A stretch of 64,000 bases of DNA from positions 99,014,001 through 99,078,000 of the forward strand of contig NC_092347.1 in assembly GCF_963676685.1 (NCBI RefSeq), written 5' to 3'. Shown one piece after another: positions 1-64,000 of the stretch (positions within the stretch are counted from its first letter, which is position 1; each line of letters begins with the position of its first letter). Both the position numbers and the translations under genes were made by a program. The notes below the pieces were generated by a model. That model saw nothing but the letters and a program-made list of their open reading frames with translations, was not told the DNA's origin and did no database searches. The stretch comes from Mytilus edulis (Eukaryota).

Positions 1-1100
1 CTAAATAAATTAGATATTACTGCACTTACACTGATTTATACTTACACATTCGGAATTTCTTAGGTTGTTGATTCAAAAACAATATTTTCAAATAAGAAAT
101 AAACGATGAATTTTGGTCTGATTTGTAGAGTTCTTAAAGTAATTCTATTTTATAACCGTTATACGTACTGTCCATAACAAAATTCTCCAACCACAAAAAG
201 GACAACTTGCGTATTGATATTGAATAGAAACTAATCCAGTCGATCTACCTTGACGAATTGCATACATATTTATATATAAATTACATGTGAGTATACATCA
301 ATGAGAAACCAACGACAAAGAAAACAAAGCGACATATAAAGGGCAACATTCAGTCTTCAGCAATGGACAAAATAAAGAAGTAAAGTCAACTGTTTTGAGA
401 GTATTATAATTTTGACTCTGTAAACAAAATTTCAACAAATTTATAGTTTACACCTGCAGTGAAACATATAAAACATAGTGATTATGTATTTATGTTGTGC
501 TGTTACACCACTGCTCCAGTGTAGGATTCTGCACTCAAAAACATGTTTAACCAATCCAAATATTCAATGTGCCTGTAGTTCAGTTGTTGTTGTTGGTTAA
601 TGTCTGTCATATCGGTTTTTCGGAATTGTTTTGTTATAAGTAAGACCATTAAGTTTAGTTTCAATTGGTTTGCATTTTTCATGTCATGGCTTTTAATTGC
701 CGACTTTATCGTTTGTGTGAAGGACGTAAGATTGCTTATAATTGCTTACGTCACTTCGTTTGAACTCTAATGCACAGTTGGCAATCACACCACATGTCAT
801 TGTTTTTTCCCGAAATAATTTCTTAAATTACTGAAAAATTGATATAACAACAGTCCTGTAAACATCGGTAATAGATTTAGAAAAATATTATTTAATATAT
901 TTTATTTGTCGCATTCAATAAATTATGTAAAAATATTGATATAGAACTTGTCTTACATCTCTCTCGGACAATACAAGTTTCAGTTCCGTTATAATTTTTT
1001 TCGGTTCTCATTTGCAGTTTTGTTCAATTGTTTTGGATATTTACGGCATGTCAGCCCAAAATATCGCGGCGTTTTGGATCTTTGCATATGCCCATTAAAC

Positions 1101-1380
1101 GGACGTCGATTGGAGAGGCTAGAAATTGGACGTCGATTGGAGAGGCTAGTAATTGGACGTCGATTTGAGAAGCTAGAAATTGGACGTCGATTGGAGAGGC
1201 TAGAAATTGGACGTCGATTGGAGAAGCTAGAAATTGGACGTCGATTGAAGAGGCTAGAAATTGGACGTCGATTGGAGAAGCTAGAAATTGGACGTCGATT
1301 GGAGAGGCTAGAAATTGGACGTCGATTGCAAAAAGCTAGAAATTGGACGTCGATTAGAGAGACCAAAGATTGGACTTCGA
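1101..1380. repeat. 27-bp minisatellite (~10 copies, unit GGACGTCGATTGGAGAGGCTAGAAATT), open on both strands (LERLEIGRR on +, NRRPISSLS on -)
   Basis: GGACGTCGA recurs at 1101, 1128, 1155, 1182, 1209, 1236, 1263, 1290 and 1317, then 1345 (1-bp insertion) and degenerately at 1372. This explains ORFs 948..1394 and 989..1366. Confidence 0.95.
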
Positions 1381-1669
1381 CAAGAGGGATATGACATTTG
1401 CCGTCGATTTGGAATGTTATTTTATTGTGACGTCAGATTTGGACGTTGATTTGTTGAACGTTGATCTGAGTGTTACATATATAACTTAGTTAAATGATTA
1501 ACTGAAAACTCAAACCTCGTATAATTAGTTCAAAGGAATTTTTGCTACTATGTGAAATAAAAAATAAAATGCATAATAAGTATATATATTTTATTTAAAA
1601 AAGTAAAAAATCTACGGATGGTTGATGTCACGTTATGTTGTTACACACTCCTTGAGTCCTTATATTTTC

Positions 1670-3302
1670 TTAATATCCTGTAACATAAAAAACATTCTTA
1701 TAAATTTGAAAAGAGAAAAAACTTTCATAATATACAAATGTTATAGATTTTTAGCACTACTTTGTTTCCTTTTTTGTTACTTCATATCTTAATTATTTCG
1801 GTATAGACTATAATTGAATACGTAAATAAAATTTTTGCTTAAAATTTACATTATGTTGAAAATATAGATTTGCTGTACCTGAAAATTTACCTACTGTAAT
1901 CGTTGATTTGAATTATATATATAGTCGTCATGTTTATGGTAAATAATATGTCTATCTCAAAAACATAATAATACAAACAAGTTTGTATGAAATCTGGAAC
2001 GATAATTATGCCGTATCATACAGATATATTCAGAGTTAGATCAATTCTTCATTAAAAAATAAAGTGAACAGTTTTGTATATTTCCCCATTCTGAGCTATA
2101 CGAGAGATGCTGATAATATTTAATCTGAGGTATACTGGAAACCTACCTCTAAGACTCAATCCTGAATTAGATCTCCATCCTGAATTAGATCTCCATCCTA
2201 AATTAGATCTCCTTCCTGAATCAATTCCCCATCTGTCAAAACGTCCTAATCCACTGTCCAAATGACTGCTTCTGTATGGATCATATGTAGCTGCTCTTTT
2301 GTGTCCTAAAGAAGTTATTACTATTGTTATTTATATTCAGCAATAGCACAAGTATAAGTTCAGATGATACGATATGTTGGTGCTTTAAGAATACATGTAA
2401 ATATATAGTATGTAGGCCACACATTGCAACTCATCCTATAATAATATATACCAAAATTGTTTTGCATTTCAATCAAAGTAAATTTGGAATAGAGAAACAA
2501 CGATAGTAACGTGACGTCCACAAAACTGTCAACTTTTCGAAATGAGTTATTTGGATATGTGAGATATGTTTTATTGATTAAAAACACGATAAGAGTATAT
2601 ATGCACTATTATCAAATTTGTTCTAAACATGCAAAAAATAAGTGAATAAAACAAAACATCAGTTATTTGATTGTTACTGTTCTGTAGAATTAAAGCTTGG
2701 ATGCAATATCAGAAACATTTATCGTTTGGTGGTCGGTTCAAATCGGGGTTTCTGTGATTCAATTTGGTTCAAGATGAAATTTGTGGACATTTATTGTTAA
2801 AAAGAATATAAACACAGAACGGATTTTTTTTTAACTAGATCAGAAATAAACTTAGGCAAAAATCTGTCAAAAAGGTGCAATTTGGGTAGCCTAATATTCT
2901 GTAAAAATGAACACTTTTTTGTAAGAAATACTTAATATAATACAATCTCATTATAATGCTTTTGTTGGTGAAAATGCGTCATTTGAAAAATATGAATGTA
3001 GATTATATTGTAAATATGAAACCGTTATGGCAGTTTATAAAGAATAACAATGGATATATGTTAATCTGTATCTATAACAATTTATAAAGTTTATATAACT
3101 TACTTCGATATCCGCCATTTAATCCCCCTGACAGACGTCCACCATTCCAACCACTATTCCATCCATTACTAAGCTGTCTACTATTCCATCTACTTCCCAA
3201 AACTCTGGATCCCTGTGAACCCCATGATCGTTGAGTATAACTGTTAGCAGTGGCTAAAGTAACCAGTACAGCAAGCATAACAACAAAATCTAAGGTATTC
3301 AT
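1670..3302 (-). CDS. Secreted Gly/Trp/Asn/Arg-rich prepropeptide, copy A (121 aa)
   Basis: Coding exons 3302-3104, 2305-2147 and 1677-1670, all GT-AG phase-1 introns, 366 nt in total. Non-coding exon 1 ends at 3877 (GTAAGT donor). TATAAAA at 3971-3965; AATAAA at 1595-1590. Protein: MNTLDFVVMLAVLVTLATA-NSYTQRSWGSQGSRVLGSRWNSRQLSNGWNSGWNGGRLSGGLNGGY-RRHKR-AATYDPYRSSHLDSGLGRFDRWGIDSGRRSNLGWRSNSGWRSNSGLSLRGY*. Confidence 0.9.
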
Positions 3303-3964
3303 GGTTTCTGAAAAAAAAAGAATAAAATGTATCAAAATTATTATATCAGATGTTTTTTTATTACAACTACAACATATGTATTTACGCTACAACAGGGAAA
3401 ATTGTGATCTTTTAAAAATCAAAATACAAATGAAAAAGTTGTTTTTCTATTAATATGATACAACAAAACACGTTTGTCTAATTATTCGAAAAGGAACATA
3501 CAAATTAGTTTACACATTTATCATTTTCTCTCTTCCTACGACTCTTCACGATTAAAATTGATCATAAGTTATAATGATACATGTATGACTTACGAGTATG
3601 TTTACTATTAAGTTTGTTTTTTTTTGTGTGAAAAGAGTCGTTGTATCGTTATGAGACTATGAGAGAGAAAACACTATAAAAAACGATACGCCAGACAATA
3701 CCTTTGTAATGCATTTAAAATTTGAAATATGTATCTGCACAGTTATGACATTTATTTATTTGAAACACCAGTAAGCGATGATTATGTTGTCTATATAAAA
3801 ATGATGATATGATTTAAAAAGCTGAAATGATGAAAATTTCAAACATTGATATAAACAGCTAAAGCAAATTACTTACCTGTTTTATTCTATTTTATTTTTT
3901 TTCCCTTGAAAGTGTTTGTCGATTGAGACCTGATATGATAATGAACACTGAGATTGCATTCCGC

Positions 3965-4100
3965 TTTTATACTATTTATTTTAAGGAAATAATTCTAAAT
4001 GGGGAATTTTTTAAAACCCATACTACACAAGTAAACTACGTAGGTTTACAAACAATTAGATGTTGTAAAGGTTACCATAATGAACAACATGTCAATGTCA
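3965..4100 (-). promoter_or_regulatory. Proximal promoter of copy A
   Basis: TATA at 3965-3971, CTACGTAG at 4036-4043 and TGACATTGACA at 4090-4100 (minus strand). The same motif order occurs in copies B, C and D. Confidence 0.7.
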
Positions 4101-5640
4101 TTGGCTAGATGTTAAGTCTGTAATGATAAGTTTATGGGCACATCTGTTATACGTATTACATATCAATCATTATGCATTCAGTTTTATAATTATAGTAAAG
4201 TATAAATAGTTCAAACAGTTTGGTTAGAAATCGTATTAAATGATAAAGAACATTTTCTAAAATATAGATATATTCTTGTATGCCTTTTTTTATACTATCT
4301 CACATTTCTATAGTTCATGAACAAAATAATAAAAGAAATGCGTTTTTAAAGCCCTCGTAACACTTTTTGCAAATGAGATAGCTTTAAGTTTGGCGATTTA
4401 AAAAAAATATCCATTTTTTTTTGATAAAATTAATTAAATTCTAACGAGATTGGAAAATCATATTTTTTATCATACATTCTATATGTGACTAAATCAATAT
4501 ATGAGCTGGTACTTTAGTTATTATTTATTATATTTAGGTTGTATTTATTGTTTTGCAAATTAAGCATGCCATTAATTTTTCTAATTTATATTGATTCAAT
4601 TGTTATGTTGACAAATTTTACGAAAGCTTCCTTCTCGGGATGGAATTTTCCCATTGTTGAAGGTCATGTTCGTTTTCTCGTTTAACGTGTTTTACATTGT
4701 CATATCGGGGCCTTTGATAGCTAACTATGCGGTATAGGCTTTGCTCATTGTTGAAGACCGTACGGTGACCTATAGTTGTTAATGTCTGTGTCATATTGGT
4801 CTCTTGTGGACAGTTGTCTCATTGGCAATCATACCACATCTTCTTCTTCATAAGTTACGTTATTTAGTTTCTTATAAGTTGTCTCATTTGCAATAATACC
4901 ACATAATTATATCTCTATATCAAAAATGGTAGTTCGCATACTTAATTCGCTACGGTAAATTGTTCAACATGTTTTTCAACATAAAAATGATAGCATACGC
5001 TGTTAAGTTCATTATTATATGATACCATACGGCATTGTTTTTAAATAGCGATCAAAACAAATAAAAGTACCAACGGACCTGGCTTCCCCTGACTCATATT
5101 TATACTAAAACCTCTATTTCAATTTAGAAATTAACATTTACCTCTACCTTAACAGCAGTCATACAATTTTCCTTACCTTCACAACTTCCTCTGCTAATCT
5201 GATTTACGTTTATTAACTCACTATTCAATAGCATGTAGCTGCTACCTAGACCTAATAAAACCTCAAAAAAAATAATCTAAGTAAGTTTATCGGAAGACAC
5301 TAATACACTGTTGACAAATATTATGTATCCACTTAATAAATAGTACATGATGGTTTTGAACAAAAGATTATAGATACTGATTGTGTTTATCATCTTAATA
5401 ATATGTTATAGTGTTCTTTTTTTATTCGTCTATGTATAATATTAACCTTTTTTGATTGATTCATCATTTTGGTAATTTTCTTTTTGCCTGTCTCGGTATC
5501 CATGCATCGTGTCATTGTGTTTATGGTCTATGGTTAGAAAAATACAGTATTGTATTTTGAGCTCCGAAGGCATTAATTATTGATTTGATGATCATAAATT
5601 TAGTTTACTGGCCATTCGTCTTCGCTGTTATCTGGTTTGA

Positions 5641-5757
5641 GTTCAATATCGTAGCGGCTACGTAGTGGCTATCAATATCTATGTAGCAACTAGACTATAG
5701 GTACACGTTCAATAGTCAAAACCGACGTAGCACTACGTAGCCGCTACGATATTGAAC
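5641..5757. mobile_element. Small foldback element / MITE remnant
   Basis: GTTCAATATCGTAGCGGCTACGTAGTG pairs as an inverted repeat with CACTACGTAGCCGCTACGATATTGAAC. Confidence 0.55.
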
Positions 5758-6664
5758 GCCACCTTGCTCTTTGGTCGGGTTGTTGTCTTTTTGACAAATT
5801 CTTATTCCATTCTCAATTTTAATATATCTATTCTCATGAAACTGTCAGAAAACATCATAAAATTAGTCATCTGAAATCAGTTAAACATTAATTCGTTTTC
5901 ATAGCACCAATTGTGATTGAGTCCATGAATAATGATGACGTTATCCAATTACAATGAACGTTACATATTAAACAATTTTGCATTAGAAATATCTTTTGTA
6001 TTCTTTTCTTTCATGTCGCGTATATGCTATGCCTATAGAGTTATTATATGGTATTGTGTTGTTGTTTTTTGACATAGTTATTATTCGTTTGTTTTATAGT
6101 GATTCAGTTTTATAGCACACTGTTGATTACTGTTATAAAATATTGAAATGTTTACCTATTACATTTTCCAACTGATTAGGTACCTTCCTTTTTGAGATTT
6201 TCCTTGGATCTTGTTATTTTTTTTTTCTATTTTTTTTAATGTTAATACTTCATTTCCAGCCAAATATTGTGCAAATATCTTGTTGTCAACAGAATATAGG
6301 ACCAATAATGTTCATTGCTGCATAGTTATGTTTTAATTTATTAAAATCGATTGTTCAACCGTTGACAACAATATTCAAATTGTGTGATACAGTAGATATT
6401 TAGAAGTAGAAAACGTTTATTTAATGTAAACATGGAGCGTATTTAAATTTGGCCTCCATATACAATTATATTGTTATAACTGGGATGTGAAATCTCGATT
6501 GTTAATTTCTACGGTGACTTAAACAGTTGAACTTTGTAACCAAATCTTTGTATTGTTAATAGGATTTAACTAAAAATAAATTTTGTAATTGGAACTTGAT
6601 GAATATGGTGATGGCTTAAAATGAATCCAACGTTTCTGTAAGTAAATTTCATATACAAAAGGTT

Positions 6665-6860
6665 GGCATGATTATTTTATACAATATACTTCGTTCACAT
6701 AAGATATATATATCCGTGGGCTATATTTCACATATTTAACACACTTCTGACTATAATAAATTAAGTGATGTCAAAATGAAAATCTTGTCATTTCAATGAC
6801 ATTTCTTACTTTACGTCACTTAGCAAGTCAAATTATGATCATTATTCATTTCTTGTATGA
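6665..6860. promoter_or_regulatory. Conserved non-coding block (copy 1 of 3) with palindrome TGTCATT-NN-AATGACA
   Basis: Palindrome at 6786-6801. The block is homologous to 17700-17890 and 23000-23190. Confidence 0.5.
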
Positions 6861-7134
6861 ACCCTCATATCTTTTCTCTACTTCTGCTATTATAAAGTAC
6901 GAAATTATGATGCAGTAGAACAAGGATTATTAAATAAATGAATACATTGGTGTCAGTATATTGAGTTCTAAAAGAAAGGGAATAACTTACAATTGATAAA
7001 TATCAATTACAAAACAATTTCGACATTATCTACAAGCAATATTTGTTCATAACAAACAAGACTTCGATCACAGGAGTGCTCCACTTAATTACTACTCAAT
7101 GCCATCGTGTAGTAAATAATCTATTTGAACAATG

Positions 7135-8198
7135 GTTTCTGTCACTGCTGGTGGAGATTTATTTCCCCGAGGGTATCACCAGCCTAGTAGTCAGCACCTT
7201 TGTGCTGAAATGAATTATCATTGATTTGGTTATGTTTATAAATTAACTGTTTATAAAAATTTTGGTTCTTCCTCAGGCATTGATTACCTTAGCTGTATTT
7301 GGCTAAACTTTTAGGAATTTTGGTCCTCAATGCGCTTCAACTTCGTACTTTACTTGGCCTTTTTAATTTTTTTGGATTCGAGCGTCGCTGATTAGTCTTT
7401 TATGGACGAAACGCGCGTCTGGCGTATATACAAAATTTAATCCTTGTATCTATGATGAGTTTATTTACAACCACTGTGTCGATGCCACTGCTGGTGGAGA
7501 TTTATTTCCCCGAGGGTATCACAAGCCTAGTAGTCAGCACTTTTGTGCTGACATGAATTATCATTGATATGGTTATTTTTATAAATCAACTGTTTATAAA
7601 ATGTTGAATTTTTGAAATACTAAGGCTTTTCTACCTCAAACATAGATTACCTTAGCTGTATTTGGCAAAACTTTTAGGAATTTTAGTCCTCAATGCGCTT
7701 CAACTTCGTACTTTCTTTGGCCTTTTTAACTTTTTTGGATTCGAGCGTCACTCATGAGTCTTTTGTGGACGAAACGCGTGTCTGGCGTATATACAAAATT
7801 TTACCCTTGTATCTATGATGAGTTAATTTACAACCACTGGGTCGATGCCACTGCTGGTGGAGATTTATTTCCCCGAGGGTATCACCAGCCCAGTAGTCAG
7901 CACTTTTGTGCTGACATGAATTATCATTGTTATGGTTATATTTATAAATTAACTGTTGATAACATTTTAATTTTTTGAAATACTAAGGCTTTTCTACCTC
8001 AGGCATAGATTACCTTAGCTGTATTTGGCTAAATTTTAGGAATTTTCGTCCTCAATGCTCTTCAACTTCGTACTTTATTTGGCCTTTTTTTTTAAAACTT
8101 TTTCGGATTCGAGCGTCACTGATGAGTCTTTTGTAGACGAAACGCACGTCTTGTGTATATACAACATTTAGTCCTGGTATCTATGATGAGTTCATTTA
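7135..8198 (+). mobile_element. Tandem ~365-bp hammerhead-containing repeat (non-LTR retrozyme / Penelope pLTR-type), ~3 units
   Basis: Hammerhead cores at 7388 (CTGATTA, mutated), 7751 (CTCATGA, mutated) and 8119 (CTGATGA, intact). Spacing is 363 and 368 bp. Confidence 0.8.
8113..8156 (+). ncRNA. Minimal type I hammerhead ribozyme, intact core, weakened stem I
   Basis: GCGTCA-CTGATGA-GTC(TTTTGTA)GAC-GAAA-CGCACG-TC-TTGTGT. Confidence 0.6.
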
Positions 8199-9355
8199 TG
8201 TTAAATTGAGAATGGGAATGGGAAATATCTCAAAGAGACAACAACCCGACCATAGAGTAGACAACAGGTGAAGGCTACCAATGGGTCTTCAGTACAGCAC
8301 AAACAATCGCAACCGGAGTCGTCCTTCAGCTGGCCCCTAAACAAATCATGTTAGCTCTATATATACCTTATACTTAAGTGTTATTTGGGGTGTTTTCTTA
8401 GATAAGGGTTTTTCTGTATTACGTTTTTTTTAACATGACTCAAACCTCTTAGCAGTTTATTAAAGAACACTTATTTGTATAAGTTTGATGGGAAACACTT
8501 TGTTTTAAACGAGTTGAGTTCCGTTAATTGTATTGTTTACTAAAGAACATTTTACCTTAAATATCTTTATGCATACGGGCGCAGGTGAAAATCGCAGAGT
8601 TGTTAAACTTTACTTGTATTGTCTTATTTATACATGTGAAATACTGATGCTTTACATTTTCCAAGTATTTCTTGACTATACAGTGTTATAAACATAAGTG
8701 TTAACTATAAATCACAACATTAATACCATGGAATTTTGTCCAATCCGTTCCTAATTAACAGTCGTATTTTATTCAATTAGGTTAGAGCACGCTCTTGTTT
8801 TGTGCTGACATAGATATAAACAGATGGCTGATGTATTTTCTTGTTGATTTTTTGTGAATATAATGCCCATACAGTTTTTTTTATTTCTGTTACTTTCTCA
8901 AAAGGCTCTAATCAAGAAAAATGTAATTTTAGGTGATAGTAAAGCAAAATCTTTAAATCCAGGTTTCCCGTCTGCATAAGAAAATACCTGTTCCAAGTCA
9001 GAAATATGATATTTGTTTAAATTCCACTTGTTGATGTGTTTGAGCTATTGATTTTTCAACTTCTTAAAGGGACTATCTGTTTTGAATTTTCCTTCCAGTT
9101 TGGTATTTTTGTCATTTACCAAAACAAAAGATTATATATTGAGGGATTTTCTTACCATTTGAGCTAATGCAAGGTTTGTAGAATGTCTGACATATTTTTC
9201 TGTATATGGAGAAATAGTATAACGAATGTGAAGCACTGAATAACAGTGTAGCTTGTAATTCAAAAGTGTGCTACACATATTTTAGGTTAATTCAAATAGG
9301 CAGACAAATGTTTACACAGTACTTCCTTATAAACTAATTCTAACTTCTATTTTAA

Positions 9356-9897
9356 GGTAGATTCACGGTATACCGCCATCTTGGATTTTCAATCACAGAA
9401 AAATATCGGTCTAGTTATTTGCCCAAAATCTGCTTGGGAGACAGATTTGCAATTTAATGATTAGACTGTTTTTTATATAAAGAAAAATTTTGTTTGTTTT
9501 TAGGAAATTTTTTTTTCAAATGAACCAGTTATAATGATAACTCTCTTAGTAAATAAAATATACTATACTAATAGGGAAGATTTTCATTTTTACTTGTAGC
9601 AAGAAAAAAAGTTCGGTGACACCATGTTTCTTTTTATTCTCTTAAAATATATAATAAAACCTATCTTCTCACAATTTATTTTAAAATTCTATTTCATAAA
9701 AAAAAATTTATGCACACAAATGTGTTTTTTAATGAACAATCTAACGAAATTTAGACAATTTTCAACGACTCATAGCTTGAGAAATAGCACGGTGATCCAC
9801 ACCTTTTTTTCTTATTTTTGAAAAAAGCATAGTAAAATCTTCATTTTATCAAATTGTAAGAAAATTCTGTCTCAAAAGTCTATACTTATGATCTACC
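9356..9897. mobile_element. Non-autonomous DNA transposon (Kolobok-like MITE)
   Basis: Termini GGTAGAT...ATCTACC, flanked by TTAA at 9352-9355 and 9898-9901. Confidence 0.7.
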
Positions 9898-11133
9898 TTA
9901 AAGGAATAAATAATATAAAAGACTTTTGATGAAGTCACGGTCACGTGCAAAAATGTTTATAAGGTAATAGGGAGAAAAACCTTCAGCCACCAAGAAGCTG
10001 TGTTATATCCAACTGTCATACTAATGCGACTGTTATACATAGAAGTGAGAGGTTTAGCTAGCTATAAAACCAGGTTCAATCCACAATTTTCTACATTAGA
10101 AAATGTCTGTACCAAGTCAGGAATCTGACAGTTGTTAACCATTCGTTTGATGTGTTTGGACTTCCTTTTTGAATTTCCCTCGGATCGAGTTCAGTATTTT
10201 TGTTATTTTACTTTTTACATCCAAACTATATTATGATTGATTTCTTTAAGTATATTTTGGGCGAGTGATAATATCAGGTGAGGTGACAACTATATGTCAG
10301 GTAAAGTGATTTTTGTAGAAGTTGTCGACCTTTAAACCGCTGATAAATATCAAAGGATGGTATACAAAGTTGAAAGTATTGATATTTAACATGACTGATA
10401 CTTAACACACATCCAATTCGAGGAACAGTTGAAAAAGACTCAATGACAAACGTCCACTAAACGCATTAATTATTAAGCTCATCAGAAAATGTTTATTTAA
10501 TGTAAACAATTTTGATATTTGTTTTAGTTCACATATTTTTGTAAATATATTGGTATTTTAATGCAACTGTCATACAAAAAAAAAGGTTTAGCCTTCTTTA
10601 TAACCAGGTTTAATCTAATATGTTCCATATATGTCGGGAATTTTACCAGTTTTTGGTGGGTTTCGTGTTGCTTATTCTTTAGATATATGTTTTTTACATG
10701 TGTACTATAGTTTGCCTGTTTGTCTTTTTCATTTTTAGCAATGGCGTCGTCAGTTAATTTTCGATTTACGAGTTTGACTGTCCCGCTGGTATCTTTCGTC
10801 CCTCTTTTAAAGCTGTTTTTTCATTCGTTTTATGTGTTGGAGCTTTCGATGTCGTCATAAGCACACAACAATTTAAATAACAACTAATAAGTGTTTCTGT
10901 TCCTTAGGTAGGTTTAGACTGGCATGTCATGTTCAGAAGAATATATATATAATTTAGTTAAATTAGTTAATCAAAACTCGTGTATTTAGTAACAAATGAA
11001 TATGTGGTACTATGAAAAATAAGAAAAAGGTGCATAATAGGTACATTAATTTTATTGGAAAAAGTAAAAAATCTACGGATTATTGATGTCACTTTATGTT
11101 GTTGAACACTGCTTGTGTCTTTCTATTTTTTTC

Positions 11134-13633
11134 TTAATATCCTGTAAAATAAAATATATTATTGTAAACTTGTAAAGAAAAGAAACTTTTGTAATACATA
11201 AAATGTTATTAATTTTACCCAATACTTGTTTTCTATTTTGTTACTTAATATCTCTATTATTTCGGTATCAACTATAATATATAGAATACGTCAATAAAAT
11301 ATAAAAAGATGTGGTATAATTGCAAATGAGACATCTCTCCACAAAATGACACTGAAATTACCAACTATAGGTCACCGTACGGCTAAACGTATTGATTTTG
11401 TCGCAAATATAAATATTGCTGTACTTAAACATTTACCTACTCTTACCGTTGATCTGATCCTCATCATTTTAATAGTAAATAAGATTTATATCTCAAACAA
11501 CATAATAATAAATCCCAATGAGCTTGAAAGCTCAAATGATACAAATGACTTATCGTACAGACATACTCAGAGCTAGATTCTTCTCTCAATTTAAATATTA
11601 AGTGCATAGTTTTGTATTTGTCCCATTATAATATACATGATTTATGAGAGCTGCTGATAATATTTAATCTGATGTATAATGGAAACCTACCTCTGTGACT
11701 CAATCCTGAGTTAGATCTCCATCCCGAATTAGATCTCCATCCTAAATTAGATCTCCTTCCTGAATTAAGTCCCCATCTGTCAGAACGTCCAAATCCACTG
11801 TCAAAATGGCTGCTTCTGTATGGATCATATGTAGCTGCTCTTTTGTGTCCTAAAGAAGTTATTACTATTGTTATATCTAATCAGCATTAGTACAAGTATT
11901 AGTTCAGATGATACGATATGTTGGTGCTTTAAAAATACATGTAAATATATAGTATGTAGACCTATCATTGCACCTCATCCTATAATAATATGTATCAAAA
12001 TTATTTTGCATTTGAATTAAAGTAAATTTGGAATAAAGAAACAACGATAGTAACGTGACGTCCACAAAAAGTCAACTTTGAAAAATGAGTAATTTAGATA
12101 TGTTACATGCATATTTTAATTAAAAAGACAATAATAGTAAATATGGACTATTGTCAAATTTGTTCTAAACATGCAAAATATAAGGTAAATAAAACAAAAC
12201 ATCAGGTATTTGATATTTACTGTTCTGCAAAAGTAAAGCTTGGATACAATTTGCGAAGTACTATTTACAGACACATTTATCGTTTGGAGTTCGGTTCAAA
12301 TCGGGTTTTCTATTACTCAATATGGTTCAAGATGAAATGTGTGGACATTTATTGTTAAAAAGAATATATCTTTAAAATAAACACAGAATGGATAATTTTT
12401 TTTTAACTATATCACAAATAAAAAGTAAAATCACAAAAATACTGAACTTAGAGGAAAATCTAATGGGAAATAAAGGCAACAGTAGTATACCGCTGTTCAA
12501 AACTCATAAATCCATGGACAAAAAACAAAATCGGGATAACAAACTAAAACCGAGGGAAACGCATTAAATATAAGAGGAGAACAACGACATAACACTAAAA
12601 TGTAACACATATAGACAAAATCCCACGAGAATAACAAATATAACATATATATATAACATCAAAACCAAATACATGAATTTGGGATAGACAAGTACCGTGA
12701 CACGTCTTATCGCAATGTGAATTTACACTCAAAAATAAGAGAAAACAAACGACACAACGTTATAATGTAATACACACAGAAACGAACTATAATATAACAA
12801 TGACCATATTCCTGACTTGGTACAGGGCATTTTTAAAGGAAAAAATGGTGGGTTGAACCTGGTTTTGTGGCATGCCAAACCTCGCACTTTTATGGCCATG
12901 TGAAATATAACATCAAAATGACAACACAGGACTACAATATAAATAAATTGGAGAACACAATTGACAAAGAATCACACGAACAACAGCCAACAAAAGGCAA
13001 CAAGTTCAAAATTTTAATACGCCAGAAGTGTATTTTGTCCACACAAGACCTATGTGTGACGCACAGATACAAAAGTTTGAAAGCCGAAACGAGTACAAAG
13101 TTGAACAGCATCGAGGACCAAAAGATCAAAAAAAAGTCTATAATCACATGGCAAAATAAAATAACAGAAATAAAATAATCGAAGGCAAAAATCTGCCAAA
13201 AAGGTGCAATTTGGGTAACCTAATGTTCTATTAAAATGAACACTTTTCGAAATAAATACTTAATATAATACTATCTCATATTAATGCTTTTGTTGGTGAA
13301 AAAACGTCATTTGAAAACAAAAGAACGTAGATTATATATTGTAAATATGAAACCCTAATGGCAGATCATAAGGAATAACAATGGATATATGTGAATCTGT
13401 GTCTATAACAAATTATAAAGTTTATATAACTTACTTCGATATCCGCCATTTAATCCCCCTGACAGACGTCCACCATTCCAACCACTATTCCATCCATTAT
13501 TCAGCTGTCTACTATTCCATCTACTTCCTAAAACTCTGGATCCCTGTGAACCCCATGATCGTTGATTGTAACTGTTAGCAGTGACTAAAGTAACCAGCAC
13601 AGCAAACATAACAACAAAAGCTAAGGTATTCAT
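11134..13633 (-). CDS. Secreted Gly/Trp/Asn/Arg-rich prepropeptide, copy B (121 aa), close paralog of A
   Basis: Coding exons 13633-13435, 11849-11691 and 11141-11134. Exon 1 donor after 14215; TATA at 14290-14284. Protein: MNTLAFVVMFAVLVTLVTA-NSYNQRSWGSQGSRVLGSRWNSRQLNNGWNSGWNGGRLSGGLNGGY-RRHKR-AATYDPYRSSHFDSGFGRSDRWGLNSGRRSNLGWRSNSGWRSNSGLSHRGY*. Confidence 0.9.
12421..13165 (-). mobile_element. Penelope-like 3'/pLTR fragment nested in a common repeat, inserted in intron 2 of copy B
   Basis: Absent from the equivalent intron of copy A (~2845). 12470-13135 matches 23400-23527 plus 24150-24690. Contains a decayed hammerhead at 13021-13062. Confidence 0.75.
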
Positions 13634-14283
13634 GGTTTCTGAAAAAAAGAATAAATTGTATCAAAACTATTATATCAAATGTATTTTGTTTAAAACTACA
13701 ACATATGTATTTATGCTACAACAGGGAAAATTGTGATCTTTTACAAATCAAAATACAAATGAAAAAGTTGCTTCTCTAATAATATGATACAACAAAAAAC
13801 GTTTGTATAACTTTTCGAAAATGTACATTCAAATTAGTGTACACATTTATCATTTTCTCTCCTGTATGTTTCTGCGACTCAAAACATCTTACAATCAAAA
13901 TTGATCGTAAGTTATAATGATAAATGTTTGATTGACGAGTATTTTTACTATCAAGGTTTTTTTTGTGTGAAAAGAGCTATTGTATCGTTAAAAGACAATG
14001 AGAGAGAAAACAGTATAAAAATGATACATCAAAACAATGCTTTTATAATGCATTTAAAATCTAAAATATTTGTCTACAAAGTTATAACATTTATTTAATT
14101 GAAAAACTAGTAAGCCAGTATTATTTCGTTTATATAAAAATGATGATATGATTGAAAAAGCTGAAATGATGAAAATTTATAAATTGATATAAAAAAATAA
14201 AGTAAATAACTTACCTTTTTTTTTTTGATAGTATTTGACGAACTAGACCAGCTGTGATAGAATACACTGAGATAGCAATCCGC

Positions 14284-14419
14284 TTTTATACTATTTTTTG
14301 TCAGGAAATACTTCTAAATGGGGAATTTTTTAAAACCCATACCACACAAGTAAACTACGTAGGTTTATAAACAATTAAATGTTGTAAAGGTTACAACTTT
14401 GACTAAGATGTCAATGTTA
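14284..14419 (-). promoter_or_regulatory. Proximal promoter of copy B
   Basis: TATA at 14284-14290, CTACGTAG at 14355-14362 and TGTCAATGTTA at 14409-14419. Confidence 0.7.
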
Positions 14420-15103
14420 TTGGCTAGTAGATCTTATGTCTTTTATGTTAAGTTAATGAGCACATCTGTCATATACAAATTACGTATTTTAAAATCATTA
14501 TGCATTCAGTTTTACTATAATGGTAAGTATAAATTTTAAAGATCAGTACCAAAAATATAGATATTTTACTTTCTTCCTGTTACTTTTTCACTGTTTCACA
14601 TTTCCATAATTAATCAACAAAAAATCGAAAAGAATACGTTCATATTTATACTATGTTTTCTTTTAAACTGAAAATAAAACTGAACACACATTTTTTTACG
14701 CCACTTGTACTTTTTTTTGCTGATGCAAATGCATTTAATTGGGCTATTAGAAAATAATATTTTATGAGAAATGATTAAAAGATTGGAAAATTATATTTTT
14801 TATTATACCTAGTAATTTAAAGTTTTCTGTATATATGTGTCTTTAAATTGTTAGCGAAGCTTATCTAAAATGCAATAAATAATCTCTATATATGGTCAGA
14901 AAATTTAATAGTAGATCGAAGCATAAACAGAATAATTAAAAGAGTCATCATTTTTTATTCAATCTTTTCCTCTGAGTAAAACAACTCTAAACATTGGAAA
15001 CAATATTTTAAAAGAATTGGAATAATAGTTCTTTAAAATTTAGGATGTTTCCTATTATCAAAATATCCGAAATTTAAAAAAGAAATGCAAGGTATTGAAT
15101 TAA

Positions 15104-15264
15104 GAAATATTTGATGCAAGCTATACTTATTTGTATTTTTAACATGGGTAGGCATTATATTCATGATTCTTTTTGCCCGAGCGATAGTGAGGGTTAAAAT
15201 AACACGAATATAATACCTACCCATGTTAACACTACAACAAAGTATAGCTTGCATTAATTATTTC
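15104..15264. mobile_element. Foldback hairpin element (non-autonomous DNA transposon, possibly Crypton-like)
   Basis: TGCAAGCTATACTT..TTAACATGGGTAGG pairs with CCTACCCATGTTAA..AAGTATAGCTTGCA. Confidence 0.5.
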
Positions 15265-15309
15265 GATTCTGATTAGGAAAATTACGGTAATTTAAATGTC
15301 CGATGTATA

Positions 15310-16460
15310 TAACTCATTATTTATAGTCGGGCATGATATGTACAATTCAACAAGGTAAACATGAGCTCTGTAGAGCTCTTAACCGACTTGATCCTTAAAA
15401 CAAATAACAAATTAAAAATTATCAGCACATTTGACAGACTACACATACAAATAAAACACATGCATAATATAATAGCAAAGCAAACATGCATAAATCAAAG
15501 CAAGCTAGCTAAAAGAAAGGAAAAGCAAATTTTGCTTTAACTGGCACAATGACATAAGCTAAGCAAATAAATAAAAATAAAGGCAAACAATAAACAGAAC
15601 ATAGGGCCAGACGATTCCAGCTCTGAGAACAGCAAAGTTAATGTCTACATGAGCTACAGAAGCAGTTTTCTGAAGAACACCATGAACAAATAAAATGTTT
15701 GAACTGTTCCAAAGTTGAGAGGCTCCGTGCATGGTTAGGCAGGGAGTTCCACAACTTTGTTGCCTCAAAGCTAAAACTCATTTTGCCATAACTTGTAGTT
15801 CTTGGTTGTGGTATATCAACTGTGCGTTTATATCTAAAATTATATGAGTTATCTTTAAAATTCATTATATTGTGTAAAAACCCAGTACTGGATTTTATCA
15901 AAATTTTTAAGTTTCTAATGCCATGGTTCTCATGCGACTGATTTTAAGATTTGGTAATTTAGATTGTTCAAGTAGTTGTTCATATGATTTATTGTAGTCA
16001 TTGTAGATGAATCTGAGCGCTCGTTCTTGCAGTTTTTCAAAAAAAAATTGTTGTTGCGCTCGCTACAAAAATGCCATGCGAGTGGACAGTAACTTAAGTG
16101 ATTAAAGAATGGTAAATTGTCATTTTTGCCTGTTTGTTAAAGTGTTCAGAACATTTAACTGTCTGGCTGCTTTTTCGCATATATTAGATATGTGTTGGTT
16201 AAAGTCAAGCTTAAAATCAATGGTTACTTCAAGTAGTTTGACTTCATCATCGCATTTGATTTTGTTTCCATTTAAGTTAAAGACTATGTTGTTTTTGTGT
16301 GTTTTATTACCAATCGCTATGGCTTGAAATTTTTCTGGATTAGCCTGCATTTTATTTTGTAAAAAACCATGAGATTAATAAACCACTATCTTCCTCCAAG
16401 GATTTAATAACTGATGCACAAGAAGATCCAGATTTTGAAAGGGTATTGTCATCTGCATCT
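15310..16460 (-). mobile_element. 5'-truncated, decayed CR1-group LINE (RT C-terminus and 3' UTR)
   Basis: Fragments ADDNTL (~16455), MQANPEKFQAI..LLEVTIDFKLDFNQHISNICEKAARQLNVL, YCPLAWHFCS, QERALRFIYND and YGKMSFSFEATKLWNSLP, broken by frameshifts. Confidence 0.85.
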
Positions 16461-17059
16461 GTTTAAGTGTAGAACATTTGTGTGGGCTCTTTCATTAACC
16501 TCCCGTGTTTATTTATAAAGAGACAAACGACTGTCACTGTGATTTTTCAGAGGGAGGAGTTTTTGGTAGCCAGCATGAACGGTTGTCTTTTATAGATCAA
16601 ATATGTCAATTTCGACAAGCAACACATTACAGTCATGATAAAATAAATAGTAATAACATGTGCATCATTCAAGACTTTGGAAGTGTTTTAATTAATAAAA
16701 TATATTAAATGCATGCAAATTTGATAAAATTCATTATTCTTCAGTAGTCAATATACGCATGTGCAAACAAATTTTATTGTATTTAGGGCATGGCTTTATT
16801 CACAAAGCGAAAGAAGAACGTCATATTAGAATACCGTATAAGTTTCGAAATGAATATCTTATATGCAAGGGAAGTTGGTTAATTATGTTAATTCACTTAA
16901 GATGGGGAGAATTGATAGTTTCAAAATTAAAATTTTCTTTTTGTAATATATTCTGCTACGGAGGTGACCGATTATGTCAAATTCGAGGTATAAGTCTAAA
17001 AAGAAGGCATTGGAAGCCTAGTCTCTTGTTTTTTTAATTTCTAGTTATTTATGATATAT

Positions 17060-17210
17060 TAATAAACTCATCATAGATACCAGGACTAAATTTTGTATAT
17101 ACGCCAGATGCGCGTTTCGTCTACAAAAGACTCATCAGTGACGCTCGAATCCAAAAAGGTCAAAAAGGCCAAATAAAGTACGAAGTTGACGAGCATTGAG
17201 GACCAAAATA
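17060..17210 (-). mobile_element. Solo fragment of the hammerhead repeat
   Basis: Reverse complement of the 7-8 kb unit. Hammerhead at 17144-17101 has an intact CTGATGA/GAAA core, a stem III mismatch and an AUC site. Confidence 0.75.
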
Positions 17211-17699
17211 GAACCCTAATAGAACAAAATGGATTATAAATCTATGGAAAAAGTAAAAAAAAATATACCGAATTCCCATGACTATTCAAGTCCCGAATCA
17301 ACTATCAAAATCAACAGCTTAAACACAGTAACGAATCAAACGAACATCATAAATATATCTAAATGTTAAAGCAAATGTTCTGGTTTTAACATGTTCTCCT
17401 TTTTTAAAAGTGCTGGAAGGAACCCTGGCTCATACAAAAGTAAGAAGATGTTGAAAAGAAGAGGTGCAAAGTTCGTTCGATAGGAATTCCGACATTTTAT
17501 TCATAAATTTAAGGCTCTATACACAATTACATTGTGATTTCTCATTTGTATTTTTCTACTGTAACAGTTAAACTTCCAAACACCACAATCTTTGTATCTA
17601 AAACAGGATGTATTTGCTAGTATTTGACTCTATTATTACAAATTCATTAATATTTTAATGCCTATAAGGTTTTGTGTTTCTTAATGTCATATACACAAA

Positions 17700-17890
17700 G
17701 TTGACATGATTATTTTATGCTTTAAACTTTGTACACATTAGACTTATAAATCCTTCAGCTATATTTAACAGACTATTGACTAGAATAGATCATGCGACGT
17801 CAAAATGAAAAATCTTGTCATTTCAATGACATTTGTTCCTTTTTCGTCATAGAATAAGTCAAAGTAAGATCACTATTCATATTTTATATA
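17700..17890. promoter_or_regulatory. Conserved non-coding block (copy 2 of 3), between divergent genes B and C
   Basis: TGTCATTTCAATGACA at 17816-17831, flanked on both sides by CGTCA (CRE half-site-like). Confidence 0.5.
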
Positions 17891-19777
17891 AACCCTCATA
17901 ACAGTTCTTATCTTTTGCTTTAATACAGTAGAAAAATAATAAACAAATGAGAAAAGTTGGATTATATTTATATAACTTATGCATGGAGTTATAAATGCGA
18001 TAACAATATATTTGTTATAGCAAACAAAACGTCCATCACAGGAGGGGGTCGCTAGATCGCCACGTAGCAAATAATCGATTACTTAAGTTAACTCTATATG
18101 TTACTTATTCTTCGATTAATTTTATGTATTTTCTTTAGTAAAGGAGGTTTCTGCATACCCTGTACGTTTGTGAACGTGATCAAACTTGCTAAGAAGATGA
18201 TTATAAAACACTTTGTTGTATAAGTTTCATGGAAAACACATATGTCAAAACGGGTTGAGATTCCCTAACGTAATTGTTTACTGAAGAAAATCTTACCTTA
18301 GGTACCCTTAAGCATACAGGCACAGCAGATGAATATCTCAGGGTTGTTAAATTTATTTGTATTGTCTTAATGAACATATTTATATATGTTACAAATTCGT
18401 GAATGCACAGGTGTACGAACATCAATATATACCATAGATTTGATGGATTTTCTTGACATTTGAACTAGTGCACATTTCAGATGAGCACGTGTCGTTCAAT
18501 TAAAAAAAAAATAATGCCCTATTTAAGCTACAAGAAGCAGCCGCCACACAAGTGTCCATCTAGAAAATTGGTCTTCACTTGTTTATTTGCTGATTTTAGA
18601 TATTCTAAGAGGCCTTTGGAAGTGTAACATTTCTGAGTTTCAAACATATCAGACTAAAATGAAGCATTATGCGAGCTTCAATGATAAGTATTATTATTTG
18701 CTCTTTGGTCAGGTTTTCGTCTGTTTGGCGAAGAATTTCAAACTCGAAAATTAAAAATAAAATTTCCATTGCTTTGGCAAATCAAAAACCATGACAAAAA
18801 AAAAAAAAAAATCTATAAAACACAACATATAAAGGTGATGACAACACGAGAACGACGTTCATAATATAACATTTTAAAGAACAACATGCTTTAAATCAAA
18901 TACAATGTTTCTGTTTTGGAATCAATAATAAGGAGCTGCTTAAAAATAAGATCTTAAATCATACGTTTTGAATCGACATTTTAGTCGTTAGCTCCAATTT
19001 ATTTATCGTTTCAAAATGTGTATGCATTCAAAGTTACGACGCACTCTTTTCAGAATTACACATTATTATTTAGTCATTGTTTGTTCTGTGACTGCTTACA
19101 GCCCTCGTTTGGGTTTGATCGATTTGTATTCTTCGAATGAACAGTACGTAAAACCACAAAACTACCAAAAACTACCAATCTCCATGGAAATCAAAACGGA
19201 AAGACCATATGTAAATAGCTAGAACACATCAAACTAATGAATAATGTAAAATGCATCGATACTTCATGAAATACAAAAACAGCATTTGCATGAGTATCTA
19301 TACGATAGAAAATATGCATTTTTGAACAAATTAATGTTAACTTTATTATATTCTGATAGTATAAATTCAACGCTACCTTTTGATTTTGACTTCGTAAATT
19401 AACAAAATGACTTCTGAATTTTTGTATGAATGAAAAATTAAGTTGCTTAAACAAAAATTGGAGAAAACTTAATTGTTGATAATGGTGCGAAATTATGTAA
19501 AAAATATTCCAGATTATAATGAATATTAAAAAAATATCAATATCACATAGAATTTGCTAACATAAAACATAAAATTATTTTAACTTCATATTTCGATAGA
19601 TATTAGACCTCTTTCTACCAAAAGTAACTGTCAACATATTATTTTTGGAAGGCTGTCTATTAGTTTCTAAATTAAATTATTTCTTGTAATAGTTTACTAT
19701 CATGTTAAATAAGTAAAGTGAGGGCGTAACCTATAATTTGTAATTGACAGATTTGACCATAACATTACTTAAGCGAG

Positions 19778-19909
19778 TGACATTGACATGTTGGTCATAA
19801 CCTTCACAACCTGTAATGGTGTAATAAAATAACCTACGTAGTGTATTTGTCTAATTTTAGGTTTTATTATTCCCCAATTTATATTTCCTTGTTACAAAAT
19901 AGTATAAAA
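19778..19909 (+). promoter_or_regulatory. Proximal promoter of copy C
   Basis: TGACATTGACA at 19778-19788, CTACGTAG at 19834-19841, TATAAAA at 19903-19909. Exon 1 donor GTAAGT at 19988. Confidence 0.7.
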
Positions 19910-20506
19910 AGGGAATGCTCTCAGAGCTCTCTATCCACTTGTGTCTTACAAGCCACTCAAGTACATCAAAGGCTAAAACAATAACATGTAAGTTGTACAT
20001 TGGTTTTGTTTCTTTCATATTTATCTGTATTGTATATGAATTTTAAAGCTCTTAAATCTGAATTAATATTGTATTTAATAGGAAGAAAACTTTCTGTTGT
20101 GTTTCAAATACATCTCCTGGATGACCAATAATGTTGTCATAGCACTGTGCATATAAAACAATTGGAGGCATTAAGCCAATAGGAACAACTGTTGTCAATA
20201 TGTCAATTTGGAAAAATACATAAAGCCTTTCATACTTAGTGTATATATCTCTTACTTGATTCATAAATGAACTTATTTTTCTCATAGACACTCATACCAC
20301 ATCTTCCTTTATCTATTATAATAGAAAACGCTTTAAAAAAGATTTTGCATTATTAAAGATATTAAAGCAGAAATGTACATCCTTTTGAAATAAATCGATA
20401 GCAAAGTAAACGCCTCACATTTATGAAATTCACGATCAAATTACGTTTCTTTATCATTGTGTATTTGGTATAATAACGCCGATGTATCTTTTAGTTTACA
20501 GAAATC

Positions 20507-22122
20507 ATGAATACATTAGCAATAGTTGTCGGGCTTGCTGTGTTGGTTACTTTAGCCAGTGCTCGCAGTTATAGTTCCAATCGAGGATCATGGGATGGTC
20601 TGAATAATGGTTGGAATAATGGACGTCTGAGTAATAGTTGGAATAGTGGACGTTTGACCGGAGGCTGGAATAGTGGACATCTGGGAGGTGGATTGATTGG
20701 CGGACACAGAAGTAAGATCTTACAAACATTAAGTCTCATTACCAAACATACTTGAGAAATATCGTTAGGTTTTACTTGAATTAACTATTGTTAGGGTTGG
20801 ACAGTTCAATGTTGTTTACTACTTAACAAATGAGGCATGTCATTGTACACTCGTATGATGATCTACTCCAAAAGTGTAGCTTTTTTAACGTTAGGCACCT
20901 TACAATCAATCAATCAATCAACCATTTTTCATTTCTTTTTAATGTACGTCGAATTTGTTTTTCCTAAACATTGTAAATGTAAATAAGTTAACATTTCAAG
21001 ATTCATATACAATAAGATTAAAAGACACTGTTCTTTTTTAACTTTTGTTTTCATAGCATCAATAAACTGTAATATTATGCACGGAGATATGGAATGATAA
21101 TATACCAAATATTATAATAATTCTTAAATTTATAGGATACAGAAGAGCAGCTGTTGGGTATAGATCAGTTGATCCATACAGTCATCTAAACAGTGGATTT
21201 GGACGTTTGAACACATGGGGAATTAATTCAGGAAGGAGATCTAATTTAGGGTGGAGATCTGGTTCAAGATGGAGTCAGCTAGGTAGGTTCCGGTTATTAT
21301 CTAATTAAATGTAACCCGCATTTCTAATCTCTTATTATGTTAAATATGGATAAAAATGCAACCTTTTTTTGATTTCTTATTAAGACATAGATGTTACACC
21401 GAGTTTATAAATATAATAAGGAAACGTTGCAATATTTTAATTTTTTCAACTCTCATTAACATTGAACAAGTTAAAGGTCGATTGGCATTTATTTTAATAT
21501 AATATTCCCTAGTGAAGTGTAAGAAAACCTATCCAAATTTCTAAAAAAAAATCAGAGCAAAATACCGAAATCCAAGGTAAATTAAAAAAAGGGGAGGTAC
21601 ATAAAAACTGACAACTTGTGACGTTATCCAACAAAGGAACAAGTAAAAAAGAAATCAGCTGTCATATTCCTATGGGGCAGGATATGTCTAACCTACCAAG
21701 GTCTCTGATATTTCCACTAAATTATGATTGGATTGTTTTGCCCAGTTTTTGGTTTTCTAATTTATATATTACGTTCTGTTTTCGACTAATGAGTTTTGGT
21801 ATCTTATAGATATCTTTTATCCTTTCTTTTTCCTGACTTGTTACAGGCATTTGGCAAATAAAACTTGGTTACATACACTGAATTACACATGAAAAATAAA
21901 AGAAACTAACAAGCACATGATACGATAATATTACTTTTTCGTACTGGTTAAATATAAAATAAGGTTTTAATTTTGAGATAGAAAACAACCCAGTAATAAA
22001 CCGATTTTTTCTTACGTGGCCTCTAAGAGTTTATATCATTAATTTCATGCGTACATTATAAAATAAAACAATCAGTTTATCTTCGAATTTACAAAAAGTA
22101 CTTTTATTTTACAGGATATTGA
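20507..22122 (+). CDS. Secreted Gly/Trp/Asn/Arg-rich prepropeptide, copy C (119 aa)
   Basis: Coding exons 20507-20711, 21136-21282 and 22115-22122, 360 nt in total; AATAAA at 22200-22205. Protein: MNTLAIVVGLAVLVTLASA-RSYSSNRGSWDGLNNGWNNGRLSNSWNSGRLTGGWNSGHLGGGLIGGH-RRYRR-AAVGYRSVDPYSHLNSGFGRLNTWGINSGRRSNLGWRSGSRWSQLGY*. Confidence 0.9.
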
Positions 22123-22999
22123 GTAAAGAGGAGGATATAAGGAGGACATTACAACTTCTGAACATGACATTAATAATCCGTAGATTTTATACTTTTAAAA
22201 ATAAAACTATAAATATAATATGCATTTGTACATTTTTTTATAATGCTGAAAATGCATTTGAAACTAAATAACAAGATATTGTTGGTGTGAGCTGTTGGTC
22301 ATGTTTATACATATAAATACGAAAAAACACACACAAACAATCACTCAAAATTATTCATATTTTCTAGAATAACCTTAAACAAACACAATCATAACATAAT
22401 GAGAGACAAGAATGCATAACTGTCTGAACACTTGAGGAGCTTTGTATGGGAGGTATGGGCTTTGCTCATTTTCGAAGGCCGTACGGTGTCCTATAGGTGG
22501 TAATTTCTGTGTCATTTGTTTTATTGTGGAGAGTTGTCTCATTGGCAATCATACTATATCTTCTATTTTATATTTGTGATAAAAATGGCCTTAAATGAAT
22601 AACCAAACTTTTTTTTTTGGAATTTCGGACCTCTGTTTTTATATTAATTTATCAATTGAGAATTGATTTACAAAAGTAGGTTATCGACTATTTTTGTTTC
22701 GAAACCACGACTGCTGAACTGATGATACCATACCATCGTGGATTTACAATATAATAAAAGATTTGGTATTATTGCAATAAGGAAACTATCCATAAAATTC
22801 ATATGAAAAACGAAATTAACAAAAAAAACATAACTCCGATGAAATTCATAGTTGACTATGTTATTCAAAACCAAATATTTGTATCTATAACAGGCTTTAA
22901 TTGCTGGCAATTGACTATGTTATAGGTGTTTTATGAATACGTTGATACTTAGAAAGAAAATCTAAGATTATTTGTATGTCAATGATATAAACACAAACT

Positions 23000-23190
23000 T
23001 GACATGATTATTTTATGCAATACATTTTGTAAACATTAGATATATATAGCATTGAGCTATATTTAACAGACTTTGACTAGAATAGATCAAGAGACGTCAA
23101 AATGAAAATGTTGTCATTTGAATGACATTTGTTACTTTGCGTCACTCTATAAGTCAAGGTATGATCTTTATTTATTTCCTTATTACCCCT
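23000..23190. promoter_or_regulatory. Conserved non-coding block (copy 3 of 3), upstream of remnant copy E
   Basis: TGTCATTTGAATGACA at 23112-23127, preceded by GACGTCAAAATGAAA as at ~17797. Confidence 0.45.
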
Positions 23191-23399
23191 CATCTCATTT
23201 CTCTTCTTCTTGTGTCATAACGGATAAAATTATAATACAATAAAATAAAATGAAAAATTAAATGAATAACGTTTGAAGGTTCTTTTTCACATTGAGTTCT
23301 AAAAGAATTGAATAAAAAGTAAATTAACAAAAATACCAAACTCCGAGGAAAATTTAAAACGTAAATTCCATAATCAAATGGCAAAATGAAAAATGCAAA

Positions 23400-26060
23400 A
23401 TAAAGGCAACAGTAGTATACCGCTGTTCAAAACTCATAAATCGATGGACAAAACACAAAATCGGGATAACAAACTAAAACTGAGGGAAACGCATTAAATA
23501 TAAGAGGAGAACAACGACACAACATTTAAATTTATTTCATATCGTTTAAGAATAAGCGTATCTTATTGGATAAAAAGGGGCAACATGACATTCTTTATTC
23601 TTCAGTAATAAATTCCACCGGTCATTAACAGAACGAAACGGACCGGAAAACCGGTCGTTAACAGATTTTTAAATGATAATGACCGGTGGGGCGTGGTTTC
23701 TCTGTTTGAGTGACGTCCCGTAATAAAAAAAAAACAATTGCGAATCAGACGGTCTGCAGTTTACAGTTAGGAAAATGGAAGACACGTCTGTTAGTGCAGC
23801 CAACTCTAATGACCGTTTTGCTACTTATAAAATCATAGTAAACTTTATTTTGTATTTCATATACTAAAGTGACTTATAGTTATTTAAAACTATGACTGGT
23901 CTTCACTCTTTCCAATAGAAATCGTACATTATCAAGAGGTTACCACCAACAATTTGAACTTACGAATTCTTTTTAAAACATGGTTTCTCAATGAAATAAA
24001 CATAATAGTTAGTGAAAAACTGGTCATTATCGTGATATGTGGACTGCCCGTAGGACAGTGGTATTGACCGCGCTGTCTCAGTCAATACCACTGTGCTGTG
24101 GGCAGTCCATATATTACGATAATAACCAGTTTTTCAATAACTATTATGTAAGTAACACACACAGAAACGGACTAAGCTTCAGACAAAATCCTATGAGAAT
24201 AAAAAATGTAACATCAGAACCAAATACATGAATTTGGGATAGATAAGTACCGTAACACGTCTTATTGTAATGTGAATTTACACTAAAAAATAAGAGAAAA
24301 CAAACGACACAACGTTAAATGTAACACACACAGAAACGAGCTATAATATAACAATGGTCATATTCCTGACTTGGTACAGGACATTTTTAAAGGAAAAAAT
24401 GGTGGGTTGAACCTGGTTTTGTGGCATGCCAAACCTCCCTCTTTTATAGCCATGTGAAATATAACATTAAAATGACAACACAACATTACAGGACTATAAT
24501 ATAAATAAATTAGAGAACACAATTAACAAAGAAACACACGAATAATAGCTTACAAAAGGCAACAAGTTTAAAATTTCAATAAGCCAGAAGTGCATTTTGT
24601 CCACACAAGACTTACTAGTGACGCCCAGATACAAAAGTTTGAAAGCCGAAACAAGTACAAAGTTGAATAGCATCGAGGACCAAACGATCATACTTTTGCA
24701 AACAGTAAATTTTATAATGACTATACAAAAGATGTACATGATAAAACTGAAGTATTAACTATTTACAGGAAACAACTGAAATACATTACATAACCAGACA
24801 ATTGCAACACAAAAAGTAGAAACATCCGAATAAGTTTAAACCTCAACGCCAAGTGACGTCATATTTGAAATTATAAAAAATGACAAAAAATGATGACGTC
24901 ACATTTGAATTTGTAAAACAGATCATCAAAAAAATGAAAAATGACGTCACATTTGAATGAATAAGATAAAATTAGGATTGATTTAAGATTATATTTAAAC
25001 TAAATACTGATATTGCATTTAATAACAATGCATATTTTAATACTTATTAATAGCAAACTAAGGTAGCAATTAACTATACTATTAAGCTATGTCCGGTTTG
25101 TTTTGAATCTAACTTCAAACGTAAAACATCGTACTGATTACGTTGAACAAAATCAAATCTAATAAATGAAGGCGGTGATTAATTTTCTTTACCATAACAC
25201 AGGAGTATAATAGAAAAGACGTCAACACATTTGGCAAAATCCGATGAGAATTACAAATATAACATTAAACATTTAAACTAAATACATGAATTTGGGATAG
25301 ATAAGTACCGTAACACGTCTTATAGTAATGCGAATTCACACTCAGCAAAACAGTCAAAATCGGGAAGAAGTCACGGTTGGTAATTAAAAGATAAGACGAC
25401 ATAATGACAAACCACAATCTACCATGTGGTAAAAATGTCCTTAGCTAGTTTGGTCAAAGACACATCGTATGGATCCATCAATTCGTGATGGTGTCCATAA
25501 AATTTACGGAGTGTCAATTTTAATCTGTCCTCCTCATAACTTTGTTGGAGCAGTTTCTGCGTAAGGAGCACACTCCTGTATATGACGTCCGTATAGTGTG
25601 AACAAGCACGACAATAACGTATCAATTGTGATATGTAAACACCATACGAAGGGGCAGAGGGTATGTCACTGCTGAGAAACGGGAAATTGATAATTGGGAA
25701 GTTGAAATCGTCCCGTTTATCATAAATTTTCGTGTGAAGTCGTCAGTCTGCTTCAATATTGAGGAAAAGATCAAGGTATGAAGCAGTCCTACTAGTATCA
25801 GTAGTATCCTTAATTTCAAGTGCACTGGGATATATGAGATGTAAGAATTGGCTGAAATATGGGTTATTCAATGATAGAACATCATCAATATATCGGAAAG
25901 TAAAATTAAAGAATTTCGCAAGGTGCTTTTTCTTTTTGTCTTTTAGAAGGTTCTGAATGAATTCTGCTTCATACGAGTACAAAAACAAATCAGCCAGCAG
26001 GGGTTCACAATTAGTACCCATTGGAATACCGACTGTCTGTTGAAAGACAAACATACCAAA
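23400..26060 (-). mobile_element. Penelope-like retroelement, 5'-truncated: RT C-terminal half (26060-25419) and 3' region with decayed hammerhead
   Basis: FQQTVGIPMGTNCEPLLADLFLY, FRYIDDVLSLNN, YDKRDDFNF and YGVYISQLIRY motifs with a frameshift. No C-terminal GIY-YIG after the RT. Decayed hammerhead at 24624-24583. Interrupted by a foldback element at ~23530-24150. Confidence 0.85.
23530..24150. mobile_element. Non-autonomous DNA element with terminal ~145-bp hairpin, nested in the Penelope 3' end
   Basis: Hairpin at 24003-24147 (ATAATAGTT..CAGTGGTATTGAC / GTCAATACCACTG..AACTATTAT). It is absent from the paralogous copy at ~12600. Confidence 0.65.
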
Positions 26061-28949
26061 CAGATGGACATAACCGTCATATTTCTGACTTGGTACAGAC
26101 ATTATCTTATGTCGAAAATGGTGGATTAAATCTGTGTTTAAAGCTAGCTAAACCTCTCATTTGTATGACAGTCGCATCAAATTCCATTATATTGACAACG
26201 ATGCCTTAACAAAACAAACAGACATAATAGGTGCAAATGTCAAAAATAGGGATACAGCAGTCAGCATTGTGTTAATATCTTAATCATTATTAAAACAAAC
26301 ATGAAGGATTGAAATTACTTGGACCAAATCCTTACCCTGATAGGCACATGTTTATGTTAACATACACTCTGATGTTAAATCACGCGTTTGATGTACATCA
26401 GTAGATCAGAATGTAAACGTCACACAGGTAAAGATATAAAGTATTTTTTTCGTTTTAAATATGAACAAAAAATAGTCTATAGTTCTTTTATGCATATCCT
26501 CTGTAGAAACTAAATAAGAAGTCCCCCTTGTCCTTCTTGTCTTAGTAAATATGAAAGACAAGAATAAAATTTATCATAGAACAATTACACAATGGCGGGA
26601 TGTTAAAGTACAGAGTCACTTCATATGTATCAAAGAAACACAAATAGACACACGGACAAACACATTACCTTACAAGAAAGATACAACAAAAATTATAGAA
26701 TGATAACACAATGACAGGATTCATAAGTACCGAGCCACGTCAAATGGATAACACAAAAACAAACCAAACAGTAAAAGTAATATTGATAAAAGAGTTGTTA
26801 TCAATTGCATAATTTTTATTTTTAAGTACTCGGGGACAGGACAATAATTTTCGCGTTGATAAAGACTCTCTATATAATATAGCAGTGATCGCCTCAGGGA
26901 AGAAACTTGAAATTGATAGTTAATAGATAGTAAATACATTTTATTTATAGTATATCGTAATGTATGTTCAAAGTAGACATACACGCAAAAAATAATGGAA
27001 TTTAACAGAAAACGGACATTGGAAAAAAGGGGAGAGGGCGTACAAAAATTGTCCTGTCTTGAAGCACCTATGAATCTTAATAACACCAAATCGCGAAAAA
27101 TATGGTTTAATTAACTTTTGAAAACTAATTATTCACTTCGGCCATTGGTCTCATTGAAAATCAGTTTTTTTCTAAAATCAATAAAACCACATATTTACCG
27201 CACCAAAAGACAATAGTTGTATATTATTATAAAACCAGTTGTTGGCATGATGCGGGGTATGTTTTTCTCATACATTTTATGATGCCTAATCTTTTTTGGG
27301 AGGGATTGTTCTTGAATTTCATATGACGAAGATATAATCTTTTAATCAATTTAATTGAGGTCTAGAGCTGGCATTTCATTAACTGCTAATAGTCCTTTGT
27401 TATAAATTTATGTATCATTGTAATTTTGTTACCTACTCTGCCATCGGGCTCGGAGTTTTTTTAACTGAGTTTTACTGTGTGTATGTTATGTGTTTCTTTA
27501 TTCTACATTGACTAGAGGTATAGGGGAGGGTTGAAATCTCACAAAACATGTTAAACCCGTACACATGAAACGAAAGGATAACAACTGTTATATCTATAAG
27601 GATAATATGTAGAGTTTTCCCCACATGTAATATGCTTTTTTTCAATTGGGAAACTCAGCATCTAGCCTCATTTGTAAGAAATAATAAATCTAGTTGTCTA
27701 ACATAAATATAGGATATATTACAGTTTAGTTAACACAAACGCTTAGTATCTATACAAAAAATATGTCTTTTTGAACAAATGAATTTTAACTTCATTACAT
27801 TCCAATAGTACAAATGCTTATTTTTTGACGTCGTAAATTAACAAAATACATTTTTCTTATTTTTTATGAATGATTGTCGCTTGAACGAAACACTGAGAAC
27901 GATAAATAAGTAAAAATATTCTCACATAAGATAAGGAACACTCCAGTTTATAATAAGTATAAAACTAAAAATATCAAAAGAACACATAATTTTTTCTTTT
28001 AAAAACGCCAATTTTTTTAATAGATTTTCTGTGAAACTATTTACCTAGATTATATGCCTTTATCTACCTAATGTTACTGCCATACATATTATTTTTTGTG
28101 GGTTTTGTATTAGATTCTAACTTTAGAATTTAATTGTAGTTTATTTAATGAATGGCTATTATTTATGTTGAATTCATTGAACCATAAACTAAATTTTTGA
28201 CTCTTCACATTGAATAATCCGCAATGAGGATTATGTAAAATGTGAAGATTCAAAAATTAATTTCACGGTTCATTAATGCAAAATGAATTATTAGCTTACA
28301 GAACTTTTTATATTATTTATATTAACAATAACAACGTACACACATGTTGGCGTATAAATACACAACGTCAGAGTGGGTGTACGTGTTGCCATATAAATTG
28401 ACAACATTGAAAATAAAAGTAATAATTTTAACCACTCAGAAGACGGTAAATACACCAAATTTATTTATAATCTTTTTTTCTGAATTCTGATTTAATACAT
28501 AGATCTAACACCGAGTATATAAATAAATTAGAGGAACTTTGCCATTTTGGTTTTTCAAGTTAACAGTTTTAATTATGAAACATCTCGTTACCCTTTTTAC
28601 AAGTTAAAAGGTCAAATAAATGTCATTCAATTGAATATAATAAACCAAAGTGAAATATAAGAAAAGATATCCAAAATAAAAAATAAAATAAAGCAAAATA
28701 CCAAAATTGCAGCGGGATTTATCGTTTTAATGGTACCAAACCTTCTCCCTTTTTTGAAACAGTAGTATAACATCACAACATAGAAGGACACACTATACAA
28801 TATCAATTGGAAAGCTTAACTGAATCAAAAAAAGTAGTAACATACATTAACAGACAATGAACGAATAAATTTGATCTGTGATACAATGCAAATACATAGT
28901 TAATAAAGAATAAGGGATGAATAATTAAGGTAAAGAGTAAAACAGGGTT

Positions 28950-29180
28950 TAAACTAAGGTAAAAGTATAACACTGCTGTGAAATCTTAAATATTTTTTGA
29001 AAAAACATCAACTTTGAAGACATAATTGGTCATATTATACACAGGTAAATGAAAATAATACTTTCTCTTCTGTGAATATAATCTTCCGTTTAGGAATACC
29101 AAGACATTTTATGTATATCTATAAAACTTATCTAAAACTTGGTACATATGTGGTGAATAACAACAATAAAACTATACAAT
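28950..29180 (+). repeat. ~230-bp segment duplicated near-identically at 31976-32205
   Basis: AAACTAAGGT..CTGCTGTGAAATCTTAAA..AATAAAACTATACAAT is present at both sites. Confidence 0.85.
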
Positions 29181-29302
29181 CAGTTACGAAAAGATTTTTT
29201 CTAATGTAGTTTATGAAAGCTTAAAACCAAACTTATGATAATATGAAGAAACTGTAGACCTCATAGAAAAGAATCAGTGGTTGCATTTATTTTATGTGTA
29301 CA

Positions 29303-29695
29303 TTATAAACAGATATATCATGTTAAGGAGGGGTATTTGCAAAAAATACCAGTCGTGAGAATGTTAAATTTCGCGAGCCGTAAGGCGAGTGAAATTCATT
29401 CTAAAGACGGGTATTTTTTGCAAATACCCATCAAGAACATGCTATATCTGTTTAATTACACCGAATGTTAACTTTCAAAACGCATTGATGATCATGACGT
29501 TACAAGCGTCCAGTCGAATAGAGAATGTTTTGGCAAATACCACGGCAGAGAGGGTAAAAAAATGCATATCCTTTTGGATATACCCCGGCGGCGTTAAAAA
29601 ATGAACGATATTCATTTGATAACAGTAAATTAGTGAAAAATACACTGGCTATCAATCAATCAAAACCCAGGATTCTTACATAAGGTGTAATTATA
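29303..29695. mobile_element. Foldback non-autonomous DNA element (possibly Crypton-like)
   Basis: ~150-bp hairpin centred on GAGCCGTAAGGCGAG, plus a TAATTACACC / GGTGTAATTA inverted pair. Confidence 0.55.
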
Positions 29696-32600
29696 AAAAA
29701 ACAGCCGTCTTTCTCTTTGAATTAACTGGAATAACTTTTATTTTACAGGATATTAAGAAGAGACGAGGACACAATCAGTACATTACAACATCTGAACTTG
29801 ACTGCACTCATCCGTTGATTTTTTAATTTTTCATATAAAATTGTAGATATGATATGCAGTACTTTATATTTTTATTAATGCTGTAAATGGATTTTAAACG
29901 TTACAACAAGATATTGGTATGAACTATTGATCGTGGTTACATACAATCTGACGAAGAAGACACACAACGGCAGTAAAACAAAATTAGAAAAAAACACATA
30001 ATATAAATTTACAAAACACTTTTTTTAGAAGTGCCCTCAACTTTTACAATCAAAAATGAGAGCCAAGAATAAATAAACTATTGAAGAGCTTTATGATCAA
30101 AAAGCCAATTACCAAACATTATTTGAGGCATTTCGGACCTCAGGTTTTCTATAAAGTTATCAAAAAGCAAAATCACTTCGAGGAAAATACAAAAAGTCAA
30201 GTCTTTACTTCCTACAGGGATTATCTTGTGTAGAAAATGGTGGATTGAACCTTGCGTTTTAAATTATTATCCTGGTACCTTTGATAACTAATTAAGAATA
30301 ATTTTTAACAAAACGAATTTGACAAACAAAACCAAATCACTGAACGACAGGCTCCCGACTTAAGACAAGCTTACAGAATGTGCCTTGGCTAAACATGTAT
30401 ATGTCCTTATATAACATGGAAAAGTGGTATAACAACCCAATATCAGAACAAACATCAATTTGAAACTTGCTACAATATAAAAAAAGAAAATGTGGGATAA
30501 TTGCCCTAAAGACAACTCACCACAAGAGACAATCTAATTTTTTGAAGGCACTTATAACATTCTCCTTTTCTTGTTTTGTTTATTTTCGGCCTTTTTCAAT
30601 GTTTATTAGGGTATTGTCAGTTCAGTTTCAATTCGTGTTTACACTTAAAAAACATAAACAACTTTATATTTCATATGACTATTTTGTTGATAAATTGTGA
30701 TGTTTTGTTTTTATTTTCATTTATTGATACATTTAACATATCCTTTTATTAAATTTTGTTGATTTTTTTAAAAGTTTATTTTGAGTAATCGGTATTTATT
30801 CTGCAGTCGTTAAATTGATTTACAAGATTATATTAAACATTAACCTGTAACTAATTGTGTTAATCATTTTGTTTTGTCACTGAAGGGACTATAAATATTA
30901 AATCAAATATGTAGCAACTTTACCAGACCATAAAGGAAAATAGGTATTTAGTCGGATCTTAACACGTACTTGTGATTTGGTTAAAACCGGTTTTGTTCAA
31001 AATATACGAAGAAATGTCGAAATGTTCAGGACTTAATTAAATCCGTATTTCGGTAGGATGGTGCAAGTATACGATTTTTATTGCGTCTTACATTTTGAGA
31101 AGCGAATAATCTTCAACTACTTTATTCAAATATTGTGTAAAAACGTTAATTTTTAGCTATGAAAGTCAAGTGGCTCGAGTATTTTTCTGAGGAAGTTTTA
31201 AAAAATTGCAAAGAAATATTTTTACATTGGGTTAGCTTTAAAATTTCATTAGTCTTAACTATCTATAGATTAACAACTTTTGGTTATATTTATAATTTAG
31301 AATCATCATTAAAGGTGGGGGACGATTTCGCAGATAATTAATTATATTGATGTGCCATTTGTATGCAAGAGTGACATTTCGTTGTATTATGTGCCAATTC
31401 GAAAAAGTTATGCGAGTATTCTCTCCCCTTAACAGGTTCATTATTTTATAATTAAGTTTAGGTTTCTGATATAATTTTGAATAATTACAAAATGTATCAA
31501 TTCAATATATTTCAGTTTTTGTTATTGGTGTATCAAAAACATTGATGTACGAATATAATTTCATAAATTTGAAATGTTTAAAATGATTACATACCAATAT
31601 AAAGAACCGTTCATCATTTTTGAAAAAGACTATGAACGAAAATCGATTTATTTATCTTCCCTTGGTGACAGATTGATTGGGAAATGAACCAGCGTAATAT
31701 AATGGTAATCACAAAGAGGGACCAGCAAGCAATTTTTAATTGTAGCTTATTCAACGTTAAAACAATTTTCCAATATAAACGAATGCTACTTTATACAAAT
31801 ATAAGGACTTTGTTAGCTAAATCTACAAATTTTATTAGATATTTTGATTTTTTATTGCAATAGATTAATATGCTAAAATATGTTATTACTACTCCAAATG
31901 TACAAGGTATATAAATAATATTGATTGATTGATTGTTGGTTGCTTAACGTCCAGTGGCAAATATATATAAATAATAAACTAAGGTTAAAGTATAAAACTG
32001 CTGTGAAATCTTAAACATTTTTTAAAAAAACATCAACTTTGAAGAAATAATTCGTCATATTATACACAGGTAAATGAAAATAATACTTCGTCTTCTGTGA
32101 GTATAATCTTCCGTTTAGGAATACCAAGACATTTTATGTATATCAATAAAACTTATCTAAAACTTGGTACATATGTGGTGAATAACAACAATAAAACTAT
32201 ACAATTGGTGCTCAATAAAACTTCGTGTTCTCCGTGTACAGGTGCCGGAACAGTATTTTAGAAGACATCATTTTTCCCGTTCACCTATTATAATAGGTCT
32301 GTAGGTCAATATCAGATTGATATCAAAACACACAAAAAACAAATTATATCTCTCAAGGTATAAAGTTTTGTATTACTTTCAAAAATGCATAGCTGATGGA
32401 GTAAATATTAAAACAGTTAATGTTTATAACAAATTTTAATGAGCTATTTATATAGGAAAACGTATGTAATTTTAATCATATATCTAATGATTATATTAAA
32501 ATTTTATAATTAAATAGTTTATGGTCGAATATAAACCTTTGATACACTTTTAAACCTTCTTCTTCAAAATACCTTTAATGTGACAAAAAGCAAATAAGAT

Positions 32601-33650
32601 ACAAATTTTATAGGCTAAACGTTCAAATTTAAGATCATAGATGCCCATGCTGTAACTTGTTTGTGAATAAAACTTCTTTTTTTTTTTATATATTTATGAC
32701 AATTTATTATTCAAAACCTTGCAGCTGCTACTCATACCTTGTAAAACGTCAAAAGTGTCTTATTATTAATTTGATGAACCAGGGCTATTTATTTCAAAGA
32801 ACGTCGGAAGATACCAAAACCTGCGGACCTGTGTTTTTACATTTTGTTTCTTCCTAATTTGTCTGTACGCCTCTTTGTTTTTTCTTTGTTGATATATTTG
32901 TTTGATTTATATTGATTAAGATTAAACCATAAGTCAGGAGTATGACATTTGTAATCTATTTGTTTGATTGGTTGAGTTTCTGATTTTGCCATTTGCCGAC
33001 TGACTATCCGTTTTACACTTTCCTCGGAGTGCGGTATTTTTGTTATTTTACTTTTGACTTACGGACTTTTATGCGACTGTGATACAAAATGAGCGGCTAA
33101 GCTACACAAAAAAGCATATACCAAGTCAGGAATACGACAGTTGTTATTCATTTGTTTCTTGTTTTTAGGCTTTTGATTTTTCCATTTGATAAGGGATTCA
33201 CCGCTTTAAATTTTCCTCGGAGTTCGGTTTCAAGTTGACTTATTTTCTTTCCACATACACAACAAGTAATGTTACAACTGCATTGCGTAATGAAACAACT
33301 ACATTACATACTGTTGAAACAACATAGAGTAATGACAAAACTGAATAAAGTCAATGCAAATCCATAGCATGTTATATCGAAAAATCATTTAGTAATACTG
33401 TTACTTGAGTTATATCAAAACATCATTATGCAATGTCAAAATCCTATTATGTAAAGACGAAATATTATCAGGTAATAATAAAACAATGTAACGTTACATC
33501 ATAGTACCACATAAGTCAACTGCAAGGTTACAGCATGATCATACATTATATTTGTTAGTGATAAATACTTAAAAAGAGGCTTTCACGGTTATAGCATGGA
33601 CATCAATGATAATAAATTCAAGCGTTTATCTTATAAAAGTTTGTTACTTA

Positions 33651-34069
33651 CACAGCTACTTTTGCATAGGTACTATTTTGTACTAAAAATATGTAGTAAC
33701 GGAAATTTACTTTTAATATTTAATACTTTTTCTTTACTTTAAAATTATTGTAATATCTAGGTACTTGTATTTTACAGTACTTGATTTGTACTAAATATTT
33801 TGGTACAGAAATATTACAATATTCCATGTTTGAAAATCATAATTTTAAGAGATTTGAAATAGAAAAACTTTCAAAATGCTGAAAATGTAACGGTAGTAAC
33901 CAAAAATCTTTAGTACCTAAGTTTCAAGTACAAATCAAGTACTGTAAAATACAGGTACCTAAATATTACAATAATTTTAAAGTAACAAAATAGTACTGAA
34001 TATTAAAAGTAAATTTCCAGTACTACAGTTTTTTAGTACAGAAATAGTACCTATGCAAAAGTAGCTGTG
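33651..34069. mobile_element. MITE with long (~160 bp) TIRs and TA target duplication
   Basis: ta|CACAGCTACTTTTGCATAGGTACTAT ... ATAGTACCTATGCAAAAGTAGCTGTG|ta. An empty paralogous site lies near 59220. Confidence 0.9.
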
Positions 34070-34584
34070 TATTTGCTTTTGCTCACATTCAAGCAATTTG
34101 GAAGAAGGAGTTTTAAAAGTATACCAAATGCATATCTTTGATCATAAACTTTTTAATCAAAATATAAAAATATAATCATTAGACATATGATTTAGATTAC
34201 ATACAGTTTCTACATAAATATCTTATTAAAAACTGGTATAGAACATTAACGGTAGCATATTTTGCTGCACCATAAACGCATTTTTGAAAAATATACAAAT
34301 CTTTAAACGCTAAGAGATATGATTTGTTTTTTATTTGTTTTGATATCAATCTGACATTGACCTCATGACCTATTATAATAGGTAAACTAGAAAATAATCT
34401 TAAACGAAAATTCACAAAGTTTGTTTGGAGAAGTAAATTAGGGACTTCGGGGTGTATGTTCAGACTGTGGTGCTTTTCTACCTCAGGCATAGATCACTTT
34501 AGCTGTATTTGGCAAAACTCTTAGGGTTCTCAATGCTCTTCAACTTCGAACTTTATTTGGCCTTGTTAACTTTTCTGGATTCGA

Positions 34585-34628
34585 GCGTCACTGATGAGTC
34601 TTTTGTAGACGAAACGCGCGTCTGACGT
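34585..34628 (+). ncRNA. Minimal type I hammerhead ribozyme, fully intact
   Basis: Stem I GCGTCA/TGACGT; core CTGATGA at 34591-34597; stem II GTC-7nt-GAC; GAAA at 34611-34614; palindromic stem III ACGCGCGT; GUC cleavage site after 34622. It sits in a repeat fragment at ~34470-34670. Confidence 0.8.
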
Positions 34629-35499
34629 ATATACTAAATTTAGTCCTGGTATCTATGATGAGTTTATTTACGTTACAATGACCTACGCGCTGATTGGTTG
34701 ATAATTCATGGGGTTATTAGGACGTACAAAGTGTGCATGTCTAATAAATCAAATCATAAATTAGCCATTACACGTTGTACATTTGGTGTAGTAATTAACA
34801 TGTGTGATTGAATATCTATATTCTCTCCGGTGATAAAACTAACGTAAAGATTAACACAATTAGTTACAGGTTAATGTTTGAAATAATCTTGCAATTCAAT
34901 TTAACGACTTCTTAGAAACGGGGATATGCGAGGCACTGCTCTGTATGTTAAATTCTATGACCTTGCAATCAACAACCACTGAATTGAATAGTATTTATCG
35001 TTATAGATATCGTGTAATAAATATTATAAAAGTGCATGCAATATTTATTTAAGTACATATACATGCATTTGTTCAAAAATTTCGGTTAAAATTTAAATTT
35101 CAAGTAACTAGTTGTATATGACTTAAATGTTAACGTAGATAATTGAAATGTATTTTATTTGGAGATTATATTGTAGTGAAATAATATAAATGTTTGAGAG
35201 CCAAAAGTAGAACAAACAATCACAATGTAATAATATTGACAAATAAATTCTACCATCGTCAAAGGGCGATATAATTCCAGGCCCAAATAACTGAAATTAG
35301 AGCTTTTCAATCTTTTTATTCTCTTGTTTTATTTTAGACAAAAGTATGATTTATATAGCCCAAGGATATATATACCTATATCTTATTTTACAAAGTACAA
35401 AATGTACAATTAATTTTCTAGACTTGTATCATCTTGTTTTTTTTCTTTATTAGTCTCCCTTACGCTTTTCATACATTTAACAGTAGTTCTTGATAGGTT

Positions 35500-36800
35500 T
35501 TGTAGAACCATAAATTCAAAACAAGTATGGACTCCATTGAGGACTACGCCAGAGCATGGTCGAAACGAGTAACATTTAAACTGGATATTTTGTCAGAATG
35601 GGACAAAACAATCAGCACTCTGTTAAACGTTGATCAATAAGTTGAAAAAACTTTCTGACTGATGGATCATAGTCCGTTTTTAAATCGTACTACTACGAGT
35701 GTCTTGTTAAATAATTATGAATCATTGAGCACTCAGTTAATCCGACATATCAAAACATATCATAAGTCTTTCATCGCTTCAATGAGCATTACTTTAACAC
35801 TAAATTGGATACCTAAGCTTCATGACATTTCGTACAAACAATGGTGCATTGCCGGCTTATCTGCATATTTTACAAATAAAATTATTCGCTAGATGGACAT
35901 CAATTCTGTCCCTAGTTAGAAAGGGTCTAAATAATTACTGTACAAATGTTTACCCGCGTAGTGGTATTTACCATATATGCGGATTCTACAAAACTCTAAA
36001 GAACTTCTTGATAATTCTAAATCTCGATCTTTCTATGAAATTAGTTGCATGCAAATTTTTTGTTTGATTTTTCAACCCTGTATACCACCATTCCCAAAGT
36101 GAAATTGAAAAATCATAAAAAAGATATAGTCCACAGTGCTTTTCAACATAGAAATGGAAGAATACGCTATACAATAATGAATTTTTGATACCAATCGGCA
36201 TATTTTGTTAATAGTGAACAAAAAGGTGAAACATGCTACACTAAAGAACAAGTGATCATTATGCTAAAATTTCTTTTACAACTTATTTCCTATGGGAAAC
36301 AAACTCTGAGCTTCTTCTTGCCGACCTTTTTTATTTTCATCCTGAAAACTTCAGACTTCAGACATTTGTCAACAACAAGAGTATCAAAGAAGTCAGTCAA
36401 TATTGTTAGCAAAATTAAACAACATTACACGGTGCCGTGACATATAAATATCATAATTACAATGTTTATTATCTTGATCTTGATGCTTTGCAGATCAATT
36501 AATTTCACATTCAGATATATTGATGATGTTCTTTCCATTAACTATCCAAACTTTTCTGATTGGATTTCATTAAAATGCAAAATCACCAAAAAACTGACAA
36601 TTCAAGACGGAATGTTTCTAATAAAATGGTAAAATCAAAATCTCAAACACACCAATCGAATGAATAACAACTGTTATATTCCTGACTTGGTAAAGGCATT
36701 TTCTTATGTAGGAAATAGTAGATTTAACCTGGTTTTATAGCTTGCTTAACCTCTCACATTTATGACAGTCGCATAAATTTTCCACTATATTGACAACGAT
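35500..36800 (+). mobile_element. Highly decayed Penelope-like RT fragment with adjacent common repeat
   Basis: WIPKLH, DFSTLYTTIP and NFTFRYIDDVLSIN motifs occur in shifting frames. Confidence 0.75.
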
Positions 36801-37517
36801 TGATTTGTTAACAAAACAGACATAATATCACTATAAAAACAAACAACTATGTAACAAACAAGCACACACAAAATTCATATAGACAAAGTACATTAGCAAA
36901 TATGAAAGACAAGAATACAAAAATTTACCATAGCACAATAACACAAAGACGGGATGTATTAGTATAGAGCCACATCATATGTAACAAAGAAACATAAAAA
37001 GGCATATAGACAAAGCACATAAGCACAAATGAAAGACGAGAATACAAAAACTATAATAGAACAATAACACAAGTCGGGGTTTATAGGTACAGAGTCACGT
37101 CAAATGGATATCACAATTTTGCTCATGAGCTTTGTCGACATAGATAAAGATGTGGTATGAGTGCCAATGAGACAACTATCCATCCAAGTCACAATTTGTA
37201 AAAATATACTCATTATAGGTCCAAGTGCGGTCTTCCTTCAACACGGAGCCTTGACTCACGCAGAACACCAAGCTATAAAGGGCCTTTAAAATGACTAGTG
37301 TAAAACCATTCAAACGGAAAAAAACCAAACGGTCTAATCTAAATTTTAAAAAAAACAGTATCGAGAAACACGTATGAACTGCATCAACAAACAACAACTA
37401 CTGAACATCAAATTCCTGACGTAGAACAGGTGCAAATAAATGCAGCGGGTTTAAACGTTTCAAAAGGTATCAACCGTCACTCTTATCTGAAACAATAGTG
37501 TAACATCGCAACACAGT

Positions 37518-37695
37518 AAAAAGTAAAATCACAAAAATACTGAATTCCGATGAAAATTTAAAACAGAAAGTTCTTAATCAAATGGCAAAATCAAAAGCTC
37601 AAACACATCAAACGAATAGATAACAACAGTCATATTCCTGACTTGGTACAGGCATTTTCTTATGTAGAAAATGGTGGATTAAACCTGGTTATATA
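37518..37695 (+). repeat. Abundant dispersed repeat (AAAAGTAAAATCACAAAAATACTGAA...CCTGACTTGGTACAGG); other copies at ~8955-9115, 10020-10215, 33115-33230, 38050-38165, 44236-44378, 49087-49300, 59670-59772
   Basis: Recurs many times on both strands and often lies next to Penelope-like RT remnants. Confidence 0.8.
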
Positions 37696-38174
37696 AGACA
37701 CACTATAAGATATCAATTAGAATGGCCCAACTCAATTAAATGACATATTAACACAAATGAATATAAATTGAACGAATAAATTTGATCCATGACCCAATGT
37801 AAATATAAAATCATAAAATAAGGAGTGAATAAAGCTAGGCAACAGTAGTATACCGCTGAGAGATGTTAAACAATTTCGGAACAACAGCAATAACCTTGAA
37901 CGAAATGCCGCCAAATAGAATAATGTACACAGGTAAATAAAAAGTATTTTGTTGTAAAGTATGCAGTATAAACGGAGAACAGAAATATTTTAAAAAAATT
38001 AATTAATTTTGTTGTTCATAAAATATATGCCTTTTTGCATATGAATTTGACAGCTGTTGTCCATTCGTTTCATATGTTTGAGCTGTTGATTTTGCCTTTT
38101 GACTAGGGATTTTCTGTTTTGAATTTTTCACGGAGTTCGTTATTTTTGTTATTTTTACTTTTTTGAATACTTTA

Positions 38175-38613
38175 GGTGTAATACCACCAAATCCTAGTAC
38201 GTCGCATCCGGTCGAAAAAAAAATGTTCCCTTGAATTTAACAGTTGTACGTAATTGATCCTACATTGCATTGCAGTAAAATATTTAAGGGTCAAAAACAT
38301 ATGTCTTGGGTATTTCAAAGCACCATTATTTTTTTATTTGGGGTCTCTATAAAATATTTGGGAAACTTGAGGTTACATGGTTACTGAAGCTTGTACACAG
38401 ATTAAAAAAAGGGAAAATTTTATTGGTTAACTTCCAGTGATGGTTATTAACTTATATGCAATGAAATGTTATGTGACATTTTTTCTATAGTACTGTACAA
38501 GATAAAACTTAACGCATGCCAAGTATTTCTTTATTTGAAACATACATAAATTCTGGACAATTTTTTTAAAAGTGCAAATTTAACAAGGGGAAAATCAATG
38601 GTGGTATTACACC
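38175..38613. mobile_element. MITE with 14-bp perfect TIRs (PIF/Harbinger-like or TA-TSD type)
   Basis: tta|GGTGTAATACCACC ... GGTGGTATTACACC|taa. Confidence 0.75.
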
Positions 38614-39637
38614 TAATATTGGAAGTCCTCCAAAACACATTTTATGAGAAAATTTCCATTAAATTAGATTCTACCATGAATATTAGTTCACAGAACATAC
38701 TTAGTGTTTTGAGAAGCTTTTTCTCTTTATTTCTTATATTCTGCTATAACAGAAAAAAAATCCTGAGAAGTACTTTAATAAATATAATTATAGTTATAAG
38801 TAAATGAAATTATTTTTAAAGCAGTAACAACAAATTATTCACTAAAAGAGAAGCTTTTTACATGCAATAGGCACTACGTGGCTACAAATTACTACGCGTA
38901 GAGCATACAAATATTTTTGATATTCAACTTCAATTTTGTACGCGCATTAACATTTATTCAATATAACGCTGTGTGTATACATACATAGTATTGTATTCAC
39001 TTAAGTGAAATTTATCTTAAAACAAAAATATTTTTGTTATAAATGTTATGATTTAATTCCAAAGATGTTTGTGATAAAGTTACGCAATGGTATATTTGAC
39101 ATTACTTTGTTATTTTTTTATAACAGAACGGAGGTTTTAACAGTAACACAATAATATATTTTCAAAACTACATCTAGGCCAGTTTAAACTTATGACTATG
39201 TTATCTTTCAAAGTTGGTTTATAAGAACATCAAGATTATATTTTACCTGTTTTATGGGCTATTTTCTGTTTTGTCTGTCCGCTTTTCCGTCTGTCCAGAA
39301 ATGTATGCAGTATAAAAAAAGAAGACGTGGTACAATGAGACAGCTCTTCACAGAACACTAAATGACACAGAAATTATTAATAATAACTATAGGTCACCTC
39401 ACTGTCAATTATTTTTTCATTCGAACTTTTTGACGTAATTTCAAAATACTAACGATACAAACAGTTCAGCGAGCACCCGTTTTGATCAATTGTTTCTAAC
39501 ATACTTTTGCAAAGTTTGCATAAACTTTGACAAACTTTACACTCGCTGCAAATGCTTCTACTGTTTGTCGTTCGTCGTTTTGTTAGTTCTAACGATGCAT
39601 TTCTTTCTAACTTTAACATTAAATCAATTATCTAAAC

Positions 39638-39797
39638 GTGTTCTTGCTTGTCATAACTTAAAACAATGTCTAAACTTACTCTAATTTAGGTATTACCCTC
39701 CTTTCTTTCATTAAATTAACAGCTATGAAATAAAGGGGGGTAATACTTAAATTTTAGTAGTTTTAAACAATATTTTGAGTTATGACAAGCAAGAACA
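39638..39797. mobile_element. Foldback hairpin element
   Basis: TGTTCTTGCTTGTCATAACT pairs with AGTTATGACAAGCAAGAACA, with further imperfect inner arms. Confidence 0.55.
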
Positions 39798-41351
39798 TAC
39801 CTCTTTTAATAAAAAAAAGGCTTCATCATCACTATCTTCATCCATTCATCTGATTAAGATGAAGAACTGCCGATAAAATGAAATATGCATAGAGAATCGA
39901 TGCACCCTGTATTTATAACATCTTCTACGGAGGCTATTCCCCCGCGTAAAAAGTTCAATTAACAACAATATGTGCATGCGTTTTTGACAGTTCAAACAGG
40001 ATCAGCAAACTCTGATTAAACGATGTATTTGTTTCTACTTCTGTAACGTATAACAAATGGCACACAACGTTTACCAAACTTTAATTAGAAAGAAATGCAC
40101 TCTTGATCTCTTGATAGATATATGTAAAGTTGTAAACAGTTTCAGGAAAGGTATTACTCCAGGGGATTGAAATTCTACTTTGGGTCAAATTTTGGGGAAA
40201 TATGTGACATCTTTGCCCTCTTTTTGCAATATTTTAAAGCAAATACATGCAGGTTGTTGCCATACAGCATAAAGAAAATAAATATCTTTAACCATTCAAC
40301 TACTGGATATCAAATCTATGAAAAACACTGATTACATACTTATGCACATACCGGTATATGACACAAACAGTACGATTTATTTGTAAGAAAGCAAGGAAAA
40401 GGGGATGGTAAAGTTTATGTATATTGCTATATAACATAAGTACTAATCCAGTGACAAATCTCATTTTGTGGTGTTATTTCCAAAAGAGAACAATACAACT
40501 ACCATTGCATGTCAGTGTCCTCTATGAGGAAGTTTTTATAAGCATTTGAGTTCCTCTTTGTTGAGTTAGTGCAAGTCTCTCATACTGCCCACACAGTGCT
40601 CGTCGTGTCAGCCACTGCCTCACCACGATTTTATCGGCGCCCGTTGCTGTCTACACCATCTTGTTCGTCTTCTATGCACTCTTCAAGCTCCGTCATAGCT
40701 ATAAACATGTCTCTCTGAGCTCTTACCATCTAGCTCACAAATGCAATTGCTTTATGTCTATGTAGAGATTTTAAATGTATGATTTTACTCAAACCTTTTA
40801 CTGAATATAACCAATTAACGGAGAATGTGTCCATGGGACATTGATAATACCCAAGCTAGCATATATAACATTATAAAGGGTCATTACTCAAATTCGCATT
40901 TGAACTGTTTTATGGCAATAAGCATTGCGTATACGGCGTTTCCTAAAGTTTGGTTGAGGCGGCGGGGAATAAAAGTTTAGGACGTTTTTATACTAAAATT
41001 GGGCATACCCGACTAATTCTAGCTCGTCGAGTAAAGTTCGTTTAAAGATCGTGAATTGATCGGAATAATCGAACAAGTATTCATTTTGTTGTCGGGATGG
41101 AGTCGTGATGGAGTCGTGGATTGTCGAGTTAAGGTCGTGTACAGTAGGATGGCGGTCGGGTGGAAGTCGTAAACAGGCCCGAACAAGAATTTGGTTGAGC
41201 TTGGTCGTGGAAATTTGGACAATCGGGATCATCGAGTTGATCTGATCGGCAGTGTGAACCTAGCTTTACTGAAACATTGTTCAATGTTACACGAGTGACT
41301 TCGATTAATATCAACCTGAATGGCATTCACTCAGATAGGATTCTACTTCGT

Positions 41352-41420
41352 CAAAAACGGGGATCAAACCAGGAACCTTTATGTTAGTAGTCAGATGCGC
41401 TAACCATTTCACCACTGCTC
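41352..41420 (-). other. tRNA-derived SINE head / pseudo-tRNA
   Basis: Minus strand GCAGTGGTGAAATGGTTAGCGCATCTGACTACTAACATAAAGGTTCCTGGTTTGATCCCCG has A-box and B-box-like motifs, but the stems do not close. Confidence 0.45.
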
Positions 41421-43579
41421 TCATCATACGATATTTTTTATTATCTCAGCCTATATATTATAATATTGTCATATTTTATATTGATATTGGTGTTCTTCAA
41501 ACATGTCAAATGCCTTCAAACCTTGAACATAATTCTTTACGTCTACTGCATTTGATAAGTAGCATGAAAATTGTCTAGTTCCAATCAACTGCATCACCTT
41601 TTTTTTAATTTTTGAATTTAAAGAGTTAAAGCTTCAGTAAGATGCTACCAAATGTAAACTTTGGTTGGTTAACAAGGATGGTTATATAAATTGTAACCTC
41701 CTTGGTTTTAATAACATTATTCACCTATGACTGAGAATAATTTCTGTACAGGTAAATATAGTGAAGTTTAAAAATCATTTAAAGATGAAGCACTCCTCCA
41801 CGTAGTTTTTTCAGAGGTACAAAATTGAATGTTTTAAATATTTAGATTTTTTAGAATTACGGTATTTTAATTTTTTTAATGTCATTTACTTGTTTGAATG
41901 ATACCTACATTTTCATGAAATATACATTGTACGCTCGAATGGTTTAACATCTGAATCATGACAACACAATATTGTACATCTTGTTTACTTTATTTAATTT
42001 TCTGGATACCATGCATTTCATATGCAACTTTTGATGAACATTGGTGTAATTTCTTTGGGTCAAAACAGGGGTTCGAAATTGTCTTTCTTTTTGTAAAACT
42101 ATTCAGTAACGTGCACCTAAAATCGACATCATGTAATTTGCGTCTTACACAAACTAATCACTGCTTAAAATTGAATTATGGGTAATATTTAGAAAACTAT
42201 GTAGTTATAGATAATTCAAATATTTATGAAATTCGAATTTGTTGTATAGGGAAATTTCTTATTTTGAAAAGGTTACTTTGAAAAATTACGCACTGGGATA
42301 ATTCACTATTCGTTTTTATCAAATATTTAATTTAACATTGAATAAAATCATTTTTAAATTAACTTGTTTCCAAAAGACAAAAGACAAAATTTAGCTTTGC
42401 AGCCAAAAGAAGTTTTAGTTGAGGCAATACCTGTTTTCATTTTCCAATTGTGGGAATTCCTCATAAAGTTCCAGATCAATCAAAATCGTAATGCATGAAT
42501 ATTTTGATAAAGTTAGTTATTCAGAGAATTTGTAGGATGAAGTAAGTACTTCAAATTAAAACTCATAAAAGTACCCACATAACGATGTGATTAAAATTTG
42601 AAGACATTTTAAAAATTACATCTGATTTAAATATGTAAAAAAAAAAAAGGACAGTATAAAGCTTTATATTCTTTTATTCAAACATGTTGATGACATATCT
42701 TTGATACGTTAACTAACTTGTTAGACTTCGTGACGAAAACAAGATAATGATTGATACCGACAGACAACCCTTCTCATCTTCTTTTCTGTTCTCTCTTATT
42801 TATAAAACTGTATCTCATCTTGTTTGTTGTTAATTCAACAAATGATTTTTTTTTTTCTCAGAAGGATGAAGCGGAAAGTTTCAATTTTTTCGATGGTGAG
42901 TGCTTGAATTTAACTGCATCCGATTAAATTTATCGCAGCTATGATACTAGTTATTAGTGATAATCTTTTTTATTCGACTATACAGTGAATTACCAACGTA
43001 TCCCATGTTTTACTAGTTGCAGCTAGGTATATTCTTTCACTTGAAGAGAGACATCTAGTTTATATCAAGTATCTTGGTTTTTGGAAAGTTTAATGATGAT
43101 TTCGAATGAAGCATCACACACGAAAGAAGCATTCCATATATAAAACATACATTCATGTATATATAGGAATCATTGCTGTAACCATATGCATAAAAGTACA
43201 GGGGAATTTCCCCGGGCTACTTACAAAATTAGAGCAGGCTGGTATACTTTATTATCAAATGCCTTAATCTATTGTTCTGTGTTTTGTTGGCAGCTTAAAG
43301 TTAACTTTTAGCTCCAAAAAAGAGGTGTTTCAATTTTAAAGGAAATATGAATAATAAAGATTGAGAAAGAAGCAATTCCAAAATCAAACAATCTGTTTAG
43401 TACTATCATTTATAAGTTCTGCAATATCTTTATAGTTTTGCTTTTGCTGTATTGCAATATTAATAACTTGTTTTCCAAATATATTCTGGGATTTTTTCAA
43501 TGACAATTTTCAAACCATCACAACTATAAAAACAATAAACCTGTATCGAAACATAACTCATTCTACGTAGAAGAAAGAC

Positions 43580-43825
43580 CTGTATGGCCAGTGATCTGAG
43601 AAGTCAAATTACTATCTTAATAGCCTGTCAACACAGAGATTATCAGATCAAAACCCGCACGAGGCAGGTACACTCGATTCCAATCATAATAGACTATGAA
43701 TTCCAGTTTAACTGCAAAAGGTCGGCGTTTAACTTAAAGCACTGTGGCTGCCTCTACCAAATTAAAACTGACCGCTACGAAATAGAACAAAAGTGCTGAA
43801 AGTGGCGGTAAACACAAAAAAATTA
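43580..43825 (+). mobile_element. Decayed tRNA-derived SINE
   Basis: Degenerate Pol III head, 3' AAAACTGACCGCTACGAAATAG..GAAAGTGGCGGTAAACAC and an A-rich tail. A related inverted fragment lies at ~52400-52580. Confidence 0.5.
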
Positions 43826-44946
43826 ATCGATCAATATTCGTGAAAGTGTGTTTTCAAAAGGTTGTCATATCAGCATGTAAGAAATCGTAAGTATGCCGTG
43901 TCGACCGGTATCAACTTGATTTAAACAAACATTTTTTAAACGTGTAAGGAGTCAATTGATAAGACAACTGTACAAACAAGCCTTCTTTTAAAAAAAAAGG
44001 GTTGTCTGTGATACATGGTTAGAACGAGAACATACGTTGTATTTTAATAAATTAAGTAAATTGAATAAAAAGTCGAAAGACGTATGATTTATGATACATG
44101 TTCACAGTATACTATCTTCATCAACAGAGGTATGACCCTTACACAACGTATGCCTCAAATGAGTCATGAGGAAGAACCACTGATATAGACACGGGTTGTT
44201 TTTGTCGTTTGGTTTTATTGACTCATATATTATAAGAAAATGACTGTACCAAGTCAGGTATATGACAGTTGTTATCCATTCGTTTGATGTGTTTCAGCTT
44301 TTGATTTTGCCATTTGATTAGGGACTTTCCGTTTTGAAGTTCCCTCGGAGTTCAGTATTTTTGTGATTTTACCTTTTTTGTAATGCATAGCCGTCTTAGA
44401 TATATGAGTTGAAAGTCCCTATGTCCCTTTGATATCTTACGTCACCTTTTGATACACCATGGACCTTTTTTTATTAACCAAATATATCGAATAAATACTA
44501 AGCAGAACATTTCATAACACATTAGCATGTTATCATAATGTATATTATGGTTGTATTTCACACTGCGTGAAATGCAACTACCAATTTACCAATAAAATTG
44601 TTAAATGTTCAAAATCTATAGATGCTATAGGATGTTTGTTTCGTTTGGTCTCATTGACCCATTCCCCATATCTTCATTTATATCCATCCTAGATATACAC
44701 TTATCTTGAAGTCCTGATACAATGAATGATGATATAATAAAAAAACGTTCGTCGAAAATTAACTTGTGTTAGGTATAAGGTACATGCAAAACTAAGGACA
44801 ACAAATCGATTGCGTATAGTAGCTTATTACCCATTTAAAAAAGGCCTAAATATAACAAGATGGTAAATTTCATTAAAAAGCAGTCACTGCTTATTTTATT
44901 TTTTGCCGAAATGCAACATCTTTAAAAACTTAATGTTACATCTGAA

Positions 44947-47900
44947 TCACGTAGTTATACGAACTACATTGAACGTGTTATAAACATCAAAGAGACTCGA
45001 TGCCTGGTTTGTCATTTGTACACAAATTTGGTCTCCCACTACCAGTTGCATGCAGACAGTTTGGGTTCCCATATCATATTGGTTATAAGTGAATAGCCAT
45101 ACATAAATATCTCCATTCTTCCTTAGAGTAGTGTGAGCCGTTACAAGGCCTGACATCATGGTAACAGACACCAAGTAAATACCACCCATTCCTGGACCAA
45201 CAGTAAATATACCAGTAGTGCTACTGTAACCAGGATCCGTACAAAGAATTTGGTTGTATTTGATACATTCTGTAACATTGTATGGATTATAACCTCCGGG
45301 TAATGTCGCTGTCAATGAAGCTGTAAACAGATTTCAATGGATTTTAAAAATGTATATTATACGCACAAACATAACTGCACATTAAATACTTTATGATGAT
45401 AATGCATTACTTAATCTCTAGCACAATTTATTCTGCAGTCAGCTGTTAATGACCATCTATTCTTTTACTGTTATGAATCAAAGTTAAAGGACAAAATTAG
45501 TAGTAAAGATTGATCTAAATTCCATTTAATTTGTTCCAGAACAATTACCGTTATCTTGATGATATTTAATATATTAAACATAGGGTGAAATTTAAACAAT
45601 TGTCTTCCGCTAAGTCATGGGATTGAGAAAAATATCTCCTTCGTATTAACCGTTCAAGTTTTGGCATTTGAACGTAGAGTGTACAAACACTTATTTTAAC
45701 ATGAATAGGTGGTACAAATATGCAACAATAAGTTTTTATCTTAGGATACATGTATGTTAAGTTGTTATTGAAATTAAATAGATAGTTAACGACCTGTATA
45801 CACTTAATGCATATGCTGCATTACAAGGCTTTTTCAAGCAAACTTCTGTTTAGATGTGTTAACAGCTCTGTTTAACAATATTATTAAATAAAACAAAAAC
45901 CAGACTGTCCAATTTCCTCCCCCTCTAAACAGTAAACTAAACATTTGTGTTTCAAGTTAGTATAATTTAACATAACACTAGCGCTTTCTTTTAATTTAAG
46001 ATAACAATCAAAAGAGGGGCGAAATATACCAAAGGGACATTCAAACTCATAAGTCGAAAATAAACTGACAACCTGATGGCAAAAGTACAATAGATTGTCC
46101 GTTAAACAGATTCATAAAGAACCAAATTCAATGTAAACGTGTATTTCCCATTAGTATTCTGTCACAACATAAAGTTGTAATCGAACGAAAATAAACAGAT
46201 TTTTTAGAATTTCACATGTACGGGATTGAGGGATTATATTCTATTATTAATTAAATTACTGGTGAAAAATTATCAAAGTCATCATACTCAAAAATAGTAA
46301 AACAAGAACGGATTCATTATATTGATAATATTTTTTATATGTGCAAAGCGTATTCCTTCGATGTTTTCTACAAAACTTTGATGTCTGGCATTTGTTTATG
46401 TCTTTAGTTTTCTTTTTTTTTTAATAAAACATGCAGTTCTAAATTTCAGTATGCAATGTACTGTTTAGTATGTATTTATTATAGCATGCATTTGCTTTAA
46501 AAAAAAACTGACGTCTTCAGAAAGAAATGTGTTTTAATTTTACTACTTCCTAAAATTGCAAATTCTATTTTGTTAATAGTTTTTTCGCAAACAGAGAGCT
46601 GTGGCGGGTTAATTACAAACTCGTGTTCTTTCCTGCACCCCTTCTCCACAAGTTACTGAGCATGATCCATAAATACCCCCATGGTCCCCAGTTGCCATTA
46701 ACTAGGAGAAGAATAGATCAGGTTAAAGCTTTCATCTAACTTATTTCTTTACTTACTGAGCTATACTCTTGTAAGTCACAAATCTTGTTTCAAGACAAGA
46801 ACGAATTCATTATATTTATAATATTTTTTATATGTGCAAAGCGTATTCCTTCGATGTTTTCTAGAAAACTTTGATATCTGGCATTTGTTTTCATTTTTTT
46901 TTAAACCCGCAAATATAAGTCTTAATGTATTGCATATTATCTTTATTTTATAAAAATGTGTGTTCACTTGAAGAAGTTATATGGTTTTAATTGACATGTA
47001 CAACTTGTACAACAGTACAACACAGAGCTTACACATGATTATGTTGGTTTGTTTCTATGACAGAATGACAACATACATTTTGTACTTGGACAAGATTAAT
47101 AACATTTGATTATAATTGAGATTCTTACCTGGACAATCCATTTTTGTACATGGTTTTTGCTCGATTTGGGGTCCATTTTCGGATACACAGTCGATTATAA
47201 TATCGTCCCAAACCGGTATACATTGTCTTGCTCTAGTTTGGGTTCCCACGCAAATATCGCAAATCCAGCTCTCCCATTGTGCCCAGTAACCAAAATGAGT
47301 AGAAGATGCTAACAAGATAAAGTTGCACACTCTTATTGATCATAATAGAATTTCATCTGCCCTAGGAAATCCTTCAAAATTTCATGATTTGTTAAAATTT
47401 GAGTAAAAATGACAAAATTTTATATATTCAATACTATTTTAAACCGAAAAATAATATCAGCTAGGAAAATATATGTGTGTCTAGTTAAGCTGTATTTCAG
47501 CTACTCCTGTCACATAGGTATCTCTGTTTTTTCCTGCATCTTAGAACTTAAATGTATCTTTCAGTCGAGGTTGTTTTCATATTACGTATGTCAATGGCGT
47601 TAATTACTCAGATTCTGAATTCATAAATTCGGGTTTTTTTTATTTCTTTTCTTTAAAACAAACTTGAATTAATTCAGATACTGAATCATTTTGTTTGATA
47701 CAGTTGATAACGTTTCTGTCGATTATTAAAGTCATTTAATGCGAAATTTCAATCTTTTTTATTTTATCATATTTTCAAACGTTTAATTGTGTTCGCATAA
47801 ACGTCTATTCGCTAGTTTCCAGCATATCTAAAAGGCTTATTCTCTTTTTTTATCCATTAAATTGCCGTTCAACTTGTTCTTGAAATTGCACCAGATCGTG

Positions 47901-48782
47901 CCCGTTGTACTTATATGACGTTGCTGTATGATGAAGTTCAGCCTCACATAGTTAAGTTGAAGAATGCATGTTTTCAAATCAGGTTTAATACATTTTGTAG
48001 GTTTTCACTTACTTCGATATCACATATTAATGATTGTAATTGTTTCTAAAAACAAAATTTGTTATTTTAGAGACAAGGATTTTCTGGGCTAATTTAATTG
48101 TACATGTATGATTTTTTATGAACCTTATGTTCACTAAACGTAATTAAAAGGGATTGTTTCAATTCCCAAAGATAATTTTAGAAATAAGAACGCCTGGTAT
48201 GCATGTGACGACCCAAGTTATGAACGCCGTCAATGGTTGTCCTTTGTAACATCTTTCAGTTTTCCCAGTAACTCATATCTGTCTGAGTATTCTCCGCAAA
48301 AAACATGTGTATATTGTTAAGAATTAACCAATCCACAAATTCGTTTCTATAATCTAGTAGTCCTGTAAGCATGTATACACACAGAGCTCAAGACAAAGAT
48401 TTGCATCATACCAGCTTAAAATAATGTGCTGATATTTTAAATAGCAATGTATTAACCATTTGGGTTTTTTTTTATCTCAAAGGACTGACCGGGATATTGC
48501 AAAGTGTAACTTAAGATTATTAATTCTTTTTCATTTTTTTTTTTCATGCCTATAGCTTACAAAGTTTAACCATCACTAAAGATAAACAAACAATTGTTCA
48601 GGTTTGCTGTAATATTTGTAAGTTTCAGTCTAAAGTATTGAAGGCTACATCATATGTTTAATATTATTGGTAATATTGCTGTATTTCTCTGTATAGTCAT
48701 TCAAGATTTGATAATTTTAACAATTAAGTAATTACATACCTGCTGAAAAAAACAAATAAAAAATCAGAGTTAGCAAGTGCAT
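44947..48782 (-). CDS. Secreted TSP1 + C1q domain-containing protein (C1qDC), ~198 aa if the decayed exon is skipped
   Basis: Signal exon 48782-48740 (MHLLTLIFYLFFSA); TSP1 exon 47308-47129 (WAQWESW-C..QTRARQC..KPC..C); C1q exon 45320-44947 (GYSSTTGIFT..GIYLVS..LVVGDQICV..YNTF). All junctions are phase 1 and sum to 597 nt. TATATAA at ~48855-48849; AATAAA at 44900-44895. Confidence 0.75.
46540..46701 (-). pseudogene. Decayed second TSP1 exon of the C1qDC gene
   Basis: TTCTCCTAG acceptor, then VNGNWGPWG[+1 frameshift]IYGSCSVTCGEGVQERTRVCN*PATALC..*..RIC with in-frame stops. Confidence 0.85.
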
Positions 48783-50842
48783 GTTGTCTGTTCTGCGTCT
48801 CTGTTAAAACTTATTTTAATGAATGATGCATTGTGGTGATCGTCTGCTTATATAGTCAGGTCGTCGTCTTGGTTACCAGCTATGACAAGTTCATGTACGT
48901 GTCAAAATGGTTTTTTTTTTCTTTTTTAAGGTTTATAATTAACTACATTCACTATTTATTGACTGGATTCGAGTGTTAAAAATGTGAATATATTGTGTTC
49001 GCTCTATTACATCACTTTTGTACAAGCTGTGACTAGTTTATTTAAAGTATAACTTCTTTCTTTGCCTTTTAAGGATTACATCAACTAAGTAAAATCACAA
49101 AAATACTGAAAACCGAGGAAAATTCAAAACGGAAAGTCCCTAATCAAAAGGTAAAATCAAAAGCTCAAATACATCAAACGAATGGATAACAACTGTCATA
49201 TTCCTGACTTGGTACAGGAATTTTCTTATATAGAAAATGGTGGATTGAACCTGGTTTAATAGCTAGATAAACCTCTCACTTGTAGGACAGTCGCATCAAA
49301 TGCCATTTTGAGTGAGATTTTAAGTCAGCAACATAGTGTGTGCGATCATTTACGTATGATAAAATAGTAGCATTTTCACTTATGAATGTATGTTTTTGTG
49401 TTTGTACGTGTGTGTTTGTGTGTGTTTGTGTGTGTGTGCTGAGTTGCAGACTCATTGATGTTTTCATTTAATCATATTGTTTTATGTTTCTTTACTATGG
49501 CAATGTTAACAACTTATTGTTTAATATGCAAATGTCCATTAAAATAAGCATAGCACAAACACCTCAAATTTCATGAACAAAAATATAGCATGATAGGACA
49601 AGTTTTAAATTCAAAGCAATTCATTTGTCTGTAAATCTGTCAGCAGCTGACACTACATTTTTTCTTGAGTGTTTTAATCAATAAGATATAGAAATCCTTT
49701 CAAAATTGACAGGGCCGTTAGCCATTGTTCACTCATCTTCCGAGGGGGAGAGCATGTTTTTTATATACGTTTTTATTAACATACAGGAGAAATATTTTTT
49801 TAATTTTGAAGTTGTTCAGTGCTTGTCGTTTGTTTATGTGGTTCATGAGTGTTTCTCGTGTCTCGTTTTTTATATAGATTAGTCCATTGGATTTCCTGTT
49901 TGAATGGTTTTACACAAGTTCTTTTTGGTGTCCTTAATAACTTGCAGTTCGATGTGAGCAAAGAATCTGCGTTGAAGGCCGTACTTTGACCTATAATGGT
50001 TTACCTTTTACAAATTGTGACTTGGATGGAGAGTTGTTCATTGTCACTTATACCACATCTTCTTATATCTATGTATTACATATTTGTTTGTGTTCGTCAT
50101 TTTGTAAATAAATTGGGCCGTCAGTTTTCTCGTTTTAATTGTTTCACATTTGTCATTTCGAGGCCTTTTGTAGCTGATTATACGATATGGGCTTTGCTCA
50201 TTGTTGGAGGCTGTTACTATAGTTGTTAATTTCTGTGTCATTTTGTTTCTTGTAGAGAGTTTTCTCATTGGCAATCATACCACATCTTCTTTTTTATATT
50301 CATGCTTGTTGAATAGTTGGATACTTTTTGTCATATATGTTTAAGTATAAATGGGGTTGTTGGTTTTCAATTTAGATTTGTTTCACAGTCAGTCTGTCAA
50401 GAATTCTACACGTTATATGCTGTGTTCATAATTCTCTAAGTCCTTTTATCTGAAATGGTTGGCTCGCTGGAAATCATGCGACACCTATATATACTTATTC
50501 TTATTTTAATAAAAAAAATCTATCGAGCAGATACGAGAATGATGCTCCTTAAAAGTTAATTGTCAAAAACTTGTAATTTTCCGACATTGTTTATGACGTC
50601 TTTACACTAAATCAATTGGAGATGTACTGATTGATATTTTGTCTTTGATACATGGTATTTATTAATTGTTATTGGGTAACTGCGAGTAATCTGAGATCGC
50701 ACATTTGTGTCTTTAGTGATTTTTCAGTGGCTAGTTTTGTTTTGGTATCAATCTGACGGTTGAAGCCCTTTCAACTGATATCTTTAATTTGTTTTTTGTT
50801 TTGCTGTTAAACTGCCTACCACTTTTAAGGGATGGATTGGGA

Positions 50843-51780
50843 TCCCGTAAACCACAGAATATTCTGTGCATGTGCCTGTCTAAAACCAGGATCTTGTTAT
50901 TAAATGGTTGTCGTTTGTTATTGTATATCAAATTGATTCTCTTTTATCGTTTTGTATATAAATCATTGTTTTCTCATATGAAATGTTTTACATTTTGTTA
51001 AGTCGGTCCTCCGCTAGCTTGCTATGTGTTATGGTTTTCATGTTTTATTGAAGGCCGAACGGCGACTTGTAGTTTGCTACCATCAGTGTCATATGCTTTT
51101 GGACGATAGTTATCATTGCAATTATACCACATCTCCTAATTTGATATTACTGTTTGAGACTTCTTGGTCGTTTCGCTGTGTAACTAAAGTATTTTTGGAA
51201 ATTTGGCGTAAATTGAAGAGGAATTTACTTGGCAAAAAAAAAATCAAACGTTTTAAATTTTGATTAATATAATTTTTTTGTCGGATTTCCTGCAACTAAA
51301 ATAACTAATCTCTCATTTTTGTTGAACAATTGAAATTAAAAATCCCGTAAACCACAGAATATTCTGCATATGCCTGTCTAAAACCAGGATATTGTTATTA
51401 AATGGTTGTCGTTGGTTAATGTATATCAAATTGATTTTCTTTTATCGTTTTGTATATAAATCATGGTTTTCTCATATGAATTGTTTTACATTTCGTTACG
51501 TTGGTCCTTCGCTAGCTTGCTATGTGCTCTGGTTTTCACGTTTTATTGAACGGCGACTTGTAGTTTGTGTCATTTGCATTGGATAGATAGTTGTATCATT
51601 TGCAATAATACCACATCTCCAAATTTCATATTACTATTTGAGACTTCTTGGTCGTTTCGCTGTGTAACTAAAGTATTTTCAAATTTTGATACATAATATC
51701 ATTTTTTTGTCGGATTTCCTGCAACTAAAATGACGAATCTCTGAATTTTGTTCGTATTGTTGAACAATTGAAATGAAAAA
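50843..51780. repeat. Tandem duplication, ~500-bp unit, two copies
   Basis: ATCCCGTAAACCACAGAATATTCTG at ~50843 and ~51342, with collinear downstream sequence. Confidence 0.85.
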
Positions 51781-54413
51781 TCACGCAAAATTTCACAGGT
51801 TTTTTTTTTCAATCTAAACTAAAATTGTTTTAATCAAGTATTAAGGTCCCACTGTGGTAATATGTTCCACTTTATTCAATATATTCGCTACAATGCTTTT
51901 GAAAACGCTACTTCGTCCTTGAAAGAAAACTAAATGCGTCATTACAAAGCTGTTACATCTAAATTATTCCTAGTGATTTTCGTATCTAATAAGCAGAACG
52001 CCAAAACTGTTAAAAATACCATTAAAAAAACCAGATCAACAAGTATATTTCTGTGGAATTTTACATATGTTTGACAACTTTTATTTGCATAAAACATATT
52101 TTCCTTATTTAGCAAATGAATGGATTTTTACATGTTCTTTACCATGTTTACTCTTTGGTCAGCACTTCAAAACTCTTTGGTCATCACTTCAAAACTCTTT
52201 GGTCAGCACTTCAAAACGATTAATTCAATTAGACACAAGTTACTTAAATATCGATCGATTTTACCTTGGAAACTTTTCAATTTTTTTTAATTCGTTTTTT
52301 TAAGATAGAACTTCTCTCAGATTAAATATGCAGGTAGTTAAATGTCCAAAATGTTAAAACGTAATCACCGTTTATGAATGATGAGAGACAATAATTTGCT
52401 TGAAGTTTGTTTGTGTGTTTTAACGTCAATTTTGGTCTCATGGCTGTATCGTGGCAACCATTTGTATTGGCGAAGGAAGCCTCAGTAACCAAGAAAACCA
52501 CCAATCTTTACCAGAAAGACGAGAAATCATAGTTAAAATTAAGATCGGAGTCGAACACTTCTAGCCACTAGAGTGTTTTAAAGTATTGTGATAATCGTCT
52601 CTTTTGGTACCGTTCGCGATGGGTAAGCTTGCCTTGTGATAGATTGTTCTGTGCTGGTGATTAAATCCTGATCGGTGATTGTTGTCATTATAAATATGTA
52701 AACAAAGATGAAAATGATGATGTGTGACGTTTTCCTTAATAACAGATGAATAGATGTTTAATTTTGTTATTTATTAGTTTAAATGCGAGCAACTGAAGAT
52801 AAAAAAAGCCCTCTATTTTGCCATTTACGTACCACAAAAGTGCACATTTCAGAAACATCTGGTACGAAAATAAGAGGCTTTGAAGAGCCGGTGTCGCATG
52901 TTTATATATATATATTTATCTTAATTTCTCAATAAACCATTTACATTGGAATGGTACAGAGAACACATGATATTAATAACAAATCAAAATATATGTCTAG
53001 GTCTTTAAGCATCTTCAACAATGGGAACTCTATAACATTGTGCAACTATAATAGAATCCATAACAAGAATTTCTTGTTTGTTTATCTTGTATTGCTTATC
53101 ATTTATATTGTTTACAATTTCTCCCTATCTTCTTTAGTTTTGCAACAAAGTGTTTAAATAAATCTTCATGTCAGAACAACCACTCCAATAAGGAGACGAC
53201 TGACGATGTCGGCAATGTTGACCTATTTGTAGATGTTTAATATCTTGCTGATCATTTTTTTGTAATTTGACGTGTTTTTTTTATCTCGTATAAATGTTAT
53301 AGTTTTCAAGATAATAGACAAAACTACGAAAAATGGTTAAAAATCGTCCTTAAAGAGCAATACCTCCAATAAGGAATCGATTGAAGACTTTGACTTTAGA
53401 TCTTGTATTGCTGATAATTTGAGCTTGTTCCAGTTTCCGTCTATTTTTTATAATTTTTGAAATAAAGGTAAATACACAAACACAAATAGTAAAATCGTCA
53501 TTAAAGGGCATTATCTCCAATAAGGTGTCGCCCGATAACTGCCATGTTGACTAATTTGTAGATATATATTTATTAAAGGTATTGGTCACATGACGTAGTA
53601 ACGGTCAAGTGATTGTTTACTATAAACACGTGTTTTTGGGTACATCAAGCACATGGTGTGTGTTTATGTTCAATTTGATTGGATGGCATATACCCGCAAT
53701 GACGGTTTAACGGGTATATGCGCTCATGAGATTCGTGAAAAGCATGATTAAGTATTACTTAAGGGGTTCTTTTGAGAAAATAAAGTTATTCGAAGTTTGC
53801 CTATAGTTAACGTAGCAGCAGTTCGTTATTATATTGACCCATCCACCCACTCCTGTTATGAGTTGGTTTTTGTTAATGTGGGTATGTCCAAATATTACAT
53901 TATATTTAAATGAATTTTTTTTCTTTTTGATAGATTTTGATTATGTTACTGTATATTCTATTATATGATTGGAATGGCAGTGTGCTTACCTGAATTTATA
54001 GTGAAGGACTTTAGTTTGAAGATATCAAAGGCTGCTACACCTGTAGTCACACTTAATCTATCTATGTGTTTTTTAATTTATTAAATAATTTATATTCGTT
54101 TGAGCTGGAGAATGAGAATATAAGTTTTCTTACTGATCATTTTTGCTCTATGTCAAGTTTCTCTCTATATATTATAGTTTTTAAGAAATTATTCAAAAAA
54201 GAAACATGAGTAAAATTTATCTCAGTACTTTTGTCCTTTTGAACAATTTCAAATACACCCTGCCCATAACAATACTTTAATAAACAGGAATATATGATAT
54301 GATCGCATAAACCAACGGTCCGAGATTTGAATAATTCTCGAACACTTTACAAAATCTGCACAAACAATACTTACTAGTAAAGGTAGTACATTATACAAGT
54401 ACACTGTACCTAT

Positions 54414-54740
54414 AAAAGAGGGGCAAAAGATACCAGAGGAAAAGTCAAACTCATAGATCGAAAATAAACTGACAACGCCATGGCTAAAAATGAAAAAGAC
54501 AAACAGACAAATAATAGTATACAAGACACAACATAGAAAACTAAAGACTAAGCAACACAAACCACACCAAACACTGGGGTGATTCTCTGGTGCTCCAGAA
54601 GGGTAAGCAGATCCTGCTCTACATGTGGCACCCGTCGTGTTGCTCATGTTATTACAAACCCGGGAAATAGTCTAAGTCGGTAGTTCACATTCATGAAAAG
54701 GGAACGGGATTGTAGTTATGACGTAAGGAACATATCCATA
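54414..54740 (-). repeat. Dispersed repeat related to the Penelope-like 3' UTR; partial copies at ~10648-10808 and 46010-46085
   Basis: Shares GGTGCTCC(A/G)GAAGGGTAAGCA..CCGTCGTGT with 63427-63478, which lies directly 3' of a Penelope-like RT. Confidence 0.7.
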
Positions 54741-55949
54741 TCGGTAAAAAAAACTATATATGAAGTACTGTAAAATGTCATTGAATGAATTTGAATTACA
54801 TGTACACAGTAGATTTTTTTCATGTTCTGTAACATATTTGTGAATAATAATGATGATTATTGATTTTCCTTGTCAGAAAAATTTGTTGAAAAAGTACAAT
54901 GTCTCTAGTGTTAATTTGAATTATGTATATATTGTAGTATACAAATTAACAATTAACTTTTATAAATGTTGGTATTTGAATGTTTTTTCAATGCGTGTAC
55001 TCAAGATGACGACTTATTAACCTTGTCAAGAAGGATTGTGTTGACTTGACTTCAGCTTAATATAGCTAACACTGACTGGTTAATCGTGTCTGCGTCTTGT
55101 TTGTTTTTTCCTTACACGCGGAGAATAATATCTACAATTCCACATGCCCAACACAATTTGGCATGCATTTCAGTTTTTTCTTAGATCTATTTATTGATTT
55201 ATTAAAAAAATACTATAGTGTTTTAAAACGTCTGAATATTGAAACTTGTTTTACACCCGACTCTTACCCATCTTCACGAAGTGCTCGTTGTAGTTTAAAT
55301 TGATGTGTTAGATTCTGCATATTATACCCTGCTATAGAATAGGACTTTTTATAGACAGGGGTAAGTTTCTTTTCATTTAAATTGTCCACAAATATCCACC
55401 ATAATATTTCAATGATACATAATGCATTTTGATTCTATACGAACTTCACAAAAATAGTTTTTAACAAGTAAATACTATTTAATATGTCTTCAGATATTCG
55501 ATATGGACGGTGTATTCATATTTTTCCACACCGTGCCTGTTATCAGTTGGTGGTAACACCGTGTATTGATTATGAGCAAATGCATACAATACATGTATGT
55601 AGCAGCTCAATGATACTTTATGCATTTTGATTCTTTAATTAAAGCTAGAAACTAAAACTCAATGACATATGAACAAGGAAAAATAATTGAAATTCAGATT
55701 TGTTTAAAACGATCATAGCATGCATACTTGTTTTATACCAAGAGACCCTTAACAACGGCTACAACAACAAGTGAGTGTTGCTGACACTAATAAATTCCTT
55801 TAAAAAGGCGTTTAATCCTTATAATTCTTAAAAATTGAAAAATATACACTCGTAACCTCTATCACACGTAAATTGTATATTTGTGTTATCGAATTGGCCT
55901 GGTGCATGAATATATGTGTTGGTTAACGCAAAAATATGAACTCCGTGAA

Positions 55950-56529
55950 AGGAGTAGGTCCAGTAAGACCCTTTTTTGGCCCCAAAATATAGCAGTTTTA
56001 CAAAATTGTTAAAATGTAAACTTTTAGTTATTTATTGAACAGTAGAATGCTTCTGCTACATATATATGGGCTGTTTTTGACAATAGAATGCACATATATC
56101 GGGTACTAGCACCATTAAGTCATGCTAAATTTCTGAAATTTTCACAATTCTAGCATTTTAGTTAAATTCTAGACGGTTTTCGTGTAAAACGGAAGTGGCC
56201 GAATTCGTGTTCATCCTTAATATTGAAATGCAAGTTGTATTTTATGATAATACATAACATATATAAAGATTGAGGATGAACACGGATGCGGACACTTTCA
56301 TTTTTGACAAAAACCATCTGAAAAGTGACATTTTTCGGCATATTTGGTAGAATTTTCATATTTGAGCTTGAATCGGATCGTTTTTAAGGACTTAATCAGA
56401 TAAAATCTTTCACATTAACTAATTGAATCAAATGAAATAGACACTTAAGTGTTTAAAAAGTGGTCAAAATCTTTTGTCAGATGAACCTGAAATTTGAGGC
56501 CAAAATCGGTCCTTACCGGACCTACTCCT
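55950..56529. mobile_element. MITE with ~40-bp TIRs (Kolobok-like)
   Basis: AGGAGTAGGTCCAGTAAG ... CTTACCGGACCTACTCCT, with flanks TGAA / TTGA (degenerate TTAA). Confidence 0.75.
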
Positions 56530-56697
56530 TTGATATCTGATAAAAAATAAACTACAAAAATAATTGAGATTATAAAAATTTTATATTTTCAATAATCTGC
56601 TTTAATTCAATCAAATATTCGTGTGGGTGCGTGGGTGTTGCAGCCTGTAGCTCAATGCCATATTTGGCATGACCATAGCGGCGCTCGCAGCATGAAT

Positions 56698-56782
56698 CAG
56701 AATTTTGAAATTCCCGTATCAGCTTGAATAGAATTTTGGAATTCCCGTATCAGCTTGAATAGAATTTTGGAATTCCCGTATC
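56698..56782. repeat. 31-bp tandem repeat (~2.7 copies) upstream of the DIRS gag
   Basis: AGAATTTTGGAATTCCCGTATCAGCTTGAAT repeated. Confidence 0.85.
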
Positions 56783-56849
56783 GGGCACTTGTTAATTTGC
56801 TGTCGACAAGAAAGCAGGTGTTACGCAAATTAGTTATCCGAACCCGCCC

Positions 56850-58770
56850 AACCTCCCTATGAGAATAGTTGCTGCTGTTTTTGTTTTATATTTTCAGGCA
56901 CGGGTTTGCTGTATTTGATTTCAATATTACGGTTACCAGTATAAAAGTCGGACCTTCATAGTATTGGACCCAAAAGAAAGACGGAGCTGGCCGGAGAAGA
57001 CCTGCCAAGAAAACAAAAAAGGTCGGACATGTGGTGGCAGAAGTACCTGGGGAAACTACTGATATCTCATCAGGTAATGAGTCGGAGGAGGATGCACGGG
57101 CATTAAGGTACAAAATTGCAAATAATTCCATTGATTTCACTCCGTCACAAGAATCTAGCGTTCATGACACAATGGGGGAACACGTGTCTTTTAAAATTAA
57201 AGAAAAGATTTGGGAGGGAAAGTTTGAAGAACTTCATTCTCTTTTGAGAACGCAAAAAGAAATGGAAGAGGTTGACGAGGGCGATTTGAAATTAAAAAGG
57301 GGGAAAATTTGCATCGAAAAAAGATCGTCGGGGGTTTATTTGTCATTAAATGAATCGACTTCAGCATTCATGATTTTTATGAGCGTATACATTAAGAAAT
57401 ACAGTACACGGGCACAGGAATTGTTAAAATATATGCGCGATATAAGATTAGTGGAAACAAGGTCAGAAAACTGGGCCATCTGTGACGAGCAATTTAGGCT
57501 AAAAATAGAAAAGAATCCAAATTTATCTTGGGGAAATATACACGGTGAATATTGGCTATTACACATCACATCTCCCACCGTACATAACAGTGGGTCAGTG
57601 CAATCACAGGGTTATAGAACAAATACACAAAATCGTGGTAATTATAACTCAAATGCAGCTACACTTTCAAACAATAGAAAACATCAACAATCATAGGTAA
57701 CTATTGGAAGTGTAAATATGTCATGTAAATACTATAATAATGGTAATGACTGTCCCTACTTCCCTCGTTGTAGGTTTAAACACATTTGTGAAATATGCAG
57801 TGGCAAACACAGAAAGGCCCAATGTAATAACCGGGCCCAAGGAAGAAGTAACAAAAAGTATTAATTTTTATTCATTAGGAAATACTCCTATAAAAATGTA
57901 TCAGTCTTGGAAAATTATTTAGAATTCTACCCACTTAACAATGTAGCACATGAAATTATATCTGGTTTCAAATACGGTTTTTCACTAAAATATTTTGGCT
58001 TTAGGGAACCAAGGGAGAGTTTCAATTTAAAAAAAGTGCATTACAGCTACCCAAAAGTTTTTAAAAACAAATTAATGAAGGAAGTTAAACTTGGTCGCAT
58101 TGCTGGTCCTTTCAGATACCCACCTTTTCCCACACTTCAGGTATCATCAATGGGGCTAGTGCCAAAAAGGATGGGGATGTCAGACTGATTCAACATTTAT
58201 CCTATCCTGAGAATAATTCAATAAACGATTTTATTGATAAAGATCATTGTTCAGTGCAGTACAGTTCAGTGGACGAAGCATCATGTTTGATTAATAGACA
58301 CAAAACATTTGCACGATTGAGCCAGTGTGACGTAAAAGCGGCTTTTCGTTTGTTGCCAACTGCCCCGGACGATTTTGACTTGTTGGGGATAAAATTTCAG
58401 GGTGAATATTATCTTAATAAAATGCTCCCTATGGGGGCCTCAATAAGTTGTGCCCTGTGGGAGAAATTTGCAAAAGCTTTGCATTGGATAATACAGCTAA
58501 ATAGCGGAAATGATGATATCCTCCATTATTGAGATGATTTTCTTTTTGTCGAGTCGAGCTAAACATCAAAAGTTGGCAATACTTTGAAGTTATTCCAAGA
58601 AGTATGCAACAAAATAGGCATTCCTCTTGCTAGTGACAAGACTACTTTGCCGACTACATTACTTATGTTTTGGGGTATAGAATTTGATACACAGAATTTA
58701 ATCATGCGACTTCCAAATGAAAAACTTGTCAAACTCTCACAAAAAATCAGAGATACCTTGGACAGATTTA
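56850..58770 (+). mobile_element. Decayed DIRS-order (tyrosine recombinase; DIRS/Ngaro-like) retrotransposon: gag and RT
   Basis: gag-like ORF 57031-57696 continues past a TAG into a Cys/His finger CKYYNNGNDC..CRFKHICEICSGKHRKAQC. Pol fragments EVKLGRIAGPF, DVKAAFRLLP, LPMGASISC, Y*DDFLF (TGA at 58530) and GIPLASDKT. Truncated by another repeat at ~58770. Confidence 0.85.
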
Positions 58771-60433
58771 ACATTGCCATAAAGGTGAGAGGTATGGCTA
58801 GCCACAAAACCAGGTTTAACCCATCATTTATTTCTTAAAATGTCCTGTACCAAGTCTGATAAATTGCAGTTGTTATCTTATAGTTCGTTTATGTGTGTGT
58901 TTCATTGTCGTTTGGTTTTTTGTCTCACTTTAGTGTTTCTGTTGCTTCGTTGTTTTCGTCTTATCATGCTCATCGTTGATGTGTTTCCCGTGGTTTTGGT
59001 TTGTAACCCAGATTTGTTTTCTCTCAATCGATTTATGACTTTCGAACAGCGGTATACTTCTGTTGCCTTTTATTTAACATCATAGTACCTCAAAAGACAA
59101 CAGTAAGGTTGCAGCATAAGCATACGTGATTAATGCTTTAAAAAAAAGCTTTCATAGTTATACATGTAGCATGGCTAGCAATGATCATAAATTTAAACCT
59201 TTGGCATATACAAGTTACTTATTTTCTATTCGTCACATTCAAGAAATTATGAGGAAAGAGTTACAAAAAGTATACCAAAGGTATATATTTGACCATAAAC
59301 TATCTCATCATATAATACAAATGTAATCATTAAGCATATAATTACGATTGCATACGTTTTTTATATAAATATCTGGATAGAATCTAATATAAAACATAAA
59401 CTATAGCATATTTTACTGCACCAGCCATTTTGGAAATTAAATGTGGTTTATTGACTGAGTGTTACAATTTCGTTTAAACTCTTGAATTCAAAAAGATTGG
59501 AAAAGTTAGGATAGATAATAAATAGAAGATCATCATGATATATCTGAAAGTATAATTAAATGATCTGATTGTTGTATACTTTTGTTTTCGAAATGTGACT
59601 GAAAGAACTCCGACTCAGTTTGAAATGTTTAGTATGGAGAAGTCGGCAACGGGATGCGCACAGTTTGTTTATTCATTCGTTTGTTGTGTTGAGCATGTGA
59701 TTTTGCCGTTTGATAAGGGACTTTCTTTTTTAAATTTTCCTCTGAGTTAAGTATTTTTGTGATTTTACTTTTTCTCATATGAATGTTGACAATTTGTTGT
59801 AAATTCGACCTCCAAATTAAACTTATAAGTTGCTATACGAAAGTCCAGCAAAAAATCACCACTTGTTCCTCGATGTAGCATGTTTTACCTTTTTGTTCAG
59901 TATTAACCAGATATGCAGAATGGTATCCAAAAGTAATAAAGTCATTTGTTCTTGTGTTTGTTTGTTACATATTTGTCTGGTTTTTTTTAAAGTGATAAAG
60001 ATCATAACAGAACGTTGACCTATGTACCCTTTTTTTTTACATTTTTACCTGTTATATCTGTTTGTTTTGTTCAAATATCGTATTCAAAATGATGGAAATT
60101 TATGCGATTATCGTATAAGTAAGAGGATTATTTTCAAAAAGCATAGGAAAACCTTCATATATGACTAGGTTTAAGAAAATGTTATCCAAGGATATCTTAG
60201 CTGATGATCCACCTTACGTGTCTATGCTTGTTCTTTTTGTAAGAATATGTATAACCACGATCAAACGTTCATATTAATATCCTGTTATAAAATGTCAAAT
60301 GCATTTTCAGCATTATGAAAAAATTAGCTAATGCATATCATATTAACAGTTTTATTTAAAAAAGTAAAAAATCTACGGATGATTGTTGTCAAGTCATGAT
60401 ATTGTAATGTACTCCTTGTGTCTTCGTATTTTC

Positions 60434-62108
60434 TTAATATCCTGTAAAATAAAAGAAATTCAAGTTAAAATTATTTGTTTTTCTCATAATGTACAGATGA
60501 AATAAATACATCAACTGAATATTTTCTATATGATCTGCAGTTATTTCAAATCTTCATTATTTGTGTATGAACTAGAAGACACTACGTAGAAAAAATTCAG
60601 TTACTTTTTGTTCTTCTAAAATTTTTAAATTACTAAATTTTAAATCGAGACTTTATAGCCCTATATTAACACAACCTAATTTTATATTGACCAGTACGAT
60701 AAACTAGTGTTATCATATTATTCGCTTTTCCTATTTTTTATTTGTAATTTGAAATAAATTGAATTAAAGTGTATTGTATTTGTAAAATATTTGTACCAAG
60801 TTAAGAAGAGGTAAAGGATACCATAAGGACGTTCAATCTTTTACATTGAAACAGTACTTAATATACAAAATAGCAAACTTAACACTTGGTTATACCATTA
60901 AAAACTTAGGTAAATGTCAGATGCCAAGGAGCAGTTAGGCAGATATTGCTCCATGGGAATATCCCAGTTGGTTTCTTTTTTCACTCAATCTAATGTAAGG
61001 TCACTTTTGTTGGCGTCATGTACTTGCCCTTTTTGAATTTACCTTGAATGTTTTGTAAATTGCTATATTTTTTGTATTTCATAATATTTTAGTGGGGTAA
61101 GTTATATTCAAACTATTGAAATTTATATCGACCTTTAACTTGTTATAAGTTAATAATGTAGCAAAAGTTAAAATGTGTTAGTTTAAAAGTATCAGAATGG
61201 CAAAGTTCCTTTCTTATATCTATATAGTCAGTGTTAGATCGAAATCAAATAAAAGACATTTGCACCAATATTTCCCATTTTAAGAGATCATAGATGTGGA
61301 TAACATTTCATAGCTATAGGATTAGAATTGAAGCTTACCATTCCATCTTGTATTAGATCTCCACCCTGAATAAGATCTCCTTCCTGAATTAATTCCCCAT
61401 GTGTTCAAACGTCCTAATCCACTGTCAAAATGACTGCTTCTGTATGAATCAACCGATGCTCGTCTGTATCCTATAAAATTAATAACTGTTATTATATTTG
61501 GTCTATTATCATTCAATACCTTCGTGAAAAATGTTACAGTAGGAAGCTTAAAGCTTTAAAAACACACGTTAAAACAAACAGTGTCTTTAAATCTTATTGG
61601 CTAGGAATATGTTCATGTCATATCTTTACATATACAATGTTTAGGAAAACAAATACGACTTACATTATATATATAGAAGTGAAAACACGTTGATTGATTG
61701 ATGGATTATTAATTGACTAACGTTCAGTGGCTACTCTTTCTGGAGGAGATATTTAAACGAATGTATATTACACAATGACATACATCATTTAAAAAATAGT
61801 AGCAAATTTTGAACTATGAATGACCAACTTTAACAGAATTAAAATGTTCAAATAAAAATAAGCGTTAATTATGTTTAAAAGATTTTACTTCTGTGTTCGC
61901 CAATCAATCCACCTCCTAAATGTCCGCTATTCCAGCTTCCTGTCAAATCACCACTATTCCATCGATTAGTTAGACGTCCACTATTCCAACCATTATTCAG
62001 ACCGTCCCATGATCCTTGATTGTAACTATCATAACTGCGGCGAGCACTGGCTAAAGAAACTAACACAGCAACATGAGCAAGCCCGATAACAATTGCAAAT
62101 GTGTTCAT
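60434..62108 (-). CDS. Secreted Gly/Trp/Asn/Arg-rich prepropeptide, copy D (119 aa), C-type
   Basis: Coding exons 62108-61889, 61470-61339 and 60441-60434, 360 nt in total. Exon 1 donor GTGAGT after 62624; TATA at 62710-62704. Protein: MNTFAIVIGLAHVAVLVSLASA-RRSYDSYNQGSWDGLNNGWNSGRLTNRWNSGDLTGSWNSGHLGGGLIGEH-RRYRR-ASVDSYRSSHFDSGLGRLNTWGINSGRRSYSGWRSNTRWNGY*. Confidence 0.88.
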
Positions 62109-62703
62109 GGTTTCTGTAAAACAAAAAGATACATCAGCGTTATTATACCAAATTAACAATGATAAAGAAATCTTGTGTGTTTTGACGTTATTTTTATGTG
62201 ATCCTTATAGATATGAAGCGTTTACTTTGCTATCAATCTATTTCAAAAGAAATTGATACATCTGCTTTAATATCTTAATCTTTTAAACGCGTTTTGATAA
62301 ATTGATTCATAAATCAAGTAGAAGATATATGCTTAGTACGAAATGTTTCATGAACGTTTTCCAATTGCAAATATTTGACAAGAGTTATTCTTATTGGCTT
62401 TGTTACCTCTTATTGTGAGGAATGCATATAAACTGAATATTTTTATTTTAACATTAATTAAGAATAAAGTTTTTCTTCGCCAGCATTCTTGAACATCTTC
62501 GAGATGTATTTGGAATACAACAGAAAGTTTTCTTTGGATCAAATACAATATAAAATCATATTAAAGAGCTTAATTCATATAACTTGTAGATAAATATATA
62601 AGAAAAAGCAATGAACAACTCACATGTTTTTTTCTTTTAGAGTATGATGTACTGTAATGGATTGTAAGACACAAATGGATAGAGAACTGAGATAACATTC
62701 TTC

Positions 62704-62834
62704 TTTTATACTATTTTGATACAAGGAAATAAATATTGGGGAATAATAAAACTCAAAATAAATCAACTGAACTACGTAGATTTTTTATTATACCATTACA
62801 GGTTGTGAAGGTTATGACCAACATGTCAATGTCA
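62704..62834 (-). promoter_or_regulatory. Proximal promoter of copy D
   Basis: TATA at 62704-62710, CTACGTAG at 62772-62779 and TGTCAATGTCA at 62824-62834. Confidence 0.7.
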
Positions 62835-63299
62835 CTCGCATAAGTAATTTTATGATCACATCTATCATTTACAAATAAAAGGTTCATTATTACGCATTCA
62901 CTTTACTAATTATACATCATAAAAACTGCCATAAATAATTTGTAGATTGTGGCATTAACTTTAAGTAAATAAAGACTATTATAAAAGAAAAAAGTTTCAC
63001 TGAACATCAAGTTTAAAAAAATTAATGTTTGAACATAAAGATTTTCTGTGTTTTTTTAATATTTTTTGTTTTATATTAATTACGAGGGTAGACCTACTAT
63101 ATGGGAGACAACTCTTACCCATGTATTTAAAGTCATTTGTATGTTTAACCATAGCAATAATTTCAAAAGTGATCAAGCAATTATGTTGTCTACATTTGAC
63201 TGTGAGAATGATGCAAACTTGTACATGTTACACACCAACAAGTATTACATTAAGGAACTTCTTATTTTTAAGGATTAATAAGCAAGATATGAAAGTGAA

Positions 63300-64000
63300 G
63301 ATGACAATAACAATCAGAACCAAGGAGTAGACAAAGACTCATAAAACCAAAATACATTTACATCAACAGTTACAAATAATGAATAAGAAACCACAAGAAC
63401 TCTACTAAAAACCGGGAGTGAACTCAGGTGCTCCGGAAGGGTAAGCATTTCCTGCAACGTATACGGCAACCGTCGTGTAATTTCTTTGTTCAGGTCGGTA
63501 ATGATGGAAGGTTATTATGACTGAGGAAGAATATCAGATATGATTTCTGACACACTTGTGTCATGATGGCCAATCAGCTCATGATTGCGACCGTAACATT
63601 TTTGAGTGATGACCTTAATTTAATTGATTCATAGCCCTGTCTTAGCAACTTTTGAGGAAGCAGTATTCCTTGTTAAACAAAAGCAACGTACTTTGCGCTA
63701 GATCTAGAGTAACGTATAAATTGAGACAAATATACTCCATATGCTGGGGCCGCTAGGATATTGCTACACAGAAATGGAAAGTTGACTATAGAAAAATTAA
63801 AGTCATCGCGTTTTTATAAAGTTTGGTATTTAACCTACCAAGTAATCATTTCGAGAAAAAGGTCTGAATATGAAGCAGATTTATCTGTGTCGGTAGTATT
63901 TTTGATTTCAAGTTCACTTGGATATATTAAATGTAAGTGATCATTGAATCAATTATTATTCAGAGACAGTACATCATCAATATGCCGAAAGGTGAAATTA
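63300..64000 (-). mobile_element. Decayed Penelope-like RT C-terminus and 3' UTR (runs off the window)
   Basis: NFTFRHIDDVLSLNNN*..IYPSELEIKNTTDT..KRDDFNFSIVNFPFL..AYGVYLSQFIRY. Confidence 0.85.

Follow-up and report, generated by a model that had tools for sequence, protein, structure and literature searches.

Mussel secreted low-complexity peptides serve as models for wet adhesion, coacervation and Cys-free antimicrobials. The adhesive protein mfp-3 is made in the phenol gland of the foot, is present in the byssal plaque and contains about 20 mol% Tyr/DOPA. Myticalins are linear cationic antimicrobial peptides of Mytilus (PMC5577615, PMC12294457), with the signal consensus MKGxxLLLLTIxxALCMIxECEG (PMC5577615). 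Here we describe a gene family, found in a 64,000-nucleotide stretch of Mytilus edulis DNA (the window), that shares features with both. Like mfp-3, its products are small, secreted, Cys-free and rich in Gly, Asn, Arg and Trp, and occur in many tandem variants. Like the myticalins, it is Cys-free, restricted to Mytilus and clustered in tandem, with a first exon that holds only 5'UTR, an ATG that closely follows the first intron, one exon for both the signal and the first peptide, and a basic convertase site adjoined by a phase-1 intron.

A cluster of thirteen genes on one chromosome

Four loci in the window (genes A to D; Table 1) were read directly and translated. Each gene has four exons, the first non-coding, and two coding introns, both in phase 1, with GT/AG at every intron border. 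The last exon is a micro-exon encoding Gly-Tyr-stop. The element AGTATAAAA[AG] lies ~90 nt upstream of the 5'UTR donor and AATAAA 75 to 85 nt past the stop in each gene, and the mature parts contain no Cys. Direct reading thus confirms the original prediction of a common four-exon, phase-1 layout with TATA and polyA signals, and translation confirms the signal peptide, basic site, GY-stop and lack of Cys. The two proposed subtypes (A/B with RRHKR, C/D with RRYRR) and the A/B N-peptide composition (5 Arg, 4 Trp, no Asp or Glu) were also borne out. The description of a cluster of four genes in two subtypes stood only in part: the genes are real, but the family extends past the window and comprises 13 genes in three subtypes.

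These genes occupy ~160 kb of one chromosome (contig C4, 98.965-99.125 Mb), and no members were found elsewhere in the genome. There are eight short copies (8/8 intact), four long copies and one Tyr-rich outlier (Z); the cluster includes a broken long copy. Subtypes differ in the number of repeat units, the long type having ~10 repeats of 9 residues (NDGxLTGR[W/L] units). As for the remnants that had been proposed alongside the intact genes, one gutted fifth copy, with its promoter and exons 1-3 deleted, was found; tblastn across the window detected no other coding remnant. The cluster also contains an ORF with a C1q domain. One neighbouring gene codes for a Gly/Arg/Trp/Phe peptide whose end is of the amidation type, and ~19 kb past Z, the outermost member, there is an ORF for a secreted Gly/Tyr-rich product.

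Table 1. Positions in the window of genes A to D, their parts and the remnant copy
Feature	Position	Strand	Details
Gene A CDS	3302..3104, 2305..2147, 1677..1670	-	121 aa
Gene A promoter blocks and non-coding exon 1	3877..4100	-	
Gene A promoter block	4100-4085	-	TGACATTGACATGTTG
Gene A promoter block	4043-4035	-	CTACGTAGT
Gene A promoter block	4006-3998	-	TTCCCCATT
Gene A TATA	3973-3964	-	
Gene A exon 1 end	3877	-	followed by GTAAGT
Gene A exon 2	3104..3307	-	ATG 3302; signal peptide, 46-aa N-peptide, first Arg(s) of RRHKR; donor phase 1
Gene A exon 3	2147..2305	-	remainder of RRHKR, 51-aa C-peptide; 18-nt tandem repeat (SNSGWR); donor phase 1
Gene A exon 4	1590..1677	-	Gly-Tyr-stop 1677-1670; 3'UTR with ATCCGTAGATTT block; AATAAA 1595-1590
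Gene B CDS	13633..13435, 11849..11691, 11141..11134	-	121 aa
Gene B promoter and non-coding exon 1	14215..14362	-	CTACGTAGT 14362-14354; TATA 14292-14283; exon 1 end 14215
Gene B exon 2	13435..13638	-	ATG 13633
Gene B intron 2, inserted repeat	12462-13128		~0.67 kb
Gene B exon 3	11691..11849	-	
Gene B exon 4	11051..11141	-	GY-stop 11141-11134; 3'UTR; AATAAA 11056-11051
Gene C CDS	20507..20711, 21136..21282, 22115..22122	+	119 aa
Gene C promoter blocks and non-coding exon 1	19778..19987	+	TATA 19901-19910; exon 1 end 19987
Gene C exon 2	20502..20711	+	ATG 20507; 27-nt (9-aa) repeat, 20598-20657
Gene C exon 3	21136..21282	+	
Gene C exon 4	22115..22205	+	GY-stop 22115-22122; 3'UTR; AATAAA 22200-22205
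Gene D CDS	62108..61889, 61470..61339, 60441..60434	-	119 aa
Gene D promoter blocks and non-coding exon 1	62624..62834	-	TATA 62712-62703; exon 1 end 62624
Gene D exon 2	61889..62113	-	ATG 62108
Gene D exon 3	61339..61470	-	
Gene D exon 4	60351..60441	-	GY-stop 60441-60434; 3'UTR; AATAAA 60356-60351
Remnant fifth copy	27745..29966	+	promoter and exons 1-3 deleted
Remnant, upstream region	27745-28123	+	homologue of C/D upstream region
Remnant, intron-3 pieces	28475-28707, 29194-29306	+	
Remnant, 3' part	29690-29966	+	GY-stop exon 29749-29756; 3'UTR to 29966

The family members are real genes under selection. The spliced gene C model is identical, residue for residue, to RefSeq XP_071166165.1, named "uncharacterized protein [Mytilus edulis]", and two of our gene models match RefSeq proteins exactly. 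Among family copies, dN/dS is 0.14-0.6, indicating purifying selection, with an excess of synonymous over non-synonymous changes (Fisher p = 4e-5 for S1/S3 and 0.009 for C/D). The identity of gene C to a RefSeq protein and this synonymous excess argue that the gene family is more than a product of chance. The C-peptide is the most constrained part (0-1 non-synonymous versus 6 synonymous changes among A-type copies), and the mature peptides vary no more than the signal peptide. None of the family clusters from the protein searches held a Logan-derived spliced full-length protein; hence, expression may be weak or narrow. The term "unrecognised" in the original prediction was too strong, as RefSeq already has models for gene C and many orthologues; these cover only some copies, all as "uncharacterized", and a literature search found no paper citing family accessions or printing family motifs. 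Pfam and protein searches returned no Pfam domain and no match to a known family. Every match came from a Mytilus species, with no homologue found beyond the genus, in agreement with the proposal of a lineage-specific family of secreted precursors.

Precursor features and comparison with myticalins and mfp-3

The precursors are ~120 aa long. Their signal peptides start with MNT, continue with a hydrophobic core and end with A-x-A at -3/-1 (family consensus MNT[LF]A[IF]VV..AVLVTLA[ST]A), the n-, h- and c-regions being legible in all members. In the AlphaFold model the sole confident part is a helix at residues 3-24, the signal; the remainder has a pLDDT of <50, and the body outside the signal peptide is predicted to be disordered. 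This body is rich in Gly, Ser, Asn, Arg and Trp and is built of 9-residue units of the W-N-x-G-x-L type, with Gly/Ser/Asn at ~55% (Gly ~24%) diluting Arg and Trp. The multibasic site, RRx[K/R]R|AA, is encoded across the exon 2/3 junction and contains R-x-[KR]-R, the furin consensus. The site is conserved across species: RRHKR|AA and RRYRR|AA, and with them R68, R69, R72, A73 and A74, are invariant in five Mytilus species. The long type (YRSRR|SA) and outlier Z (RRYRR|AA) carry a multibasic site at the matching exon junction. The C-terminal half is conserved, and between species the SG[R/K]RS block and the C-terminal GY show little or no change; NSG[R/K]RSNLGW is the longest invariant block, and its one substitution, R to K, keeps the dibasic site.

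Charge is less uniform. Across A to D the N-peptide charge ranges from +4.8 to -0.1, with a pI of 11.5-11.8 in A/B/C and of 6.9, neutral, in D. The C-peptides contain Arg and Trp and have a pI of 10.8-11.4 and a net charge of +3.9 to +5.0; the C-terminal part of the long type has a net charge of +7.5, and its repeats hold one Asp per Arg-containing unit. Tyr makes up 4-6% (4-5 Tyr in 95-99 mature residues). Tyr residues lie ≤7 residues from the predicted peptide ends in 71/79 cases versus 23 expected, and N-x-S/T sequons number 0 in 21 members versus ~42 expected by shuffling, but both shuffle statistics overstate significance because the sequences are related.

Identity with the myticalins was rejected because the signal, exon layout, C-terminal charge and genome position differ. 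The signal peptides are unrelated (MKGxxLLLLTI...ECEG versus MNTLAIVVGLAVLVTLASA), and hhalign of the family profile with the genome's own myticalin exon gave a probability of 1.7%. Myticalin genes have three exons (two introns, the second in phase 1 after a dibasic site), whereas this family has four, with an intron that splits the basic site and a further phase-1 intron followed by the GY-stop micro-exon. Where myticalins have an anionic C-terminal part and hypervariable mature peptides, this family has a cationic C-terminal part and conserved mature peptides. A myticalin gene was found on contig C7 (62.879 Mb), this family only on C4. The myticalin mature peptide has a pI of >11 and >10% Arg; the values are pI 11.8 and 5/46 Arg for the A/B N-peptides, pI 11.5 and 4/48 Arg (~8%) for C, and pI 6.9 for D.

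The family and mfp-3 have in common a GWNNGWN-GR-type stretch (BLASTP, 11/24 identities, E = 1e-4, a value from a single comparison of low-complexity sequence). An hhalign comparison aligned 11 columns with a probability of 32%, and a family profile search of 1.84 billion proteins did not retrieve mfp-3. The mfp-3 genes sit apart from this family, clustered on C5 (15.98-16.08 Mb). Their last exon encodes almost the entire mature peptide together with the stop, and they have no internal basic site or micro-exon (in this genome these last exons start ...cag|TATTATGGTCCA and run to the stop), whereas in this family the peptide-coding sequence is divided among exons 2-4 and includes a multibasic site. 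The mfp-3 exons of the genome are also visibly Tyr-rich, in contrast to the low Tyr content here. As chromosome, gene layout and Tyr content differ, identity with mfp-3 was likewise rejected; the common part spans 11-24 residues. That the genes could originally be assigned to neither family is therefore upheld as far as the tested features of sequence, gene layout and genome position go.

Proposed processing and role

We tentatively suggest, short of real confidence, that these genes encode Mytilus-restricted secretory pro-proteins that yield two peptides by convertase cleavage and serve in an extracellular material or coating. As no member has a sequon, the precursor would enter the ER without N-glycosylation. 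Late in the secretory pathway, a furin-type convertase would then cut the multibasic site to give two peptides of 42-51 aa, each having terminal or near-terminal Tyr. These peptides may be components of byssus, periostracum, shell or mucus that adhere via Arg/Trp/Tyr contacts; the terminal Tyr could be oxidised or cross-linked, and the tandem amplification of near-identical genes would be a matter of dosage. It is rather improbable that the product is instead a single-chain secreted disordered protein, with the basic motif uncut and serving as a charged patch or binding site. We infer cleavage from the motif, and something else could account for the flanking AA and for the Tyr pattern. However, every subtype and species keeps R-x-[K/R]-R unchanged amid variable flanks, the site should be accessible as it lies in a region predicted to be disordered, and Tyr is clustered at exactly the ends that cleavage would make.

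Judging from sequence, we lean, with low confidence, towards an extracellular material or coating rather than an antimicrobial role. This leaning derives from mature peptides that are not more variable than the signal, an N-peptide charge that drifts to ~0, the lack of an anionic pro-piece, the repeat-number subtypes, the mfp-3-like stretch and the Gly/Tyr-rich ORF past Z. The modest Tyr content, and a search of one byssus proteome supplement that gave no family match, speak against a material role. An unlikely but more specific version is a second, DOPA-poor adhesive or coacervating system, independent of mfp-3, in which each gene would supply two Arg/Trp "sticker-spacer" peptides capped by Tyr. 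In byssus or periostracum these would act as a cation-pi glue, primer or coating, the long-repeat subtype perhaps forming a beta-hairpin stack.

Host defence is somewhat unlikely, although a cationic Gly-rich peptide pair would fit such a precursor: a convertase would free linear Gly-rich cationic peptides acting on microbial membranes, in the manner of armadillidin-like glycine-rich peptides or myticalins, with the gene copies providing dose and some diversity. The order of signal, cationic peptide, basic site and conserved extension, with only 5'UTR in exon 1 and, at the site, a phase-1 intron as in myticalins, is consistent with this, as are the high pI of the A/B/C N-peptides and of all C-peptides, their Arg and Trp, the tandem cluster with its pseudogene remnant and broken long copy, the C1q-domain ORF and the neighbouring gene for an amidation-type peptide. 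However, the mature peptides are under purifying selection rather than hypervariable, and an anionic pro-region is lacking. The N-peptide of D is neutral, the long-type repeats pair Asp with Arg, and Arg and Trp are diluted by Gly/Ser/Asn; myticalin homology is absent, the myticalin gene being on another chromosome. Indeed, the charge range, the lack of hypervariability and the cationic C-terminal part all weaken an antimicrobial reading of the N-peptide. A signalling role, hormone- or pheromone-like, is very doubtful. Cuts at RRx[K/R]R and SG[R/K]R would release an amidated middle peptide with the end ...WGINS-NH2 and a tail from SNLGW. The longest invariant block and its conservative R to K change, the GKR of the long type, which immediately precedes its multibasic site, and the strong constraint on the C-peptide would agree with this, but 13 tandem copies in one genus are unusual for neuropeptides, the long type is without the GRR site, the peptides are long, low-complexity and repeat-built, and no known family was matched.

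Relation to other secreted precursors

If the products are byssal or periostracal, they would point to an adhesion or cohesion chemistry of Arg/Trp and terminal Tyr and not of dense DOPA; a host-defence function would make them a new glycine-rich class in molluscs. Both possibilities are open to direct test, given the exact gene models, the predicted cleavage products and the promoter blocks conserved between copies.

Glycine-rich repeat antimicrobial peptides of arthropods, such as armadillidin, are linear, Cys-free and ~50 aa long, with Gly-rich repeats that contain an aromatic and a basic residue. The peptides predicted here are likewise linear, Cys-free, ~50 aa long and made of short Gly-rich repeats. 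However, armadillidin-type peptides belong to a different phylum and have no detectable homology to this family, in which Gly is diluted by Ser and Asn and the N-peptide charge is not conserved. The Pif-type shell matrix precursor is cut at a furin-like RMKR into two matrix proteins; it is large, with VWA and chitin-binding domains. Although there is no sequence or domain similarity between Pif and this family, the proteins described here would, like Pif, be bivalve secreted extracellular-matrix precursors from which a convertase makes two products.

Gene structure and extent of the cluster

The cluster genes form a genuine family of secreted peptide precursors that is restricted to the genus Mytilus and is partly annotated yet unstudied. 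Genes A to D of the window were read at their loci and their models translated; all four are intact and follow one layout, in agreement with the original prediction of a common exon structure, phase-1 introns and a GY-stop ending. In each of them a TATA box (AGTATAAAA[AG]) and a short, non-coding exon 1 are followed by an intron whose 3' end lies 5 nt upstream of the ATG. Exon 2 encodes the signal peptide, the first predicted product (N-peptide) and the first Arg residue or residues of a multibasic site; intron 2, in phase 1, separates it from exon 3, which supplies the remainder of the site and the second predicted product (C-peptide). Intron 3, the second of the coding introns and likewise in phase 1, leads to an 8-nt coding micro-exon (xGA TAT stop) that continues into the 3'UTR, with AATAAA 75-85 nt downstream. 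Every intron border is GT/AG. The products (121 aa for A and B, 119 aa for C and D) have no Cys beyond the signal peptide and consist of ~55% Gly+Ser+Asn, 11-16% Arg and ~7% Trp; Tandem Repeats Finder picked out repeat units of 27 nt (9 aa) in C, within exon 2, and of 18 nt in both A and B, within exon 3. Self-comparison of the window gave two paralogous pairs (see the table). Remnants had been predicted in the plural: one was found, which still carries the GY-stop exon and its UTR, parts of intron 3 and the upstream region and is missing exons 1-3 along with the promoter; tblastn showed no further coding fragment in the window. A dispersed repeat and two tandem arrays also lie there.

Conserved promoter blocks occur at fixed spacing and comprise TGACATTGACATGTTG, which is exact in A, C and D and has no exact copy upstream of B, a palindrome CTACGTAGT, TTCCCCA[AT]T and the TATA box. 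Across all eight short genes of the cluster, the 3'UTR carries a block, ATCCGTAGATTT, directly upstream of the poly(A) signal. These promoter and 3'UTR blocks are candidate shared regulatory elements.

The window occupies C4:99,014,001-99,078,000 on an M. edulis chromosome. In a whole-genome search, matches to exon-2 and exon-3 profiles were confined to C4 98.965-99.125 Mb, ~1 Mb from the end of this chromosome-scale contig, and all nine genomic occurrences of the exon-4/3'UTR DNA fell within the cluster. The fetched region holds eight short genes, all intact and of identical structure, either of the RRHKR type (S1, S2, S3, A, B and S4) or of the RRYRR type (C and D); four long genes (L1 to L4), which carry about ten copies, NDGxLTGR[W/L], of the amplified 9-residue unit; and an outlier, Z, with a Tyr/Asn-rich N-peptide and the same junction of RRYRR with AA as in C and D. 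L4 corresponds to XP_071166170.1 (200 aa). L3 is probably a pseudogene; the frame of its exon 2 is broken, leaving only 80 aa open, tblastn splits this exon into two overlapping pieces, and the older annotations CAG2235769.1 and OPL33364.1 read through the break into junk.

Locations of the features discussed (window coordinates unless a contig or fetched piece is named)
Feature	Location	Strand	Remarks
Paralogous pair	1474-4207 / 10942-14534		79-85% identity
Paralogous pair	19674-21966 / 62941-60673		70-79% identity, mutually inverted
Promoter blocks, A	4100-3964
Promoter blocks, B	14362-14283
Promoter blocks, C	19778-19910
Promoter blocks, D	62834-62703
Remnant copy	27745-29966
Dispersed repeat, ~0.67 kb	12462-13128		inside intron 2 of gene B
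Other copies of this repeat	23392-23542, 24181-24690, 58766-59075		88-92% identity
Tandem array	1101-1380		27-nt unit x10; ORFs on both strands overlap at 948-1394
Tandem array	7266-8198		363-nt unit, 2.6 copies
C1q-domain ORF	44950-45315	-	122 aa; Pfam E = 2.5e-6
L3 exon 2	C4:99115198-99115437
Neighbour gene ~4 kb from Z	L030 (C4:98954001-98964000) 5558-5640 and 7659-7787	+	signal-peptide exon MKLFAMCVILMVALASFSVSA...
ORF ~19 kb beyond Z	L029 (C4:98944001-98954000) 2012-2647	+	211 aa; signal peptide + GGYGGYGIGGGYGG-type repeats
mfp-3 last exons (five)	L034-L038 (C5 15.98-16.08 Mb)
Myticalin exon 2	L039 (C7:62,879,0xx)	-	MKGIVLILLTILVALYMINECEG, then Arg-rich peptide, KR, acidic start

Taxonomic range, annotation and selection

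Queries were single exons or the databases' own full-length proteins; joined models were translated only for counting. An exon-2 profile run with HMMER against 1.84 billion representative proteins retrieved only Mytilus kin and low-complexity chance matches (P0008, P0010-P0012), and word-seeded protein searches, including one with an 11-sequence profile, retrieved Mytilus proteins only. Family proteins occur in Mytilus edulis, M. galloprovincialis, M. trossulus, M. californianus and M. coruscus. The cluster proteins had no Pfam family match, and the ESM Atlas returned only noise-level Gly-rich cuticle/keratin clusters (scores 0.77-0.79). XP_071166165.1 ("uncharacterized protein [Mytilus edulis]"), retrieved with exon 2 of D, is exactly our spliced model of C, and S4, just outside the window, is exactly XP_071166167.1; the NCBI pipeline thus agrees with us on the exon structures of both. 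Among the proteins retrieved there was no entry identical to A, B or D, and their 90% clusters contained no M. edulis member except S4; hence, these three genes appear to be unannotated in the collection searched. The family had been described as unrecognised, which is inexact in that C and S4 are already RefSeq models, but all matches are named only uncharacterized, hypothetical or, from composition, "DDB_G0289901-like", and searching the literature for accessions, locus names, sequence motifs and tryptic peptides turned up no paper on it.

Judged from their sequences, the loci are established as genuine protein-coding genes on which purifying selection acts. Nei-Gojobori dN/dS was 0.14-0.30 among A-type copies, 0.38 for A versus B, 0.44 for C/D and ~0.4-0.6 between subtypes, the N-peptide not being raised over the signal peptide; the synonymous excess had p = 4e-5 (S1/S3), 2e-4 (A/S1) and 0.009 (C/D). 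Invariant columns in an alignment of 11 orthologues and paralogues from four Mytilus species include the signal core, the Trp of every repeat unit, a block NSG[R/K]RSNLGW, the terminal GY, and R68, R69, R72, A73 and A74, which make up the convertase motif and its P1'-P2' residues. Likewise established are the signal peptides, a conserved motif of furin type placed at an exon junction that is also conserved, and the predicted disorder of the products. In AlphaFold models the short type is disordered (mean pLDDT 48), only the signal helix being confident and the remainder below 50; the long type shows a period-9 pattern in which 7-residue strands alternate with 2-residue turns (pLDDT 55-63), a modelled regularity that serves only as a hint.

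Possible role of the products

The precursor would be cleaved at the furin-type motif into two peptides; that it acts instead as an uncleaved single chain seems improbable. N-x-S/T sequons are found in 0 of 21 family members, despite 8-22 Asn and 14-26 Ser+Thr in each and ~42 sequons in total expected from shuffles, a deficit that is suggestive rather than a probability because the sequences are related and motif-constrained. The products would therefore be free of N-glycans. Tyr lies within 7 residues of a predicted peptide end in 71 of 79 cases, against 23 expected, and in 5 of 5 in the A-type copies (p = 0.002 for a single sequence); some chemistry may take place at these terminal Tyr residues.

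We lean, tentatively and at somewhat less than even chances, to a role in an extracellular material or coating. The mature peptides have stayed conserved instead of diversifying, the charge of the N-peptide is unconserved (+4.8 to -0.1), an anionic pro-piece is absent, repeat number distinguishes the subtypes, near-identical copies have been amplified as would fit a need for dosage, and Tyr caps the predicted peptide ends; it is for these reasons, and because a neighbouring ORF that appears to encode a secreted, structural-looking Gly/Tyr-rich protein (L029) adjoins the cluster, that we prefer it. Against a material role, Tyr is scarce, and the supplements of one byssogenesis paper gave no byssus/shell proteome match. 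Host-defence precursors are an unlikely alternative. The C1q ORF is situated between C and D, which places a C1q-domain gene within the cluster. The terminal exon of the L030 gene encodes a 42-aa cationic Gly/Arg/Trp/Phe peptide with an amidation-type end (YRG-stop), and this gene resembles a precursor of the glycine-rich antimicrobial type. Either gene would fit an immune neighbourhood just as well. Signalling-peptide precursors are the least probable of the readings considered. None of the family's clusters contained a Logan-derived spliced full-length protein, which hints weakly that tissues commonly sequenced do not express these genes at a high level.

Comparison with mfp-3 and the myticalins

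A GWNNGW pattern search of the genome located an mfp-3 cluster of five last exons, which encode YYGP...GWNNGW...KYW-type peptides uninterrupted to the stop; one copy (L037) ends prematurely after ...GWNNGWRRRG. In its composition and in one motif the family genuinely resembles mfp-3, but the similarity is short and of low complexity: one GWNNGWN-GR stretch of 11-24 residues aligns, and nothing more. Membership is rejected on account of the other chromosome, the other gene layout and the Tyr-rich composition of mfp-3. In myticalins the signal, MKG...ECEG, is conserved, the gene has three exons, the cationic peptide is hypervariable, and an anionic extension comes after a dibasic site, all genes lying in one cluster (PMC5577615, PMC12294457). 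A degenerate signal pattern search found a typical myticalin gene on contig C7, whose exon showed no similarity to the cluster-family profile (probability 1.7%). The two groups have in common a first exon confined to the 5'UTR and, at the cleavage site, a phase-1 intron; the remaining defining features of myticalins are not shared, and membership is thus rejected by direct comparison with the genome's own gene as well as by these features. The original prediction could assign the genes to neither group, and both comparisons bear this out: the cluster family therefore belongs neither to mfp-3 nor to the myticalins.
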